Shown here: one piece after another, positions 1 through 64,000 of the stretch
Numbering within the stretch: position 1 is the stretch's first letter
How the letters are laid out: each line of letters begins with the position of its first letter
Made by a program: the position numbers and the translations under genes
NCBI GenBank assembly: GCA_934140005.1
Contig: CAKPBB010000001.1
Span: forward strand, 159,147-223,146
Source of the DNA: an uncultured Clostridia bacterium
GTDB lineage: Bacteria; Bacillota; Clostridia; TANB77; CAG-508
DNA length: 64,000 bases
Direction of reading: 5' to 3'
Notes under the pieces: generated by a model
What the model saw: only the letters and a program-made list of their open reading frames with translations
What the model was told of the DNA's origin: nothing
Database searches by the model: none

Positions 1-8790: not shown

Positions 8791-9036
8791 ATGGAACAAA
8801 AATTATTAAAAATATTTAAACTTGCTGATAAATTAAATACAAAACAGAGCAAAGTTTATGCAGAAATAAATTATTCTGCAAATGATTCGCAAAAATTAGA
8901 AATTATTATAAGGTCAAAAAAGAATTATTCATATATTGAAAAATGCGAAATTACTATAACAGAAGATTCTGAAATCAAATGGGATAATGTTATTACACTT
9001 TTTGAAACTTTTGTTGGAGGTGTATCTTATGAATAA
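8791..9036 (+). CDS. Hypothetical small protein
   Basis: ORF with RBS. No motifs. Confidence 0.35.
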   Translation: MEQKLLKIFKLADKLNTKQSKVYAEINYSANDSQKLEIIIRSKKNYSYIEKCEITITEDSEIKWDNVITLFETFVGGVSYE

Positions 9037-9250
9037 AAAAGAGGCAGTTGCTTATGGTCAAATAGCTTTTGAAAGCATGATGCATTCTGGCTTTAAAGGT
9101 GAATTAAGTGTTACTAATTTCGGTATAGAAATGAAACAAGCATTTAAAATGTATCCAAGAAATATTGTATTAGAAATTGCCGAAAGTAAAATTTATGCAG
9201 AAAAAAAATTACAAGATTTAAAAAATGGATGTGATATCAATGGACGATAA
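9029..9250 (+). CDS. Hypothetical small protein
   Basis: ATG 9029 after TTGGAGG. Overlaps its neighbours, implying operon coupling. Confidence 0.35.
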   Translation: MNKKEAVAYGQIAFESMMHSGFKGELSVTNFGIEMKQAFKMYPRNIVLEIAESKIYAEKKLQDLKNGCDINGR

Positions 9251-9437
9251 CAATGAATGCTTAGGCATTAGTATTGATGAAGCATGTAAATTACTTGGAA
9301 TAGGTAGAAATTTGATGCTAAAATTAGTACATGTACAAGGATTTCCAGCAATAATTTTTAAAAGAAAAATTATTATAAATAAAAATTTATTGCCAAAATG
9401 GTTTGATGAAAACTGTGGAAAATATGGGCATTATTGA
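9225..9437 (+). CDS. Excisionase / HTH_17-type DNA-binding protein
   Basis: ...LGISIDEACKLLGIGRNLMLKLVHVQGFPAIIFKRKIIINKNLLPKWF is an Xis/MerR-like wing-helix pattern. Sits immediately upstream of the integrase. Confidence 0.55.
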   Translation: MDVISMDDNNECLGISIDEACKLLGIGRNLMLKLVHVQGFPAIIFKRKIIINKNLLPKWFDENCGKYGHY

Positions 9438-9555
9438 ACTGAAAAAATTTTTTCGGTTCAACATTGCTTATTTTTTATATTTATTATAGAATATTGATGA
9501 ATTTATAGTATCAAATTTATCAATATTCTCAAAACCTCTAAAGGGAGGATATTGA

Positions 9556-11247
9556 ATGGAAAAAATACTTTGTAATACCACTAATACTATGCAAAAAATG
9601 GATACACCTACAAAAGAAAAAATTAGTGGGGCAACTTTTTATCGTGTAAAATTATTTGATAGAGCAAATAGACATGATGCTAGAATTTCTTTGCCAATTT
9701 TTAAAACAGGAGTAAATCCTAGATTAAGTGCAAGTTCTTCTACCTCAAAAGAAGAAGCAGTATTAAAATTACTGGAAAAAATTAAGGCAGCATTAATTAA
9801 TGGAATTAATGAAAAAACAGTAAGTGCTAATAATTTGTTTTTTATTTTTGATAACATTTCAACATCATTACATGATTTAGGAATACAAACAACCTTAATT
9901 TTAACACAATTTCATAATATTGTTTCATGCATATATGGATATTTGAACACAAATATTATTGCACCAGTTGCTCCTCAAGTAACGGATGCTGTTTTAAGTA
10001 ATAATCAAATTGCTAATACAGATCTATATGTTTCAAACGCAAATAACCAAATACAACCTGATAAAGATTTACGCGAAATATTATCTTTCCAACAGGTTGC
10101 AATAAAATGGTTTAATTATAAGAAAAAATTTACAATAAAAACAGAGGAAAATCTAAAACCTTTAAGTAAAAAAACTCTATCGGGTTATAATAAAATAATG
10201 AATTTAATCTTGATTCCTTATTTTGCTAATAATATAAATATAAATTCTTTAAGCAATGATGATTTAAATAATTGTATAAAATCAACGAATGGTACTAGGC
10301 AAAAGGAAAGTGCACAAATAGTTTTAAAAATGATTATCGACTATGCTAGGGATCAAAACTATATAAATTCATTAAGAACAATTAACAAACCTCAAAAAGC
10401 ACCTCAAAATTCAATGTTACAAATAGAAGGTCATGATTTTGTATATATAGAATCAAGTAGGCAAGAACATTGGTTAGATTGTTTTGAATATGCAGGAACA
10501 GATATTGCATATTTGTTTGAAGGAATGTTGTTAGAAGGTCTTAGGCCAGAAGAAGCCTGTGGACTTTGTTGGGATTCAATAGTAGATGATGACAATTATT
10601 TTATTATAAATACTGCTTTCAAAGATTTTCCAATATATAATGAAGATGCTGAAATTATAGGTCATGTTAGAGAATATGATAAGTTAAAAACAGACACAAG
10701 TTATAGAAAAATACCAATACATCCTAGATATAAAGATATATTAGTAGAACATAAAAAAAATCAAAAAAAGCTATTTAAAAAAATTAATTTAAAATGGAGT
10801 GAAAAAACACCAATATTTTTAAATAGATATCACAAGCCATATGTTCCTGAAAATCTTTCAAAAGCTTTAAGATCTTTTAGAAATAAGTATAATCTTGAAT
10901 ACCTTACACCTTATGGATTGCGACATTCTTTTGCTACATTTATGTCTGAAAAAGGTATGAGAGATATTGTTTTAATGAAATTGATGGGACATGCAGACTT
11001 TAGAACAACTGAAAAATACTATATTTTTGTATCTGATGAAAGAAAGAAAAAAGAATATGAACAAGCATGGGGATTAACTCCAACAACAAATGATGATATA
11101 GAAAACATTGATTGCTCTAATATTCAAAATAATAATGATAACAATATTGATATGAACATGATGGCAAAAGAATTTGAACAATTGCAAAAAATATGGATGC
11201 AAACTCTTGCAATATTTGTAATGGCACAAAAAAATAATACCATTTAA
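9556..11247 (+). CDS. Large tyrosine integrase (563 aa), site-specific recombinase
   Basis: C-terminal catalytic residues: LRPEEACGL (R), YGLRHSFATFM (H-x-x-R), GHADFRTTEKYY (Y). Ends 10 nt from the 3' end of tRNA-Lys. Confidence 0.85.
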   Translation: MEKILCNTTNTMQKMDTPTKEKISGATFYRVKLFDRANRHDARISLPIFKTGVNPRLSASSSTSKEEAVLKLLEKIKAALINGINEKTVSANNLFFIFDNISTSLHDLGIQTTLILTQFHNIVSCIYGYLNTNIIAPVAPQVTDAVLSNNQIANTDLYVSNANNQIQPDKDLREILSFQQVAIKWFNYKKKFTIKTEENLKPLSKKTLSGYNKIMNLILIPYFANNININSLSNDDLNNCIKSTNGTRQKESAQIVLKMIIDYARDQNYINSLRTINKPQKAPQNSMLQIEGHDFVYIESSRQEHWLDCFEYAGTDIAYLFEGMLLEGLRPEEACGLCWDSIVDDDNYFIINTAFKDFPIYNEDAEIIGHVREYDKLKTDTSYRKIPIHPRYKDILVEHKKNQKKLFKKINLKWSEKTPIFLNRYHKPYVPENLSKALRSFRNKYNLEYLTPYGLRHSFATFMSEKGMRDIVLMKLMGHADFRTTEKYYIFVSDERKKKEYEQAWGLTPTTNDDIENIDCSNIQNNNDNNIDMNMMAKEFEQLQKIWMQTLAIFVMAQKNNTI

Positions 11248-11257
11248 GGTATTATTT

Positions 11258-11333
11258 TGGTGCATCACCGGGGAATCGAACCCCGAACCTCCAGATTAAG
11301 AGTCTGTTGCTCTGCCAATTGAGCTAGTGATGC
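11258..11333 (-). tRNA. tRNA-Lys (anticodon CUU)
   Basis: Reverse complement GCATCAC-TA-GCTC-AATTGGCA-GAGC-A-ACAGA-CTCTTAA-TCTGG-AGGTT-CGGGG-TTCGATT-CCCCG-GTGATGC-A-CCA gives a full cloverleaf. T-loop is TTCGATT. Confidence 0.85.
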
Positions 11334-11339
11334 ATGTAA

Positions 11340-11460
11340 AAAAAGTTTATTGGCTATAAAAAATGTTTATTAGTTTAAAAAAAAATTTATTGGTTATAAA
11401 TATTGGTGCAAGTTGGTGCAAGTTGGTGCAAGTTGGTGCAAGTTGGTGCAAGTTGGCGCA
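11340..11460. repeat. Complex direct-repeat region: 3 x ~21-bp AAAAA(G/T)GTTTATTGG(C/T)TATAAA then 6 x 10-bp AGTTGGTGCA
   Basis: Read directly from the sequence. The 10-mer contains TGGTGCA, i.e. the complement of a tRNA CCA/acceptor end (TGCACCA). Confidence 0.85.
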
Positions 11461-11548
11461 TTTTACAGATTTTATAAAAAAGTAAAACCTGTAAAAATCT
11501 ACAAATACAGTGTTATATGCACATTGGCGCTAATAGATATATCCCATT

Positions 11549-11595
11549 ACCATCTGATTAAGAGTCAACTGCTCTACCAACTGAGCTAATGGTGC
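11549..11595 (-). pseudogene. 3'-truncated tRNA-Lys-like fragment (acceptor 5' strand, D-arm and anticodon arm only)
   Basis: Reverse complement GCACCAT-TA-GCTC-AGTTGGTA-GAGC-A-GTTGA-CTCTTAA-TCAGA then unrelated sequence. No T-arm and no 3' acceptor strand. Confidence 0.6.
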
Positions 11596-11781
11596 ATATA
11601 TTAACAAGAATTATTATAGTATATCAAACTACCTTTGTCAATACTTTTATAATTTTTTTGGTAAAAGGGATTTTTGGAATGAAAGATATATACCAAAATT
11701 ATAACAATAAGTAGTTGTATTTAAATTTCTTTAATGATAAAATTCCGTATATAAAATGAATAAATATAAGAGAGGAATTTT

Positions 11782-12486
11782 ATGATAGATTTACACAGTC
11801 ATATTTTATTTGAAACAGATGATGGATCTAAATCTTTGGAAGAGAGTGTTATTATGGCAAAAGAAGCTTATGATGCAGGATTTACAACTATTTGTTGCAC
11901 TCCACATTATTTAGAACCACAATATAAAAAAACAAAAGAAGAAAATACAAAAACTCTAGAAAGATTAAAAGAAGAATTAGAGAAAAACAATATTCCAATA
12001 GAACTATTTCTTGGAAACGAAATTTATATTGTAAATAATATTGAAGAATTAGTGGAAAACAATATTACAAGTAGAATTGGGAATTCTGAATATATTTTAT
12101 TTGAATTGCCATTATTTCAAAAGCTTTCAAATGCAGTAGATATTATAAGAAATTTACCATATACAAAACTAATATTAGCACATCCTGAAAGGTATGAATA
12201 TGTACAAAAAGATATCTCATATTTAGATGATTTCATAGAGATGGGTGTTTTGTTACAGGGAAACTATGAAAGTATATTGGGAAAATATGGTAGAACGGCA
12301 CAAAAAACTTTGAAGAAATTATTGAAACAAAAAAAGATAGACTTTTTATCAACAGATACGCATAAAAAAAGTTCAACATATACAAAAATGGAAGAAATAC
12401 AGAGAAAATTAAGGAAGATAGTTAAAGAAGACTACTATAACTCCTTAACATTCGAAATCCCTAATGAAATTTTAAGAAATATTTAA
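11782..12486 (+). CDS. CpsB/YwqE-type tyrosine-protein phosphatase (PHP family)
   Basis: N-terminal MIDLHSHILFETDDG and ...TTICCTPHY are hallmarks of CpsB. Confidence 0.85.
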   Translation: MIDLHSHILFETDDGSKSLEESVIMAKEAYDAGFTTICCTPHYLEPQYKKTKEENTKTLERLKEELEKNNIPIELFLGNEIYIVNNIEELVENNITSRIGNSEYILFELPLFQKLSNAVDIIRNLPYTKLILAHPERYEYVQKDISYLDDFIEMGVLLQGNYESILGKYGRTAQKTLKKLLKQKKIDFLSTDTHKKSSTYTKMEEIQRKLRKIVKEDYYNSLTFEIPNEILRNI

Positions 12487-12539
12487 AATTTTGTTGAATA
12501 AAAATATAATTATAGGTATAATATTTTGGGTGGTAATTA

Positions 12540-14459
12540 ATGGAAGAATTTGATTTAAAAAGATTTGCCAAAACTGCATGGCAAAAAAAATGGCTAATCA
12601 TAGCTGTTGTAGTAATATCAGTTGTTGTAGGATATGTGTATTCCTTCTTTATGGTAGTACCAAAATATCAATCAACAACTAAAATAGTTTTAACTAAGGT
12701 TGAATCAGTAGATAATGCAGAAGATGTGGATTCAATTACTCAAACAGATATAACAATGAATAAGAGTTTAATTGATACTTATGGCGATATTATCATGAGT
12801 CGTAAGGTTGCAAGAAGTGTAATCGAAAATTTGAGTTTAGACATGCAAGAAGAACAATTAATAAAAGCAATTAGTGTTACAGCAGGTGATGCAACTGCAA
12901 TATTAAAAATTACTGTATCAAACGAAGACGCAGAAGTTGCAAAAGATTTAACCAATGAAGTTGCAAGAGTCTTTGCGGAACAAGTAAAAGAAATTTACAA
13001 AATAAACAATGTAAATGTTATTGATGAAGCTGAAGTTGCAACAGTACCTTATAATGTACATCATGCGAAAGATTTAGCAATATTCTTTGTATTAGGCGCA
13101 TTCCTTTCAGGTGGATTAGTTTTAGTAATATATATGCTAGATACAACAATTAAGCAAACAGAAGATATTGAAGCATTAAATTTACATGTTGCGGGAATAA
13201 TACCATTATACGAAAAAGAATGTGAAGAAAAAATGGTAAAAGAGTCTAAAAGAGATGAAAAAGTTAATAGTAAGAGAGGAAAAGAATCAGAACTAATAGT
13301 ATTAGAAAATGCAAAGTCTCCAATTACAGAAGCTTTTAGAACATTGAGAACAAATATAATTTTTGCAAAGAATGATGGCAAAGTAAAAAATATTTTAATT
13401 TCTAGTGCTAACTCTCAAGATGGAAAGAGTTATGTTTCAGCAAATTTAGCAACAATGTTTGCTAAAGCAAATAAAAGAGTTGTTATTGTTGATGCTGATA
13501 TGAGAAAAGGAAGACAAAACAAAATATTTAAAGTTTCTAATTCTCAAGGTTTAGCAAACTGTTTAGTAGATATGGGTTCTAGAGCTAGAATGGAATTATC
13601 ACAAATGTCTAAATACATTAAACAAACTAGAATTCCAAATTTGCATATTATAACATCAGGTGATAGACCTTCTAACCCAGCTGAATTGCTTTCAGCAACA
13701 AGAGTTTCTAAAGTATTAGAAATGCTAGATTCTATTTACGATATTGTAATTATAGATGGAACACCATCAGCAATAGTGTCTGATAGTGTGGCAATTTCAA
13801 AATTTGTTGATATAACTTTAATTGTTGCTGCATATAAAACAACTAAAGTTGAAACTTTAGGAAAATTAAAGAAAAATTTTGAGAATGTTGGTGGAAAAAT
13901 TTCAGGAGTTATATTAAATAAATATCCATTTTCCAAAAATACATATACAGAAAGCTACTATTATGACGATAACAAAGGAAAATCAAATAGTTTAGAACAA
14001 ACTGAACAAAGTATTAAGTCTGTTTCTGAAATGATAGAAGAAGCAAGTAGGAGAAGCAAAAATACATCCACTGTTTTTGAAGAAGAAAAGAGCTTGTATG
14101 AAGTTTCAAATGATTTTTCAGAAAGTGGTTTAGCAAATATTTCAAGTTCAGAAGCAAATAGATATTTAGAATATAAATTAGACAATATAAATTCCGAATT
14201 AATGAATATGAAAAATATGTTTATTCAAGCTATGATGGAAAACAATAGGATTGATCCAAGAGATATTACAGATATAAAGATGGAAATCAGCAATATGAAA
14301 CAAATGATAGACTTAAGAAATGATTTAGATGTAAGTAAAGAAATAAGAGACGAAATTGAAAGTGTTAAAGCAATTACAGAAAGTTTAGCCAATACACAAA
14401 GAGAAAATAATGAAAAAGTAAAGAGATTTATAGAAGAATATCGTAGAAGAAGGGGATAA
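12540..14459 (+). CDS. Fused polysaccharide co-polymerase (Wzz/CpsC) and BY tyrosine kinase (CpsD) with long C-terminal coiled-coil extension
   Basis: Two TM segments flank a periplasmic chain-length-determinant region. Walker A is SSANSQDGKSYVSANLA, Walker A' is VVIVDADMRKG, and the Tyr cluster is YTESYYYDD. A further ~160 aa are E/K/N-rich. Confidence 0.8.
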   Translation: MEEFDLKRFAKTAWQKKWLIIAVVVISVVVGYVYSFFMVVPKYQSTTKIVLTKVESVDNAEDVDSITQTDITMNKSLIDTYGDIIMSRKVARSVIENLSLDMQEEQLIKAISVTAGDATAILKITVSNEDAEVAKDLTNEVARVFAEQVKEIYKINNVNVIDEAEVATVPYNVHHAKDLAIFFVLGAFLSGGLVLVIYMLDTTIKQTEDIEALNLHVAGIIPLYEKECEEKMVKESKRDEKVNSKRGKESELIVLENAKSPITEAFRTLRTNIIFAKNDGKVKNILISSANSQDGKSYVSANLATMFAKANKRVVIVDADMRKGRQNKIFKVSNSQGLANCLVDMGSRARMELSQMSKYIKQTRIPNLHIITSGDRPSNPAELLSATRVSKVLEMLDSIYDIVIIDGTPSAIVSDSVAISKFVDITLIVAAYKTTKVETLGKLKKNFENVGGKISGVILNKYPFSKNTYTESYYYDDNKGKSNSLEQTEQSIKSVSEMIEEASRRSKNTSTVFEEEKSLYEVSNDFSESGLANISSSEANRYLEYKLDNINSELMNMKNMFIQAMMENNRIDPRDITDIKMEISNMKQMIDLRNDLDVSKEIRDEIESVKAITESLANTQRENNEKVKRFIEEYRRRRG

Positions 14460-14482
14460 TTCTTAAACAAATATATTAAAAT

Positions 14483-14520
14483 GAGTTATTAAACTGCAAA
14501 TGTTTAGTAACTCTTTTTTA
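14483..14520 (+). terminator. Probable rho-independent terminator
   Basis: GAGTTATTAAAC ... GTTTAGTAACTC imperfect hairpin followed by TTTTTTATTT. Confidence 0.35.
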
Positions 14521-14591
14521 TTTAAAAAATTGAATATTGTTAATAAAATAGAGAATAATAATATAAAAATCAAAAAGAGAGGATTAAAAAA

Positions 14592-14780
14592 ATGGCAAGT
14601 TTGACACAAATAGAATTAAGAAATTTAAAACACCTAATTTGTATGGAAGATACTGCGTATAAGAAATTGACTAATTATGCTGATTATGCAGTTGACCCTC
14701 AAATAAAGCAGGTATTTAGTAAAGCAGCACAAGATGCTTTAAATACAAAAACAAAATTGATATCTTTTTTAAGTAAATAG
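14592..14780 (+). CDS. Small protein, possible Coat-F-domain (spore-coat-associated) protein
   Basis: 62 aa. ...DTAYKKLTNYADYAVDPQIKQVFSKAAQDAL resembles the first half of Coat_F-type proteins. Confidence 0.3.
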   Translation: MASLTQIELRNLKHLICMEDTAYKKLTNYADYAVDPQIKQVFSKAAQDALNTKTKLISFLSK

Positions 14781-14788
14781 GAGGAAAA

Positions 14789-15034
14789 GTGGAAGAGAAA
14801 AATATGGTAAATGATGTTCAAGAAGGCTGTATAGCTTTTCTAAAGGAGTATCAAAATTCAATTGTAGAATGTAATAACATGGAATTTAGACAATTATTAC
14901 AAAATTTTAGGAACAATTATGAAAGTTTTCAGTTTGAAATTCTTAAATTGGCTGAATCTAAAGGATATTATGATTTGGAAGAAAAGGCAACAATTGCTGA
15001 AATCACAAAAATACGAAATGAATTTGTTGAATAA
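14789..15034 (+). CDS. Small protein, possible Coat-F-domain protein
   Basis: 81 aa. ...EFRQLLQNFRNNYESFQFEILKLAESKGYY has a Coat_F-like C-terminus (…GWY). Confidence 0.3.
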   Translation: MEEKNMVNDVQEGCIAFLKEYQNSIVECNNMEFRQLLQNFRNNYESFQFEILKLAESKGYYDLEEKATIAEITKIRNEFVE

Positions 15035-15126
15035 AATGTTGAATTTAAGTATTTCCTTTAAAAACAAAGAAAAAGGGAGAAAATAAATAGCAAATAGCCT
15101 AAAAAAACCAAATTTTACAAATTGCT

Positions 15127-15154
15127 ATTGAATCAAAAAATATATAGAATATAA
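15127..15154 (+). promoter_or_regulatory. SigA-type promoter (TTGAAT - 16 bp - TATAAT)
   Basis: Read directly. Lies 35 nt upstream of the M23 peptidase start. Confidence 0.4.
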
Positions 15155-15189
15155 TCAGCAAAAGAAAAAGGTAAAGGAGTGTAAAATTA

Positions 15190-16173
15190 GTGATTAAAAA
15201 ACTAATCATTCATCTAAAAGTATGGACAAAGCTGATTATAACTATTATTTGTGCTTTGGCAATAATTGGTTTCTTAATATTCTTTGTTTATAAGCCAACA
15301 TATAGTGTTACTTTAAATGGTGAATTTATAGGATATACAGAAGATAAGAAAAAGTTACAAGACAAAATATATGATTATTCAAAGTCAGGTGATAACAATC
15401 TTATTGCTTTTGTAGATATAGAAACTTTACCAGAATATAAAATGTGTTTATTAAAGAAAGGGATTACAACTAATAGTGATGAAATCTTTTCTAAAATAGT
15501 TAGCACAGGAATTCCGTATTATAAATATTATGCAATTTTAGACAATAATGAAGAAAAATTTTATGTACAATCTTTTGAAGAAGCAGAAAATATTTTAAAT
15601 GAGCTTAAAGAAAAAGATAGTAATAATAAAGATAATATTACTTATGCTTTAAAATATAATACAGAGTTAAAAACATTTACAGATACAGCAACAGCAGTTG
15701 CTGACTTATACATAGAAAAACCAAAAATAGTTAAAAAGCCTGTTTCAGCTAAAGTGAATACATCAGCAAACGTTGACTTTAGTAATACTGCTTTAGGAAT
15801 TGCTCTAATAAAGCCAATTAATGGTACAATCTCTTCTCGTTTCGGAGTAAGAAGTAGCATAAGAAGTAGCATTCATACTGGGTTAGATATTGCAGCATCA
15901 AAAGGAACACCAATAAAGGCAGCAGCTGATGGAACGGTTGTATACTCAGGAAGGAAGGGTTCTTTAGGAAATCTTGTTGTATTAGATCATGGAAATGGTG
16001 TAGAAACCTATTATGCACATTGTAATTCTTTAGTGGCAACTGTTGGAGAAACAGTTGAACAAGGTGAAGTGATTGCTTATGTTGGTTCAACAGGAAACTC
16101 AACTGGACCTCATTTACACTTAGAAATTAGAGTGAATGGAGTTGCAAAAAATCCACAAAATTATTTATATTAA
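15190..16173 (+). CDS. M23/LytM-family metallo-endopeptidase with N-terminal membrane anchor
   Basis: HTGLDIAASKGTPIKAAADGTVVYSG ... GNLVVLDHGNGVETYYAHC ... GSTGNSTGPHLHLEIRVNG (HxxxD ... HxH). GTG start. Confidence 0.85.
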   Translation: MIKKLIIHLKVWTKLIITIICALAIIGFLIFFVYKPTYSVTLNGEFIGYTEDKKKLQDKIYDYSKSGDNNLIAFVDIETLPEYKMCLLKKGITTNSDEIFSKIVSTGIPYYKYYAILDNNEEKFYVQSFEEAENILNELKEKDSNNKDNITYALKYNTELKTFTDTATAVADLYIEKPKIVKKPVSAKVNTSANVDFSNTALGIALIKPINGTISSRFGVRSSIRSSIHTGLDIAASKGTPIKAAADGTVVYSGRKGSLGNLVVLDHGNGVETYYAHCNSLVATVGETVEQGEVIAYVGSTGNSTGPHLHLEIRVNGVAKNPQNYLY

Positions 16174-16177
16174 AAAT

Positions 16178-16220
16178 AAACGGTTTATTCCAATATAAAA
16201 AGAGGATAAACCGTTTTTTT
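16178..16220. terminator. Rho-independent terminator, bidirectional
   Basis: 11-bp stem AAACGGTTTAT / ATAAACCGTTT with a T-run after. Lies between convergent genes. Confidence 0.6.
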
Positions 16221-16221
16221 A

Positions 16222-16848
16222 CTATTTAATACATAAGTTTATAGCACTTTTTGGAAGAAAACAAATTGAATTTTCTTTTAATTTGGCTAAAAAAGTTTGT
16301 GAATTGCTAATAAATTTTGCAAACTCAGTTATAGTCGAATAAAAAAATTCTTTTTCTTTATCTGTTAATTTATTTGTTGAAATGGCTAAAAAATATTGTG
16401 AATCATATTTGAATAATGAATTTTTATTTTCAATAGCACTTAATATAGAGGTACTAGTATCTTCTACTGCAATAAATTGACAAAAGTTTATAAAATCATC
16501 AAAACTTTTAAAACTATAAATTGATAGATTGCTTGAAGATGAGTTTGTTTTTCTTTTTATATGTACAACATTAGAATTAGATTTCTTTTTTACTTTCGTA
16601 ATTTTTCCTAACCTAGCAACAGTTAAAATAAAAATTCCATTTGACAATGCTAAAGTATTGATTTCAAGTTTGTATTCATCAGTTTGAAAATTTAAGTTTT
16701 CTTCGGCTTGTTCTAGTATTTTAAAGAACAATTCTTGATTTTGGATTGCATTAGACATAAAAGAATGAAAGTCAATATTATTGTCTTTTAAATCAGTATA
16801 ATCAAAAGTTACTTTAATTTTATCATCATTTATTTTTTCTATTTTCAA
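16222..16848 (-). CDS. mecA: MecA-like adaptor protein (probable TTG start; the listed ORF is over-extended at its N-terminus)
   Basis: From the TTG at 16846-16848 (after GGGGG): (M)KIEKINDDKIKVTFDYTDLKDNNIDF... resembles the MecA N-terminus (MEIERIN..TVKF..). The upstream extension MHILYRLSIYLHLLYF looks non-coding. Confidence 0.5.
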   Translation of the reverse strand: MKIEKINDDKIKVTFDYTDLKDNNIDFHSFMSNAIQNQELFFKILEQAEENLNFQTDEYKLEINTLALSNGIFILTVARLGKITKVKKKSNSNVVHIKRKTNSSSSNLSIYSFKSFDDFINFCQFIAVEDTSTSILSAIENKNSLFKYDSQYFLAISTNKLTDKEKEFFYSTITEFAKFISNSQTFLAKLKENSICFLPKSAINLCIK

Positions 16849-17081
16849 AGGTGCACCCCCATAAAAGTATTGATATAATTTATTATACAACTTTATAAAA
16901 TAAAGTAAATGTAAATAAATGGATAGTCTATATAATATATGCAATAGAACTGAAAATATTTACTTAAAACTGAAAATAACTAGCAGATAAAAAACTTTAT
17001 AAAACTTTGTATATTGACTTGAAAAAAAGGAGTTATCAAGATATAATAATTAAGTAAAAAATCAAAGTTCCGTAGGAAAAA

Positions 17082-17351
17082 ATGGAGGAAAATATGGCAA
17101 CAAAAGACAAAAATATTTGGATATTATTAATTTTTATTTTATCAGGAATAGTAATAGGAGGATTACTTGGTGAATTAGCCTCTAGAATAGATGTTTTATG
17201 GTGGCTAAATTATGGTCAAGAATTTGGTATGAAAGAACCATTTACACTTGATTTAAGTATAATGAAAATAAGCTTTAGCCTTATGTTCAAAATAACAGTT
17301 GCAAGTATTATTGGAATAGCAATTTCAATATTTGTATATAGAAAAGTATAG
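17082..17351 (+). CDS. Small two-TM membrane protein (DUF4321-like, commonly upstream of mreB in Clostridia)
   Basis: 89 aa with two hydrophobic helices. Synteny with mreB. Confidence 0.45.
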   Translation: MEENMATKDKNIWILLIFILSGIVIGGLLGELASRIDVLWWLNYGQEFGMKEPFTLDLSIMKISFSLMFKITVASIIGIAISIFVYRKV

Positions 17352-17398
17352 GGTTTTTAAACAATAGGCAATTAAGTAAAAACAATAGGAGATAATAA

Positions 17399-18415
17399 AT
17401 GAATTTTTTTGATAGTTTGGATAATAGAGAAATAGGAATAGATTTAGGAACAGCAAATATTTTAGTAGCTTTAAAGAAAAAAGGAATTGTTTATCGTGAA
17501 CCATCAGTTGTTGCTTTAGATAAAGAAACAAAAGAAGTCTTAGCCTTTGGCAATCAAGCAAAGTTAATGTTAGGAAGAACACCAGAAAAAATTGAAGCAA
17601 TAAAACCTATGAAAGATGGTGTAATTGCAGATTTTACAGCTACAAAATTAATGCTTAAATCTATTGTAACAAAGGTTTGTAAAAAATATAAAATAATTAA
17701 ACCAAGAGTTGTTATAGGAGTTCCATCAGGCATAACAGAAGTTGAAAAGAGAGCTGTTGAAGAAGCGGTATTATCAAGTGGAGCAGGAAATGTATTTTTA
17801 GTTGATGAGCCAATGGCTGCTGCAATTGGTTGTGGATTAAATACATCAGAACCAACTGGAAATCTAATTGTTGATATAGGTGGTGGAACTACAGAAGTCG
17901 CAGTAATTTCACTGGGAGGTATTGTTGCTAGTGAATCTTTGAAAATTGCTGGTGATGAATTAACTGATGATATCATGAATTATGCTAAGAAAAATTTGAA
18001 TATTATTATTGGAGAAGTTACAGCAGAAAATGTAAAAAAACAACTTGCATGTGCAAAACCACTTGTTACTGAAGAAAGTATGGAAATACGAGGAAGAGAT
18101 GTAATTTCTGGTTTACCAATATCAAAAGAGATTACATCAACAGATGTAGGGCTTGCAATACATGATTCTTTGCTAAAAATAATTGAAGCAATAAAAAATT
18201 GTTTAGAACAGACTCCACCAGAGTTATTATCAGATATTGCTATAAAGGGAATAATGGTTGCAGGTGGAGGTGCACTAATAAAAAATTTGGATAAACTAAT
18301 TTCAGAAAAAACTGAAACTCCTGTATTTATCGCAACAGAACCATTGGAGTGTGTTGTGAAGGGTACACAAAAGATTGTTGAAGATTTAACGCATTTAAAA
18401 AGAGTATTAGGATAA
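17399..18415 (+). CDS. mreB: Rod-shape-determining protein MreB (actin homologue)
   Basis: IGIDLGTANILVA, GVIADF, VDIGGGTTEVAVISLGG, MVAGGGALIKNLD. Confidence 0.95.
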   Translation: MNFFDSLDNREIGIDLGTANILVALKKKGIVYREPSVVALDKETKEVLAFGNQAKLMLGRTPEKIEAIKPMKDGVIADFTATKLMLKSIVTKVCKKYKIIKPRVVIGVPSGITEVEKRAVEEAVLSSGAGNVFLVDEPMAAAIGCGLNTSEPTGNLIVDIGGGTTEVAVISLGGIVASESLKIAGDELTDDIMNYAKKNLNIIIGEVTAENVKKQLACAKPLVTEESMEIRGRDVISGLPISKEITSTDVGLAIHDSLLKIIEAIKNCLEQTPPELLSDIAIKGIMVAGGGALIKNLDKLISEKTETPVFIATEPLECVVKGTQKIVEDLTHLKRVLG

Positions 18416-18458
18416 TTTTATGAAAGGAAGTATAAAGTATTTTATACAAAATTTTTAG

Positions 18459-19277
18459 ATGAATAGAAATAAGCAAACAGAATTTTTAGGTGGAATTATA
18501 ACTCTTATAATTTTAATACTATTAATATTTCTTTCAAATGTAAATATAGATAAGCTTTCTTATATAGAAAGTGCTGTTAGTAGTATAATAACACCAATTC
18601 AAAGAGTTTTTACAGATTTGAAAAATAAAGTTACAGGAAATGAAAAGTATTTTGCAGATATGGATACTTTAAAAGCTGAAAATGAAGAGTTAAGAAAAAC
18701 TAATAGTGAATTAGAAACAAAACTAAGAGAATTAGAAGTAATAAAAGCAGATAATACAACTTTACAAGAATATATGAACTTAACTCAAAAATATGCTGAA
18801 TATCAAACAATTCCTGCATATGTAATTAATAAAGATGTAAGTAATTATAGTAGTAATTTAGTTATCAATGCTGGAACAAATGACGGAGTTGAAGTTAATA
18901 TGACAGTTATAGCAGATAAAGGATTAGTTGGTCATGTAATTTCAGTGACAGAGAAAACAGCAAAAGTCCAAGTAATAATAGATGCAGCAAGTACAGTTAG
19001 TGCTAAAATAACAACAACAGAAGAAAGTATCATTTGTAAAGGTACTCTAGAAGGAAAACAAATCTTAAGGGTTAGTTATATACCGACTGGTGCTGAATTG
19101 ATACAAGGTGATAATGTTACAACTTCAGGAATTGGTGAGATTTATCCACAAGGTATACATATAGGAACTATAAAAGAAATTATAACAACAAGCAATATAA
19201 TAGATAGATATGCAATTGTAGAGCCAGCAGTTGATTTTGCAACAGTTACAAATGTTTTAGTAGTAAAAAGTAAATAA
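18459..19277 (+). CDS. mreC: Rod-shape-determining protein MreC
   Basis: N-terminal TM, coiled coil (LKAENEELRKTNSELETKLRELE), C-terminal beta-domain. Sits after mreB. Confidence 0.9.
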   Translation: MNRNKQTEFLGGIITLIILILLIFLSNVNIDKLSYIESAVSSIITPIQRVFTDLKNKVTGNEKYFADMDTLKAENEELRKTNSELETKLRELEVIKADNTTLQEYMNLTQKYAEYQTIPAYVINKDVSNYSSNLVINAGTNDGVEVNMTVIADKGLVGHVISVTEKTAKVQVIIDAASTVSAKITTTEESIICKGTLEGKQILRVSYIPTGAELIQGDNVTTSGIGEIYPQGIHIGTIKEIITTSNIIDRYAIVEPAVDFATVTNVLVVKSK

Positions 19278-19303
19278 GATTTGTAAATTAAGAGAGGATA
19301 TAT

Positions 19304-19837
19304 ATGAAAAAAATTGGTATTGGCATATTATTTTTTATAACATTTTGGGTTATATATTTATTAGAAGCAAATATATTTCCTTTTTTGACAATTGGTGGTG
19401 TTTTGCCAAATTTATTTATTATTTTTATATTATTTATAGGCTTGTTTGCAAATGTGAGCTATGGAATATTTTTTGGAGCAATTTGTGGTATCATCTTAGA
19501 CTTAATATATGGCAGTTCAATTGGTATTTCAGCAGTTATGTTATGTGTTGTTGCATATTTAGGCTCATATTTTGATAAAAATTTTTCAAAAGAAAATAAA
19601 ATAACAATTATACTGATGGTTGCAGGATCAACAATTATATATGAATTAGGATATTATTTCTTGAAATCAATAATATTTAATTTTGATATAGAATGGTGGT
19701 TTTTTGCTAAAATCTTATTTAAAGAACTTTTATATAATGTTTTAATCTCAATTCTTTTATATCCATTTATTCAAAAAATGGGATATAGTGTAGATAGAGT
19801 ATTCAAGAAAAACAATGTATTAACAAGATATTTCTAA
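19304..19837 (+). CDS. mreD: Rod-shape-determining protein MreD
   Basis: 177-aa polytopic membrane protein immediately after mreC. Confidence 0.8.
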   Translation: MKKIGIGILFFITFWVIYLLEANIFPFLTIGGVLPNLFIIFILFIGLFANVSYGIFFGAICGIILDLIYGSSIGISAVMLCVVAYLGSYFDKNFSKENKITIILMVAGSTIIYELGYYFLKSIIFNFDIEWWFFAKILFKELLYNVLISILLYPFIQKMGYSVDRVFKKNNVLTRYF

Positions 19838-19867
19838 TTTTATAATAACTTACAAAAAAGAAAGAAG

Positions 19868-21997
19868 GTGAAAGAGCTGAGGCAAAAAAGTGAAATTGAA
19901 AAGTCAAATTTTAGATACAATGTAATCACTACAATTATATATGTATTTGGAATAATAATACTAATCCAATTATTTAACTTACAGATAGTACATGGTAGTG
20001 AATATAGGGAAACATCAAATACAAGACTTTCTAGAGAAGGAAAAATAGAAGCTGCGAGAGGAAACATATCAGATAGAACAGGAATTGTATTAGCTTCCAC
20101 AGATTTTGGATTTTCTGTGGAAATGTATAAGACAAATGTAGAAAATTCTGTTTTAAATAATTCGATTTTAACAATGACAACAATATTAGATAAGAATGGC
20201 GATTCATACATAAATTCATTTCCAATAAGTATAAATCCATTTCAATATAATTTTAGTTCAGATGAAGATTTAACTGCTTGGAAGAAAAAATATAAAATAC
20301 CAGACACTGCTTCAGCAGAAGAAGCCTTTTATTTATTTAGAGATAAATATAGTATAGAATCAGATATTGTTGAGGATATTGCAAGGATTTTAGCTATAAG
20401 ATATGCAATTACTACACAAGGATATTCAAATACTAAATCAATTGAGATTTCAAGTTCGATAAGTAGAGAAAGCGCTGTTGAATTACAAGTTAGAAGTTCA
20501 GAACTTACAGGTGTAAGTATTGTTCAACAGCCAACTAGGAAGTATAATAGAGGAAATTTAGCTTCTCATATAATAGGATATGTAAGTAGAATAACAGATA
20601 ATAATAAAAAAGAATTTGAAGAACGCAATGACACACATAAATATGATGCAAATGATAAAGTTGGACAGTTAGGAATAGAAAAGGTTTTTGAAGAGTATTT
20701 AAGAGGCGAAGATGGAACAAAGCAAATCGATATGTCAGTAGATGGAACAATTACTGGTGAATATACATCACAAGAAGCTATTGGTGGAGCAAATATTGTA
20801 TTAACAATAGATGCAAATTTACAGGCAGTTGCTGAAAATGCTTTGAAAAATAATATTGAAAAAATAAGAACTAATGGATTTGGAAAAACTTATGATGCAA
20901 ATGGAGGATGTGTAGTAGTAACAAATGTAAAGACTGGTGAAATTCTTGCAATGGCTAGTTATCCAGATTATAATCCAGAATACTTTTATAATGGAATTTC
21001 TAATGAGCAATGGCAAGAATATAATAATTCAAAAACAACACCAATGAGAAATAGAGCTATTCAGAGTGCTTATGCACCAGGTTCAATTTTTAAGATGATA
21101 ACGGCAATAGCAGGACTTCAAGAAGGGAAAATTGGAATAAATGATTATATAAATGATGTTGGACAGTATTATGTTGAAGGAATGAAAGAACCATATAAGT
21201 GTTGGATATTTACGGATTATGGACATGGACATGGTAAAGTAAATGTAATTTCAGCTATTCAAAAATCATGTAACTATTATTTCTATGAAGTTGGAAGTAG
21301 GCTTGGAATTGATTTATTAAAAAAATATGCTAAATATTTTGGTTTAGGACAAAAAACAGGGGTTGAACTTCCAAACGAAGTTAGTGGAACAGTTCCAACA
21401 CAAGAGCTTGTCAAAGAAAAAGAAAAAAGAAATTGGTCTTCTGCAGATACAGTAATTTCAGCAATTGGACAAGGATATAATGATTATACACCAATACAAA
21501 TGGCTAAATATATTTCAATGCTTACAAATGGTGGTAAAAAAATTGATTTATCAATAGTGAAAAATGTAGTATTATCAAATGGAACACAGGTTGCAAAATC
21601 TGAAATTGATGAATTTGTAAAAAATAAGCTAAATATACAAGATGATACTTCAGAAGATATAGAAATTAATGAAGAAAATCTATCAGCTGTTTTAGAAGGT
21701 ATGAGATCCGTTGCTGAGGACGGAGGAACTGCATATTCGGTATTTAAAAACTTTGAAATAAGTGTCGGTGGAAAAACAGGATCAGCTGAAGCTGGAAAGA
21801 ATGTTAATGCTTGGTTTACAGGTTTTGCTCCATTTGAAGATCCAGAAATTGCAATTGTAGTAATGGTTGAAAATGGTGGACATGGAAATTATACAGCAGA
21901 AGTTGTTAGAGATATAATGTTAGAATACTTTGGTATGAATGTTGCTGAAGTAAAAGAAAATATGAGTGCAAGTACAGAAACAGAAAGCTTTAGATAA
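19868..21997 (+). CDS. Penicillin-binding protein 2 (class B transpeptidase of the elongasome)
   Basis: N-terminal TM. SxxK (GSIFKMIT), SxN (KSCNYYF), KTG (GGKTGSAEA). Confidence 0.9.
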   Translation: MKELRQKSEIEKSNFRYNVITTIIYVFGIIILIQLFNLQIVHGSEYRETSNTRLSREGKIEAARGNISDRTGIVLASTDFGFSVEMYKTNVENSVLNNSILTMTTILDKNGDSYINSFPISINPFQYNFSSDEDLTAWKKKYKIPDTASAEEAFYLFRDKYSIESDIVEDIARILAIRYAITTQGYSNTKSIEISSSISRESAVELQVRSSELTGVSIVQQPTRKYNRGNLASHIIGYVSRITDNNKKEFEERNDTHKYDANDKVGQLGIEKVFEEYLRGEDGTKQIDMSVDGTITGEYTSQEAIGGANIVLTIDANLQAVAENALKNNIEKIRTNGFGKTYDANGGCVVVTNVKTGEILAMASYPDYNPEYFYNGISNEQWQEYNNSKTTPMRNRAIQSAYAPGSIFKMITAIAGLQEGKIGINDYINDVGQYYVEGMKEPYKCWIFTDYGHGHGKVNVISAIQKSCNYYFYEVGSRLGIDLLKKYAKYFGLGQKTGVELPNEVSGTVPTQELVKEKEKRNWSSADTVISAIGQGYNDYTPIQMAKYISMLTNGGKKIDLSIVKNVVLSNGTQVAKSEIDEFVKNKLNIQDDTSEDIEINEENLSAVLEGMRSVAEDGGTAYSVFKNFEISVGGKTGSAEAGKNVNAWFTGFAPFEDPEIAIVVMVENGGHGNYTAEVVRDIMLEYFGMNVAEVKENMSASTETESFR

Positions 21998-22005
21998 AAG
22001 AAAGG

Positions 22006-22620
22006 ATGTGTAATATGCTAAACAATATTAAAATTAGTCAAACTACAGAAGAAATTATTTTGAATGTAAATGTAATCGCTGAGATTCAGGAAGTAATTGA
22101 AGAATTACAAACTAAAATTCCAAAATTAAGAGACTTTTATCAATCAGCTAAAATTCCAATCAGAGTTACAGGCAGACTTTTTACAGAAACAGAAATCGAT
22201 ATGGTTAAAAAAGTTATTAATGATGAAATTGATGTAGAAGTAAAGTTTGATGATGTATCTGATTTGCTAGGATTACATGCAATTAAGAAAACTTTTGAAA
22301 CCAAAACAGAGATATCAGAGACAAAGTACATCCAAAATTGTATACGTTCAGGACAAAAAGAAGAGTATTCTGGTAGTTTAGTAATATTTGGAGATGTAAA
22401 TGCAGGTGCTGAAATAATTGCTGGTGGAAATATAGCGGTATTAGGAACTTTAAGAGGAGTTGCACATGCAGGTGCTAATGGAAATACAATGGCTGTAATA
22501 TCAGCAAATTCAATAGATGTAACACAAGTTAGAATAGCAAATTTAGTTAGAGAAATTGAACTAAAAATAGATAAATGTCCAGTTTGCAAAATAAAAGATA
22601 ATAATATAGTTATTGAATAA
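22006..22620 (+). CDS. minC: Septum site-determining protein MinC
   Basis: C-terminal beta-helix GDVNAGAEIIAGGNIAVLGTLRGVAHAGANGN. No minD or minE follows. Confidence 0.85.
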   Translation: MCNMLNNIKISQTTEEIILNVNVIAEIQEVIEELQTKIPKLRDFYQSAKIPIRVTGRLFTETEIDMVKKVINDEIDVEVKFDDVSDLLGLHAIKKTFETKTEISETKYIQNCIRSGQKEEYSGSLVIFGDVNAGAEIIAGGNIAVLGTLRGVAHAGANGNTMAVISANSIDVTQVRIANLVREIELKIDKCPVCKIKDNNIVIE

Positions 22621-22783
22621 TTAAGAAAATACTAATAATACTAAAATTAAAGGAACTGATATATCACAGTTGTTTTCTTCAAATAATAATATTGCAAGTA
22701 TAATCAATAAAATATCGTCTAAATATAAAGATGTACCATTAAAATACATAATTGGTACATCTTTGCTTATATTACTGAAATTT

Positions 22784-23185
22784 TCAAGTAGTTGGTTTAG
22801 TATCATTATTTTTTTCGCCTCCAGTTGAATTAAATAATTCTAAAAGATTAAGTAAATTTGCATATTTAATATATTCATCTAATTTTTCTTGTTTTTCTTT
22901 ACGTAAAAATGGTTTTAAAGAATTTAGCAGGTTATTTCTAGGTATGTTTTTTTGATTCATTTTTCCCATAATATCTTTGATTTTTAAAATTGTTTGAATG
23001 TCCAGATTAAAATCACTAGAACTGTTTGCATTAGAGGTGAATGAATTTTGATTTGCTTGGGTATTCTGATTATTTGAACTATTAGAATTGTCAGATGTTT
23101 TATTTATAATCTGGTTTATATCTATATTTTTATCTTTTAGTATTTGTGAAAATTGATTCATTACATTTGATAAATCATCATTCAT
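22784..23185 (-). CDS. Hypothetical protein (133 aa, N/S/Q-rich centre)
   Basis: ORF with RBS (GGAGGTG). Its N-terminus is paralogous to the adjacent 41-aa ORF. Confidence 0.5.
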   Translation of the reverse strand: MNDDLSNVMNQFSQILKDKNIDINQIINKTSDNSNSSNNQNTQANQNSFTSNANSSSDFNLDIQTILKIKDIMGKMNQKNIPRNNLLNSLKPFLRKEKQEKLDEYIKYANLLNLLELFNSTGGEKNNDTKPTT

Positions 23186-23217
23186 ATTACACCTCCATGT
23201 TAATAATTGATATTATT

Positions 23218-23343
23218 TTACTGCTTTTTACCAATATTACTATCATTAAGAATTTGTTGTGCTTTTTTTATATTTTTTTCTAATTCGTCTTTATCCATTT
23301 TTGAAATCATTTCTAAAAGCTGGTTAATATCTAAATTATTCAT
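23218..23343 (-). CDS. Small protein (41 aa), N-terminal paralogue of the preceding ORF
   Basis: MNNLDINQLLEMISKMDKDELEKNIKKAQQILNDSNIGKKQ with RBS AAGGAT. Similar to MNDDLSNVMNQFSQILKDKNIDINQIINK of ORF 22784..23185. Not in the supplied ORF table because it is under 60 aa. Confidence 0.3.
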   Translation of the reverse strand: MNNLDINQLLEMISKMDKDELEKNIKKAQQILNDSNIGKKQ

Positions 23344-23487
23344 ATCATATCAATCCTTTCTTTCCGTTTGTTTTTTGCACATTAAGAGCATCGAAAAATA
23401 TAATTTTTACTTTTAAAATATTCTAATAATACTATATGCAGTAGTATTAAAAAGTTGAATAAAATAAAAAAGTAATAAAAATTTAAT

Positions 23488-23578
23488 ATTGAAAAAGTGC
23501 AAGTTTACATATTGTTGTTCCGTAGCACATTAAAGAAAAAATGCTTGTAATAATTGAAAAATGGCAAATTTTACATAT
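23488..23578 (+). promoter_or_regulatory. Two ~25-bp direct repeats ATTGAAAAA(G/T)(T/G)GCAA(G/A)TTTTACATAT upstream of giant gene 1
   Basis: Copies at 23488-23512 and 23553-23578. A related TTGAAAAAGTTTACATA lies upstream of giant gene 3. Confidence 0.4.
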
Positions 23579-23677
23579 GTACAAAGTGAAAAAATTGTTT
23601 TAGTATTATATATATTAATAAAAAGGTAATAGTATGCCAAGTTGGAAACAAAAGAAAATAAGGAAAGGGATTTGTGT

Positions 23678-26600
23678 ATGAAAAAAGCATTAAAGAAAAG
23701 TTTTGTAATGATGATTGTATTTATACTTACATTTGCAAATTATGGCTTTGCAATTAATGCTATTGCAACAGAAAGTGCGTCAGTGTTTGAAATGAGCATT
23801 TTCAAAAAAAGCAATATTGAATTTAAAGCATATTTTGATGGCGAAAATGAAAAAGAAAAGCTATCAGATGTAAATGATGAAGTAGTAATCAATGCAGAAC
23901 TTAACCCAAAAGTAGATGGAATATTGAAGGAAGGAAAATTGAAGCTAAACTTAGAAAATAGTGAAGAAGCAAACTTTGAAATAGTTTCAGTTACAAAGCA
24001 AGAAGATATATCAAAAGATTTAGAAGTTAAAGATATAAAACAAGAATTAACTGAAAACTTGAAGTCTTCAGAAGAGAATTTTAATAATATTGAAACTCAA
24101 AGTAAAAGTATGAATTCATTAAATGATGTTGAAAAACAAGCTGAAAGCATAGATTCATCAAGTGTTGATTTGAAAAAAGATACTTCTATAAATATTGCTA
24201 ATTCAACAGATAAAATAGTTGATATGACTGCAGATGAATCAAATACTTCAAATATGGCTTCAGATAATACAGTAGCGGATACATCTTCAAGTGAGAGTTC
24301 ATCAAATAGTGTATCAAATAATGTTAGCAATAATATAACAGATTTCAGCAAAGAAGATGAAGTAATTGATGAAGATAAAGTAATAGAAGAAGCATCAAAA
24401 GAAAAAGCAAATGAAAAAGAAAATGTATCATCAAATAGTGAAGTTTCTTTAACAGAAGAAAATGATATTTCAATAAGTAATGTAATAAGTAATACTAAAT
24501 TTAGAATAGTAATTAAATATAAACAAGGTGAAAAGATAAATATATCTGATTTGTATAAGAAATTAAATTTAACATTAGAAGGAACATTTGTAAATACAGA
24601 TTTAGAAGAAAGCCAAGAAAAAGAGAGTGAAACATTAAAATTAGGCTGGACATATAGTAAAGAAATAGAAGTGGCATCAGAATATAATAAAATATCACCA
24701 TTTACAGTAGGAAAAACAGTAGGAACAATAGTACAAAATGAGATATCTTTAAAAAGAGAAGTTACAGAAAAAAATTATTTACCAGTAAAAGAAACAAGTA
24801 TACAAGTTCAAGTTCCAACATTAAATGGCAAATATCCAACAGAGATAAGCGTAAATGCAAATAGATTGATGGCAACAAGAGGAGAAACATTTGGAGCAGT
24901 AACATTTACAAATGATAATTGGAGTTATAATGAGAAAAAACATACAATAGAAATAAAAGTACAGAATGAAGAGAATGGAACGGCAGTAAATAGTTACGGA
25001 GAAGATAATTTTGTAGTAGCATATAGATATGAAGACTATATAGATGCAGAGAATATAGAATTAGATAAAGAAGTAACAGTAAAAGTAGAAGAATATAGTG
25101 GTAAAGAAAATAGAGTACAAGAGAAAAAGATAGAAGAAAAACAAAATAAAGAGATAGATGCAGGAGAGCTAATAACATATACAGTAGGAACAACAGATGA
25201 AGCAGTAAGTAAAGGAAAAATAAATGCAAATTATTATTCAGAAACAGCATATGAGACAGAGATAAAAACGATAGTAAGTTTAAATATATTAACAAGTGAT
25301 ATGTTAGAAGCAATTAAAGTAAGAGGCACAAAAGAATCATATATAGATAAAAAAGGCGAGAGCTATGATGCAAGTGGAGATGTAAAATATAAAGGAGTAA
25401 ACTTTAATTATTCAGAAATAAAAGATATATTAAAAGCAGATGGAACAATAGATTTGTTAGATAAAGAAGGCAATATAATATATACATTAGATAAATATAA
25501 TACAAAATCAGATGAAAGTACAAAGATAGAATTATCAGAGTATACAGAAAATTTGCAAATAAGAATAAATAAAGTAAAATCAAATGGAACAATAAATATA
25601 GAGTTTGTAAAAGTAATAGGCAAGAGTAATTATAAAGCAGTAGAGTTTAATGATTTTAAGAGTATAAAAAGTACAGTAGAAACAAGTGTAAAATATGTAA
25701 AACAAGAAGGTACATTTACATTAAAGACAATGGATGTAGAAAAAGAGTTCACAGAAAGCTTTACAAGTGCAAAATTGTATATGAATAAAGAGTACTTAAG
25801 TACAGTAGAAGTAAATAAAAATGTACAATTAAAAATCGAGTTAAATAATAATAAAGAAACAAGTGATTTATATAAGAATCCATACTTTGAAATAGTATTT
25901 CCAAAATATGTAAAAGCAGTTGAGATTCAAGACATAAACTTAATGGATGAAAAAGGATTACAAATTAAAGATTTCCATACAGTAGAAGAAAATGGAACAA
26001 TCAAAATAAAAGTAGAATTAGAAGGAACACAAACAGAATTTGTAGGAGTAAATTTAACAAATGGAACAAATATAGTAATAAATGCAAATATAACAGTAGA
26101 TGATTATACACCAAAGAAACAAGATCAAGTAAAATTGTATTATTACAATGAAGCAGTAACAAATTATGTAATGCAAACAAAATGGAGTGTAAATAAGAAT
26201 ATGCCATCAGATATAATAAAAGTAACAAATGGCTTTGACTTGGCAGTATTCGAATATCAAGCTCCAACAGGATTAGTACCAGTAAATGAAATAAAGAATT
26301 ATGATGGAAAAGCCAATAATGTAAAGTCAGTAAAACAAGGAACAATAGAAAAACAAATAGAGATAAAACAAGAAACACAGATATCACAAATGAAATTAAC
26401 AGCATTAAATAATACAGGTAATGATTGTACAGATGTAGTATTACTAGGAAGAATCCCATTTAAAGGAAATAAAGATGTAGTAACAGGAGCAGACTTAGGA
26501 ACAACAGTAACAACAACATTAAAAGATAAAATAACAGCAGATGGAAGTAATACAGCAATGGCAACAATTTATTATTCAAGCAATCCAGAAGCAGATAAGA

Positions 26601-29600
26601 ACTTGTCAGATGAGAATAATGGATGGACACAAGAGATAACAGATATAAGTGAAATAAAATCATACTTAATAGTAGTAGATGGAACATTAGAAGCAGGAAA
26701 AGTATTAAATTATAGTTATGATTTTGAGATACCAAGTGAATTGCCATACGAAAGTGCAATATATGGATCATTTGGAGTATACTACAATAATAATTCAGAT
26801 GTAGCAGTAGTGTATGAAAGCAGCATAGCAGATAAAGTAGGATTAGTAACAGAAAAAGGACCAAAACTAGAAGCAAACCTAAGCGTAGATATAGGTGATG
26901 GAAATGATGTACTAGAAACAAGAAGATTAACATACACAGTAACAGTAAGCAATACAGGAAGTGTAGATGCAGAAAATGTAGTAGCAACAGTAGAAGCACC
27001 AGAAAATGGAATCTTTGTTATAAAAGGTGATGCTGAATATGCTTCAAGTATGGGCGATTATGGATTTATGCCATATTTAGAGGAAAATGTATCCGAAAGT
27101 GGAAAAGTGCAAATGAATTTACAATTTGCAACTATTAAAGCAGGTGAGAGCAAAGATGTTACATTCTATGTCAAATCGAATGAATTATTAAACATAGAAG
27201 AATATTGTCAAATGATGGGAACTCCATCAGGAAAAGATGAAAAAGGATACTATTATTCAGTAGTAAAAGATGATGGAGAAGATGATCAAAAAGATGTAAT
27301 TAATGATGAGAATAGAGATGAATATTTAGATGAAGATGGACTACCAAAGAAGGTTACAAAAGATGGCAAGGATTACTTTTTAAATAAAGAAAAAAATGAA
27401 TCAGGAGAATATACATTATTAATATATAGAGCAGAAGACGGTTCAGAAATATCTTTTACAGAAGGATATGAAATATTTAAGAAACAATATCATTTAGAGG
27501 AAGATAATCCAGATCAATCTGAAAATGATGAAGAAGAATATGAATATGAAAAAGTATATGTAGATAAAGTTCCGGATTCTTATATTGAAACAAAAGCAAA
27601 AATAACTTGTGAAAATTTAGCAACAGAATTTGAAACAAATACAATAAAAAACAAAGTAATTAAAGCAAATTTTGAATTAAGTACAAATTTAGATTATGAT
27701 GTAGCTTTGACAATTGGAGCACAAAATACTTTTGAAGCTACAATAACAAACTTATCTGATAAAACTTTGAAAAATGTTGTGGTTTATTTTAAAACTAGTC
27801 AATATATGAAACATATTTATTCAGAATCTAATATGGATGATACAGATATAGTTTCAAATGATGATACAGGAGTAATAACTTATAAAATAGGAAAATTTGA
27901 TTCAGATGACATTATAAAACTAAAAGCTATAGTTGAAGCTACTAATATACCTGTAGCAGATGAAAAATTTGAGAGTTATTTTGAAATTTCTGCACAAGGT
28001 GTAGAAAATGAAGTAGGAACTAAGATTTCACAGGAAATTGTAAAGCCTTTAATTACATCTAGATTAGTTTCAGTTTCTTCAAATGAATTAAAAGAAAATG
28101 ATACATTAACGGCAACTATCAAAGTAAAAAATGAAGGATTATTACCAAGTAGTGGAACAAAATTGCTATTTGATATACCAGAGATTATACAAGTTAAGAA
28201 AGTTACATATTTAAGCGGAGAAGATACCAAAAATTTATCAACAGGTAATGGTAATAAAAACGTAGCAATAAGTTTACCTGTTATAAATGCTGATGAAGAA
28301 CTTGATATAAATATTGAATTCTATGCAATAAATAGTAGTGGTACTGATACAACAGATGTAAAAATATCACCAATTGTTACGGTAGAAAATCAAGATAATA
28401 TTAAATTAGAAGATATTAAGTTTACTGTATTAAATGATAAATTAACACAAGATGAGGAAGATGAGTTAAAAAGAAGAGAACAAGAAGAAGCTGATAAAGA
28501 TAGAATTGATAAAGCTGAACAAGATATTATAGATAAAACACAAAATAACACTAATAAACCAGATAATAACCAAAACAATGATAATAACAATAATAGTAAT
28601 GATAATAATCAAGGCAATAATGAAGATAAATCAAACAACATTATAAACAATAAACCAAATGATACAAATCAAGATAGTAGTGATACAAAGCCATTAGCAA
28701 AATATGCAATATCAGGTATAGCTTGGCTAGATGAAAATAAAGATGGACAAAGAGATAGCAATGAAAAGTTACTAAATGGAATAAAGGTAAGTTTAATAGA
28801 TGTATCAACAAGTAAAGTAATACAAAATGTAGAAACAGATAGTAATGGAAAATATGTATTTAATAGTGTAGAAGTTGGTAAATATGTAGTTGCATTCTCA
28901 TATGATAATACAATATATGAACTAACAAGTTATAAAGCAAGTAGAGTAAGTGATGATAAAAACTCAGATGTTATAAAGAGCGAAACAAGTAAGATGGCAG
29001 TTACTTCACAAATAGAAGTAAAAGATAGAAACATTACAAACATTGATATTGGTTTAATTTCAAATAGCATATTTGATTTAAAAGTAAGTAAATACTTAGA
29101 TAAAGCAATAGTAACAACAAAGAAAGGTACAACAGAGTATGATGTAGATAATAAAGATATTGCTAAAGTAGAAATAAAATCAAAAGAAATGAAAAATTCA
29201 ACAGTAAAATTAGAATACAAAATTGTTATTGAAAATGTTGGAAATGTTGAAGGATATGCAAAACAAATTGTTGATTATTTAGAACAAGGATATGAATTTG
29301 ATGAGAAAGATAATTCACTTTGGTATTTAGGAAATGATGGATTACTTTATACAAATAACTTAGACAATGTAAGTTTAGCACCAGGAGAAAAGAGAGAGTT
29401 CAAATTAGTATTAAGTAAGAAACTAGATGAACCAAAAACAATAATAGCAAGTAATAAAATAGAATTAACAAGTAGTTTCTGTAAGGCAAACTTAACAGAA
29501 GGAAAAGATAATAATACAAGCGTACAAACAACGTTTATATCAGTAGCAACAGGTAGAACAATACAATATATAGCATTTATAATGTTTACAATAATAGCAA

Positions 29601-29671
29601 GTGCAGTAGTATATTTAATAAAAATAGGAAGGTTAAATATAAAACTGAATACAAAGAAATTTTATAAATAG
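23678..29671 (+). CDS. Giant secreted cell-surface protein 1 (~1998 aa). Acidic/Ser-rich stalk, DUF11/CARDB-like and CnaB/SdrD-B-like domains, C-terminal TM anchor.
   Basis: Likely start ATG 23678 after AAGGAAAGGG, with signal peptide MKKALKKSFVMMIVFILTFANYGFA. DUF11-like LTYTVTVSNTGSVDAENVVATVEAPENG. SdrD-B-like GIAWLDENKDGQRDSNEKLLNGIKVSLID...SNGKYVFNSVEVGKYVV. C-terminus SVATG + TM + KLNTKKFYK. Confidence 0.8.
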   Translation: MKKALKKSFVMMIVFILTFANYGFAINAIATESASVFEMSIFKKSNIEFKAYFDGENEKEKLSDVNDEVVINAELNPKVDGILKEGKLKLNLENSEEANFEIVSVTKQEDISKDLEVKDIKQELTENLKSSEENFNNIETQSKSMNSLNDVEKQAESIDSSSVDLKKDTSINIANSTDKIVDMTADESNTSNMASDNTVADTSSSESSSNSVSNNVSNNITDFSKEDEVIDEDKVIEEASKEKANEKENVSSNSEVSLTEENDISISNVISNTKFRIVIKYKQGEKINISDLYKKLNLTLEGTFVNTDLEESQEKESETLKLGWTYSKEIEVASEYNKISPFTVGKTVGTIVQNEISLKREVTEKNYLPVKETSIQVQVPTLNGKYPTEISVNANRLMATRGETFGAVTFTNDNWSYNEKKHTIEIKVQNEENGTAVNSYGEDNFVVAYRYEDYIDAENIELDKEVTVKVEEYSGKENRVQEKKIEEKQNKEIDAGELITYTVGTTDEAVSKGKINANYYSETAYETEIKTIVSLNILTSDMLEAIKVRGTKESYIDKKGESYDASGDVKYKGVNFNYSEIKDILKADGTIDLLDKEGNIIYTLDKYNTKSDESTKIELSEYTENLQIRINKVKSNGTINIEFVKVIGKSNYKAVEFNDFKSIKSTVETSVKYVKQEGTFTLKTMDVEKEFTESFTSAKLYMNKEYLSTVEVNKNVQLKIELNNNKETSDLYKNPYFEIVFPKYVKAVEIQDINLMDEKGLQIKDFHTVEENGTIKIKVELEGTQTEFVGVNLTNGTNIVINANITVDDYTPKKQDQVKLYYYNEAVTNYVMQTKWSVNKNMPSDIIKVTNGFDLAVFEYQAPTGLVPVNEIKNYDGKANNVKSVKQGTIEKQIEIKQETQISQMKLTALNNTGNDCTDVVLLGRIPFKGNKDVVTGADLGTTVTTTLKDKITADGSNTAMATIYYSSNPEADKNLSDENNGWTQEITDISEIKSYLIVVDGTLEAGKVLNYSYDFEIPSELPYESAIYGSFGVYYNNNSDVAVVYESSIADKVGLVTEKGPKLEANLSVDIGDGNDVLETRRLTYTVTVSNTGSVDAENVVATVEAPENGIFVIKGDAEYASSMGDYGFMPYLEENVSESGKVQMNLQFATIKAGESKDVTFYVKSNELLNIEEYCQMMGTPSGKDEKGYYYSVVKDDGEDDQKDVINDENRDEYLDEDGLPKKVTKDGKDYFLNKEKNESGEYTLLIYRAEDGSEISFTEGYEIFKKQYHLEEDNPDQSENDEEEYEYEKVYVDKVPDSYIETKAKITCENLATEFETNTIKNKVIKANFELSTNLDYDVALTIGAQNTFEATITNLSDKTLKNVVVYFKTSQYMKHIYSESNMDDTDIVSNDDTGVITYKIGKFDSDDIIKLKAIVEATNIPVADEKFESYFEISAQGVENEVGTKISQEIVKPLITSRLVSVSSNELKENDTLTATIKVKNEGLLPSSGTKLLFDIPEIIQVKKVTYLSGEDTKNLSTGNGNKNVAISLPVINADEELDINIEFYAINSSGTDTTDVKISPIVTVENQDNIKLEDIKFTVLNDKLTQDEEDELKRREQEEADKDRIDKAEQDIIDKTQNNTNKPDNNQNNDNNNNSNDNNQGNNEDKSNNIINNKPNDTNQDSSDTKPLAKYAISGIAWLDENKDGQRDSNEKLLNGIKVSLIDVSTSKVIQNVETDSNGKYVFNSVEVGKYVVAFSYDNTIYELTSYKASRVSDDKNSDVIKSETSKMAVTSQIEVKDRNITNIDIGLISNSIFDLKVSKYLDKAIVTTKKGTTEYDVDNKDIAKVEIKSKEMKNSTVKLEYKIVIENVGNVEGYAKQIVDYLEQGYEFDEKDNSLWYLGNDGLLYTNNLDNVSLAPGEKREFKLVLSKKLDEPKTIIASNKIELTSSFCKANLTEGKDNNTSVQTTFISVATGRTIQYIAFIMFTIIASAVVYLIKIGRLNIKLNTKKFYK

Positions 29672-29674
29672 GAG

Positions 29675-32600
29675 GTGAAGATGATGAAAAAGATAAAACA
29701 AATAAATAAGAAAATTTTAATTATCATAATTGTTTTAATTAGTATAGTATTAATTGGTTTTATAGGCTTTAAGTCATCTTCAGCCTATGCTACTAATAAT
29801 GGACAAGAAGAATTAGAAAATACTAATGAACAATTGAATAAAATAGCAGAAGAAGAATTAGAAGATATGTTGTCAAATTCAGAATTTGCAACAGAAGGAA
29901 AGACCATTGAAGAAATAAAAGAAGAAATTAATAGCAATTTGGGAGATATTCCATGGAGCTATGAACAAAAGAAATTAATTAATGAGGAGGTTCTTGCTAG
30001 CAATCCAGATTATTTTTGTATGCAGCATGGTTATAGTTATTGGTATGATAATCTTGATTTGTCACAATATGGTGTAGGAAATATAGGTATTTCTGGAAGA
30101 ATTAAAAATATTTTAACTTATAAATTTAAAGGTTCAGTTCATTTATTTCCACAGACTTTTTCTGGTAGTGCTAATGATGGCTGGGGAGGCTATACTTCAA
30201 GTGGTAAAGTTGAACCTAAAACAGGTACTATTGCTAAGGCTGGATCAGATACATGGGATCATCATGGATTTGCAGGTCCAATTTTACCAGTCAAAGTTGC
30301 ATTTTCAAGTTTTTACTATTATAAAGTAGATTTTGGATGGATAAGCCAAAGTGGTGGTAAAACTATAGTAAGAAGAAGCTCAAATTCACCGATTTATAAT
30401 CAACTAAGAGTTTATGATGATGGTGGAATAGCATTTGCAATGGCTACATATAAACAAACAGCTGAAGAAAGAAAAAGAACAGGACATGCAGATGATCCAT
30501 TACAGATTGCACTTTGGGTTCAAATGAATCAGCTAGGTAGAGTAAATTCAGATAGTCATAGAACAAATAAACTAGCAGATGTTATGGCAAAATATGATGA
30601 TTATTATAAAAAAGCAAGTGACATTGAAAATAATGGAGCAAATATTGGTGTTACAGTAGATGATCACGTGGGAACAACACTTGTGCTTAATAATACGACT
30701 TATAAAGTAGGACCATTTACAATGAGTCATTATTTAAGAGCTAAAGATGTTGAAGTAAGTGATCCAGTAAGAGGATATAAAAATTTACAAGAAGCATTTG
30801 ATGCGTCAAGTACCCAAAGGGTATTTGGAAATCTTCTTTCAAATGTTAAAGGTTCAATTATAAAAGCAACAGCATATTTTGACAATGGAACAACAATTAA
30901 TTTTCCAGTTCCAGACCCAGATGCAGAATTTTATATATATGTTCCAAGAGACAAAGTTGGAGATGCAAATGAGTTAGTAGAAATTGGCTTTGAATATCAA
31001 TATGTACATGCTAATGGTACTGGCACATATTATGATGGTTTAAGATATATGACTTTTTGGAAAGAAGCAAATACAAAAGATGGTTGCAAAACATACTTTA
31101 ATACATGTTTAAAACTTTTAAAATGGCCATATACAAGTTCAAAACCAGGACCTCAACATTGTCAACATTTTAGGACACAACAAATTACAATACCAACTCC
31201 TTGGGGACCAATTACTTTTACAATACTAGTTCCAGCTGGCTCACATAATGACGCAATATTCCTTTGCAAACATGGTTTTGGATGGACTTCTAATGATAAG
31301 TGTAAAGCGTTTAATTGGAAGCTGTTCTTTAGTGTTCCAGATACTCTGCAGGATGCAATGGAGGCATCAGCAAAATTAAGAGGTAAGCAATATAATACAC
31401 ATAATTATGATAATCTAAAAATGGAAGTTCACGTACCACTTATTACAGACATAAAAGTTGATAAAATAGTTGTAAAAGTTCATCACAATGATAGTGAGGG
31501 AAGATATACTTATGGTGCAGGAATAAGTGGAATAGGTAGTATATTTAGCGGAATATTCTCAAGCTCAATTGGAGATAATACTTCAAGATTTGAAAGAAGT
31601 ATGGAAGAAAAATATGATGATACAGTAAAAGTTGAAAGAGGAGATACAGTTATATTTAGAATAGACATCATAAATAATTCTCCAAAATATGACACAAGAA
31701 TTAAAATAAAAGATACTTTACCAAATGACATAGAAGGTACTTTTAAATTACCAGCAGATTTAAATGGTGGCTGGTATATTACGATACCAAAACAAGATAA
31801 AGTAACATATTATGTTGAAGTAATTCCAAGTGCACAAACAGGCAAATACACAAATACAGTTGAAATAACAACAAGAAATACTGGAACATTAGAACATATG
31901 CAGTATGTAGAGTGGTATGGACATACCAAAGGAAATATTGTAAACACAAATGATAATAGAGTAACTGATTTAAGAGAAAAAGATTCAGATACATATGAAA
32001 TTAAACAATATAAAGTAAATATTGATAAGCATATTGTAAAAGTTGAACATACAACAAATGGAGAAGTTACATATGATGCTCTAGCTGACAATGATGAAAA
32101 CTTAAAATCAAGTCAATTAGCTATAGCAAGAGTAAAAATGGGTAGAGCTGTAAATCTTTTAGATCCAGTATATGTAGAATATGGTGATAGAGTAACTTAT
32201 CAAATTGATGTATATAATACTACACCATTAGATTATGCTGTTACAAATAGAAGTGGTGAGCCATATTGGAAGCCAGATAAAGTATATGTAGACTTATTAG
32301 ATGAATTACCAAATCATAGTGACATCAAAATCAATATAACAAATGATGGTAATGTATTAAGTCAAAGCGGTTTACCAATAGTGTTGCCAGTTGGTAATAT
32401 ATTAAGTATTTCAAACTTATGTGTACCGGCAGGAAGTGTAACAACAATTACAGTTTCATTTGTAGTTGAGGATGTTCAAGCTGGAAAATTGTGTCCAAAC
32501 GTTGTAGAAATGGTTGGAGAAGTTTATAACATAAACCATTGGAAAAACTTACAGAAGTATGACAGACCTGTTTATAATACAGAAAAATCAGAAGCTTATA

Positions 32601-35600
32601 ATCCATTAACAAATAGACAATGGTTAGTAAATGCAGACTACTATAAAATCAATGATTACAAACTAGACATTGATAAATATATAAGTTCTTATGATGGTTT
32701 AATGATGAAAGACAATAATAGCAAGAACTTTACACATAATGAAACAAGTTCAATAAATGAAGATGAGTCAACAGAAAGAATGGATAGGACAGATGAAGAA
32801 AAATCAGTTAGTCCATTCCAAGCAGAAAAAACAGAAACATTAACTTACTCAATAAGATTAGAGAACTTATCTGAAAAAGAAAGTGGTTTAAAACCAGCAA
32901 CAAAAGTAAGAACAACGGATATTACAGAAACATTGCAAGAAGGACTAGCATTCCAGTCAGTAACAGCTAAGATTTATAAACCAGATGGAACTGCAAGACT
33001 TGATGATGTTCCGGTAACGGTAACTCCAAAAGGAAATAATGTATACTTATTAAGTATTCCAAATAAAGTTGGAGAAGAATATACAACCTTAAATCCAGGT
33101 GAATACATAATCTATTATGTAAAAGTAAAAATTACAGAAAGTAATATGTATTTATATAACCTAGAGAATAAAGCAGAAATAACAACATTAACAAATATAA
33201 ATGATGTAAACAGAAATAGAATAGTAACAGAACAGAATAAATATCCAGTAAAGAAATCTAGCGAATTCGTAAAATTGAAAGACTTAGTAATAGCAGGAAA
33301 AGTATGGCTAGATCAAAACAAAGATGGATATATGACAAATGATGAAAACAAATTTGAAAATATTATAGTACATTTATATAATGCAAAAAACGATCAAATT
33401 GTTGAAACGGTTAGAACAGATGCAACAGGATTATATACATTCGAAAGAGTATATAAAGCAACAACAAAAGTAGATGGTTCAAATGTAGAAGGAACAATAG
33501 AGGAAGAAGCAAACAAGAAAAATTACAAACAAGGAACAGAATTGAATAGCTACTATGTAGAATTCGAGTATGATGGCTTAATGTATAAATCAACAGAGAT
33601 ATATTCAAATGATACACATATTGACGAAAACTGGTTACCAGTAACAGACAGTGGAAACTATATAAATGATTCAAATGCATTCGAATTTAAAGATGTAAGA
33701 GAAGAGTTTAATAGACATTTTGAAACAATTGGATATAATAAAGGATACTATGTAGGAGAAGATAAGAATTCAAATACAGGCACAAAGAAAATAGAATACA
33801 ATAAAGAAAATCATACAAGTACATTCTTAGAAGATAGAAGTAGAGTAATGACATCAAGATCATTTGTATTAACAAAAGCAGAAAATATATCTTCAGGAAC
33901 AGCAAATAATACAAAATCATTATGGTTATATCCATTAAGTACAGCAAATTACCAATTAGCAGAAACAGAATACTTGAAATATATTAATTTAGGTTTGGAA
34001 GAAAGAGAAGATGTAGACATTTCAATAACAAAAGATGTATATCAAGTAAAAACAACAATAAATGGTGAAGAGGTAATCTATGATTATAATCAAGAAGAAG
34101 TAAATGATGAATATAAGAATGATTATGTAATAAAGAAACCTTATAACCTAGAATTTTATGAATCAGATTTCAAATATAGATATGAACAATATAAGAATGA
34201 GAAAGTAAGAGAATATAAGGGAACAGAAAGTGAATTAAATGTAGAAGTAACATTTAAGATAGCAATAACAAATGAAAAAATAACAGATGATGAACCATAT
34301 AGACAAAATAAAGATATACCAATAGAAGTAACGATAGATGAACTTGCAGATTATTATGATGAGAACTTTATAAAGTATACCGGAGAAGAAAATAATACAT
34401 TAACAGTAAAGACAAAGAATGGAGATTACTTAAAGGATAAACAAATAAAGATAGCAGAAGCATGGTATAAATCAAGTGAGACATCAAATGAATCAATGCC
34501 ATTAACATTGTCAAATACATCAAATTATAATAGAGAAAGAGACTTTACAACAAATGGATATAATACATTGTATATAAGAGGCTTTGATAATGTAAAATTA
34601 AAAGAAGGCGAAACAGGATATGTATTTGTAAAATATGTATTAGATAAAGATTCAACAAGAACATTGAAGATAGAAGATAGCAAGTCAGATAATATGGGCA
34701 TAGAAGGCATATCAGAAATCAATGCATACTCAACATGGTATGGAGATGTATCAGAAGAATATAAACAAGAAAATCCAGCATATGAGATAGGATATCCAGC
34801 AGGCTTAGTGGATAAGGATTCAAATCCAGGCAATATAGGAGATGATAATGGTTTATCTACATCAGAAACTTTAGCAAGAAATAAGAGTGCGGATGATACA
34901 GATTTATATGAAGATGATACATATAAGACAGGCATAAAAATGAATGTAAAGACAATAACAAACGTACCACCACCAACAACAGGAATAAATAAGAATGTAC
35001 CAAGTATAGAAACATATAGAATTCTAACAGGATTCATGTGGGATGATTCAAGGTCAGAAGCAATAGGAACAGATGGAAATGTCCAATATTCAGGTAATGG
35101 TATATATAATGAAACAGATACAAAGCGCACAGAGGCAAAATCAAATAGTAATGTGTTAGAATTATTGAATAGAGATAGTGGCTATAAGAGTATTGTAGAA
35201 AGATTTAATAATCCAACATCAGAACAAAATGACTTTGTTGTAAAAGGAGCAAAAGCACAGTTAATAGAAATAGTAAAAATACCATCAAATGAAAATAATC
35301 CATCAGAAGAAGGAACAAAATATTACGAAGAAGTAATAGATGCAAATTGGGCAACAATACAAGAAACAAGAACAAATGAAAATGGTAAATATGTATTGTC
35401 AGGATTTATACCAGGATATTATACAGTAAGATTTACATATGGAGATCAAACAACAAATGAAATGTTAACATTCAATGGTCAAGATTATAAATCAACAAAA
35501 TATACAACAGGAGTAGATAATTATACATATAAACCAGCAGATGGAGAAACAGAGCTAAATGTAGAGAAGATTAAGAAATATGATGAAATAATGACAGCAC

Positions 35601-37312
35601 TAGAACAAGAAGATAGATCAGATGCAAGAGATGATGAAATAGATAGACTAAATGCAATATCATATTCAGAAATCATGACAAATGAAAAGGCAGAGACATT
35701 AAAAGGTATAAGTATTCCATCAGCAACAGAAGAAGATAGAGCAGATAAGGCAGCAAGAGAAGAAAAATTAGTAAATGAAACAAAGATGAATGCAGAGACA
35801 GTAACATTCTATGTAAAACCAGAAAAATTAGATGATTATGCAGAAAATGTAACATATGCAACATGTACAAATATACCATATAATAAGATTTCAGGAAAAA
35901 CATATAATGTAAAGAATATAGACTTCGGTATAGAATATAGACCAGAATCAGAGATTTCATTGAATAAGGAAATAAAAGAAATAAAATTAGTAACATCAGA
36001 TCAAAATACATTGATAAAGATAGCATTTAAAGATGTAGAAGATGTAAATGGTAATAAAGTATTAAATGAAGTAACAGGCAGAGTAGAAAGAGAAGTAGAC
36101 ACAGCAAATAGTATAGGACTAAATAATTTACAATTCATATGTAATAATAATACATTGCAAGGATTTGCATATATAAATGTTGATGACATAATATTACAAG
36201 GTTGTAGAATAAATGTAGACTATGAATTCACAGTAGAAAATAGAAGTGAAGTAGATAGAATAAGTACAAATCTAGATAGTTTAAGATATAAACAAAATTC
36301 AACAAATGCAATAGCAACAAATAATGGATTAAGGACAAAATATGTATCAGAGAATGATTATTTAGGCTCAGAAACAGCAATGAAATATCAATATGAGTTA
36401 ACATATGAGAAAGATACAAATTATGCAACAGATGATAAGTATAGAATCATAGAAAAGACAATGACAACAGGAGAAGATAATTATTATGGTAAGTATTTAG
36501 GAAGTACATATTTCTTAAGTACAATAACAGCAAAAGATACAATAGTGGACTTAAAGGTAGATAAGATATTAGACTATATAGATACAGACTTAACATTCCC
36601 ATCAGAGAAGAATAAAGATGTAGATAATGCATGGACAACAACGACAGCAGAGGCATTAAAAACAGGAGATGGCTATAATGGAGGATTGTTAAAGAGAAGC
36701 TTATTTAGTAATATAGAAACATCAACATCAAGCTCAGCAAATAGAATACAACAATTGATAGACTTAAAAGGAGTATCATTCGAAACAGGCTTAACAAGTA
36801 ACTTGGCAATATCAATGGATGATAGAATAAGTGATGATCAAAGAGAAGATGAAGTAGTAAATGGAAGATTGTCAAAATTCTTAGAACCAAAAACAACAGC
36901 GACAACAGAAAGTGAGTATAGTGGATATGTAGTATTAACAACAGAGAAGTTAATATCATCAGAAACAGATACAGATAATCTAAGATTTGAGAATATGGCA
37001 GAAGTAGTTCAATTTACAACAACAGCAGGCAGAAGAACAAACTTTAGTACAACAATAGGAAATGCAAATATTAAGTCAACAAGAGGAGAATATATAGAGA
37101 GCTTGAATGAACCAGATACATCAGCAACAGAGGTAATAACATTAACTCCACCAACGGGTATAGATAGAAGAATACAGAATATGGTACTAGATGCAGTAGA
37201 TAAGAATATAGATAAAGTAATAATAGTAATCATATCATTAGTATGCTTAACAGGAGCAATATTGTTAGTACCGGTAGCAGTAAGAAAATATAAAAATAGA
37301 CCTATAAAATAG
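29675..37312 (+). CDS. Giant secreted adhesin 2 (2545 aa). N-terminal thioester-domain-like region, Cys-rich insert, multiple CnaB/DUF11-like domains, TPPTG + TM + basic tail.
   Basis: Signal peptide. Cys115 in DYFCMQHGY and Gln277 in DPLQIALWV fit the TED [YF]CΦ(E/Q) and ΦQxΦΦW motifs. KVWLDQNKDGYMTNDE... is SdrD-B-like. C-terminus ...LTPPTGIDRR...IIVIISLVCLTGAILLVPVAVRKYKNRPIK. Starts 3 nt after gene 1 (AGGAGGTG RBS). Confidence 0.8.
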   Translation: MKMMKKIKQINKKILIIIIVLISIVLIGFIGFKSSSAYATNNGQEELENTNEQLNKIAEEELEDMLSNSEFATEGKTIEEIKEEINSNLGDIPWSYEQKKLINEEVLASNPDYFCMQHGYSYWYDNLDLSQYGVGNIGISGRIKNILTYKFKGSVHLFPQTFSGSANDGWGGYTSSGKVEPKTGTIAKAGSDTWDHHGFAGPILPVKVAFSSFYYYKVDFGWISQSGGKTIVRRSSNSPIYNQLRVYDDGGIAFAMATYKQTAEERKRTGHADDPLQIALWVQMNQLGRVNSDSHRTNKLADVMAKYDDYYKKASDIENNGANIGVTVDDHVGTTLVLNNTTYKVGPFTMSHYLRAKDVEVSDPVRGYKNLQEAFDASSTQRVFGNLLSNVKGSIIKATAYFDNGTTINFPVPDPDAEFYIYVPRDKVGDANELVEIGFEYQYVHANGTGTYYDGLRYMTFWKEANTKDGCKTYFNTCLKLLKWPYTSSKPGPQHCQHFRTQQITIPTPWGPITFTILVPAGSHNDAIFLCKHGFGWTSNDKCKAFNWKLFFSVPDTLQDAMEASAKLRGKQYNTHNYDNLKMEVHVPLITDIKVDKIVVKVHHNDSEGRYTYGAGISGIGSIFSGIFSSSIGDNTSRFERSMEEKYDDTVKVERGDTVIFRIDIINNSPKYDTRIKIKDTLPNDIEGTFKLPADLNGGWYITIPKQDKVTYYVEVIPSAQTGKYTNTVEITTRNTGTLEHMQYVEWYGHTKGNIVNTNDNRVTDLREKDSDTYEIKQYKVNIDKHIVKVEHTTNGEVTYDALADNDENLKSSQLAIARVKMGRAVNLLDPVYVEYGDRVTYQIDVYNTTPLDYAVTNRSGEPYWKPDKVYVDLLDELPNHSDIKINITNDGNVLSQSGLPIVLPVGNILSISNLCVPAGSVTTITVSFVVEDVQAGKLCPNVVEMVGEVYNINHWKNLQKYDRPVYNTEKSEAYNPLTNRQWLVNADYYKINDYKLDIDKYISSYDGLMMKDNNSKNFTHNETSSINEDESTERMDRTDEEKSVSPFQAEKTETLTYSIRLENLSEKESGLKPATKVRTTDITETLQEGLAFQSVTAKIYKPDGTARLDDVPVTVTPKGNNVYLLSIPNKVGEEYTTLNPGEYIIYYVKVKITESNMYLYNLENKAEITTLTNINDVNRNRIVTEQNKYPVKKSSEFVKLKDLVIAGKVWLDQNKDGYMTNDENKFENIIVHLYNAKNDQIVETVRTDATGLYTFERVYKATTKVDGSNVEGTIEEEANKKNYKQGTELNSYYVEFEYDGLMYKSTEIYSNDTHIDENWLPVTDSGNYINDSNAFEFKDVREEFNRHFETIGYNKGYYVGEDKNSNTGTKKIEYNKENHTSTFLEDRSRVMTSRSFVLTKAENISSGTANNTKSLWLYPLSTANYQLAETEYLKYINLGLEEREDVDISITKDVYQVKTTINGEEVIYDYNQEEVNDEYKNDYVIKKPYNLEFYESDFKYRYEQYKNEKVREYKGTESELNVEVTFKIAITNEKITDDEPYRQNKDIPIEVTIDELADYYDENFIKYTGEENNTLTVKTKNGDYLKDKQIKIAEAWYKSSETSNESMPLTLSNTSNYNRERDFTTNGYNTLYIRGFDNVKLKEGETGYVFVKYVLDKDSTRTLKIEDSKSDNMGIEGISEINAYSTWYGDVSEEYKQENPAYEIGYPAGLVDKDSNPGNIGDDNGLSTSETLARNKSADDTDLYEDDTYKTGIKMNVKTITNVPPPTTGINKNVPSIETYRILTGFMWDDSRSEAIGTDGNVQYSGNGIYNETDTKRTEAKSNSNVLELLNRDSGYKSIVERFNNPTSEQNDFVVKGAKAQLIEIVKIPSNENNPSEEGTKYYEEVIDANWATIQETRTNENGKYVLSGFIPGYYTVRFTYGDQTTNEMLTFNGQDYKSTKYTTGVDNYTYKPADGETELNVEKIKKYDEIMTALEQEDRSDARDDEIDRLNAISYSEIMTNEKAETLKGISIPSATEEDRADKAAREEKLVNETKMNAETVTFYVKPEKLDDYAENVTYATCTNIPYNKISGKTYNVKNIDFGIEYRPESEISLNKEIKEIKLVTSDQNTLIKIAFKDVEDVNGNKVLNEVTGRVEREVDTANSIGLNNLQFICNNNTLQGFAYINVDDIILQGCRINVDYEFTVENRSEVDRISTNLDSLRYKQNSTNAIATNNGLRTKYVSENDYLGSETAMKYQYELTYEKDTNYATDDKYRIIEKTMTTGEDNYYGKYLGSTYFLSTITAKDTIVDLKVDKILDYIDTDLTFPSEKNKDVDNAWTTTTAEALKTGDGYNGGLLKRSLFSNIETSTSSSANRIQQLIDLKGVSFETGLTSNLAISMDDRISDDQREDEVVNGRLSKFLEPKTTATTESEYSGYVVLTTEKLISSETDTDNLRFENMAEVVQFTTTAGRRTNFSTTIGNANIKSTRGEYIESLNEPDTSATEVITLTPPTGIDRRIQNMVLDAVDKNIDKVIIVIISLVCLTGAILLVPVAVRKYKNRPIK

Positions 37313-37325
37313 GTTGACTAGAAAA

Positions 37326-37358
37326 GCAGAGAAAATAAAAATTCTCTGCTTTTGTATT
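37326..37358 (+). terminator. Rho-independent terminator after giant gene 2
   Basis: AGCAGAGAA / TTCTCTGCT stem followed by TTTGTATTT. Confidence 0.55.
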
Positions 37359-37615
37359 TGGAAAATATAATAGGAATATATTTATTGAAAAAAACTGACA
37401 AAAACGGCAAAAAAGTTCAATGAAAGCTTGCAAAAATAATTATGTAAAATAAAAAGTTTGCAAAAAGCTAGGGAAATAGTACTTTGAAAGAAGTACTATT
37501 TTTTTACAAAAAATTTCAAAATTTGACAAAATTTCCTATTAGACAACAAAATTTTAAAAAAGCTGTTTTTTCAAGGAAAAAATATCAAAAAAAATTGAAA
37601 AAAAGTCAAAAAAAG

Positions 37616-37645
37616 GTTGAAAAAGTTTACATAACGGTATATAAT
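37616..37645 (+). promoter_or_regulatory. SigA-type promoter for giant gene 3 (TTGAAA - 17 bp - TATAAT)
   Basis: TTGAAA at 37617-37622 and TATAAT at 37640-37645. Lies ~220 nt upstream of ATG 37867. Confidence 0.5.
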
Positions 37646-37866
37646 AAAAATGTATATTTATAAAAGGTAAAAGTGTTTTTTATAGGAGATTGTGTAATTA
37701 AAATTTTATATTTATAGATTTAGAATTTTAAATATATAATGTCCGTAAATAAATTTAAGAAAATACCTATAAAAGTATTGATATATAGGTATTTTATAGG
37801 TTGACTACTATTATAAATATAGTAAAATATATATCAAGTAATAATTTAAGTAAATGGAGGTAAGTT

Positions 37867-40800
37867 ATGCATAGCAAAATGTTTAAAAGAGTTTTAGCCG
37901 GAATTTTAGTATTCACTTTAACTTTTGCTAATCCTGCATTAGTAACTAAATCATTTGCAACTAGCATTTTTGATATGGTTAATAATCAGTCTGGAACTGG
38001 TAATAAAAATATCGAATTTAATGCTGGATTTGATGCTGAAAATGCAGAGAGCTTTTCAGCTATTTCTGATGTTAATAATGAGGATCTAGCAATTAACTTA
38101 AGACTTAATGTTAAAGATAAAGGCTATCTAAAAAACGGAAAAGTGCAAATCTTAGAAGGAACAGAAGGAGCAGGATTAAATTTTGAACTTAGAAAAGAAG
38201 ATTCAAAGTCTGAAAATTCAAGTAATGAGAATACAGATATTGCAAATTCAAATATAGAAAATAGCAATACTGAAAATGCAATAATTGAAGAAAGCAATAA
38301 TCAAAATACAGTTTCAGAGCCAATTGAAAATTCTTTTGAAACAGTTAATACACAAACAGAAGAAATGTTAACTGAAAATATGGGTAAGTTTCAAAATTTA
38401 GATGCAAATACATCAAAAGAGGCCGAAGCTAAAATTGATCAAAATTCTTCAAACAATAATGTTTCAAATGAAAATGTTACAGAGAACACAACAGTTTCAA
38501 ATGAAACAACTTCTACAAAAAATGAAAACACAGAAAAGAATGAAAAAGTAGAAGTTAAATCTGAAATGGTTGAAAGTATTGAAGATAACATAATATCTTT
38601 AAAACAAATTAATGCTGGTTCAGATGTTTTAATTTCTGTACCAATTGAGTACAAGAATGAAGAATATGTTAATTTGAAAAAACTATCAGATACAAGTAAA
38701 ATTATTTTTACAGGTATTTATGTAGATGGTAAAGGAAATGAGAATGAAGTTTCAAAAGAAGTAGATCTTACATTATTTTGGAAAGATGAAAGAAATGTTA
38801 AAATTACTACTGATGTTACAAAATACATTCCATATAAAACAAGTAACGGAAATGGAATTATTTTACAAACACTAGTAACTTTAGATAATACTACATCAAG
38901 AAAATCATTACCAGTAAAGAAAACAGAGTTAAGTGTTTCAGTACCTACAATAAATAATGTAAAACCAAATAATGTAACAATTACGGCAAACTCAACGGCA
39001 GGAACAAATGGTAAATCAAATGAAAATGTTGTATTTACATCAGACAATTGGTCATATAATCAAGAAGATAATACATTAAATATACATATTCAAAATGAAA
39101 GCCAAGTTGTAAAAATAGATAATACAGCAAATGATGTATTGAAAGATGCAGAGAAAGTCGTTAAGGAAGAAGAAAGATATTACAGTGTATCAGGAAAAGA
39201 TGAATATTCTATTACTTATTCATTTGAAAATATTGAAGCAATAGAAAACTTAAAATTAAATTCTAATGTATCAGGAAAGATGGAAACATTTACAGGAGAG
39301 AGTTCAAATGCACAAATTGTAGAAGTACAAGAAAATTATGAATTTAATTTAGATGGGCAAAAAGGTGAAATTGTTTCACTAGAAACTAATAATGAAACAA
39401 AAAATGTTTCAAAAGCATATACTTACTTAAATTATAATAATAAAGAAAATTATGAAATTAAATTTAATTCAAAAAATATAGTAAATATTTCTTATAAAGA
39501 TATAGTAGAAGGTATTAAATTAGAAGATAAAGATATTTACTATGTTGCAAAAGATGGCAATAAATATAGTACAACTGATGTTAAATATAAAACAATTTCT
39601 TTCCAAAAAGAAAATATTAATAACATTTTAGGTGAGGAAGGAAGAATTAGAATAACAGACGCATCTGGAAATGAAATTTCTACTATAAATAAAGAAACAG
39701 CAACAGATGAAAATGGAAATATCGTAATCGACTTAACAGATAAAAACTTGAGTAAATTATCAATTCAAACAAGTAAGCCAATTACTGATGGTAACTTAAT
39801 TATAAATGTAGAAAGAGCAATGAAAAAATCAGAATTTTCAAAAGAACAATATAAAAACTTTTCAACATTGATTTTTGAAAATGTAATTAAAGCTAAATAT
39901 AGCTATGTAGAAGCTGAAACAGAAATTGCTACTAATACAATTCAAACTAATTTAAGAGATACAATTACAAAAGCAAATTTAGTTATAGATAGAGACAGTT
40001 TATCAACAATTGCAATGAACAATGATGTTGAAATGAGAGTTGAATTAAACAATAATTTAGAAGAATCAGATGTTTATGGAAATTCAATTTTTGAAATAGA
40101 AATGCCAGCATATATCCAAAGAATGGATATAACAAATACAAATATTGTATATGGTGAAGGACTAGAAATTCAAAATGTAGAATTATTTGAAAGAGACGGA
40201 AGAGTATATATAAGAATTACATTGAATGGACAGCAAGAATATTTAAATTCTGGTGTTTTAACAAATGGTTGCAATATTGTAATAAATGCAAATATTCAAG
40301 TTAACCTATTTACACCAGCAATGGAACAACAAATAAATTTAACTTATACAAATAGCGAAGCAACAAATTATGAAAATAATCAAGAATATGGAAGTACAGC
40401 AAAAGCTATTTCATATTCAGCACCAACAGGATTACTTACAGTAAATACTACAAGCAATTATAATGAAGTTGGTAGTATGATTACTTCTGTAAGACAAGGT
40501 AAAAAAGAAGATACTATAGAAATTTATGCACCAGCTAAAACAGCAAAAATGGAAGTTATTGTGATGAATAACAACAAAAATACAATTTCTGATTTGACAA
40601 TTTTGGGAAGAATACCATTTAAAGGTGTAAAAGACATAGAAACTGGTGAAGATTTAGGAACAACATTAGATACAAAAATGGTAAGTAAAATGGTAGCTGA
40701 TTCTAATAATAGAGGAAACTTTAAAATATATTATTCAGAAAATCCAGAAGCTACAAAAGATTTAGAAAATACTGAAAATGCTTGGAAGCAAGATGTAGAA

Positions 40801-43326
40801 GATTTATCAAATATTAAATCATACTTAATTGTTCCAGAAACAACAGATTATATAATGAATGAAGCAGAAACATTAAGATTTACTTATGAATATGAAATAC
40901 CAGGAAATCTAGAACATAATACAGATATTTATGGTACATTCTTAGCTTATTATACAAATAATACTGAAATTGCTACTGTAAAAGAAACATCAACAGCAGA
41001 TAAAGTAGGATTAACAACAGGAGAAGGACCACAAGTAGACATATCTTTAAAATCAGATATTGAAAAGATAAAAGAGTTTGAAGAATTAAAGCTAACAACT
41101 TCAGTAACAAATACAGGAAAATCAGCAGCAAAAGATATAGTTGTTAAATTACCAATTCCAAATTATACAGAGTATGTTTCAGCATTAGCTAATAAAGAAA
41201 ATGTAACAACAAGTTTAGAAGATAATATGTCAGTATTTAAAATAGATAGTTTAGCTGTAAATGAAACGGTAAATCTAGAAACAACTATTAAAGTACAGGA
41301 TACTCCAGAAGAACAAAAAAATATAGAAGCTGTTGCTACTATAACAGCAAAAGATTTACAAAAAGAATTATCAACAAATACAGTATCTGTTGAATTAAAA
41401 CAAGCAGAAATGGCTATTGAAGTAATGACAGAAGAAGATAATACAGATGGAGGTAAAGTTATTTACAAAGAAGGAGAAGAGTATTTCTTTAATGCATATG
41501 TAGATAATTTAAAATCAGAAGAATTAACAAATGCAATTGTAAAACTTAAATTACCAGAAGAATTTAGTTTTGTAGAAGCATATATGCTTGGATATGAAGA
41601 AGATGGACTTACATCTAAGAAGATAGAAAATGCTACATATAATGAAAGCACAAGAGAAGTTATTTGGAAAACAGACAGTATAAGAGCTGATGGAGGAGAA
41701 CAATTTAACTTGACAATAAAAGTTAATGACTTACCATCAGGAACAACACAAAAAGATGTAACAATGAAATTTGAAACATCAGCAGATAATACAGAAACTT
41801 ATACTTCAAACGAAGTATTGAGTACAATTGCAAAACCAAGCTTAACAGTTTCTCAAAAGACTTTAACAACAAATACATATGTAAAAGAAGGAGAAACAAT
41901 TGAGTATGTGTTTGAAGTAAAAAATGAAGGTATTGTTGCAGCAGAAAAACTTACATTAAATGATAAAATACCAGATGGTTTAATTGTAAAGAAAATTGAC
42001 TATATTGCAAATGGAGTAGAATCTTCAAAAACAGTTTCTGAAAAAGATTCTGTAGAAATAAATACAGTTATTATGCCAGGTGAAGAATTAATTGTAAATG
42101 TAAAGGCACTTGCAGTTAGCCTAAATGGTATGCAAGAAAAAACTGTAACAAATGCAGCAACTGTATCAGCTAAAAATGTTGAAACAGTCAAAACAAATAC
42201 AATTACACACATAGTTGAAGCAACAGATAAATCTGAATTATATGATACAGCTGGAGAAACAACAAATACAGCTACATCTCAAATTCATTCATCAAATAGC
42301 AATCTTGTTAAAACTTATAAAATTACAGGTATTGCTTGGCTAGATGAAAATGGAAATGGTAAGAGAGATGAAGAAGAACAAAAAATGAGTGGTATAACAG
42401 CTCGTTTAGTAAATTCAGATACAGGAACTATTACAAAAACAACAGTTACAGATAGTAGAGGAGAATATACATTCTCAGGTATTGAAAATGGAAATTATTT
42501 AGTACTTTTTGATTATGACACAGTAAAATATACAGTAACAACATATAGACAGGCTGGAGTGGAAGCAAATGTTAATTCAGATGCTATTACTACAAAAATA
42601 GAACAAGATGGAAAACAAAGAAATGGTGCTGTAACAGATGTAATTACAATTCAAGATTTAAGTGTTTCAAACATAGATATAGGTTTTGTTTTAGCAGATA
42701 CATTTGATTTGAAACTAGACAAATCAGTAACAAAAATAACAGCACAAAACAAAGTTGGAACAAATAAAGCAGAATTTAATAATTCAAAACTTGCAAAAAT
42801 GGATGTAGCAGGAAAATATATATCTAGTACAGTAATCTATGTTGAATATAACATTTCAGTTTCAAATACTGGTGATGTAGCAGGATATGCTAAAAAGATA
42901 GTAGATTATATACCAGAAGGAATGACATTTAATTCAAGCTTGAATTCAGATTGGTATACAGGTACAGATGGTAACTTATATACATCAAGTTTAGCAGAAG
43001 TGGAATTAAAACCAGGTGAAACAAGAAACTTAAAATTAGTATTAACAAAACAAATGACTGAAGAAAATACAGGAATTGTAAACAACAATGCAGAAATATA
43101 TGAAGACTTCAATATATATGGAATTTCAGATAAGAATTCAACTCCAGGAAATAAAGTTCAAAATGAAAATGATATGAGCTCAGCAGATGCAATGTTAACA
43201 ATTAAAACAGGTGAAAGCCTAATTTATGTATCAGTAATAATAACAAGTGCAATTTTAGGAGCGATAGTAATATTTATAGCATATAACAAAATTGTAATTT
43301 CAAAAAGAAAGAGAGGTGGTGTTTAA
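37867..43326 (+). CDS. Giant secreted cell-surface protein 3 (1819 aa), paralogue of protein 1
   Basis: Signal peptide MHSKMFKRVLAGILVFTLTFANPALV. Blocks collinear with protein 1, e.g. LTNGCNIVINANIQV vs LTNGTNIVINANITV. GIAWLDENGNGKRDEEEQ is SdrD-B-like. C-terminus TIKTGE + TM + SKRKRGGV. Confidence 0.8.
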   Translation: MHSKMFKRVLAGILVFTLTFANPALVTKSFATSIFDMVNNQSGTGNKNIEFNAGFDAENAESFSAISDVNNEDLAINLRLNVKDKGYLKNGKVQILEGTEGAGLNFELRKEDSKSENSSNENTDIANSNIENSNTENAIIEESNNQNTVSEPIENSFETVNTQTEEMLTENMGKFQNLDANTSKEAEAKIDQNSSNNNVSNENVTENTTVSNETTSTKNENTEKNEKVEVKSEMVESIEDNIISLKQINAGSDVLISVPIEYKNEEYVNLKKLSDTSKIIFTGIYVDGKGNENEVSKEVDLTLFWKDERNVKITTDVTKYIPYKTSNGNGIILQTLVTLDNTTSRKSLPVKKTELSVSVPTINNVKPNNVTITANSTAGTNGKSNENVVFTSDNWSYNQEDNTLNIHIQNESQVVKIDNTANDVLKDAEKVVKEEERYYSVSGKDEYSITYSFENIEAIENLKLNSNVSGKMETFTGESSNAQIVEVQENYEFNLDGQKGEIVSLETNNETKNVSKAYTYLNYNNKENYEIKFNSKNIVNISYKDIVEGIKLEDKDIYYVAKDGNKYSTTDVKYKTISFQKENINNILGEEGRIRITDASGNEISTINKETATDENGNIVIDLTDKNLSKLSIQTSKPITDGNLIINVERAMKKSEFSKEQYKNFSTLIFENVIKAKYSYVEAETEIATNTIQTNLRDTITKANLVIDRDSLSTIAMNNDVEMRVELNNNLEESDVYGNSIFEIEMPAYIQRMDITNTNIVYGEGLEIQNVELFERDGRVYIRITLNGQQEYLNSGVLTNGCNIVINANIQVNLFTPAMEQQINLTYTNSEATNYENNQEYGSTAKAISYSAPTGLLTVNTTSNYNEVGSMITSVRQGKKEDTIEIYAPAKTAKMEVIVMNNNKNTISDLTILGRIPFKGVKDIETGEDLGTTLDTKMVSKMVADSNNRGNFKIYYSENPEATKDLENTENAWKQDVEDLSNIKSYLIVPETTDYIMNEAETLRFTYEYEIPGNLEHNTDIYGTFLAYYTNNTEIATVKETSTADKVGLTTGEGPQVDISLKSDIEKIKEFEELKLTTSVTNTGKSAAKDIVVKLPIPNYTEYVSALANKENVTTSLEDNMSVFKIDSLAVNETVNLETTIKVQDTPEEQKNIEAVATITAKDLQKELSTNTVSVELKQAEMAIEVMTEEDNTDGGKVIYKEGEEYFFNAYVDNLKSEELTNAIVKLKLPEEFSFVEAYMLGYEEDGLTSKKIENATYNESTREVIWKTDSIRADGGEQFNLTIKVNDLPSGTTQKDVTMKFETSADNTETYTSNEVLSTIAKPSLTVSQKTLTTNTYVKEGETIEYVFEVKNEGIVAAEKLTLNDKIPDGLIVKKIDYIANGVESSKTVSEKDSVEINTVIMPGEELIVNVKALAVSLNGMQEKTVTNAATVSAKNVETVKTNTITHIVEATDKSELYDTAGETTNTATSQIHSSNSNLVKTYKITGIAWLDENGNGKRDEEEQKMSGITARLVNSDTGTITKTTVTDSRGEYTFSGIENGNYLVLFDYDTVKYTVTTYRQAGVEANVNSDAITTKIEQDGKQRNGAVTDVITIQDLSVSNIDIGFVLADTFDLKLDKSVTKITAQNKVGTNKAEFNNSKLAKMDVAGKYISSTVIYVEYNISVSNTGDVAGYAKKIVDYIPEGMTFNSSLNSDWYTGTDGNLYTSSLAEVELKPGETRNLKLVLTKQMTEENTGIVNNNAEIYEDFNIYGISDKNSTPGNKVQNENDMSSADAMLTIKTGESLIYVSVIITSAILGAIVIFIAYNKIVISKRKRGGV

Positions 43327-43327
43327 T

Positions 43328-46300
43328 ATGAAGAACTTAAAAAATAAAACAATATTATATGTAGCATTAGTATTTTTAATAGTATTAGGCACCATATTTG
43401 GTTTAGCAACTTATGTAAGTGCAGAAATAGATGTTTCACAATCACAATTAGAATCCAAGGGGCAAGGTAGTCCTGCCCCAGGATATGTAACTTTGAAAGA
43501 TTTAAGAAGTAGATATGATATTTTGTGTTCTAAACATGGTGAACATTTACCAAGTTATAATAATACATTACTTATAACAGAAAGAGGAATGTTATCAGAA
43601 GGATATTTAAAACAAACTGATATTGGCAAGAGAGATTTTTACCAGGTAAGTGCAAGTGAAACAGAAAATTCACCATTTAAAAAAGGAACATATGAAAATC
43701 AAACTTATGGTTATTATAAGAAAAAGGCAACTTATGTAGCAAAACCAATGGAAGCATATGTATTATCAGAAATGGTAAGAGAAAAAATGGCAACAGCGAC
43801 AGATACAAATGTACAAATTGCTTGGTGGAACACAGAAGCTGGTATGAAAGGTGTTTTAACAGCAGCACCAGAAGCTTTAACTTTAGAAGCTAGAGACTTT
43901 GAAGCCTATATAGAAAAAATTGCTGTTTCAACGAACCCAAGTACATTTACATTACAAGATTATGAATTTCAAGTAAATGGTGTAACTTATGCAGGTCAAA
44001 TTGAAGCACCAGTATTAAAATATGAACCATCTTACAATAAAGATGCAAATCAAGATGGAAAAGAAGATAGATATGACAATGTTACAGTTTCATGGACAGG
44101 GGAAAAATACAGAATAGGTCCATTCTCTGTAAATTATGTAGAAAGCAAATCAAAACATGGTGACAGAGATGAAGTTATGTTTGCTGGTATCACAAATGCA
44201 AAAATCTATACAGACTTAGGTGAAGTACCAGAAGATAAATGGTCATTTGTATGGCTAGAAGGTCAAAGAGATGCAAATGATACACAAAAATATCCACATG
44301 CAAACGAAGTATTTTATATTGAAATGGATTTTATAGAAAATGCTAAATATTTCAAAAATTTACATTTTGATTTCAAATACATGAATGCTGGTGGAAAATA
44401 TGATGAATTAGAAGGAAAATATTTTAAGGCAAAATGGCAAGCAAAAAGCAAAGCACTATGGTGTTTATTAGGAAATCCATTCACATCTTGTACACATGGA
44501 TATATAACACCTCACATCATGGGTTGGGCTTACTGGGTAGAATTAACAAATTTAAAAGAATTTGATTCACAACTTTTAGCTTATGGTATTAAAGGTGCTA
44601 GATGGTATAAGACAGCAGAATTAGATTTCAATGGTGAAACAGAAATCGTAGAAAATCATAAAGCAACAATTCAAATAAAGAAAGTTGTAATTGATCAAGA
44701 AGGTAATGAATTAACATCATTAGATGATTCTATATTTACATTTAAACTTTACATAAATAATGTACTTTATGATACACTAAGATTAAAAGCAAATGAAACA
44801 GTTACCAAAACAATTAAATGGGGAGCTAACGAATCAAATCCATCATATAGAATTGAAGAAGTAAATGTTCCAAGCGGATACAATGTAGTAAATATTGAGA
44901 ACTCATCTGGTGTCTTATCAGATGGTTGGTTCCAAAATATTAGCGTAAAAGCAATAAACAGAGTAGATAGACATTCAGGATATATAAACATTCAAAAGAA
45001 AGTATTAGAAGTTGCTGAAAATGATGAAACATATAAATTTAATATTTATATAGATAATGTTCTTAATAGACAAGTTTCAATAACTATTCCAGCAGGACAA
45101 AAAGAGAATGGTATAACAGTAGGACCTTTTGAATGGAATGGTAATGATGCTCCAGTATATAGAGTTGAAGAAACTGAAATTCCAGAAAATGTTACTCAAT
45201 TCAATATGATAAATGAAAAAGGAAAATTGGTTGAAGGAACAGCTGGAACACCAGTAATTGTTACAGCAATAAATGATAACTCAGAAACAAAACAACATAA
45301 AGGTTATATAGAAATCACTAAAAAGATAACAGAAGTTTCTTTAGAAGATGAAACATATAAATTTGATGTATATATAAATGGAGAAAAATATCAAACAGTA
45401 GAAGTATTAGTTTCAGCAGGACAAACAACATCAAATCCAGTAGTAATTGGACCAATAACATGGAAAGGAACAAGAGCACCAAGTTATGAAGTAAGAGAAA
45501 TTGAGATTCCAGAAAATGTTAAACAGTTTAATATGGTTAATGCATCAGGAACTATTTTAGATGATGCAACTGGACAAAAAGTAATTGTAACAGCAATCAA
45601 CGATACTAGTACAGAGACGAAAGAACATAAAGGAAAATTAGTAATTACTAAAAAAGTTGATGGAAATGCATCAGTAAACAAAAAATTCAAATTTAAAATA
45701 ACAATAGGAAATGATGTATACTATGCAGAAATATCAAAAGATATTAGCTGGACACAAACAGTTAAATGGAAAGATGGAGAAAGTGCTCCAACATATAAAG
45801 TAGAAGAAATTGAAATCCCAGAAGGATATGAACAAGTAAGCATTACAAATGCTGAAGGAACTATAACTGAAGATCAAGATGTATATGTAGAAGCAATAAA
45901 CAAAGGTGATGATACAGAATATTCTGGAACAATCCGTGTAACTAAGAAAGTTGAAAATTCAACAGATACAAATACAAAATTCAAATTTAAAATAACAATT
46001 GGTGATACAACTTATACAAAGGAATTAGCAAATGGCGAAAGTTGGACAGAAAATGTTAAATGGATTGGTAAAGATAATGCACCAACATATAAAGTAGAAG
46101 AAGTTGAAGTTCCAAATGGATATACTTTAATAGGAATTGAGAATAGTACAGGAACATTACAAGAAAATAAAACAGTCGTTGTAAAAGCAACAAACAGAAA
46201 CAATGATGACAGAAACAGACAGGCACAAATTACAGTACGTAAAGAAGTTCAAATAGACGATAAAGTTAGAAATGATGTTGTAGAAGGAAGCTTCGAATTT

Positions 46301-49300
46301 GAAGTTACAATAGCAGGAACATTCGAAATGAATGGTGAAAGCATTGTAAATGGAAGCAAAACAATTAAACAAAGTATAAGAGCAGGAGAAAGTTTCTCAA
46401 CACCAACAATTACATGGAAAGGTGATAATGCTCCAACTTATAAAGTAACAGAAACAAAAATGCCAGATGGATGGAAACTTGTTGATATAACAAATGCATC
46501 AGGAGTTCTAGAGGATGGTGTAAATATTGAAGCTGTTTGTACAAACGAGTTCAAAATCACAGTAGAATATGAACTTACAATGCAAATGGGTGGTATTGTA
46601 TGGCATGATAAAGCATTAAATCCAGATGCTAAAAACACACCAGATTCAGTTCCAAACGGTAAATATGATGCAGGTTCAGAAGAAGGAATTGAAAAAGCAC
46701 AAGTAACAATTAAAAGATATTTGTGTGATGACAATGGAAATGTAATTTCTAGTACAGGAAATGCAAAAGCATGGGATGCAGATGGAAATGAAATTTCTTG
46801 GCCAGTATATACAGATGTTGATGGAACTTGGAATGTAGCAAAAGTAGAAATTACAGTTACAAAAGCAGGTGAATCAGGCAGAGTAAGATATGGTGTAGAA
46901 TTTGGATATGATGGTCAAACATATGAACCAACACAATTTTTAGTAACAGGAAATGGAAATGCAAGTGCATATAAAAATGCATCAAGAATAGATAGAGGAA
47001 ACTTCTTCTATGATTCAATGGCAATAGACAATGAAGCAGAGAGAGCACAATTTAATAGTAAATTTACAAATATTACAGGTGATGAAGCAATAACATCAGA
47101 TGGTAAAACAACAGGATATAGTACAAATGCTTTAGGAGCTAGAACAGCAACATTAAATTATGTTTCAACAGATTCATTAAACACAATGGGTACAACTAAA
47201 AAGGAATCTACATTAATTACAACAAAAGATGACCATAGTATTATAAATGATTTCTTAATGAAAGCTGAAACAACAACTGGTGGCTTAACATTCCCATTTG
47301 ATACAGCAATTCATTTAGAGAGTATTGATAAAAAGATCAATGAATTAGGAGCAACACATATTTATCATTATTCAGCAACTTATCCTTATTTACTAAGTAT
47401 AAACTTAGGTTTAGTTGAAAGAGAAGAAGCTGAGCTTGCAGCTACTAAAGATGTATATTCAGCAGCAGTTGTAATTGATCAAAAAATGTTAACATATAAA
47501 TATAATCAAGCAGTTGATTTTGAAAATGTAAAATATCAAGATTATTTGAATTTACAAGTAGAAATAACAGATGCTGATATAGAATATGAATTAGACTTAT
47601 ATAAAACAGATTATTATTATAGAGCAAAAATCTATGAAGAAAATGCAGAAGTTGCAGGAGCATTAAAGAAATTCTATAAATCTTTAGGATTTACAGCAGA
47701 TAATGCATTGGATACAGAAATGAATCTTGATGTATATGTAACTTATAAAGTTAGTGTATATAATGATTCACCAACATATTATGCATCAGTAAATGAACTT
47801 GTAGATTACTATGATGAAGATTATGAACTAGTAAATGTAGAAAAGAAGAGATATCTACAAGAGGCAAATGGTGTTGCTGTAAACCAAGTAACAACAATTG
47901 CAGAAACTCCATATTATAAAGTTGCAAAACAACAAGTAAATGGAAATAATGTAAGTTGGGAAACAACAAACGATAATCAAAACCCAGTAGTTTGGGAAAA
48001 TGCAGGAACTGTACATGGTTCAGATGGTATAACATATAATAAGATTAAAACAAGCTCAATAAGGGATGAAATATTAGCAACAGGTGAAAGAATTGACTTA
48101 TATTTAACATTTAGAGTAAAGACAGACGAAACATCAGCAGATGGAGTTCTAAATTGTGTAAGATTAGGAAGAAAAGCAAATATTGCAGAAATTTCAAATT
48201 ACTCAACTTATAACTCAAATAATAGAGCAGATGTAGCTGGTAAAGTAGATAAAGATTCAGCACCAAATAATATTAACATTACAGAATTTAACGAAAAATC
48301 TTGGTATGAAGATGATACTGATTCAGCACCAGCAATTACATTAACACTATATGATACATCAAGAGAAGTAAATGGTATTGCTTGGGAAGATAAAGAAGAT
48401 GTTCAAATTGAAAATGGATATGGTCAAACAGTTGGAAATGGAGTTTACGATCCAGGTGAAGAATTAATTGGTAACTTGACTACAGAATTGTGGGAAAAGG
48501 TTAGAGTAAAGAAAATTGACGATAATGGAAATGAAGTTCATGATGCAAATGGTGATATAGTATATACAGAATATGATTTCTTATGGCCAGAAGATTATGA
48601 AATTCAATCTGGAAAAACCTTAAAGGAATTAACAGGATTTGACTCAACAATTAAAACTGGCGTAGATGGTGCAAATAAAGGCAGATATAATTTTACAGGA
48701 GTTCCAACGGGTAACTATGTTGTAAGATTTGTATATGGAGATAGTGATGAAACTTCAGATCCAGCAAATTATGATGGTGATGGAATCCCAGCAGTATATA
48801 ATGGTCAAGACTTCAAGACTACAGCTTATGAAGTTGGATTTAGCAATATATCAGATACAAATTCAGATGGATATGTAGATAATGAATGGCATGATTTAGA
48901 AAATGAAGAACTTGCAAATACAAGAGTTTCAGATGCTAGAGATAGTGAAATAAGAAGACTTGAAATAACAGCAAAATCTAGAATTCTAACAAATTCAAAT
49001 ACAACAATTCTAAATTCTGCAAATAGCAGAAATGCAGATCATACAAAACTATATGAAGAATATTACATGACAGCTGATACAGCAAAAATCAACTTAAATA
49101 TTGAAAATATGATAAGTTTGAAGAAACAAACTGTAAATGTAACAAATCCATCAACTGGTATAATGGAAGAAATTGCGGCAGGTGAAGAAAAGCAAGTTGG
49201 AGGAATTACATTAAACTATACAAAAGGTAAAGTAAACCTTGCAAATGGTGGAAATACATCACTAGATAGATTAGACTTTACTTATGTGGTAAACAATATT

Positions 49301-50539
49301 GATATTGGCTTGGAAGAAAGAGCAAGCACAGAGATTAAGTTAGATAAAGAAATTGAAAATATTACTTTAACAAATAATACAGGATCTGTTATATTAAAAG
49401 CTGATTATGATATTACTTATACACCAAAATATAATGCAAGAACAGGCAGAACAGATGTTAAAACAGATGTTAAACTAAATGAATCTACTTCAATGGGAAC
49501 TGATTATTTACAAGCATTAAATAAAAATGAAGAAGCTGGATTACAAAACTTTAGATATATTTTCTATGACAATTCAATAGCACAATCATTAACTTTAAAT
49601 GTAACTTATAGATTTACAGTATTGAATTTAGGAGAAACAGATAGAATTGGATTACTTGCAAATGAAAGATTTGATGTGCCAAGTGAAATACTTGCAGAAG
49701 TTGCAAAACTTTCAGAATCAGATTATTCTTACAATACAAGAACAAAGACATTTACAAAAACAGCAAATGCAGATGGCAATGTATATGCAGATACTTATGG
49801 CAAGTATTTAGGAAGCATTTACTATGAAGGTTCTTATGCACAAGCTAACTTAGATAATATAGTAACTACAAAGATTGATACTTTAATAGACTATGTTGAT
49901 AATAACGCAGTATTTAAAGCAGAAGAAAATACAGCATTAAATAATAGCTGGAGAGTTGTAACAATTGAAGAATTATCAAATGAAGATATAATAGATAAAA
50001 ATATTATTCAAGATTATGATGGAGTTCAAAACATTGTAGACTCAAAAGGTGTTATGTATGAGACATCAGAAAGAAATAATATAATTCTTAGTGTAGAAAA
50101 TAATGATGCAAACGCAACTGAAATGTCAAATAAAGACTTTACTATCAGATTAGTTCCTTATGGTGCTACTTTGAATAATAGTGATTTGACTTATGGATAT
50201 ACAACATATATGAATATGAATATGACAAGATCTATAGATGCAGAAATAAATGACTCAGACGCATCATTTGATAATATCGCAGAAATTGTTAAATTAGAAA
50301 ATACAGCAGGTAGAAGAGATGTAACAACAATTGCAGGTAATGCAAATCCAAAACTTGGTGAGTTTGCAGTATCTTTAACAGAAAGAGACTCAAGTGCAAC
50401 AGAGTTAATTACATTTACACCACCTACTGGTATGAATGCAAGAACAATCTTAACACTTCAAATCGCATTAGCAACTGTAGCTGGATTAGCAATAGTTGCA
50501 ATAGGAATTGTAGTTATTAAGAAAAAAATTCTAAAATAA
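43328..50539 (+). CDS. Giant secreted adhesin 4 (~2403 aa), paralogue of protein 2. TED-like N-terminus, six tandem CnaB-like repeats, TPPTG + TM + basic tail.
   Basis: Likely start ATG 43328 after GAGGTGG. Cys71 in DILCSKHGEHL and Gln167 in TNVQIAWWN. Repeats G(Y/K)I(E/V)ITKK...(W/T)KG..AP.Y.VEE.EIPE...VTAIND. C-terminus ...FTPPTGMNAR...LAIVAIGIVVIKKKILK collinear with protein 2. Confidence 0.8.
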   Translation: MKNLKNKTILYVALVFLIVLGTIFGLATYVSAEIDVSQSQLESKGQGSPAPGYVTLKDLRSRYDILCSKHGEHLPSYNNTLLITERGMLSEGYLKQTDIGKRDFYQVSASETENSPFKKGTYENQTYGYYKKKATYVAKPMEAYVLSEMVREKMATATDTNVQIAWWNTEAGMKGVLTAAPEALTLEARDFEAYIEKIAVSTNPSTFTLQDYEFQVNGVTYAGQIEAPVLKYEPSYNKDANQDGKEDRYDNVTVSWTGEKYRIGPFSVNYVESKSKHGDRDEVMFAGITNAKIYTDLGEVPEDKWSFVWLEGQRDANDTQKYPHANEVFYIEMDFIENAKYFKNLHFDFKYMNAGGKYDELEGKYFKAKWQAKSKALWCLLGNPFTSCTHGYITPHIMGWAYWVELTNLKEFDSQLLAYGIKGARWYKTAELDFNGETEIVENHKATIQIKKVVIDQEGNELTSLDDSIFTFKLYINNVLYDTLRLKANETVTKTIKWGANESNPSYRIEEVNVPSGYNVVNIENSSGVLSDGWFQNISVKAINRVDRHSGYINIQKKVLEVAENDETYKFNIYIDNVLNRQVSITIPAGQKENGITVGPFEWNGNDAPVYRVEETEIPENVTQFNMINEKGKLVEGTAGTPVIVTAINDNSETKQHKGYIEITKKITEVSLEDETYKFDVYINGEKYQTVEVLVSAGQTTSNPVVIGPITWKGTRAPSYEVREIEIPENVKQFNMVNASGTILDDATGQKVIVTAINDTSTETKEHKGKLVITKKVDGNASVNKKFKFKITIGNDVYYAEISKDISWTQTVKWKDGESAPTYKVEEIEIPEGYEQVSITNAEGTITEDQDVYVEAINKGDDTEYSGTIRVTKKVENSTDTNTKFKFKITIGDTTYTKELANGESWTENVKWIGKDNAPTYKVEEVEVPNGYTLIGIENSTGTLQENKTVVVKATNRNNDDRNRQAQITVRKEVQIDDKVRNDVVEGSFEFEVTIAGTFEMNGESIVNGSKTIKQSIRAGESFSTPTITWKGDNAPTYKVTETKMPDGWKLVDITNASGVLEDGVNIEAVCTNEFKITVEYELTMQMGGIVWHDKALNPDAKNTPDSVPNGKYDAGSEEGIEKAQVTIKRYLCDDNGNVISSTGNAKAWDADGNEISWPVYTDVDGTWNVAKVEITVTKAGESGRVRYGVEFGYDGQTYEPTQFLVTGNGNASAYKNASRIDRGNFFYDSMAIDNEAERAQFNSKFTNITGDEAITSDGKTTGYSTNALGARTATLNYVSTDSLNTMGTTKKESTLITTKDDHSIINDFLMKAETTTGGLTFPFDTAIHLESIDKKINELGATHIYHYSATYPYLLSINLGLVEREEAELAATKDVYSAAVVIDQKMLTYKYNQAVDFENVKYQDYLNLQVEITDADIEYELDLYKTDYYYRAKIYEENAEVAGALKKFYKSLGFTADNALDTEMNLDVYVTYKVSVYNDSPTYYASVNELVDYYDEDYELVNVEKKRYLQEANGVAVNQVTTIAETPYYKVAKQQVNGNNVSWETTNDNQNPVVWENAGTVHGSDGITYNKIKTSSIRDEILATGERIDLYLTFRVKTDETSADGVLNCVRLGRKANIAEISNYSTYNSNNRADVAGKVDKDSAPNNINITEFNEKSWYEDDTDSAPAITLTLYDTSREVNGIAWEDKEDVQIENGYGQTVGNGVYDPGEELIGNLTTELWEKVRVKKIDDNGNEVHDANGDIVYTEYDFLWPEDYEIQSGKTLKELTGFDSTIKTGVDGANKGRYNFTGVPTGNYVVRFVYGDSDETSDPANYDGDGIPAVYNGQDFKTTAYEVGFSNISDTNSDGYVDNEWHDLENEELANTRVSDARDSEIRRLEITAKSRILTNSNTTILNSANSRNADHTKLYEEYYMTADTAKINLNIENMISLKKQTVNVTNPSTGIMEEIAAGEEKQVGGITLNYTKGKVNLANGGNTSLDRLDFTYVVNNIDIGLEERASTEIKLDKEIENITLTNNTGSVILKADYDITYTPKYNARTGRTDVKTDVKLNESTSMGTDYLQALNKNEEAGLQNFRYIFYDNSIAQSLTLNVTYRFTVLNLGETDRIGLLANERFDVPSEILAEVAKLSESDYSYNTRTKTFTKTANADGNVYADTYGKYLGSIYYEGSYAQANLDNIVTTKIDTLIDYVDNNAVFKAEENTALNNSWRVVTIEELSNEDIIDKNIIQDYDGVQNIVDSKGVMYETSERNNIILSVENNDANATEMSNKDFTIRLVPYGATLNNSDLTYGYTTYMNMNMTRSIDAEINDSDASFDNIAEIVKLENTAGRRDVTTIAGNANPKLGEFAVSLTERDSSATELITFTPPTGMNARTILTLQIALATVAGLAIVAIGIVVIKKKILK

Positions 50540-50582
50540 TATAATACAAATTGAAATGTTTGTATGAAATAAAAAGACAAAA

Positions 50583-50610
50583 AACTTCACATTATGTGGA
50601 GTTTTTTGTT
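50583..50610 (+). terminator. Rho-independent terminator after giant gene 4
   Basis: CTTCACA-TTA-TGTGGAG hairpin (one G·U) followed by TTTTTTGTTTT. Confidence 0.5.
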
Positions 50611-50767
50611 TTAATCTATTGTCTTTTTAGAAAAATTATAATAAAATAAACTAAAATTATCACAAAATGTAGAAAACTTTTTTATTTTCATATTAAATAT
50701 GACAAATTTCAAAACAAATTAGATGTTTAATTAGATTAGTAAATAAAAAAGTAAGAGGTGGTTAAGG

Positions 50768-53185
50768 ATGTTTCAAAATGTTGTTGAAGAAGTAGAAAAT
50801 AAAAGTGGGGATAGCGAGAGAATTTTAAAGATTAAAGAGATTTTAAAAGGAATATTCAAGTATCAAAATATTTTCATTTACATATTGTCATTTTTTTTGT
50901 CAATGATAAGTTTCCAAGATGGTTTTGCACCATTTGGCATAATTATGCTTGCAGCATGTTTAAGTAGTACGATACCAGTTATAGGTGTTTTTTTAATTTC
51001 ATTATTTGGAACTTTAATGGGACAAGGTTTAAATGCAATGATAATATATTTCATTACATCTGCAATATATTTTTTATTAGTAGTGATATTTAAGCCTAAA
51101 GTTGCAACAGAAGAAAGAAATGAAGTGTTAAAAACTGGTAATAGACTATTTTGGGCATATTTTATTGTAAATATTATTTCAAAATACAATAGTACAAGTT
51201 CAATGCTAACTTATAATATATTTATGTCATTAGTTTATGCAGGTATTGTATATGTGTTTTATAAAATATTTGTAAATGGATTAATTGTTTTAAAAGATTT
51301 TAAAATAAAAGATGCTTTTACAATAGAAGAAGTAGTGGGGGCAAGTATTATTGTTTCAATAGCAGCTACTGCAATTAATGGAGGAGAGGCTCTTAATTTA
51401 AACTTAAGCTATATACTAGCATGTTTTATGATAATGCTATTAAGTTTTGAAAATGGTTTACTTACTGGAATGGCAACAGGGCTTTCACTTGGTCTAGTTT
51501 TCTTAATGCTTGGTGTTGGAAATATACAATTACTTGTTATTCTTACTTTTGCGGGAATTTTAAGTGGTTTATTAAATAAATTTGGCAAAATAGGAACAAT
51601 AATTGGTTTTTTATTAGGAAATATGATGTTAACATATTTATACAAACTAGATATGTTTTCTATAATAAGTTATCAAAGCTTGATTGCATCTGCAATTTTG
51701 ATGCTAATAGTTCCTAAAAGAGTTAAAATACAAATAGAAGATTTAGTAGGAAAGAGCAAGCTATTATCTAATCTAGGAGAAAATAGATTAACAGAAAATA
51801 GTGATATTGCAGATAAATTAAGTACATTGTCAAGTACAATTATTGAAAATACAAAAGAAGTAGAAGAAAAAATTGATAATATTAGTAACGAATTTATACA
51901 AGCTTTTTTAGATAATCTTGAAGGATACGAAAACAATATATTATATGATGAAATTGCTAATAATGAAGAGATTGCTAAAGACGTATTTGAATGTATACAA
52001 GAAAAAGAAATTGTTGTTGAAAATGATTTAATTGAAATATTAGAAAAACATAATAATTACATATTTATGCAAGATGAGGCAGTAAAAAATGACTTACAAG
52101 AAATTATAAAAATTATAAATAGAACATATAAAATGGTTCAAATAGAATTAACTAAAAAAACTGAAAAAATAAAGCAACAAAAAATTTTGAAACAAAGTTT
52201 GCAAAGTGTTTCTAAAGTAATTGAGAATTGTGCAAATGAAATTAGAGAAAATAAAGAAAGTAGATTTGTAGACTTAGAAAAAGAAATAAAAATTGTATTA
52301 GAAAGTAAAAATATAAAAATATTTGATGTTCAAGTGAAACAAGCAAAAAATAAGAAATATATTATTTTACTTAATTTAGATATTAATGTATCTGAAAATT
52401 TAAGAGATAAAGCAAAAATAAATAATATTTCAGATATCCTTTCAAAAATTGTAAAGTGTAAAATTACATTCCAAAAGGATTATAAAAGCTTAGAAAAAAA
52501 TGAATATATTCAAACATATTCTTCTGAAGACAAATTCATAATGCAAGTTGGAACAGCTAAAATATCAGAAGAAAACAGTAAGATGTCAGGAGATTGTAAT
52601 TTACAAATAAGAATTAATGATGGTAAATATGTTTTGGCAATTTGTGATGGAATGGGAACTGGGGAAAATGCTAGGGAAAAAAGTAAAACAGCAATTACAA
52701 CATTGAAAAATTTACTAGAAAAAGGTTTTGAAAAAGAGGAAAGTGTTTCTCTGATAAATAGTATGCTAAATCAGAATAATTCAACTGATACATATACCAG
52801 TATGGATATTGCAGTTTTAGATTTATTTACAGGAAATGCCGAATTTATGAAGAATGGTGCTTGTAATACATATATAAAAAATAAAAAGAATATTAAGATT
52901 ATAAGTTCAACACAAAGTCCAATTGGAATTTTAGAAAAAGTCGAATTAATCCAAAATGAAATACAGGTAAATGATGGAGATATTATTTTAATGTGTAGTG
53001 ATGGTGTATTAGACGCAAAGGAAAACTACAATAAAGATTGGATAGAAGATTTCTTAAAAAATATTAGTACAAATAATGTACAAAAAATGGCGGATATGAT
53101 TCTAGCAGAAGCAATAGATAATAGCTACGGTATAGCAAATGATGATATGACTGTTATTGTAGCAAAAATAGTAAAGAAAAAATAA
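50768..53185 (+). CDS. spoIIE: Stage II sporulation protein E (SpoIIE): polytopic membrane domain plus PP2C-type phosphatase
   Basis: ~10 N-terminal TM helices. C-terminal PP2C motifs LAICDGMGTGENAREKS ... ILMCSDGVLD ... NDDMTVIVAKI. Confidence 0.9.
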   Translation: MFQNVVEEVENKSGDSERILKIKEILKGIFKYQNIFIYILSFFLSMISFQDGFAPFGIIMLAACLSSTIPVIGVFLISLFGTLMGQGLNAMIIYFITSAIYFLLVVIFKPKVATEERNEVLKTGNRLFWAYFIVNIISKYNSTSSMLTYNIFMSLVYAGIVYVFYKIFVNGLIVLKDFKIKDAFTIEEVVGASIIVSIAATAINGGEALNLNLSYILACFMIMLLSFENGLLTGMATGLSLGLVFLMLGVGNIQLLVILTFAGILSGLLNKFGKIGTIIGFLLGNMMLTYLYKLDMFSIISYQSLIASAILMLIVPKRVKIQIEDLVGKSKLLSNLGENRLTENSDIADKLSTLSSTIIENTKEVEEKIDNISNEFIQAFLDNLEGYENNILYDEIANNEEIAKDVFECIQEKEIVVENDLIEILEKHNNYIFMQDEAVKNDLQEIIKIINRTYKMVQIELTKKTEKIKQQKILKQSLQSVSKVIENCANEIRENKESRFVDLEKEIKIVLESKNIKIFDVQVKQAKNKKYIILLNLDINVSENLRDKAKINNISDILSKIVKCKITFQKDYKSLEKNEYIQTYSSEDKFIMQVGTAKISEENSKMSGDCNLQIRINDGKYVLAICDGMGTGENAREKSKTAITTLKNLLEKGFEKEESVSLINSMLNQNNSTDTYTSMDIAVLDLFTGNAEFMKNGACNTYIKNKKNIKIISSTQSPIGILEKVELIQNEIQVNDGDIILMCSDGVLDAKENYNKDWIEDFLKNISTNNVQKMADMILAEAIDNSYGIANDDMTVIVAKIVKKK

Positions 53186-53343
53186 AAAGTTTAATGGATT
53201 AGAAAATATATTGTTTTTATACATTGTATAGAAATGATATATTTTTTTACTTATTTTTAGTTTTAATTGTAAAATAGTTGTTTTTCTAAAGCAAAATGTG
53301 ATATATTATAAAAGGATTATTAACAAATTATTTGGAGGTATCA

Positions 53344-54858
53344 ATGAGTAGAGGAAAAAGATATGATAATGAACCAAAACTAAATATGAAAAAAGTAATA
53401 GCTACAATAATTGCATTTATTGTTTTCATTATGTTTATACTATCATTGAAGAATTTGTTAACTAAAGAAGAGAAACCAAAAGATGTAGTAAATGTAGAAA
53501 AATATTTTTCAGCTGTTCAAGATGGAAAATGGGGTGTAATAAATAGTAAAGGAAAAGAAATTGTTCCTTTAAGTAATGACGAAATGGTAACAATACCAAA
53601 TAGTGCTAAAGATATATTTATAATTGTAAAAGATGCAAATTATGCAGATGGCAATTATTCAACAAAGGTTGTTAATAAAGAAAATAAGGAAATTCTAGCT
53701 GATTATGAACATGTTGAAGCAATTCAAAATAGTTCAAATTCTAAAATTTGGTATGAAGATGATGTACTAACATATATGCAAGATGGAAAATATGGATTAA
53801 TAGATTTTAATGGTAAGAAATTATTAGATGCTGAATATGATAAAATTTATGCTTTACCAGGAATTGAAAAAAGTGTAGTAATTGAAAAAGACGGAAAAGT
53901 AGGACTTGTAACTATAGGAAAAATTCTATTAGCTCCAGAATATTTAGAGATTAAAAGCTTAAATAAAACTGATTCATCATTAGGATACATTGTAAAAGAT
54001 TCAAATAATAAATATGGTGTAATAGATGGAACTAAAAAACAAATATTAGAATGTAAATATGATGATATAGAGCAAGTTTCAGGAAACAATTTATATGTAG
54101 TTAAAGAAGATGGAAAATTTAAAGTAATAGATATTGATGGAAATACAAAATTTGATAATGATTATGATGAGATATTAAACATTAATGGAGATAATATAAT
54201 TGTAAAAAAAGATGGAAAATGTGGAGTAGTAGATTCAAATGGTGATGAAAAAGTTCCTACGGAATATGATACTTTAACAGTTGCTTTTGATAAAAATTAT
54301 ATTGCTTCAGAAAATGGAAAATTCGGAATAGTAAATTTATCTAATGAAAAAGTAGTAGATTTTAAATATATAAATATGTATTATCGTCCAGAAGCAAATT
54401 TTGTTGAAGCTGAAAAAGAAAGTTATAAAACAGACATAATTAACAACAATTATGATGTTGTGTTAGAAGATGTAATTATTTCAGATGTTAATACAGAAAA
54501 AGGATATATTAGAGTTAGAAAAGATGACCAATATAAATATTATAATTTTAAATTTGAAGAGAAAAAATCACAAGACATTTTAACAGCTAATACACTTTTC
54601 TTAGTAAAAAAAGATGGAAAATATGGATATCAAAATAAAAGTGGAGCTTTAGTTGTTGATTGTATTTATGATGATGCAAGAGAACAAAACGAATTTGGTT
54701 TCTGTGCTGTGAAAAAGGATGGAGTATGGGGTTCTTTAAAGTCAGATGGAACAGTTATAGTAAAACCAAGTATAAATTTAGATAGTAATTTATATGTAGA
54801 CTTTATAAGCGAATGGCATTTATATGAGGACATTTCATTAAATACATACACAAAATAA
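53344..54858 (+). CDS. WG-repeat (KWG-like) beta-propeller protein with N-terminal membrane anchor
   Basis: Start ATG 53344 after GGAGG. Repeated DGK(W/Y)G(V/L)I(D/N)xxGKxxxxxxYD units number 10 or more. Confidence 0.7.
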   Translation: MSRGKRYDNEPKLNMKKVIATIIAFIVFIMFILSLKNLLTKEEKPKDVVNVEKYFSAVQDGKWGVINSKGKEIVPLSNDEMVTIPNSAKDIFIIVKDANYADGNYSTKVVNKENKEILADYEHVEAIQNSSNSKIWYEDDVLTYMQDGKYGLIDFNGKKLLDAEYDKIYALPGIEKSVVIEKDGKVGLVTIGKILLAPEYLEIKSLNKTDSSLGYIVKDSNNKYGVIDGTKKQILECKYDDIEQVSGNNLYVVKEDGKFKVIDIDGNTKFDNDYDEILNINGDNIIVKKDGKCGVVDSNGDEKVPTEYDTLTVAFDKNYIASENGKFGIVNLSNEKVVDFKYINMYYRPEANFVEAEKESYKTDIINNNYDVVLEDVIISDVNTEKGYIRVRKDDQYKYYNFKFEEKKSQDILTANTLFLVKKDGKYGYQNKSGALVVDCIYDDAREQNEFGFCAVKKDGVWGSLKSDGTVIVKPSINLDSNLYVDFISEWHLYEDISLNTYTK

Positions 54859-54881
54859 CCAAAGAAAAAGAGGGAGTATAG

Positions 54882-56138
54882 GTGGAACTAAAGACAAAAT
54901 ATCAATATACTAATTTTATCTATCCATATGTGATAGATGAAAATAAATATGACAAATATATATTGAGATTATTGAAGGATAAAAATTGTAAATTAAAGTT
55001 ATTTGAAAAAGAAAAGGATTTAGATATATATAATTTTTTCTTGCCACATATTAGAAATTATTTATTTCCAACGTTTGAATTTAGAAATGAAATTCTTAGG
55101 GAATTCAATAGTTTATCAAATGATGCAAAAAGTAAAATAATTTCAAAACATAATATGACTTGTTTTGAATATTATCTTGATGAAAATGTACAAGGAAAAA
55201 TAGGCGAAGGAGATGGCATATTTTTTGATATTGGAAAGATTGAAATAATATGTTTCAAAACAGGAATTTGCTTTTTAACATTAAAAACACATATTGATGG
55301 AACATCTTCTTTTTCAGATATACTTGACTTTAATTATAGATTTAAAACAATTTGTTCAGAGTTTTCAAATTTAAGAGATTATGAGAATATAAAAATACAA
55401 ACTAATTCATTTAAAGACATTAAAGACATCAAAGAATTTACTCAAATGATTACAGGCGTAAATAAAAAGAAAAGTCTTTTTGAAGAAACACTAGAGGAGG
55501 CTCAGTTTTATAATTATTCTTATGTATGTATAGAGAATGACAAATGGAATGAAAAAAATGATTTTTCTATGATTGATAATGATTTTTTCAAATATGCTAA
55601 TGTACTTCCAAGCAATTATGCATCTGATTTTGATAAACAAAATATAGAACAGAATTTACATATTATAGAAAAATTAAAATATTCAAAAACTGCAGTTACT
55701 AAAACAAATTGTAATTTATTTTGCTCTGGTATAGATACATATAATTATACGAAATTGCCATATGAATATGAAAACCAATATTTTTATACATATATAGTAG
55801 CTTTATATAAAAAATTGTTTTTGAAAAGAATGAACACACAATTTAAAGACTATGAGAAAATTTCAAAAATGAGAGCGAAATTTATAAATTTTACTAGAGA
55901 GTTCTGGGAAAAAGAGATTACAATTGATGATACTGGAACTTTGTTTTACAAAACAGTTGAAAAAACACTTGAATTAGATGATTTATATGAAGAAATAAAA
56001 GCAAAATATGAAATAATATATAAAGATCTAAATATTGAAAAAAATAATGTATATTATTCAATAATTGTTATTTTATTAATATTTTCCTTGATTTTTAATA
56101 CTATAAATATTTTGTTCTTAATGTATTTATTAGGTTAG
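54882..56138 (+). CDS. Hypothetical protein with C-terminal TM anchor
   Basis: GTG start after AGAGGGAG. No recognisable motifs. C-terminal hydrophobic helix YYSIIVILLIFSLIFNTINILFLMYLL. Confidence 0.5.
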   Translation: MELKTKYQYTNFIYPYVIDENKYDKYILRLLKDKNCKLKLFEKEKDLDIYNFFLPHIRNYLFPTFEFRNEILREFNSLSNDAKSKIISKHNMTCFEYYLDENVQGKIGEGDGIFFDIGKIEIICFKTGICFLTLKTHIDGTSSFSDILDFNYRFKTICSEFSNLRDYENIKIQTNSFKDIKDIKEFTQMITGVNKKKSLFEETLEEAQFYNYSYVCIENDKWNEKNDFSMIDNDFFKYANVLPSNYASDFDKQNIEQNLHIIEKLKYSKTAVTKTNCNLFCSGIDTYNYTKLPYEYENQYFYTYIVALYKKLFLKRMNTQFKDYEKISKMRAKFINFTREFWEKEITIDDTGTLFYKTVEKTLELDDLYEEIKAKYEIIYKDLNIEKNNVYYSIIVILLIFSLIFNTINILFLMYLLG

Positions 56139-56147
56139 GAATTTAAA

Positions 56148-56513
56148 ATGAAAATTACTTGTGGTACAGATATTATTGAGATTGAAAGAATAAAACATGC
56201 AATAGATAGTTTGCAAAATAAATTTCTGCAAAAGATTTTTACAGAAAAAGAAATTGAATATTGTGAAAAACATGGCACACAAAAGTATGAACACTATGCT
56301 GCTAGATTTGCAGCTAAAGAGGCTATTTTTAAAGCAATTAGTAAAAAAACCAAAAGTATCAATTGGAATAAATTTGAGATTGTAAATTCAGAAAGTGGTA
56401 GACCAGTTGTTAATTTATTAGAAGATATTGCTAATTTACAAAGTATAGATGTAAGCATATCACACTGTAAAGCTTACGCATGTGCGAATGTTGTGGCAAT
56501 ATTTAAAGATTAA
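56148..56513 (+). CDS. acpS: Holo-[acyl-carrier-protein] synthase (4'-phosphopantetheinyl transferase)
   Basis: ITCGTDIIEIERI... and ...ISHCKAYACANVVA is the AcpS fold signature. 121 aa. Confidence 0.85.
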   Translation: MKITCGTDIIEIERIKHAIDSLQNKFLQKIFTEKEIEYCEKHGTQKYEHYAARFAAKEAIFKAISKKTKSINWNKFEIVNSESGRPVVNLLEDIANLQSIDVSISHCKAYACANVVAIFKD

Positions 56514-56536
56514 ATATACTAGATAGGAGTTTTAAA

Positions 56537-57301
56537 GTGGAATTTTTTGATTCACATGCTCATTATAATGATGAAAAGTTTTTGAAAGATAAAGCTCAGA
56601 TATTAGACGAGATATATAAATCAAATGTGACTAACTTAACATGTGTTGGATATAATATAAAATCTAGTTTTGATGCAATTGAAATTGCCCAAAAATATAA
56701 TTGGATATATGCTACTTGTGGAATTTCACCGAATGATACTGCTGATTTTGATAAAATTGATGAATTAGAAAAGATTGCTACTTCATCAAAAATAGTGGCA
56801 ATAGGTGAGATAGGATTAGATTATTATTGGAACAAAGAAAATAAAATAGAACAGAAACAGGCTTTCATTAAGCAAATTGAGATAGCCAATAAATATAATT
56901 TACCAATTGTTATTCATACAAGAGATGCATTTATTGATACAATTGATATTTTAAAAAATAATGAAGTAAAGAATAAAGGAATATTTCATTGTTGCCCATT
57001 AAATCAAGAACTAATAAAAGAAGGTTTAAAATTAGGATTCTATATATCATTTAGTGGAAATATAACATTTAAGAATGCAAAATCAGCAGATTGTATTAAT
57101 CTAGTCCCATTAGATAGAATATTGATAGAAACTGATTCACCATATTTAACACCAGAACCTTATAGAGGTACTAGAAATGACTCAAGATATGTAAAACTAG
57201 TTGCTCAAAAGATTGCAGATGTAAAAGGAATACATATTGAAGAAATAGCTGAAAGAACATCTGAAAATGCAAAAAGGATATTTAAAATTTTAGAAAATTA
57301 A
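56537..57301 (+). CDS. tatD: TatD-family metal-dependent hydrolase (DNase)
   Basis: FFDSHAHYN, IGEIGLDYYW, VIHTRDA, ETDSPYL. Confidence 0.85.
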   Translation: MEFFDSHAHYNDEKFLKDKAQILDEIYKSNVTNLTCVGYNIKSSFDAIEIAQKYNWIYATCGISPNDTADFDKIDELEKIATSSKIVAIGEIGLDYYWNKENKIEQKQAFIKQIEIANKYNLPIVIHTRDAFIDTIDILKNNEVKNKGIFHCCPLNQELIKEGLKLGFYISFSGNITFKNAKSADCINLVPLDRILIETDSPYLTPEPYRGTRNDSRYVKLVAQKIADVKGIHIEEIAERTSENAKRIFKILEN

Positions 57302-57311
57302 ACAGATAAAA

Positions 57312-57349
57312 GTACTATACTAGATATAAATTTAGTATAGTATTTTTTT
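57312..57349 (+). terminator. Rho-independent terminator after tatD
   Basis: ACTATACTA / TAGTATAGT stem followed by TTTTTTT. Confidence 0.55.
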
Positions 57350-57608
57350 GTCGTAATTTATACACAATTTATTAATAAAATGTGGAAAAGAGTATAATAA
57401 AAAATCCACGAATAGCCTTATTTCGTAAGAAAAGTGGAAAAAAAGCCTAAAAATGTAATTAAAACTTAATAAATTTAGATGCAAACTGTACAAAAGAACT
57501 TCCGTAGGCAAAAAAGAAATACTTTCCACAAATGGGAAAAAAGACATATTGCAAAAAAAATCAAAGATGCTATCATATAGTTAACGAAAAAACAGGAGGG
57601 AGTAATTT

Positions 57609-64000: not shown

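What the first reader, a model, noticed from the sequence alone, without database searches (positions are those of the whole stretch)
23678..50539. A ~27-kb locus of four giant surface proteins built as a duplicated two-gene module
Four consecutive genes of 2009, 2545, 1819 and 2407 aa all start with signal peptides and end with TM + basic-tail sorting signals. Proteins 1 and 3 are collinear paralogues with an acidic stalk and DUF11 and SdrD-B/CnaB domains. Proteins 2 and 4 are collinear paralogues with a TED-like N-terminus, CnaB-type repeats and near-identical C-terminal ~60 aa ending TPPTG. Genes 1-2 are separated by 3 nt and genes 3-4 overlap, which implies translational coupling. The two units are separated by a 550-bp spacer carrying a terminator and a consensus SigA promoter, so there are two operons of type [CnaB/DUF11 giant]-[TED giant]. 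Neither a sortase nor any accessory secretion gene is in the window. The sizes are far beyond classical pilins and closer to fibrillar adhesins. The locus sits between minC and spoIIE, where minD/minE would normally follow, which suggests an insertion into a core neighbourhood.
Basis: partly seen in the sequence, partly recalled or inferred. Interest (0 to 1): 0.8.

Follow-up and report, generated by a model that had tools for sequence, protein, structure and literature searches.

The report
Paired giant thioester-type surface adhesin genes
Four neighbouring genes in an uncultured gut clostridial bacterium encode 200-290 kDa cell-surface fibre proteins, arranged as two copies of a strictly conserved gene pair; one partner probably carries a covalent-binding "thioester" head that current domain databases do not recognise.

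Summary
Four + strand genes (23678-50539) encode secreted proteins of 1997, 2543, 1819 and 2403 aa. Each has a signal peptide and a C-terminal "xxxTG + membrane helix + basic tail".

P1/P3 are collinear paralogues containing CLIPPER (DUF11) and SdrD_B domains. P2/P4 share a homologous N-terminal head and a C-terminal ~1250 aa region.

The P4 stalk has six CnaB-like repeats with an invariant Lys/Glu/Asn triad.

In 56 related loci (gut MAGs, TANB77/CAG-508-like, "Ca. Scatovivens") the pair is obligatory: 59 of 62 cases, usually with a 1-nt gap. The P3-P4 pair sits between minC and spoIIE in all relatives. P1-P2 is an old extra copy found in a subset. The locus is therefore a lineage fixture, not a recent insertion.

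The terminator and promoter in the spacer are conserved. No sortase gene lies nearby.

Verdict: a new variant of TIE-type fibrillar adhesins. It is real and moderately interesting.

The parts
22621..23343 (-). Three small conserved ORFs (61, 133 and 41 aa) transcribed divergently from the module. Function unknown.
   Evidence: Called in all orthologous loci. The 133-aa gene lies next to the module in more than 25 loci, including two non-syntenic copies, L045 and L058. No Pfam or NCBIfam match.
23678..29671 (+). P1: 1997-aa secreted protein. It has a signal peptide, acidic Ser/Asn-rich linkers, an unannotated conserved core, DUF11-like domains, an SdrD_B domain and an SVATG + TM + basic tail signal (DNA 29540-29668).
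   Evidence: RBS GGAAAGGG lies before ATG 23678.
29681..37312 (+). P2: 2543-aa secreted protein. Its TED-like head carries Cys113 (YFCMQ, DNA 30017-30019), Gln275 (LQIALW, DNA 30503-30505) and Gln557 (TLQDAME, DNA 31349-31351). It also has DUF11/CLIPPER and SdrD_B domains, the conserved C-terminal half shared with P4, and a TPPTG + TM + basic tail signal (DNA 37145-37309).
   Evidence: RBS AGGAGG overlaps the P1 stop codon; ATG lies 9 nt after the stop.
37322..37360 (+). Intrinsic-terminator-like hairpin with a U-run, placed directly after the P2 stop codon.
   Evidence: 12-bp stem, -17.3 kcal/mol, z -5.25. Equivalent hairpins with different sequences occur in L004, L005, L009 and L011. The simple scan tool did not flag it.
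37617..37645 (+). Distal sigma-A-type promoter-like site, TTGAAA-17-TATAAT, upstream of P3.
   Evidence: 11 of 12 matches. Found at 215-280 nt from the P3 start in about 45 of 58 P3-type genes in relatives.
37693..37828 (+). Conserved leader boxes: box A TGTAATnAAAATTTTATATTT (37693-37713), box B TCCGTAAA (37742-37749), and a proximal promoter-like site TTGACT-16-TAAAAT containing an ACTAC/GTAGT inverted repeat (37801-37828).
   Evidence: Invariant or nearly invariant columns in a 22-species alignment. The proximal pattern occurs once in the window, against 0 expected by chance. No Rfam family matches.
37867..43326 (+). P3: 1819-aa secreted protein. It has a small conserved N-terminal domain, an acidic/Asn-rich linker, an unannotated core (~240-1060), four CLIPPER/DUF11 stretches, an SdrD_B domain, a terminal cross-link-type domain and a TIKTG + TM + basic tail signal (DNA 43198-43323).
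43328..50539 (+). P4: 2403-aa secreted protein. The head spans residues ~30-445, with Cys67 (DNA 43526-43528), Gln163 in QIAWW (43814-43816) and Gln415 (44570-44572). Six CnaB-like repeats span residues 445-1075 (DNA 44660-46552). It also has the conserved C-terminal half and a TPPTG + TM + basic tail signal (DNA 50417-50536).
   Evidence: RBS GAGGTGG lies inside the last codons of P3; ATG is 1 nt after the P3 stop.
50574..50612 (+). Terminator-like hairpin after P4, marking the end of the second operon.
   Evidence: 1 found, against 0.0 expected from shuffles.

Best explanation
The locus holds two paralogous, separately transcribed two-gene operons. Each encodes a pair of Sec-exported, covalently cross-linked giant surface fibre proteins.

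The second gene of each pair (P2, P4) is a TIE-type fibrillar adhesin. It has:
- an N-terminal head that is a divergent class-II-like thioester domain. The inferred reactive bond is Cys-Gln: Cys67-Gln415 in P4 and Cys113-Gln557 in P2;
- a long stalk of isopeptide-type Ig-like domains (CnaB-like DUF7601, CLIPPER, SdrD_B);
- a C-terminal [TS]PPTG + membrane helix + basic tail sorting signal.

The first gene (P1, P3) is a stalk-type partner of about 200 kDa. It contains CLIPPER and SdrD_B domains and carries its own sorting signal, [VI]-x-T-G.

The two genes of a pair are made together: the stop codon and the next start are 1-9 nt apart, and the downstream RBS lies inside the upstream coding sequence. 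This favours equal amounts, so the two proteins probably act together on the cell surface.

Both are probably cleaved at the TG motif and fixed to the wall by a sortase encoded elsewhere in the genome. The thioester head would then bind a ligand covalently in the gut (host, food particle or other microbe).

Shown here: the genes, the paralogy, the domains, the invariant residues, the pairing, the regulatory elements, and conservation across an uncultured gut clostridial lineage.

Inferred: the thioester bond, sortase processing, cooperation between the pair, and the ligand.
For: Genes and paralogy.

Domains:
- SdrD_B at 2e-15 and DUF11/CLIPPER at 4.6e-13.
- A profile of full-length P3-family proteins matches staphylococcal SdrD and UafA in the PDB at 8e-19 and 5e-10.
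- The six P4 repeats have invariant K8, E67 and N100. They match DUF7601 at 5e-8 and SpaA weakly. DUF7601 is a CnaB-like predicted Lys/Glu/Asn isopeptide domain (PMC12617251).

Head:
- Among aligned rows covering each column, Cys is present in 170/174, the helix Gln of Q-x-x-Phi-W in 190/198, and the hairpin Gln in 129/131.
- All 103 rows that cover all three positions have C+Q+Q.
- These correspond to the [YFL]C-Phi-zeta, TQXX-Phi-W and Phi-Q-zeta-Phi-Phi motifs that define TEDs (PMC6194298).
- The AlphaFold model of P4 residues 30-450 has pLDDT 82.8. It shows six strands, then three helices, then a beta-sandwich, then a long hairpin carrying the Gln. This is the order described for class II TEDs.
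- There is no invariant His in the head, which argues against a Cys-His enzyme.
- The P2 and P4 heads are homologous (hhalign 96.6%, E 6e-10).

Sorting signals are conserved family-wide: TPPTG or SPPTG in 42 of 61 P4-type and 20 of 34 P2-type C-termini, and [VI][KSR]TG in most P3- and P1-type C-termini.

Pairing: 59 of 62 P1/P3-type genes are followed by a P2/P4-type gene; the modal gap is 1 nt.

Separate operons: the terminator and promoters are conserved, and a foreign gene is tolerated in the spacer of L002.
Against: - No TED HMM (Pfam PF08341, NCBIfam TQXA) matches any head, even when heads are scanned alone at lenient thresholds.
- A profile search against PDB sequences finds no TED.
- Foldseek finds nothing significant; 6fwv has E 0.02 and probability 0.33.
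- I could not measure the Cys-Gln distance in the model.
- The P2 head model failed (pLDDT 35.6).
- The Cys-to-Gln spacing (348 aa in P4, 444 aa in P2) is about twice that of known class II TEDs.
- The sorting motifs are not LPXTG, and no sortase gene was seen in the window or in the 10-kb flanks of 56 loci.
- Nothing shows that the two proteins of a pair interact.
Confidence: 0.6

Rival explanations
1. Sortase-assembled two-component fibre. The TED-headed protein (P2/P4) would be the tip. Its PPTG threonine would be joined by a sortase to a lysine of the partner (P1/P3). The partner would then be fixed to the wall through its own [VI]xTG signal, giving a covalent heterodimer of about 4200 residues or a short pilus.
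For: - Obligatory pairing and coupled translation.
- Two distinct, class-specific TG motifs conserved across the family, as in pilus systems where tip and base pilins are handled differently (established knowledge of sortase-built pili).
- P1/P3 have a small conserved N-terminal domain with an invariant Lys (K89 of P3), set off by a flexible linker.
- TED proteins such as Cpa are pilus tips (mentioned in PMC6194298).
Against: - No class C sortase or any sortase-like ORF lies next to the genes in the window or in 56 related loci. Pilus sortases are normally encoded in the pilus operon.
- The subunits are 5-10 times larger than pilins.
- No YPKN pilin motif or E-box was identified.
Confidence: 0.17
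2. Membrane-tethered structural envelope proteins. The C-terminal helix would simply anchor uncleaved giant proteins in the membrane. The proteins would form a conserved coat or cell-cell cohesion layer rather than ligand-specific adhesins, and the head Cys/Gln would have a structural role.
For: - P3-type proteins are unusually conserved for adhesins: about 50% identity over about 1500 aa across many species.
- The chromosomal position next to cell-shape and division genes is fixed.
- The regulatory region is strongly conserved.
- No sortase was seen, and no LPXTG HMM matches.
Against: - The TG dipeptide and the PPTG motif immediately before the helix are conserved, which is hard to explain without an enzyme that recognises them.
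- The domain content is that of wall-anchored fibrillar adhesins.
- The heads diverge faster than the stalks, as expected for ligand-binding tips.
Confidence: 0.15
3. The head is an enzyme (cysteine protease, transglutaminase or similar) carried on a stalk, not a thioester domain.
For: - An invariant Cys near the N-terminus.
- No TED HMM match.
- One distant family member has a papain-family hit elsewhere in the protein.
Against: - No invariant His or Asp accompanies the Cys (invariant list).
- The Cys is accompanied by two invariant Gln residues in TED-type motifs.
- There are no fold matches to proteases.
Confidence: 0.05
4. A recently acquired adhesin island inserted between minC and spoIIE, displacing minD/minE.
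For: - minC is not followed by minD/minE.
- An integrase and a tRNA lie about 12 kb upstream.
Against: - The same position is occupied by the P3-P4 pair in every related locus that includes minC or spoIIE, at P3 identities down to 28-50%.
- Base composition is not distinct from the flanks.
- There are no plasmid matches.
- Orthologues diverge in step with the flanking genes.
Confidence: 0.03

Closest known systems
TIE proteins (thioester-isopeptide-ester surface proteins), especially class II TED proteins such as Bacillus anthracis BaTIE and Enterococcus faecium EfmTIE86 (PMC6194298; PMC4450167)
   Same: - N-terminal head with a [YFL]C motif, a Q-x-x-Phi-W helix motif and a C-terminal strand Gln.
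- Predicted order of barrel, three helices, inserted beta-sandwich, then a hairpin carrying the Gln.
- Stalk of CnaB/CnaA-type isopeptide domains.
- Signal peptide and a C-terminal sorting signal.
   Different: - Not detected by any TED HMM.
- Head about 415-500 aa, with twice the usual Cys-Gln spacing.
- Proteins 4-5 times larger.
- Sorting motif [TS]PPTG instead of LPXTG.
- Always encoded directly after a giant partner gene.
Clostridioides difficile SrtB substrates with (S/P)PXTG or NVQTG signals (PMC4155245)
   Same: Clostridial surface proteins whose sorting motifs depart from LPXTG but keep the TG, followed by a hydrophobic segment and a basic tail.
   Different: - Here the third position is an invariant Pro (PPTG) in one class. 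The other class is [VI]-[KSR]-T-G.
- The cognate enzyme is unknown and is not encoded nearby.
- The proteins are far larger.
CLIPPER (DUF11) and SdrD_B-containing fibrillar adhesins (PMC12617251); staphylococcal Sdr proteins
   Same: P1, P2 and P3 contain these isopeptide-type stalk domains. The P3-family profile matches SdrD B-domain structures at 8e-19.
   Different: - No Sdr A-domain and no Ser-Asp repeat.
- About 70% of each protein has no annotated domain.
Sortase-assembled Gram-positive pili with a TED tip (for example Streptococcus pyogenes Cpa/FctA)
   Same: A TED-type protein is encoded beside a stalk-type protein, and both carry sorting signals.
   Different: - No pilus sortase in the operon.
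- No recognised pilin motif.
- Subunits of 200-290 kDa.
- A fixed 1:1 gene pair rather than tip, shaft and base genes.
Giant multi-cross-linked adhesin of Mobiluncus mulieris (PMC10619420)
   Same: A very large Gram-positive surface protein built from cross-linked Ig-like domains and including a thioester.
   Different: That case is a single 7651-aa protein with 51 uniform repeats. Here there are heterogeneous domains and paired genes, in a different phylum-level lineage.

Membership tests
Thioester domain (TED), class II | Bond-forming Cys in a [YFL]-C-Phi-zeta motif on a beta-strand | tested here: met
   P2 has YFCMQ. The P4 family has Phi-Phi-C-[CS]. Cys is present in 170/174 aligned heads and lies at the end of strand 40-42 in the model. 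Motif definition from PMC6194298.
Thioester domain (TED), class II | TQXX-Phi-W motif on helix alpha2 | tested here: met
   P2 has LQIALW and P4 has VQIAWW. Gln is present in 190/198 aligned heads and the final Trp in 191/198. The motif is predicted helical (residues 136-142 of the model). The leading Thr is not conserved.
Thioester domain (TED), class II | Bond-forming Gln on a C-terminal strand of a long hairpin that follows an inserted beta-sandwich | tested here: inconclusive
   An invariant Gln (129/131) lies at the turn of the long hairpin 371-388/392-414, after the sandwich. P2 has an invariant Gln in TLQDAME. Spatial contact with the Cys could not be measured.
Thioester domain (TED), class II | Fold similarity to solved TEDs | tested here: inconclusive
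Thioester domain (TED), class II | Match to the family HMMs (Pfam TED, NCBIfam TQXA domain) | tested here: not met
   No hit for whole proteins, isolated heads, 13 family heads or 16 distant members.
Thioester domain (TED), class II | Physical Cys-Gln thioester (17-Da loss, reactivity with amines) | not testable with these tools
   Requires a protein mass-spectrometry experiment.
TIE-type / fibrillar adhesin architecture | Stalk of intramolecular-isopeptide domains with a Lys/Glu(Asp)/Asn triad | tested here: met
   The six P4 repeats have invariant K, E and N. DUF7601 matches at 5e-8. SdrD_B and CLIPPER are present in P1-P3. Family properties from PMC12617251. The bonds themselves were not shown.
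Sortase-anchored (LPXTG-type) wall proteins | LPXTG pentapeptide | tested here: not met
   The motifs are TPPTG (P2, P4), SVATG (P1) and TIKTG (P3). The NCBIfam LPXTG anchor model did not match.
Sortase-anchored (LPXTG-type) wall proteins | Hydrophobic segment and positively charged tail after the motif; N-terminal signal peptide | tested here: met
   Read directly from all four sequences. Conserved in the families.
Sortase-anchored (LPXTG-type) wall proteins | A sortase in the genome that cleaves the motif | not testable with these tools
   No ORF in the 64-kb window has a sortase domain. There is no SrtA/SrtB-like ORF in the flanks of 67 loci (a weak test). Whole genomes could not be scanned.
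Sortase-assembled pili | Pilus-specific (class C) sortase encoded with the subunits | tested here: not met
   Absent from the window and from the 10-kb flanks of 56 related loci.
Sortase-assembled pili | Pilin motif lysine (YPKN) and E-box in the shaft subunit | not tested
   I noted only an invariant Lys in the P3 N-terminal domain. No motif search was done.
Staphylococcal Sdr/MSCRAMM proteins | B-repeat (SdrD_B) domain | tested here: met
   Pfam 2e-15 in P1 and P3, 9e-10 in P2. PDB SdrD at 8e-19.
Staphylococcal Sdr/MSCRAMM proteins | Ligand-binding A region and Ser-Asp dipeptide repeat | tested here: not met
   No Pfam match to A-region families and no SD repeat in the sequences.

The most novel reading that the evidence does not exclude
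The head of P2/P4 may be a third, previously unrecognised structural class of bacterial thioester domain, with an enlarged sandwich insert and about 250 representatives in 1.8 billion proteins.

The obligatory gene pair may make a covalently joined two-protein fibre: the PPTG signal of the thioester protein would be transferred onto the partner, and the partner's [VI]xTG signal onto the wall.

If so, this would be a sortase-built heterodimeric adhesin of about 470 kDa that defines an uncultured gut clostridial order. Its expression may be controlled through the conserved leader boxes.
Probability: 0.2. Interest if true: 0.75.

Novelty: new variant of a known kind. Interest (0 to 1): 0.55.

Why it matters
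TANB77/CAG-508-type clostridia are common in human and animal guts but have no cultured, studied members. Nothing is known about how they hold on to their niche.

This locus takes up about 27 kb and is fixed in position. Its coding and regulatory sequences are conserved across many species and hosts: human, mouse, rabbit, chicken and ruminants. It is therefore likely to be central to the lifestyle of these bacteria.

The locus also points to:
- a family of thioester-like heads that current domain models miss, so covalent-adhesin surveys based on those models probably undercount them;
- two non-LPXTG sorting motifs whose processing enzyme is unknown;
- a strict pairing rule that existing models of fibrillar adhesins do not explain.

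All three can be tested directly with recombinant fragments.

Tried and rejected
1. Structure of the P2 head with a 5-sequence alignment gave pLDDT 35.6 and was unusable. No fold search was run on it.
2. The afdb50 fold library was not available, so the P4 head could be compared only with the PDB.
3. A profile of the P4 head against PDB sequences returned only an unrelated 104-aa protein at E 0.04.
4. A profile of the six P4 repeats against PDB sequences returned nothing significant. Pfam on single repeats was more informative.
5. I tested transitive homology by scanning 16 distant head-family members and 13 heads for a TED Pfam domain. None was found.
6. The exact-sequence look-up of the window's MinC was not on record.
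It gave no hits, and the motif matches were antisense ORFs inside the giant genes. This is a weak negative.
8. Rfam searches of the window and of the P3 leader found no riboswitch; the only hit was a tRNA elsewhere.
9. Plasmid searches with the P4 head and with P3 found no match, so I dropped a conjugation-adhesin or mobile origin.
10. I considered a spore-appendage role because of the spoIIE neighbour. I rejected it for lack of evidence: the conserved promoters are sigma-A-like, and the proteins carry vegetative-type sorting signals.
Full report
**What is there**

The window is AT-rich (23-32% G+C). The locus does not differ in composition from its flanks. Four very long + strand ORFs lie between 23642 and 50539.

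Ribosome-binding sites and public gene calls favour these starts:
- P1: ATG 23678, 1997 aa
- P2: ATG 29681, 2543 aa by my count. The RBS AGGAGG overlaps the P1 stop, and the gap is 9 nt.
- P3: ATG 37867, 1819 aa
- P4: ATG 43328, 2403 aa. The RBS GAGGTGG lies in the last P3 codons, and the gap is 1 nt.

The proteins weigh 202-289 kDa and are acidic (pI 4.6-4.9). Each has a typical signal peptide, read by eye. Each ends with a TG motif, a hydrophobic helix and a basic tail: SVATG, TPPTG, TIKTG and TPPTG.

**Paralogy**

P1 and P3 align collinearly: 31% identity over 1318 columns (E 2e-143), and 36% over the last ~340.

P2 and P4 align over their C-terminal ~1250 aa (27% identity, E 2e-68). Their heads are homologous at profile level (hhalign probability 96.6%, E 6e-10). 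Their middle parts differ.

**Domains**

Pfam finds SdrD_B in P1, P2 and P3, and DUF11 (now called CLIPPER) in P2 and P3. DUF11 is sub-threshold in P1. P4 has nothing above threshold. NCBIfam adds only the DUF11-type repeat.

A profile of full-length P3-family proteins matches staphylococcal SdrD in the PDB at 8e-19. It matches nothing else in the first ~1340 positions.

P4 residues 445-1075 form six ~100-aa repeats with invariant Lys, Glu and Asn. Scanned singly, two repeats match DUF7601 at 5e-8 and three match SpaA weakly. DUF7601, SdrD_B and CLIPPER are all listed as CnaB- or CnaA-like predicted isopeptide domains (PMC12617251).

Most of each protein has no annotated domain.

**The head**

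The P4 family comprises 101 clusters. A profile of the head finds only 248 representatives among 1.84 billion proteins.

Within this family three residues are essentially invariant:
- a Cys in Phi-Phi-C-[CS]-x-x-G
- a Gln in Q-x-A-W-W
- a Gln in [SA]-Q-x-L-A

All 103 sequences that cover the three columns have all three residues. P2 and its orthologues carry YFC-x-[QE], PLQ-x-A-[ILV]-W and TLQDAME.

The paper that defines TED classes (PMC6194298) gives three motifs:
- [YFL]C-Phi-zeta for the Cys
- TQXX-Phi-W on helix alpha2

It describes class II as a six-stranded barrel plus a three-helix bundle, then an inserted beta-sandwich, then a long hairpin that supplies the Gln.

The AlphaFold model of P4 residues 30-450 (pLDDT 82.8, pTM 0.77) has this order:
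- six strands (40-112)
- three helices (115-173), the second of which carries QIAWW
- beta-sandwich strands (183-354)
- a long hairpin (371-414) with the invariant Gln at its turn

Foldseek, a profile search of PDB sequences and all HMM scans fail to link the head to TEDs. The head has no invariant His, which argues against a Cys-His enzyme.

I conclude that a divergent class-II-like TED is the best reading. It is not proven.

**Relatives and gene order**

P2 has few close homologues. All come from human gut metagenomes and all show the same four-gene order and flanks.

P3 has at least 310 homologous clusters, at about 50% identity over 87% of its length.

A scan of one genome per species found 56 loci. 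All are in MAGs labelled uncultured Clostridia, Clostridium, Lachnospiraceae or Candidatus Scatovivens. Their hosts include human, mouse, rabbit, chicken, sheep and deer. Scatovivens belongs to GTDB order TANB77, family CAG-508 (PMC13106387). NCBI places it in Clostridiaceae incertae sedis.

Gene-order analysis shows three patterns:
- Many species have mreC-mreD-PBP-minC, then a small minus-strand gene, then one P3-P4 pair, then spoIIE.
- Others, like the window, have P1-P2 as well.
- A few have further pairs elsewhere.

minC is never followed by minD/minE. The P3-P4 pair is therefore an ancestral fixture of the lineage at this site. P1-P2 is an old additional copy.

Pairing is nearly absolute. 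59 of 62 P1/P3-type genes with enough downstream sequence are followed by a P2/P4-type gene. The gap from the stop to the first ATG is most often 1, 3 or 4 nt.

The two classes of sorting motif are conserved family-wide.

**Regulation**

Directly after P2 there is a 12-bp hairpin with a U-run (-17.3 kcal/mol, z -5.25). The simple scan missed it. Hairpins with different sequences sit at the same place in four other two-module loci.

A TTGA[AG]A-17-TATAAT site lies 215-280 nt upstream of P3 in about 45 of 58 cases.

The leader also contains two invariant boxes and a second promoter-like site with an inverted repeat. No Rfam family matches it.

In L002 a foreign gene sits in the spacer, so P3-P4 must be transcribed independently.

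A terminator-like hairpin follows P4.

**Sortase**

No ORF in the window has a sortase domain. A crude search of all locus flanks found none. Whole genomes could not be searched.

The motifs differ from LPXTG. They recall the relaxed (S/P)PXTG and NVQTG signals of C. difficile SrtB substrates (PMC4155245).

**Conclusion**

The locus encodes two copies of a conserved pair: a stalk-type protein and a TIE-like adhesin. The adhesin has an unrecognised thioester-like head and non-canonical sorting signals. The locus is characteristic of an uncultured gut clostridial lineage.

It is a new variant of a known kind. The points worth an experiment are the thioester, the processing enzyme and the reason for the obligatory pairing.

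Noticed in passing
window 37617-37866 (and the equivalent regions of L004-L053): The region upstream of P3 is conserved across species whose P3 proteins are only 47-74% identical. It holds a distal promoter with a conserved spacer, box A TGTAATnAAAATTTTATATTT, box B TCCGTAAA, and a proximal TTGACTAC...GTAGTAAAAT site with an inverted repeat. No Rfam family matches. It is a candidate operator or leader of unknown regulator.
   Followed up: partly
window 22621-23343, minus strand: Three small ORFs (61, 133 and 41 aa) are conserved next to the module in more than 25 loci. The 133-aa gene also accompanies module copies in other genomic contexts (L045, L058). None has a family match.
   Followed up: partly
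window 22006-22620, and all loci that include minC: minC ends the mreBCD-PBP-minC cluster. It is never followed by minD or minE in this lineage. Whether minD/minE exist elsewhere in these genomes is unknown.
   Followed up: partly
L008 9678-12092; L009 22205-24488; L010; L017; L049: spoIIE is split into two ORFs in several relatives. It is intact (805 aa) in the window (50768-53185). This may reflect decay of sporulation in some species, or assembly errors.
   Followed up: no
L002 17755-18996; L003 11385-12626: An AAA_14/DUF4143 ATPase gene is inserted in the P2-P3 spacer of a close relative.
   Followed up: no
window 43305-43326: The ribosome-binding site of P4 (GAGGTGG) lies inside the codons for the conserved KRKGGV C-terminus of P3. 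The tail sequence may therefore be constrained at both the protein and the RNA level.
   Followed up: no
window 9556-11333 and 1228-2103: A tRNA gene (11261-11333, minus strand) abuts a 563-aa integrase-family gene. A second integrase gene lies at 1228-2103. These may mark an integrated element upstream of the capsule-type genes (CpsB at 11782-12486; a Wzz/tyrosine-kinase fusion at 12540-14459).
   Followed up: no
window 57609-61310; L006 3042-3896: A 1233-aa leucine-rich-repeat protein with a C-terminal dockerin is encoded in the window, and a cohesin gene is present in a relative. This hints at a cohesin-dockerin surface display system in this lineage.
   Followed up: no
L006 10001-21886 (protein P0044): A stand-alone 3961-aa P2-like protein with an APPTG signal lies next to lemA in a relative, without a P1/P3-type partner upstream. 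It is an exception to the pairing rule.
   Followed up: no

What the first reader, a model, noticed from the sequence alone, without database searches (positions are those of the whole stretch)
43520..43830. Second TED-like signature in giant adhesin 4, with shorter Cys-Gln spacing
Cys71 lies in ...RYDILCSKHGEHLPS and Gln167 in ...TDTNVQIAWWNTE, a VQIAWW match to the ΦQxAΦW motif. The spacing is ~96 aa, against ~160 aa in paralogue 2, which suggests a trimmed TED variant or a different fold. As in protein 2, a second C-x-HG motif (FTSCTHGYITPH) occurs further downstream. Two divergent TED-like tips in one locus could mean two target specificities.
Basis: partly seen in the sequence, partly recalled or inferred. 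Interest (0 to 1): 0.6.

Follow-up and report, generated by a model that had tools for sequence, protein, structure and literature searches.

The report
Divergent thioester-like adhesin tip domain

Summary
Cys67 (Cys71 from the upstream GTG) and Gln163 in VQIAWW lie 96 residues apart, against 162 in paralogue 2.

They define an unannotated family: 175 representatives at ≤50% identity, all from metagenomes or uncultured gut Clostridia MAGs. The domain sits at the N-terminus of sortase-signal giants.

Cys67, Gln163/Ala165/Trp167 and a third residue, Gln415 (SQxL), are essentially invariant. No His or Asp is invariant.

In known thioester domains (TEDs) the TQxxΦW glutamine does not form the bond. 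It lies on helix α2 beside the thioester. The bonding Gln lies on a later β-strand. So the 96-residue "spacing" is not a Cys–Gln bond spacing. It varies from 81 to 337 across the family.

An AlphaFold model (pLDDT 89.7) has the class II TED order: Cys on a strand, three helices, an inserted β-sandwich, then a long hairpin with Gln415 at its tip. The best of 350,542 PDB chains is BaTIE, a class II TED, but only at E=0.04.

Pfam, NCBIfam, HMMER and hhalign found no link to TEDs. The second "C-x-HG" motif lies in a variable insert that has no Cys in 25 of 43 members.

Verdict: probably a divergent class II-like TED (about 0.55). Membership is unproven.

The parts
43328..50539 (+). g4: gene for a 2,403-aa giant surface protein, starting at ATG 43328 (the GTG at 43316 lies inside the ribosome-binding site)
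   Evidence: ORF list and translation. The identical 2,403-aa product is called on 14 public contigs. g4 starts 1 nt after the g3 stop codon.
43328..43423 (+). Signal peptide (residues 1-32, ...ATYVSA|EIDV)
   Evidence: Read directly from the sequence. The hydrophobic N-terminus is conserved in homologues.
43424..44662 (+). TED-like tip domain (residues 33-445). Family profile: 175 representatives at E<=1e-3.
   Evidence: AlphaFold model with pLDDT 89.7 and pTM 0.84.
43514..43540 (+). Cys motif YDILCSKHG. Cys67 (43526-43528) is the proposed thioester Cys and is predicted to lie on a β-strand.
   Evidence: Cys present in 72/73 representatives and invariant in alignment A3. Strand at model residues 33-35.
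43745..43774 (+). Helix α1 motif PMEAYVLSEM (family consensus TPxEA[YW][IV]L[SA]EM)
   Evidence: Pro140 72/77, Glu142 69/77, Ala143 70/77. Helix at model residues 108-120.
43811..43828 (+). VQIAWW (Gln163), the counterpart of the TED TQxA[IV]W / TQxxΦW helix α2 motif. By analogy it is not the bond-forming Gln.
   Evidence: Gln 76/77, Ala 74, Trp167 72. Helix at model residues 129-135. Role of the motif in TEDs from PMC4450167 and PMC6194298.
43949..44464 (+). Inserted β-sandwich (residues ~208-379). This part is shared with g2 and also occurs on its own inside other giant proteins.
   Evidence: Model strands 176-347. hhalign against g2. Sandwich-only hits.
44462..44521 (+). Variable Cys/His-rich insert CLLGNPFTSCTHGYITPHIM.
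   Evidence: Not conserved: 25 of 43 members have no Cys here. P0003 and P0005 lack it. Lower pLDDT, 69-86.
44513..44626 (+). Long β-hairpin (residues 396-433) with the invariant Gln415 (44570-44572, DSQLL) at its tip. Gln415 is the proposed thioester Gln, the counterpart of strands P/Q in class II TEDs.
   Evidence: Gln415 present in 37/39 representatives and invariant in A3. One of the two exceptions (P0055) was inspected and is an alignment shift. Model strands 364-381 and 385-401.
44651..46582 (+). Six tandem CnaB-like stalk repeats (residues 442-1085), each with a conserved Lys, a Y-x-V-x-E Glu, and an A-x-N Asn. This is the isopeptide triad pattern.
   Evidence: Self-alignment of the repeats. 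Weak Pfam SpaA hit elsewhere in the protein.
50417..50536 (+). C-terminal sorting signal: TPPTG, a hydrophobic helix, then KKKILK
   Evidence: SATEL[IV]TFTPPTG is conserved in the family giants.
50574..50612 (+). Terminator-like hairpin (18 pairs followed by a T run) closing the g3-g4 unit
37867..43326 (+). g3: the giant protein upstream of g4, with no TED-like tip and translationally coupled to g4. The g3-like/g4-like pair is conserved in related MAGs.
29675..37312 (+). g2: paralogous giant with a homologous, very diverged tip. Cys115 lies in FCMQH (30017-30019) and LQIALW is at 30500-30517.

Best explanation
Residues 33-445 of g4 form the distal tip of a secreted, probably sortase-anchored fibrillar adhesin with a stalk of CnaB-like repeats. 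The tip is most likely a very divergent class II-like thioester domain.

**Inferred mechanism.** After export and folding, the thiol of Cys67 (on a β-strand of the N-terminal lobe) attacks the side-chain amide of Gln415. Gln415 sits at the tip of a long C-terminal β-hairpin that returns to that lobe after an inserted β-sandwich. Ammonia is released and an internal thioester forms. Gln163 and Trp167 of the VQIAWW helix pack beside the bond, like the TQxxΦW motif of known TEDs. A nucleophile on the target, typically a Lys amine on a host or microbial surface molecule, then attacks the thioester. The result is a covalent isopeptide link between the bacterium and its target.

**Shown here.** The family exists. 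Cys67, Gln163 and Gln415 are essentially invariant. The order of predicted secondary-structure elements matches class II TEDs. The protein has the adhesin architecture. g2 carries a homologous tip.

**Inferred only.** That Cys67 and Gln415 are in contact, that a thioester forms, what the target is, and that the domain shares ancestry with TEDs.
For: 1. **A large conserved family.** It has 175 representatives, and the domain is N-terminal in proteins of 2,000-3,900 aa.
2. **A Cys/Gln/Gln triad.** Cys67, Gln163 and Gln415 are the polar/reactive residues among the nine invariant columns of a 24-sequence alignment with 26% mean identity. Across 82 representatives the counts are 72/73, 76/77 and 37/39. 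Two of the four exceptions were inspected and are alignment shifts.
3. **A motif match to the TED helix.** Q-x-A-x-W matches the conserved positions of TQxA[IV]W (PMC4450167). g2's FCMQH resembles the FC[ILV][DEQN][PH] Cys motif of bona fide class II TEDs, such as FCLQH in L023.
4. **A matching predicted topology.** The AlphaFold model (pLDDT 89.7, pTM 0.84) gives the order: Cys strand, three helices, β-sandwich, extended hairpin carrying the Gln. This is the class II TED topology described in PMC6194298.
5. **The top structural hit is a TED.** The best Foldseek hit among 350,542 PDB chains is 6fwv, BaTIE, a class II TED protein.
6. **Adhesin architecture.** The protein has a signal peptide, six CnaB-like repeats with a Lys/Glu/Asn triad and a conserved TPPTG sorting signal.
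7. **No catalytic partner for the Cys.** No His or Asp is invariant, which argues against a Cys-His enzyme.
8. **Known TEDs are also hard to link by sequence.** TIEpLS20 does not find the PDB TEDs by phmmer. Its profile reaches SaTIE-TED only at E=0.38.
Against: - No sequence method links the family to TEDs. Pfam TED and TED_2 and the NCBIfam TQXA model match none of 24 members.
- The family profiles find no TED in the PDB.
- hhalign against an 11-sequence class II TED alignment gives probability 0.3%. The TED HMM finds no family member below E=0.09.
- The Foldseek hit to BaTIE is not significant (E 0.04, probability 0.21, TM 0.15). Unrelated spike proteins score similar E-values.
- The Cys motif of g4 (L-C-S-K) departs from [YFL]CΦζ.
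- I could not read the model's coordinates, so Cys67-Gln415 proximity is unverified.
Confidence: 0.55

Rival explanations
1. The tip is a new adhesive fold that is not a thioester domain. The invariant Cys would be a free thiol, for example for disulfide exchange with cysteine-rich host mucins or for binding a metal or ligand. The two glutamines would be structural or ligand-binding residues. The resemblance to TEDs would be convergent or superficial.
For: - All sequence-based tests for a link to TEDs were negative.
- The only structural hit is non-significant.
- The domain is about 410 aa, far larger than known TEDs.
- The Cys motif is LC[SC]x[HKR]G, not [YFL]CΦζ.
Against: - The same three residue types, in the same order and the same secondary-structure contexts as in class II TEDs, are the polar/reactive invariant positions.
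- The Q-x-A-x-W helix motif matches the TED motif.
- The unusual topology is shared: a lobe completed by a hairpin that returns after an inserted sandwich.
- BaTIE is the top hit out of 350,542 chains.
Confidence: 0.3
2. One reading: a trimmed TED in which Cys67 forms the thioester with Gln163 of the VQIAWW motif, 96 residues away.
For: - Gln163 is as conserved as Gln415.
- In TEDs the equivalent Gln lies directly beside the thioester (PMC6194298), so it is probably close to Cys67.
Against: - In every characterised TED the helix-motif Gln is not the bond partner. Mutating it in Cpa does not abolish the thioester (PMC4450167).
- The Cys-Gln163 distance varies from 81 to 337 residues through insertions, so nothing is 'trimmed'.
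- This reading leaves the invariant Gln415 on the returning hairpin unexplained.
Confidence: 0.05
3. The tip is a cysteine-dependent enzyme (a papain-like, NlpC/P60-like or transglutaminase-like peptidase or cross-linker) with Cys67 as the nucleophile.
For: - There is a single invariant Cys.
- 'C-x-x-H-G' in g4 and g2 looks superficially like a Cys/His pair.
Against: - His70 is H in 28, K in 23 and R in 14 representatives.
- No His, Asp or Asn is invariant anywhere in the domain.
- No peptidase family was hit in Pfam or NCBIfam, and no peptidase fold was hit in the PDB.
Confidence: 0.05

Closest known systems
Class II bacterial thioester domains (BaTIE 6FWV, SaTIE-TED 6FX6, EfmTIE86-TED 6FWY; Pfam TED_2 PF20610)
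   Same: - N-terminal tip of a signal-peptide plus sorting-signal adhesin with a CnaB-type stalk.
- Cys on a β-strand.
- Q-x-x-Φ-W on the middle helix of three.
- A β-sandwich inserted after helix α3.
- A Gln on an extended hairpin that returns to the N-terminal lobe.
- 6fwv is the best Foldseek hit.
   Different: - No detectable sequence similarity.
- The domain is ~410 aa, against ~250-275 aa.
- The sandwich region is ~170 aa, against ~75 aa.
- There are extra β-elements and variable insertions between the Cys strand and the helices.
- The Cys-Gln distance is 314-525 residues, against 171-204.
- The Cys motif is LC[SC]x[HKR]G.
- Some members carry a Cys/His-rich insert.
- The sorting motif is TPPTG rather than LPxTG.
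TIEpLS20 (pLS20 gene 34), a class II TED adhesin needed for conjugation in liquid (PMC8092201)
   Same: A TED-tip plus stalk-repeat surface protein. It has one essential Cys and a conserved Gln about 190 residues downstream.
   Different: - It is plasmid-borne, 767 aa, and recognised by Pfam TED_2.
- g4 is chromosomal, sits next to spoIIE in conserved synteny, is three times longer, and is not recognised by any model.
Class I TEDs (SfbI, FbaB, Cpa, CpTIE 5A0G)
   Same: The Cys / TQxxΦW / Gln motif order, and covalent binding to a Lys on the target (shown for SfbI and fibrinogen).
   Different: Class I TEDs have no β-sandwich insertion and carry an extra helix α0. They are much smaller. No sequence or fold match was found here.
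[not shown]
   Same: The same kind of discovery: adhesin tips missed by Pfam TED and recognised as TED-like from predicted structure.

Membership tests
Bacterial thioester domain (TED; Pfam PF08341 / PF20610, NCBIfam TQXA) | Match to the curated sequence models | tested here: not met
   No TED, TED_2 or TQXA hit for g4, g2 or any of the 24 family members, even at E<=1. No precomputed Pfam hit is on record for g4.
Bacterial thioester domain (TED) | Universally conserved bond-forming Cys on a β-strand, in a [YFL]CΦζ motif | tested here: inconclusive
   The Cys is invariant (72/73; the exception is an alignment shift) and is predicted on a strand. However, g4's motif is L-C-S-K, and the family consensus is [ILV][LF]C[SC]x[HKR]G. 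g2 (F-C-M-Q) and remote members (YCIQ, YCVE, FCME) fit the motif.
Bacterial thioester domain (TED) | TQxxΦW (earlier TQxA[IV]W) motif on the central helix α2 | tested here: met
   VQIAWW: Gln 76/77, Ala 74/77, Trp 72/77. It lies on the second of three helices in the model. Thr is replaced by Val or Ile.
Bacterial thioester domain (TED) | Universally conserved bond-forming Gln on a β-strand (strand Q) C-terminal to the helices, about 25-30 residues before the end of the domain | tested here: met
   Gln415 (SQxL) is invariant in A3 and present in 37/39 representatives; one of the two exceptions (P0055) was inspected and is a one-residue alignment shift. It sits at the tip of the hairpin formed by model strands 364-381 and 385-401, about 30 residues before the first stalk repeat. 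Only presence and position were tested, not bond formation.
Bacterial thioester domain (TED), class II | Fold: a β-barrel plus a three-helix bundle, with a β-sandwich inserted between α3 and strands P/Q (slipknot) | tested here: inconclusive
   [not shown]
Bacterial thioester domain (TED) | Cys and Gln side chains within bonding distance in a buried pocket | not testable with these tools
   The tools do not expose the model's coordinates.
Bacterial thioester domain (TED) | A -17 Da mass deficit and reactivity with amine nucleophiles | not testable with these tools
   This needs an experiment.
TIE-type fibrillar adhesin architecture | Signal peptide, N-terminal tip domain, tandem isopeptide-type stalk repeats, and a C-terminal sorting signal | tested here: met
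   Signal peptide at residues 1-32. Six CnaB-like repeats with a Lys/Glu/Asn pattern. TPPTG plus a transmembrane helix plus KKK, conserved in the family. Isopeptide bonds are inferred from the motif only.
Cysteine peptidase / transglutaminase-like enzymes | Invariant catalytic His (and Asp/Asn) partnering the Cys | tested here: not met
   No His, Asp or Asn is invariant. Position 70 is H, K or R.

The most novel reading that the evidence does not exclude
The tip is not a diverged TED. It would be a new fold from uncultured gut Clostridia that has arrived independently at a reactive Cys flanked by two invariant glutamines. It would use a different covalent chemistry, for example a thioester to the helix Gln or thiol-disulfide capture of mucins. 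Each locus would carry two paralogous versions (g2 and g4) aimed at different targets.
Probability: 0.2. Interest if true: 0.7.

Novelty: new variant of a known kind. Interest (0 to 1): 0.4.

Why it matters
Thioester domains are the only known way for Gram-positive bacteria to bond covalently to their targets. The catalogue of them depends on sequence models. This family has about 175 representatives at 50% identity. It is the tip of some of the largest proteins of widespread, uncultured gut Clostridia from humans, mice, sheep and rabbits. Pfam and NCBIfam do not detect it.

If it is a thioester domain, three things follow:
- It extends the fold to a much larger, more elaborate variant.
- It adds a Cys / Gln-helix / Gln signature (LC[SC]x[HKR]G … VQxAWW … SQxL) that could be used to find more examples.
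- It suggests that commensal Clostridia use covalent adhesion in the gut, with two specificities per locus.

If it is not a thioester domain, it is a new adhesive fold with an unexplained invariant cysteine.

In either case, the correction that the TQxA-type Gln is not the bond partner matters for any motif-based screen of this kind.

Tried and rejected
**Searches that found no link to TEDs**
- Pfam and NCBIfam scans of g4, g2 and 24 family members: no TED or any other tip-domain family.
- phmmer and hmmsearch of g4 and the family profiles against PDB sequences: nothing relevant.
- Pfam on five remote members with canonical-looking YC[IV][EQ] motifs: no TED, so they do not bridge the families.
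- hhalign of A3 against a 4-sequence alignment of pLS20-type TEDs: no match.
- hhalign of A3 against an 11-sequence alignment of the same TED type, built from plasmids: probability 0.3%.
- The HMM built from the 11-sequence alignment, searched against all family N-termini: no hit below E=0.09.

**Searches limited by the tools**
- Word-indexed homologue search with the g4 tip: only 5 hits. With the g2 tip: none. With TIEpLS20-TED: only 3.
- First AlphaFold run with 5 sequences: pLDDT 43, unusable for the upper lobe.
- Metagenome scan for TED_2 relatives: nothing.

**Readings rejected**
- Cysteine protease or transglutaminase: no invariant His or Asp.
- The 96-residue spacing as a 'trimmed' TED.
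- The second C-x-HG as a functional motif.
Full report
**1. The observation**

The window is low-GC chromosomal DNA from a member of the Clostridia. It carries mreBCD, a PBP2-type transpeptidase, minC, spoIIE and a dockerin/LRR protein.

Four giant genes lie on the + strand: g1 23642-29671, g2 29675-37312, g3 37867-43326 and g4 43328-50539. The finding lies in g4.

The residues are as described:
- RYDILCSKHGEHLPS, with the Cys codon at 43526-43528.
- TDTNVQIAWWNTE, with the Gln codon at 43814-43816.
- A spacing of 96 residues.

That GTG lies inside the ribosome-binding site of the ATG at 43328. Public gene calls for the identical protein use the ATG and give 2,403 aa, found on 14 contigs. The residues are therefore Cys67 and Gln163.

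In g2, Cys115 (DYFCMQHGY) and Gln277 (LQIALW) are 162 residues apart. The second motif, FTSCTHGYITPH (Cys388), is present.

The ΦQxAΦW-type pattern is expected 0.0075 times per composition-shuffled g4.

**2. The family**

No Pfam or NCBIfam model matches the first ~450 residues of g4 or g2, even at E≤10. The word-indexed search found only five relatives.

A full HMMER search of 1.84 billion representatives, using their profile, found 175 proteins at E≤1e-3 and 58 at E≤1e-30. Most are 2,000-3,900 aa with the domain at the N-terminus. Ten were looked up and none carries a name in any source.

Genome hits are all uncultured gut Clostridia MAGs. Sources are human (Hadza), mouse, sheep and rabbit; named taxa include Ca. 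Scatovivens and Lachnospiraceae. The gene order g3-like, g4-like, spoIIE, WG-repeat protein is conserved.

Family giants end in SATEL[IV]TFTPPTG, a hydrophobic helix and KKK.

After the tip, g4 has six CnaB-like repeats. Each has a conserved Lys, a Y-x-V-x-E Glu and an A-x-N Asn. This is the thioester/isopeptide fibrillar-adhesin layout.

**3. Conservation**

The counts below come from 82 representatives that are ≤50% identical to each other.

| Position | Conservation |
|---|---|
| Cys67 | 72/73 |
| Gln163 | 76/77 |
| Ala165 | 74/77 |
| Trp166 | 71/77 |
| Trp167 | 72/77 |
| Motif TPxEA[YW][IV]L[SA]EM (140-149) | strongly conserved |
| Gln415 (SQxL) | 37/39 |

Two of the apparent exceptions (P0028 for Cys67, P0055 for Gln415) were inspected; both are one-residue alignment shifts.

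A 24-sequence alignment with 26% mean identity has nine invariant columns: L59, C67, A143, Q163, A165, P323, F329, G363 and Q415. No His, Asp or Asn is invariant. The His of 'C-x-x-HG' is H in 28, K in 23 and R in 14 representatives.

Cys388 lies in a variable Cys/His-rich insert. Of 43 members that cover it, 25 have no Cys there. P0003 and P0005 lack it.

**4. What the literature says about the motif**

In TEDs the bond-forming residues are a Cys in [YFL]CΦζ on strand C and a Gln in a weak ΦQζΦΦ motif on strand Q.

The TQxxΦW motif (earlier TQxA[IV]W) lies on helix α2 beside the bond. It hydrogen-bonds the backbone of the Cys, and it is not needed for thioester formation (PMC4450167; PMC6194298).

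In this family that distance ranges from 81 to 337 residues (median 121) because of insertions. The 96 versus 162 difference between g4 and g2 carries no structural meaning.

The candidate bond partner is Gln415. It lies 348 residues after the Cys (family range 314-525). Solved class II TEDs have 171-204.

**5. Structure**

With five sequences AlphaFold failed (pLDDT 43). With the 24-sequence alignment it gave pLDDT 89.7 and pTM 0.84.

The element order, in model numbering (g4 residue minus 32), is:
- short strands, with Cys35 on strand 33-35, followed by further strands;
- helices 108-120 (PMEAYVLSEM), 129-135 (VQIAWW) and 151-166;
- a β-sandwich at 176-347;
- the variable insert;
- a long hairpin, 364-381 and 385-401, with Gln383 (= Gln415) at its tip.

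This matches the class II TED description: a β-barrel plus a three-helix bundle, an Ig-like sandwich inserted after α3, and an extended P/Q hairpin that loops back into the N-terminal lobe and supplies the Gln.

In Foldseek against 350,542 PDB chains, the top hit was 6fwv, the B. anthracis TIE protein. The scores were E 0.04, probability 0.21 and TM 0.15 over 310 columns. Spike proteins follow at similar E-values but with about ten-fold lower probability and lower TM. This is suggestive but not significant.

**6. Tests for homology with TEDs**

All sequence tests were negative:
- Pfam and NCBIfam on 24 members.
- Pfam on five remote members with YCIQ, YCVE or FCME motifs.
- Family profiles against PDB sequences.
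- hhalign against a 4-sequence and an 11-sequence alignment of pLS20-type class II TEDs built from plasmids.
- The TED HMM against all family N-termini.

One caveat applies. Bona fide TEDs are themselves barely connected by sequence. TIEpLS20-TED finds no PDB TED by phmmer, and its profile reaches SaTIE-TED only at E 0.38.

At the motif level, g2's FCMQH resembles the FC[ILV][DEQN][PH] of those TEDs, for example FCLQH.

**7. The paralogue**

g2's tip is homologous to the g4 family:
- hhalign probability 92%, E 7e-7, covering the Gln helix and the sandwich.
- Three collinear HMM segments that include the Cys motif.

g1 and g3 are not related to this domain.

The genes form two tightly coupled pairs: g1-g2 with a 3-nt gap and g3-g4 with a 1-nt gap. 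A 555-nt gap with promoter-like sites lies between the pairs, and a strong terminator-like hairpin follows g4.

**8. Verdict**

The tip is best explained as a divergent, enlarged class II-like thioester domain with Cys67-Gln415 as the proposed bond (confidence about 0.55). Membership of the TED family is not demonstrated.

The 'shorter spacing / trimmed TED' idea and the 'second C-x-HG motif' are not supported.

The main rival is a new adhesive fold with a free reactive Cys (about 0.3).

This is a new variant of a known kind, of moderate interest.

Noticed in passing
window 23642-50539: The four giants form two translationally coupled pairs: g1-g2 with a 3-nt gap and g3-g4 with a 1-nt gap. Each pair is a Cys-poor giant without the tip domain, followed by a giant with the TED-like tip. 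The g3-like/g4-like/spoIIE/WG-repeat order is conserved in 13 MAG loci. This suggests the two proteins of a pair work together.
   Followed up: partly
window 50417-50431 (g4); C-termini of g1, g2, g3: The sorting signals are atypical. g2 and g4 have TPPTG, and the family conserves SATEL[IV]TFTPPTG. g3 ends with ...LTIKTGES plus a transmembrane helix. g1 ends with ...ISVATGRT plus a transmembrane helix. None is a classical LPxTG. No sortase gene turned up among the 18 non-giant ORFs scanned; the remaining ORFs at both ends of the window (1228-7054, 61524-63407) were not scanned.
   Followed up: partly
window 44462-44521: A Cys/His-rich insert (C379, C388, H390, H396) lies between the sandwich and the returning hairpin. 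A minority of the family has longer versions with 4-6 Cys and several His. It could be a small metal-binding or disulfide knuckle.
   Followed up: partly
P0005, P0010, P0011, P0014-P0016 and others (family members): Insertions of 140-240 residues lie between helix α1 and the VQxAWW helix. Other members (P0027, P0031, P0032) have almost no linker between the Cys strand and α1. The upper lobe tolerates large inserted modules.
   Followed up: no
P0112 (~890-1300), P0128 (~895-1282), P0086, P0093: In some giant proteins the domain, or just its β-sandwich, is internal rather than N-terminal. In P0112 and P0128 the internal copies have canonical-looking YCIQ / YCVE Cys motifs and SQ[KR]LL Gln motifs.
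   Followed up: partly
window 9556-14459: A phage-type integrase (9556-11247) sits next to capsule-type genes: a CpsB/CapC phosphatase and a Wzz/tyrosine-kinase fusion.
   Followed up: no
window 57609-61310: A 1,233-aa protein with leucine-rich repeats and a C-terminal type I dockerin domain. This implies a cohesin-bearing scaffold somewhere in this organism.
   Followed up: no
window 53332-56138: A WG-repeat protein (508 aa) and a 418-aa protein with no family match follow spoIIE. The WG-repeat gene stays next to spoIIE in the related MAG loci.
   Followed up: no
window 29675-29684: Public gene calls give g2 as 2,542 aa, starting at the second ATG (29684) rather than the GTG at 29675. On that numbering g2's Cys and Gln are Cys112 and Gln274.
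   Followed up: no
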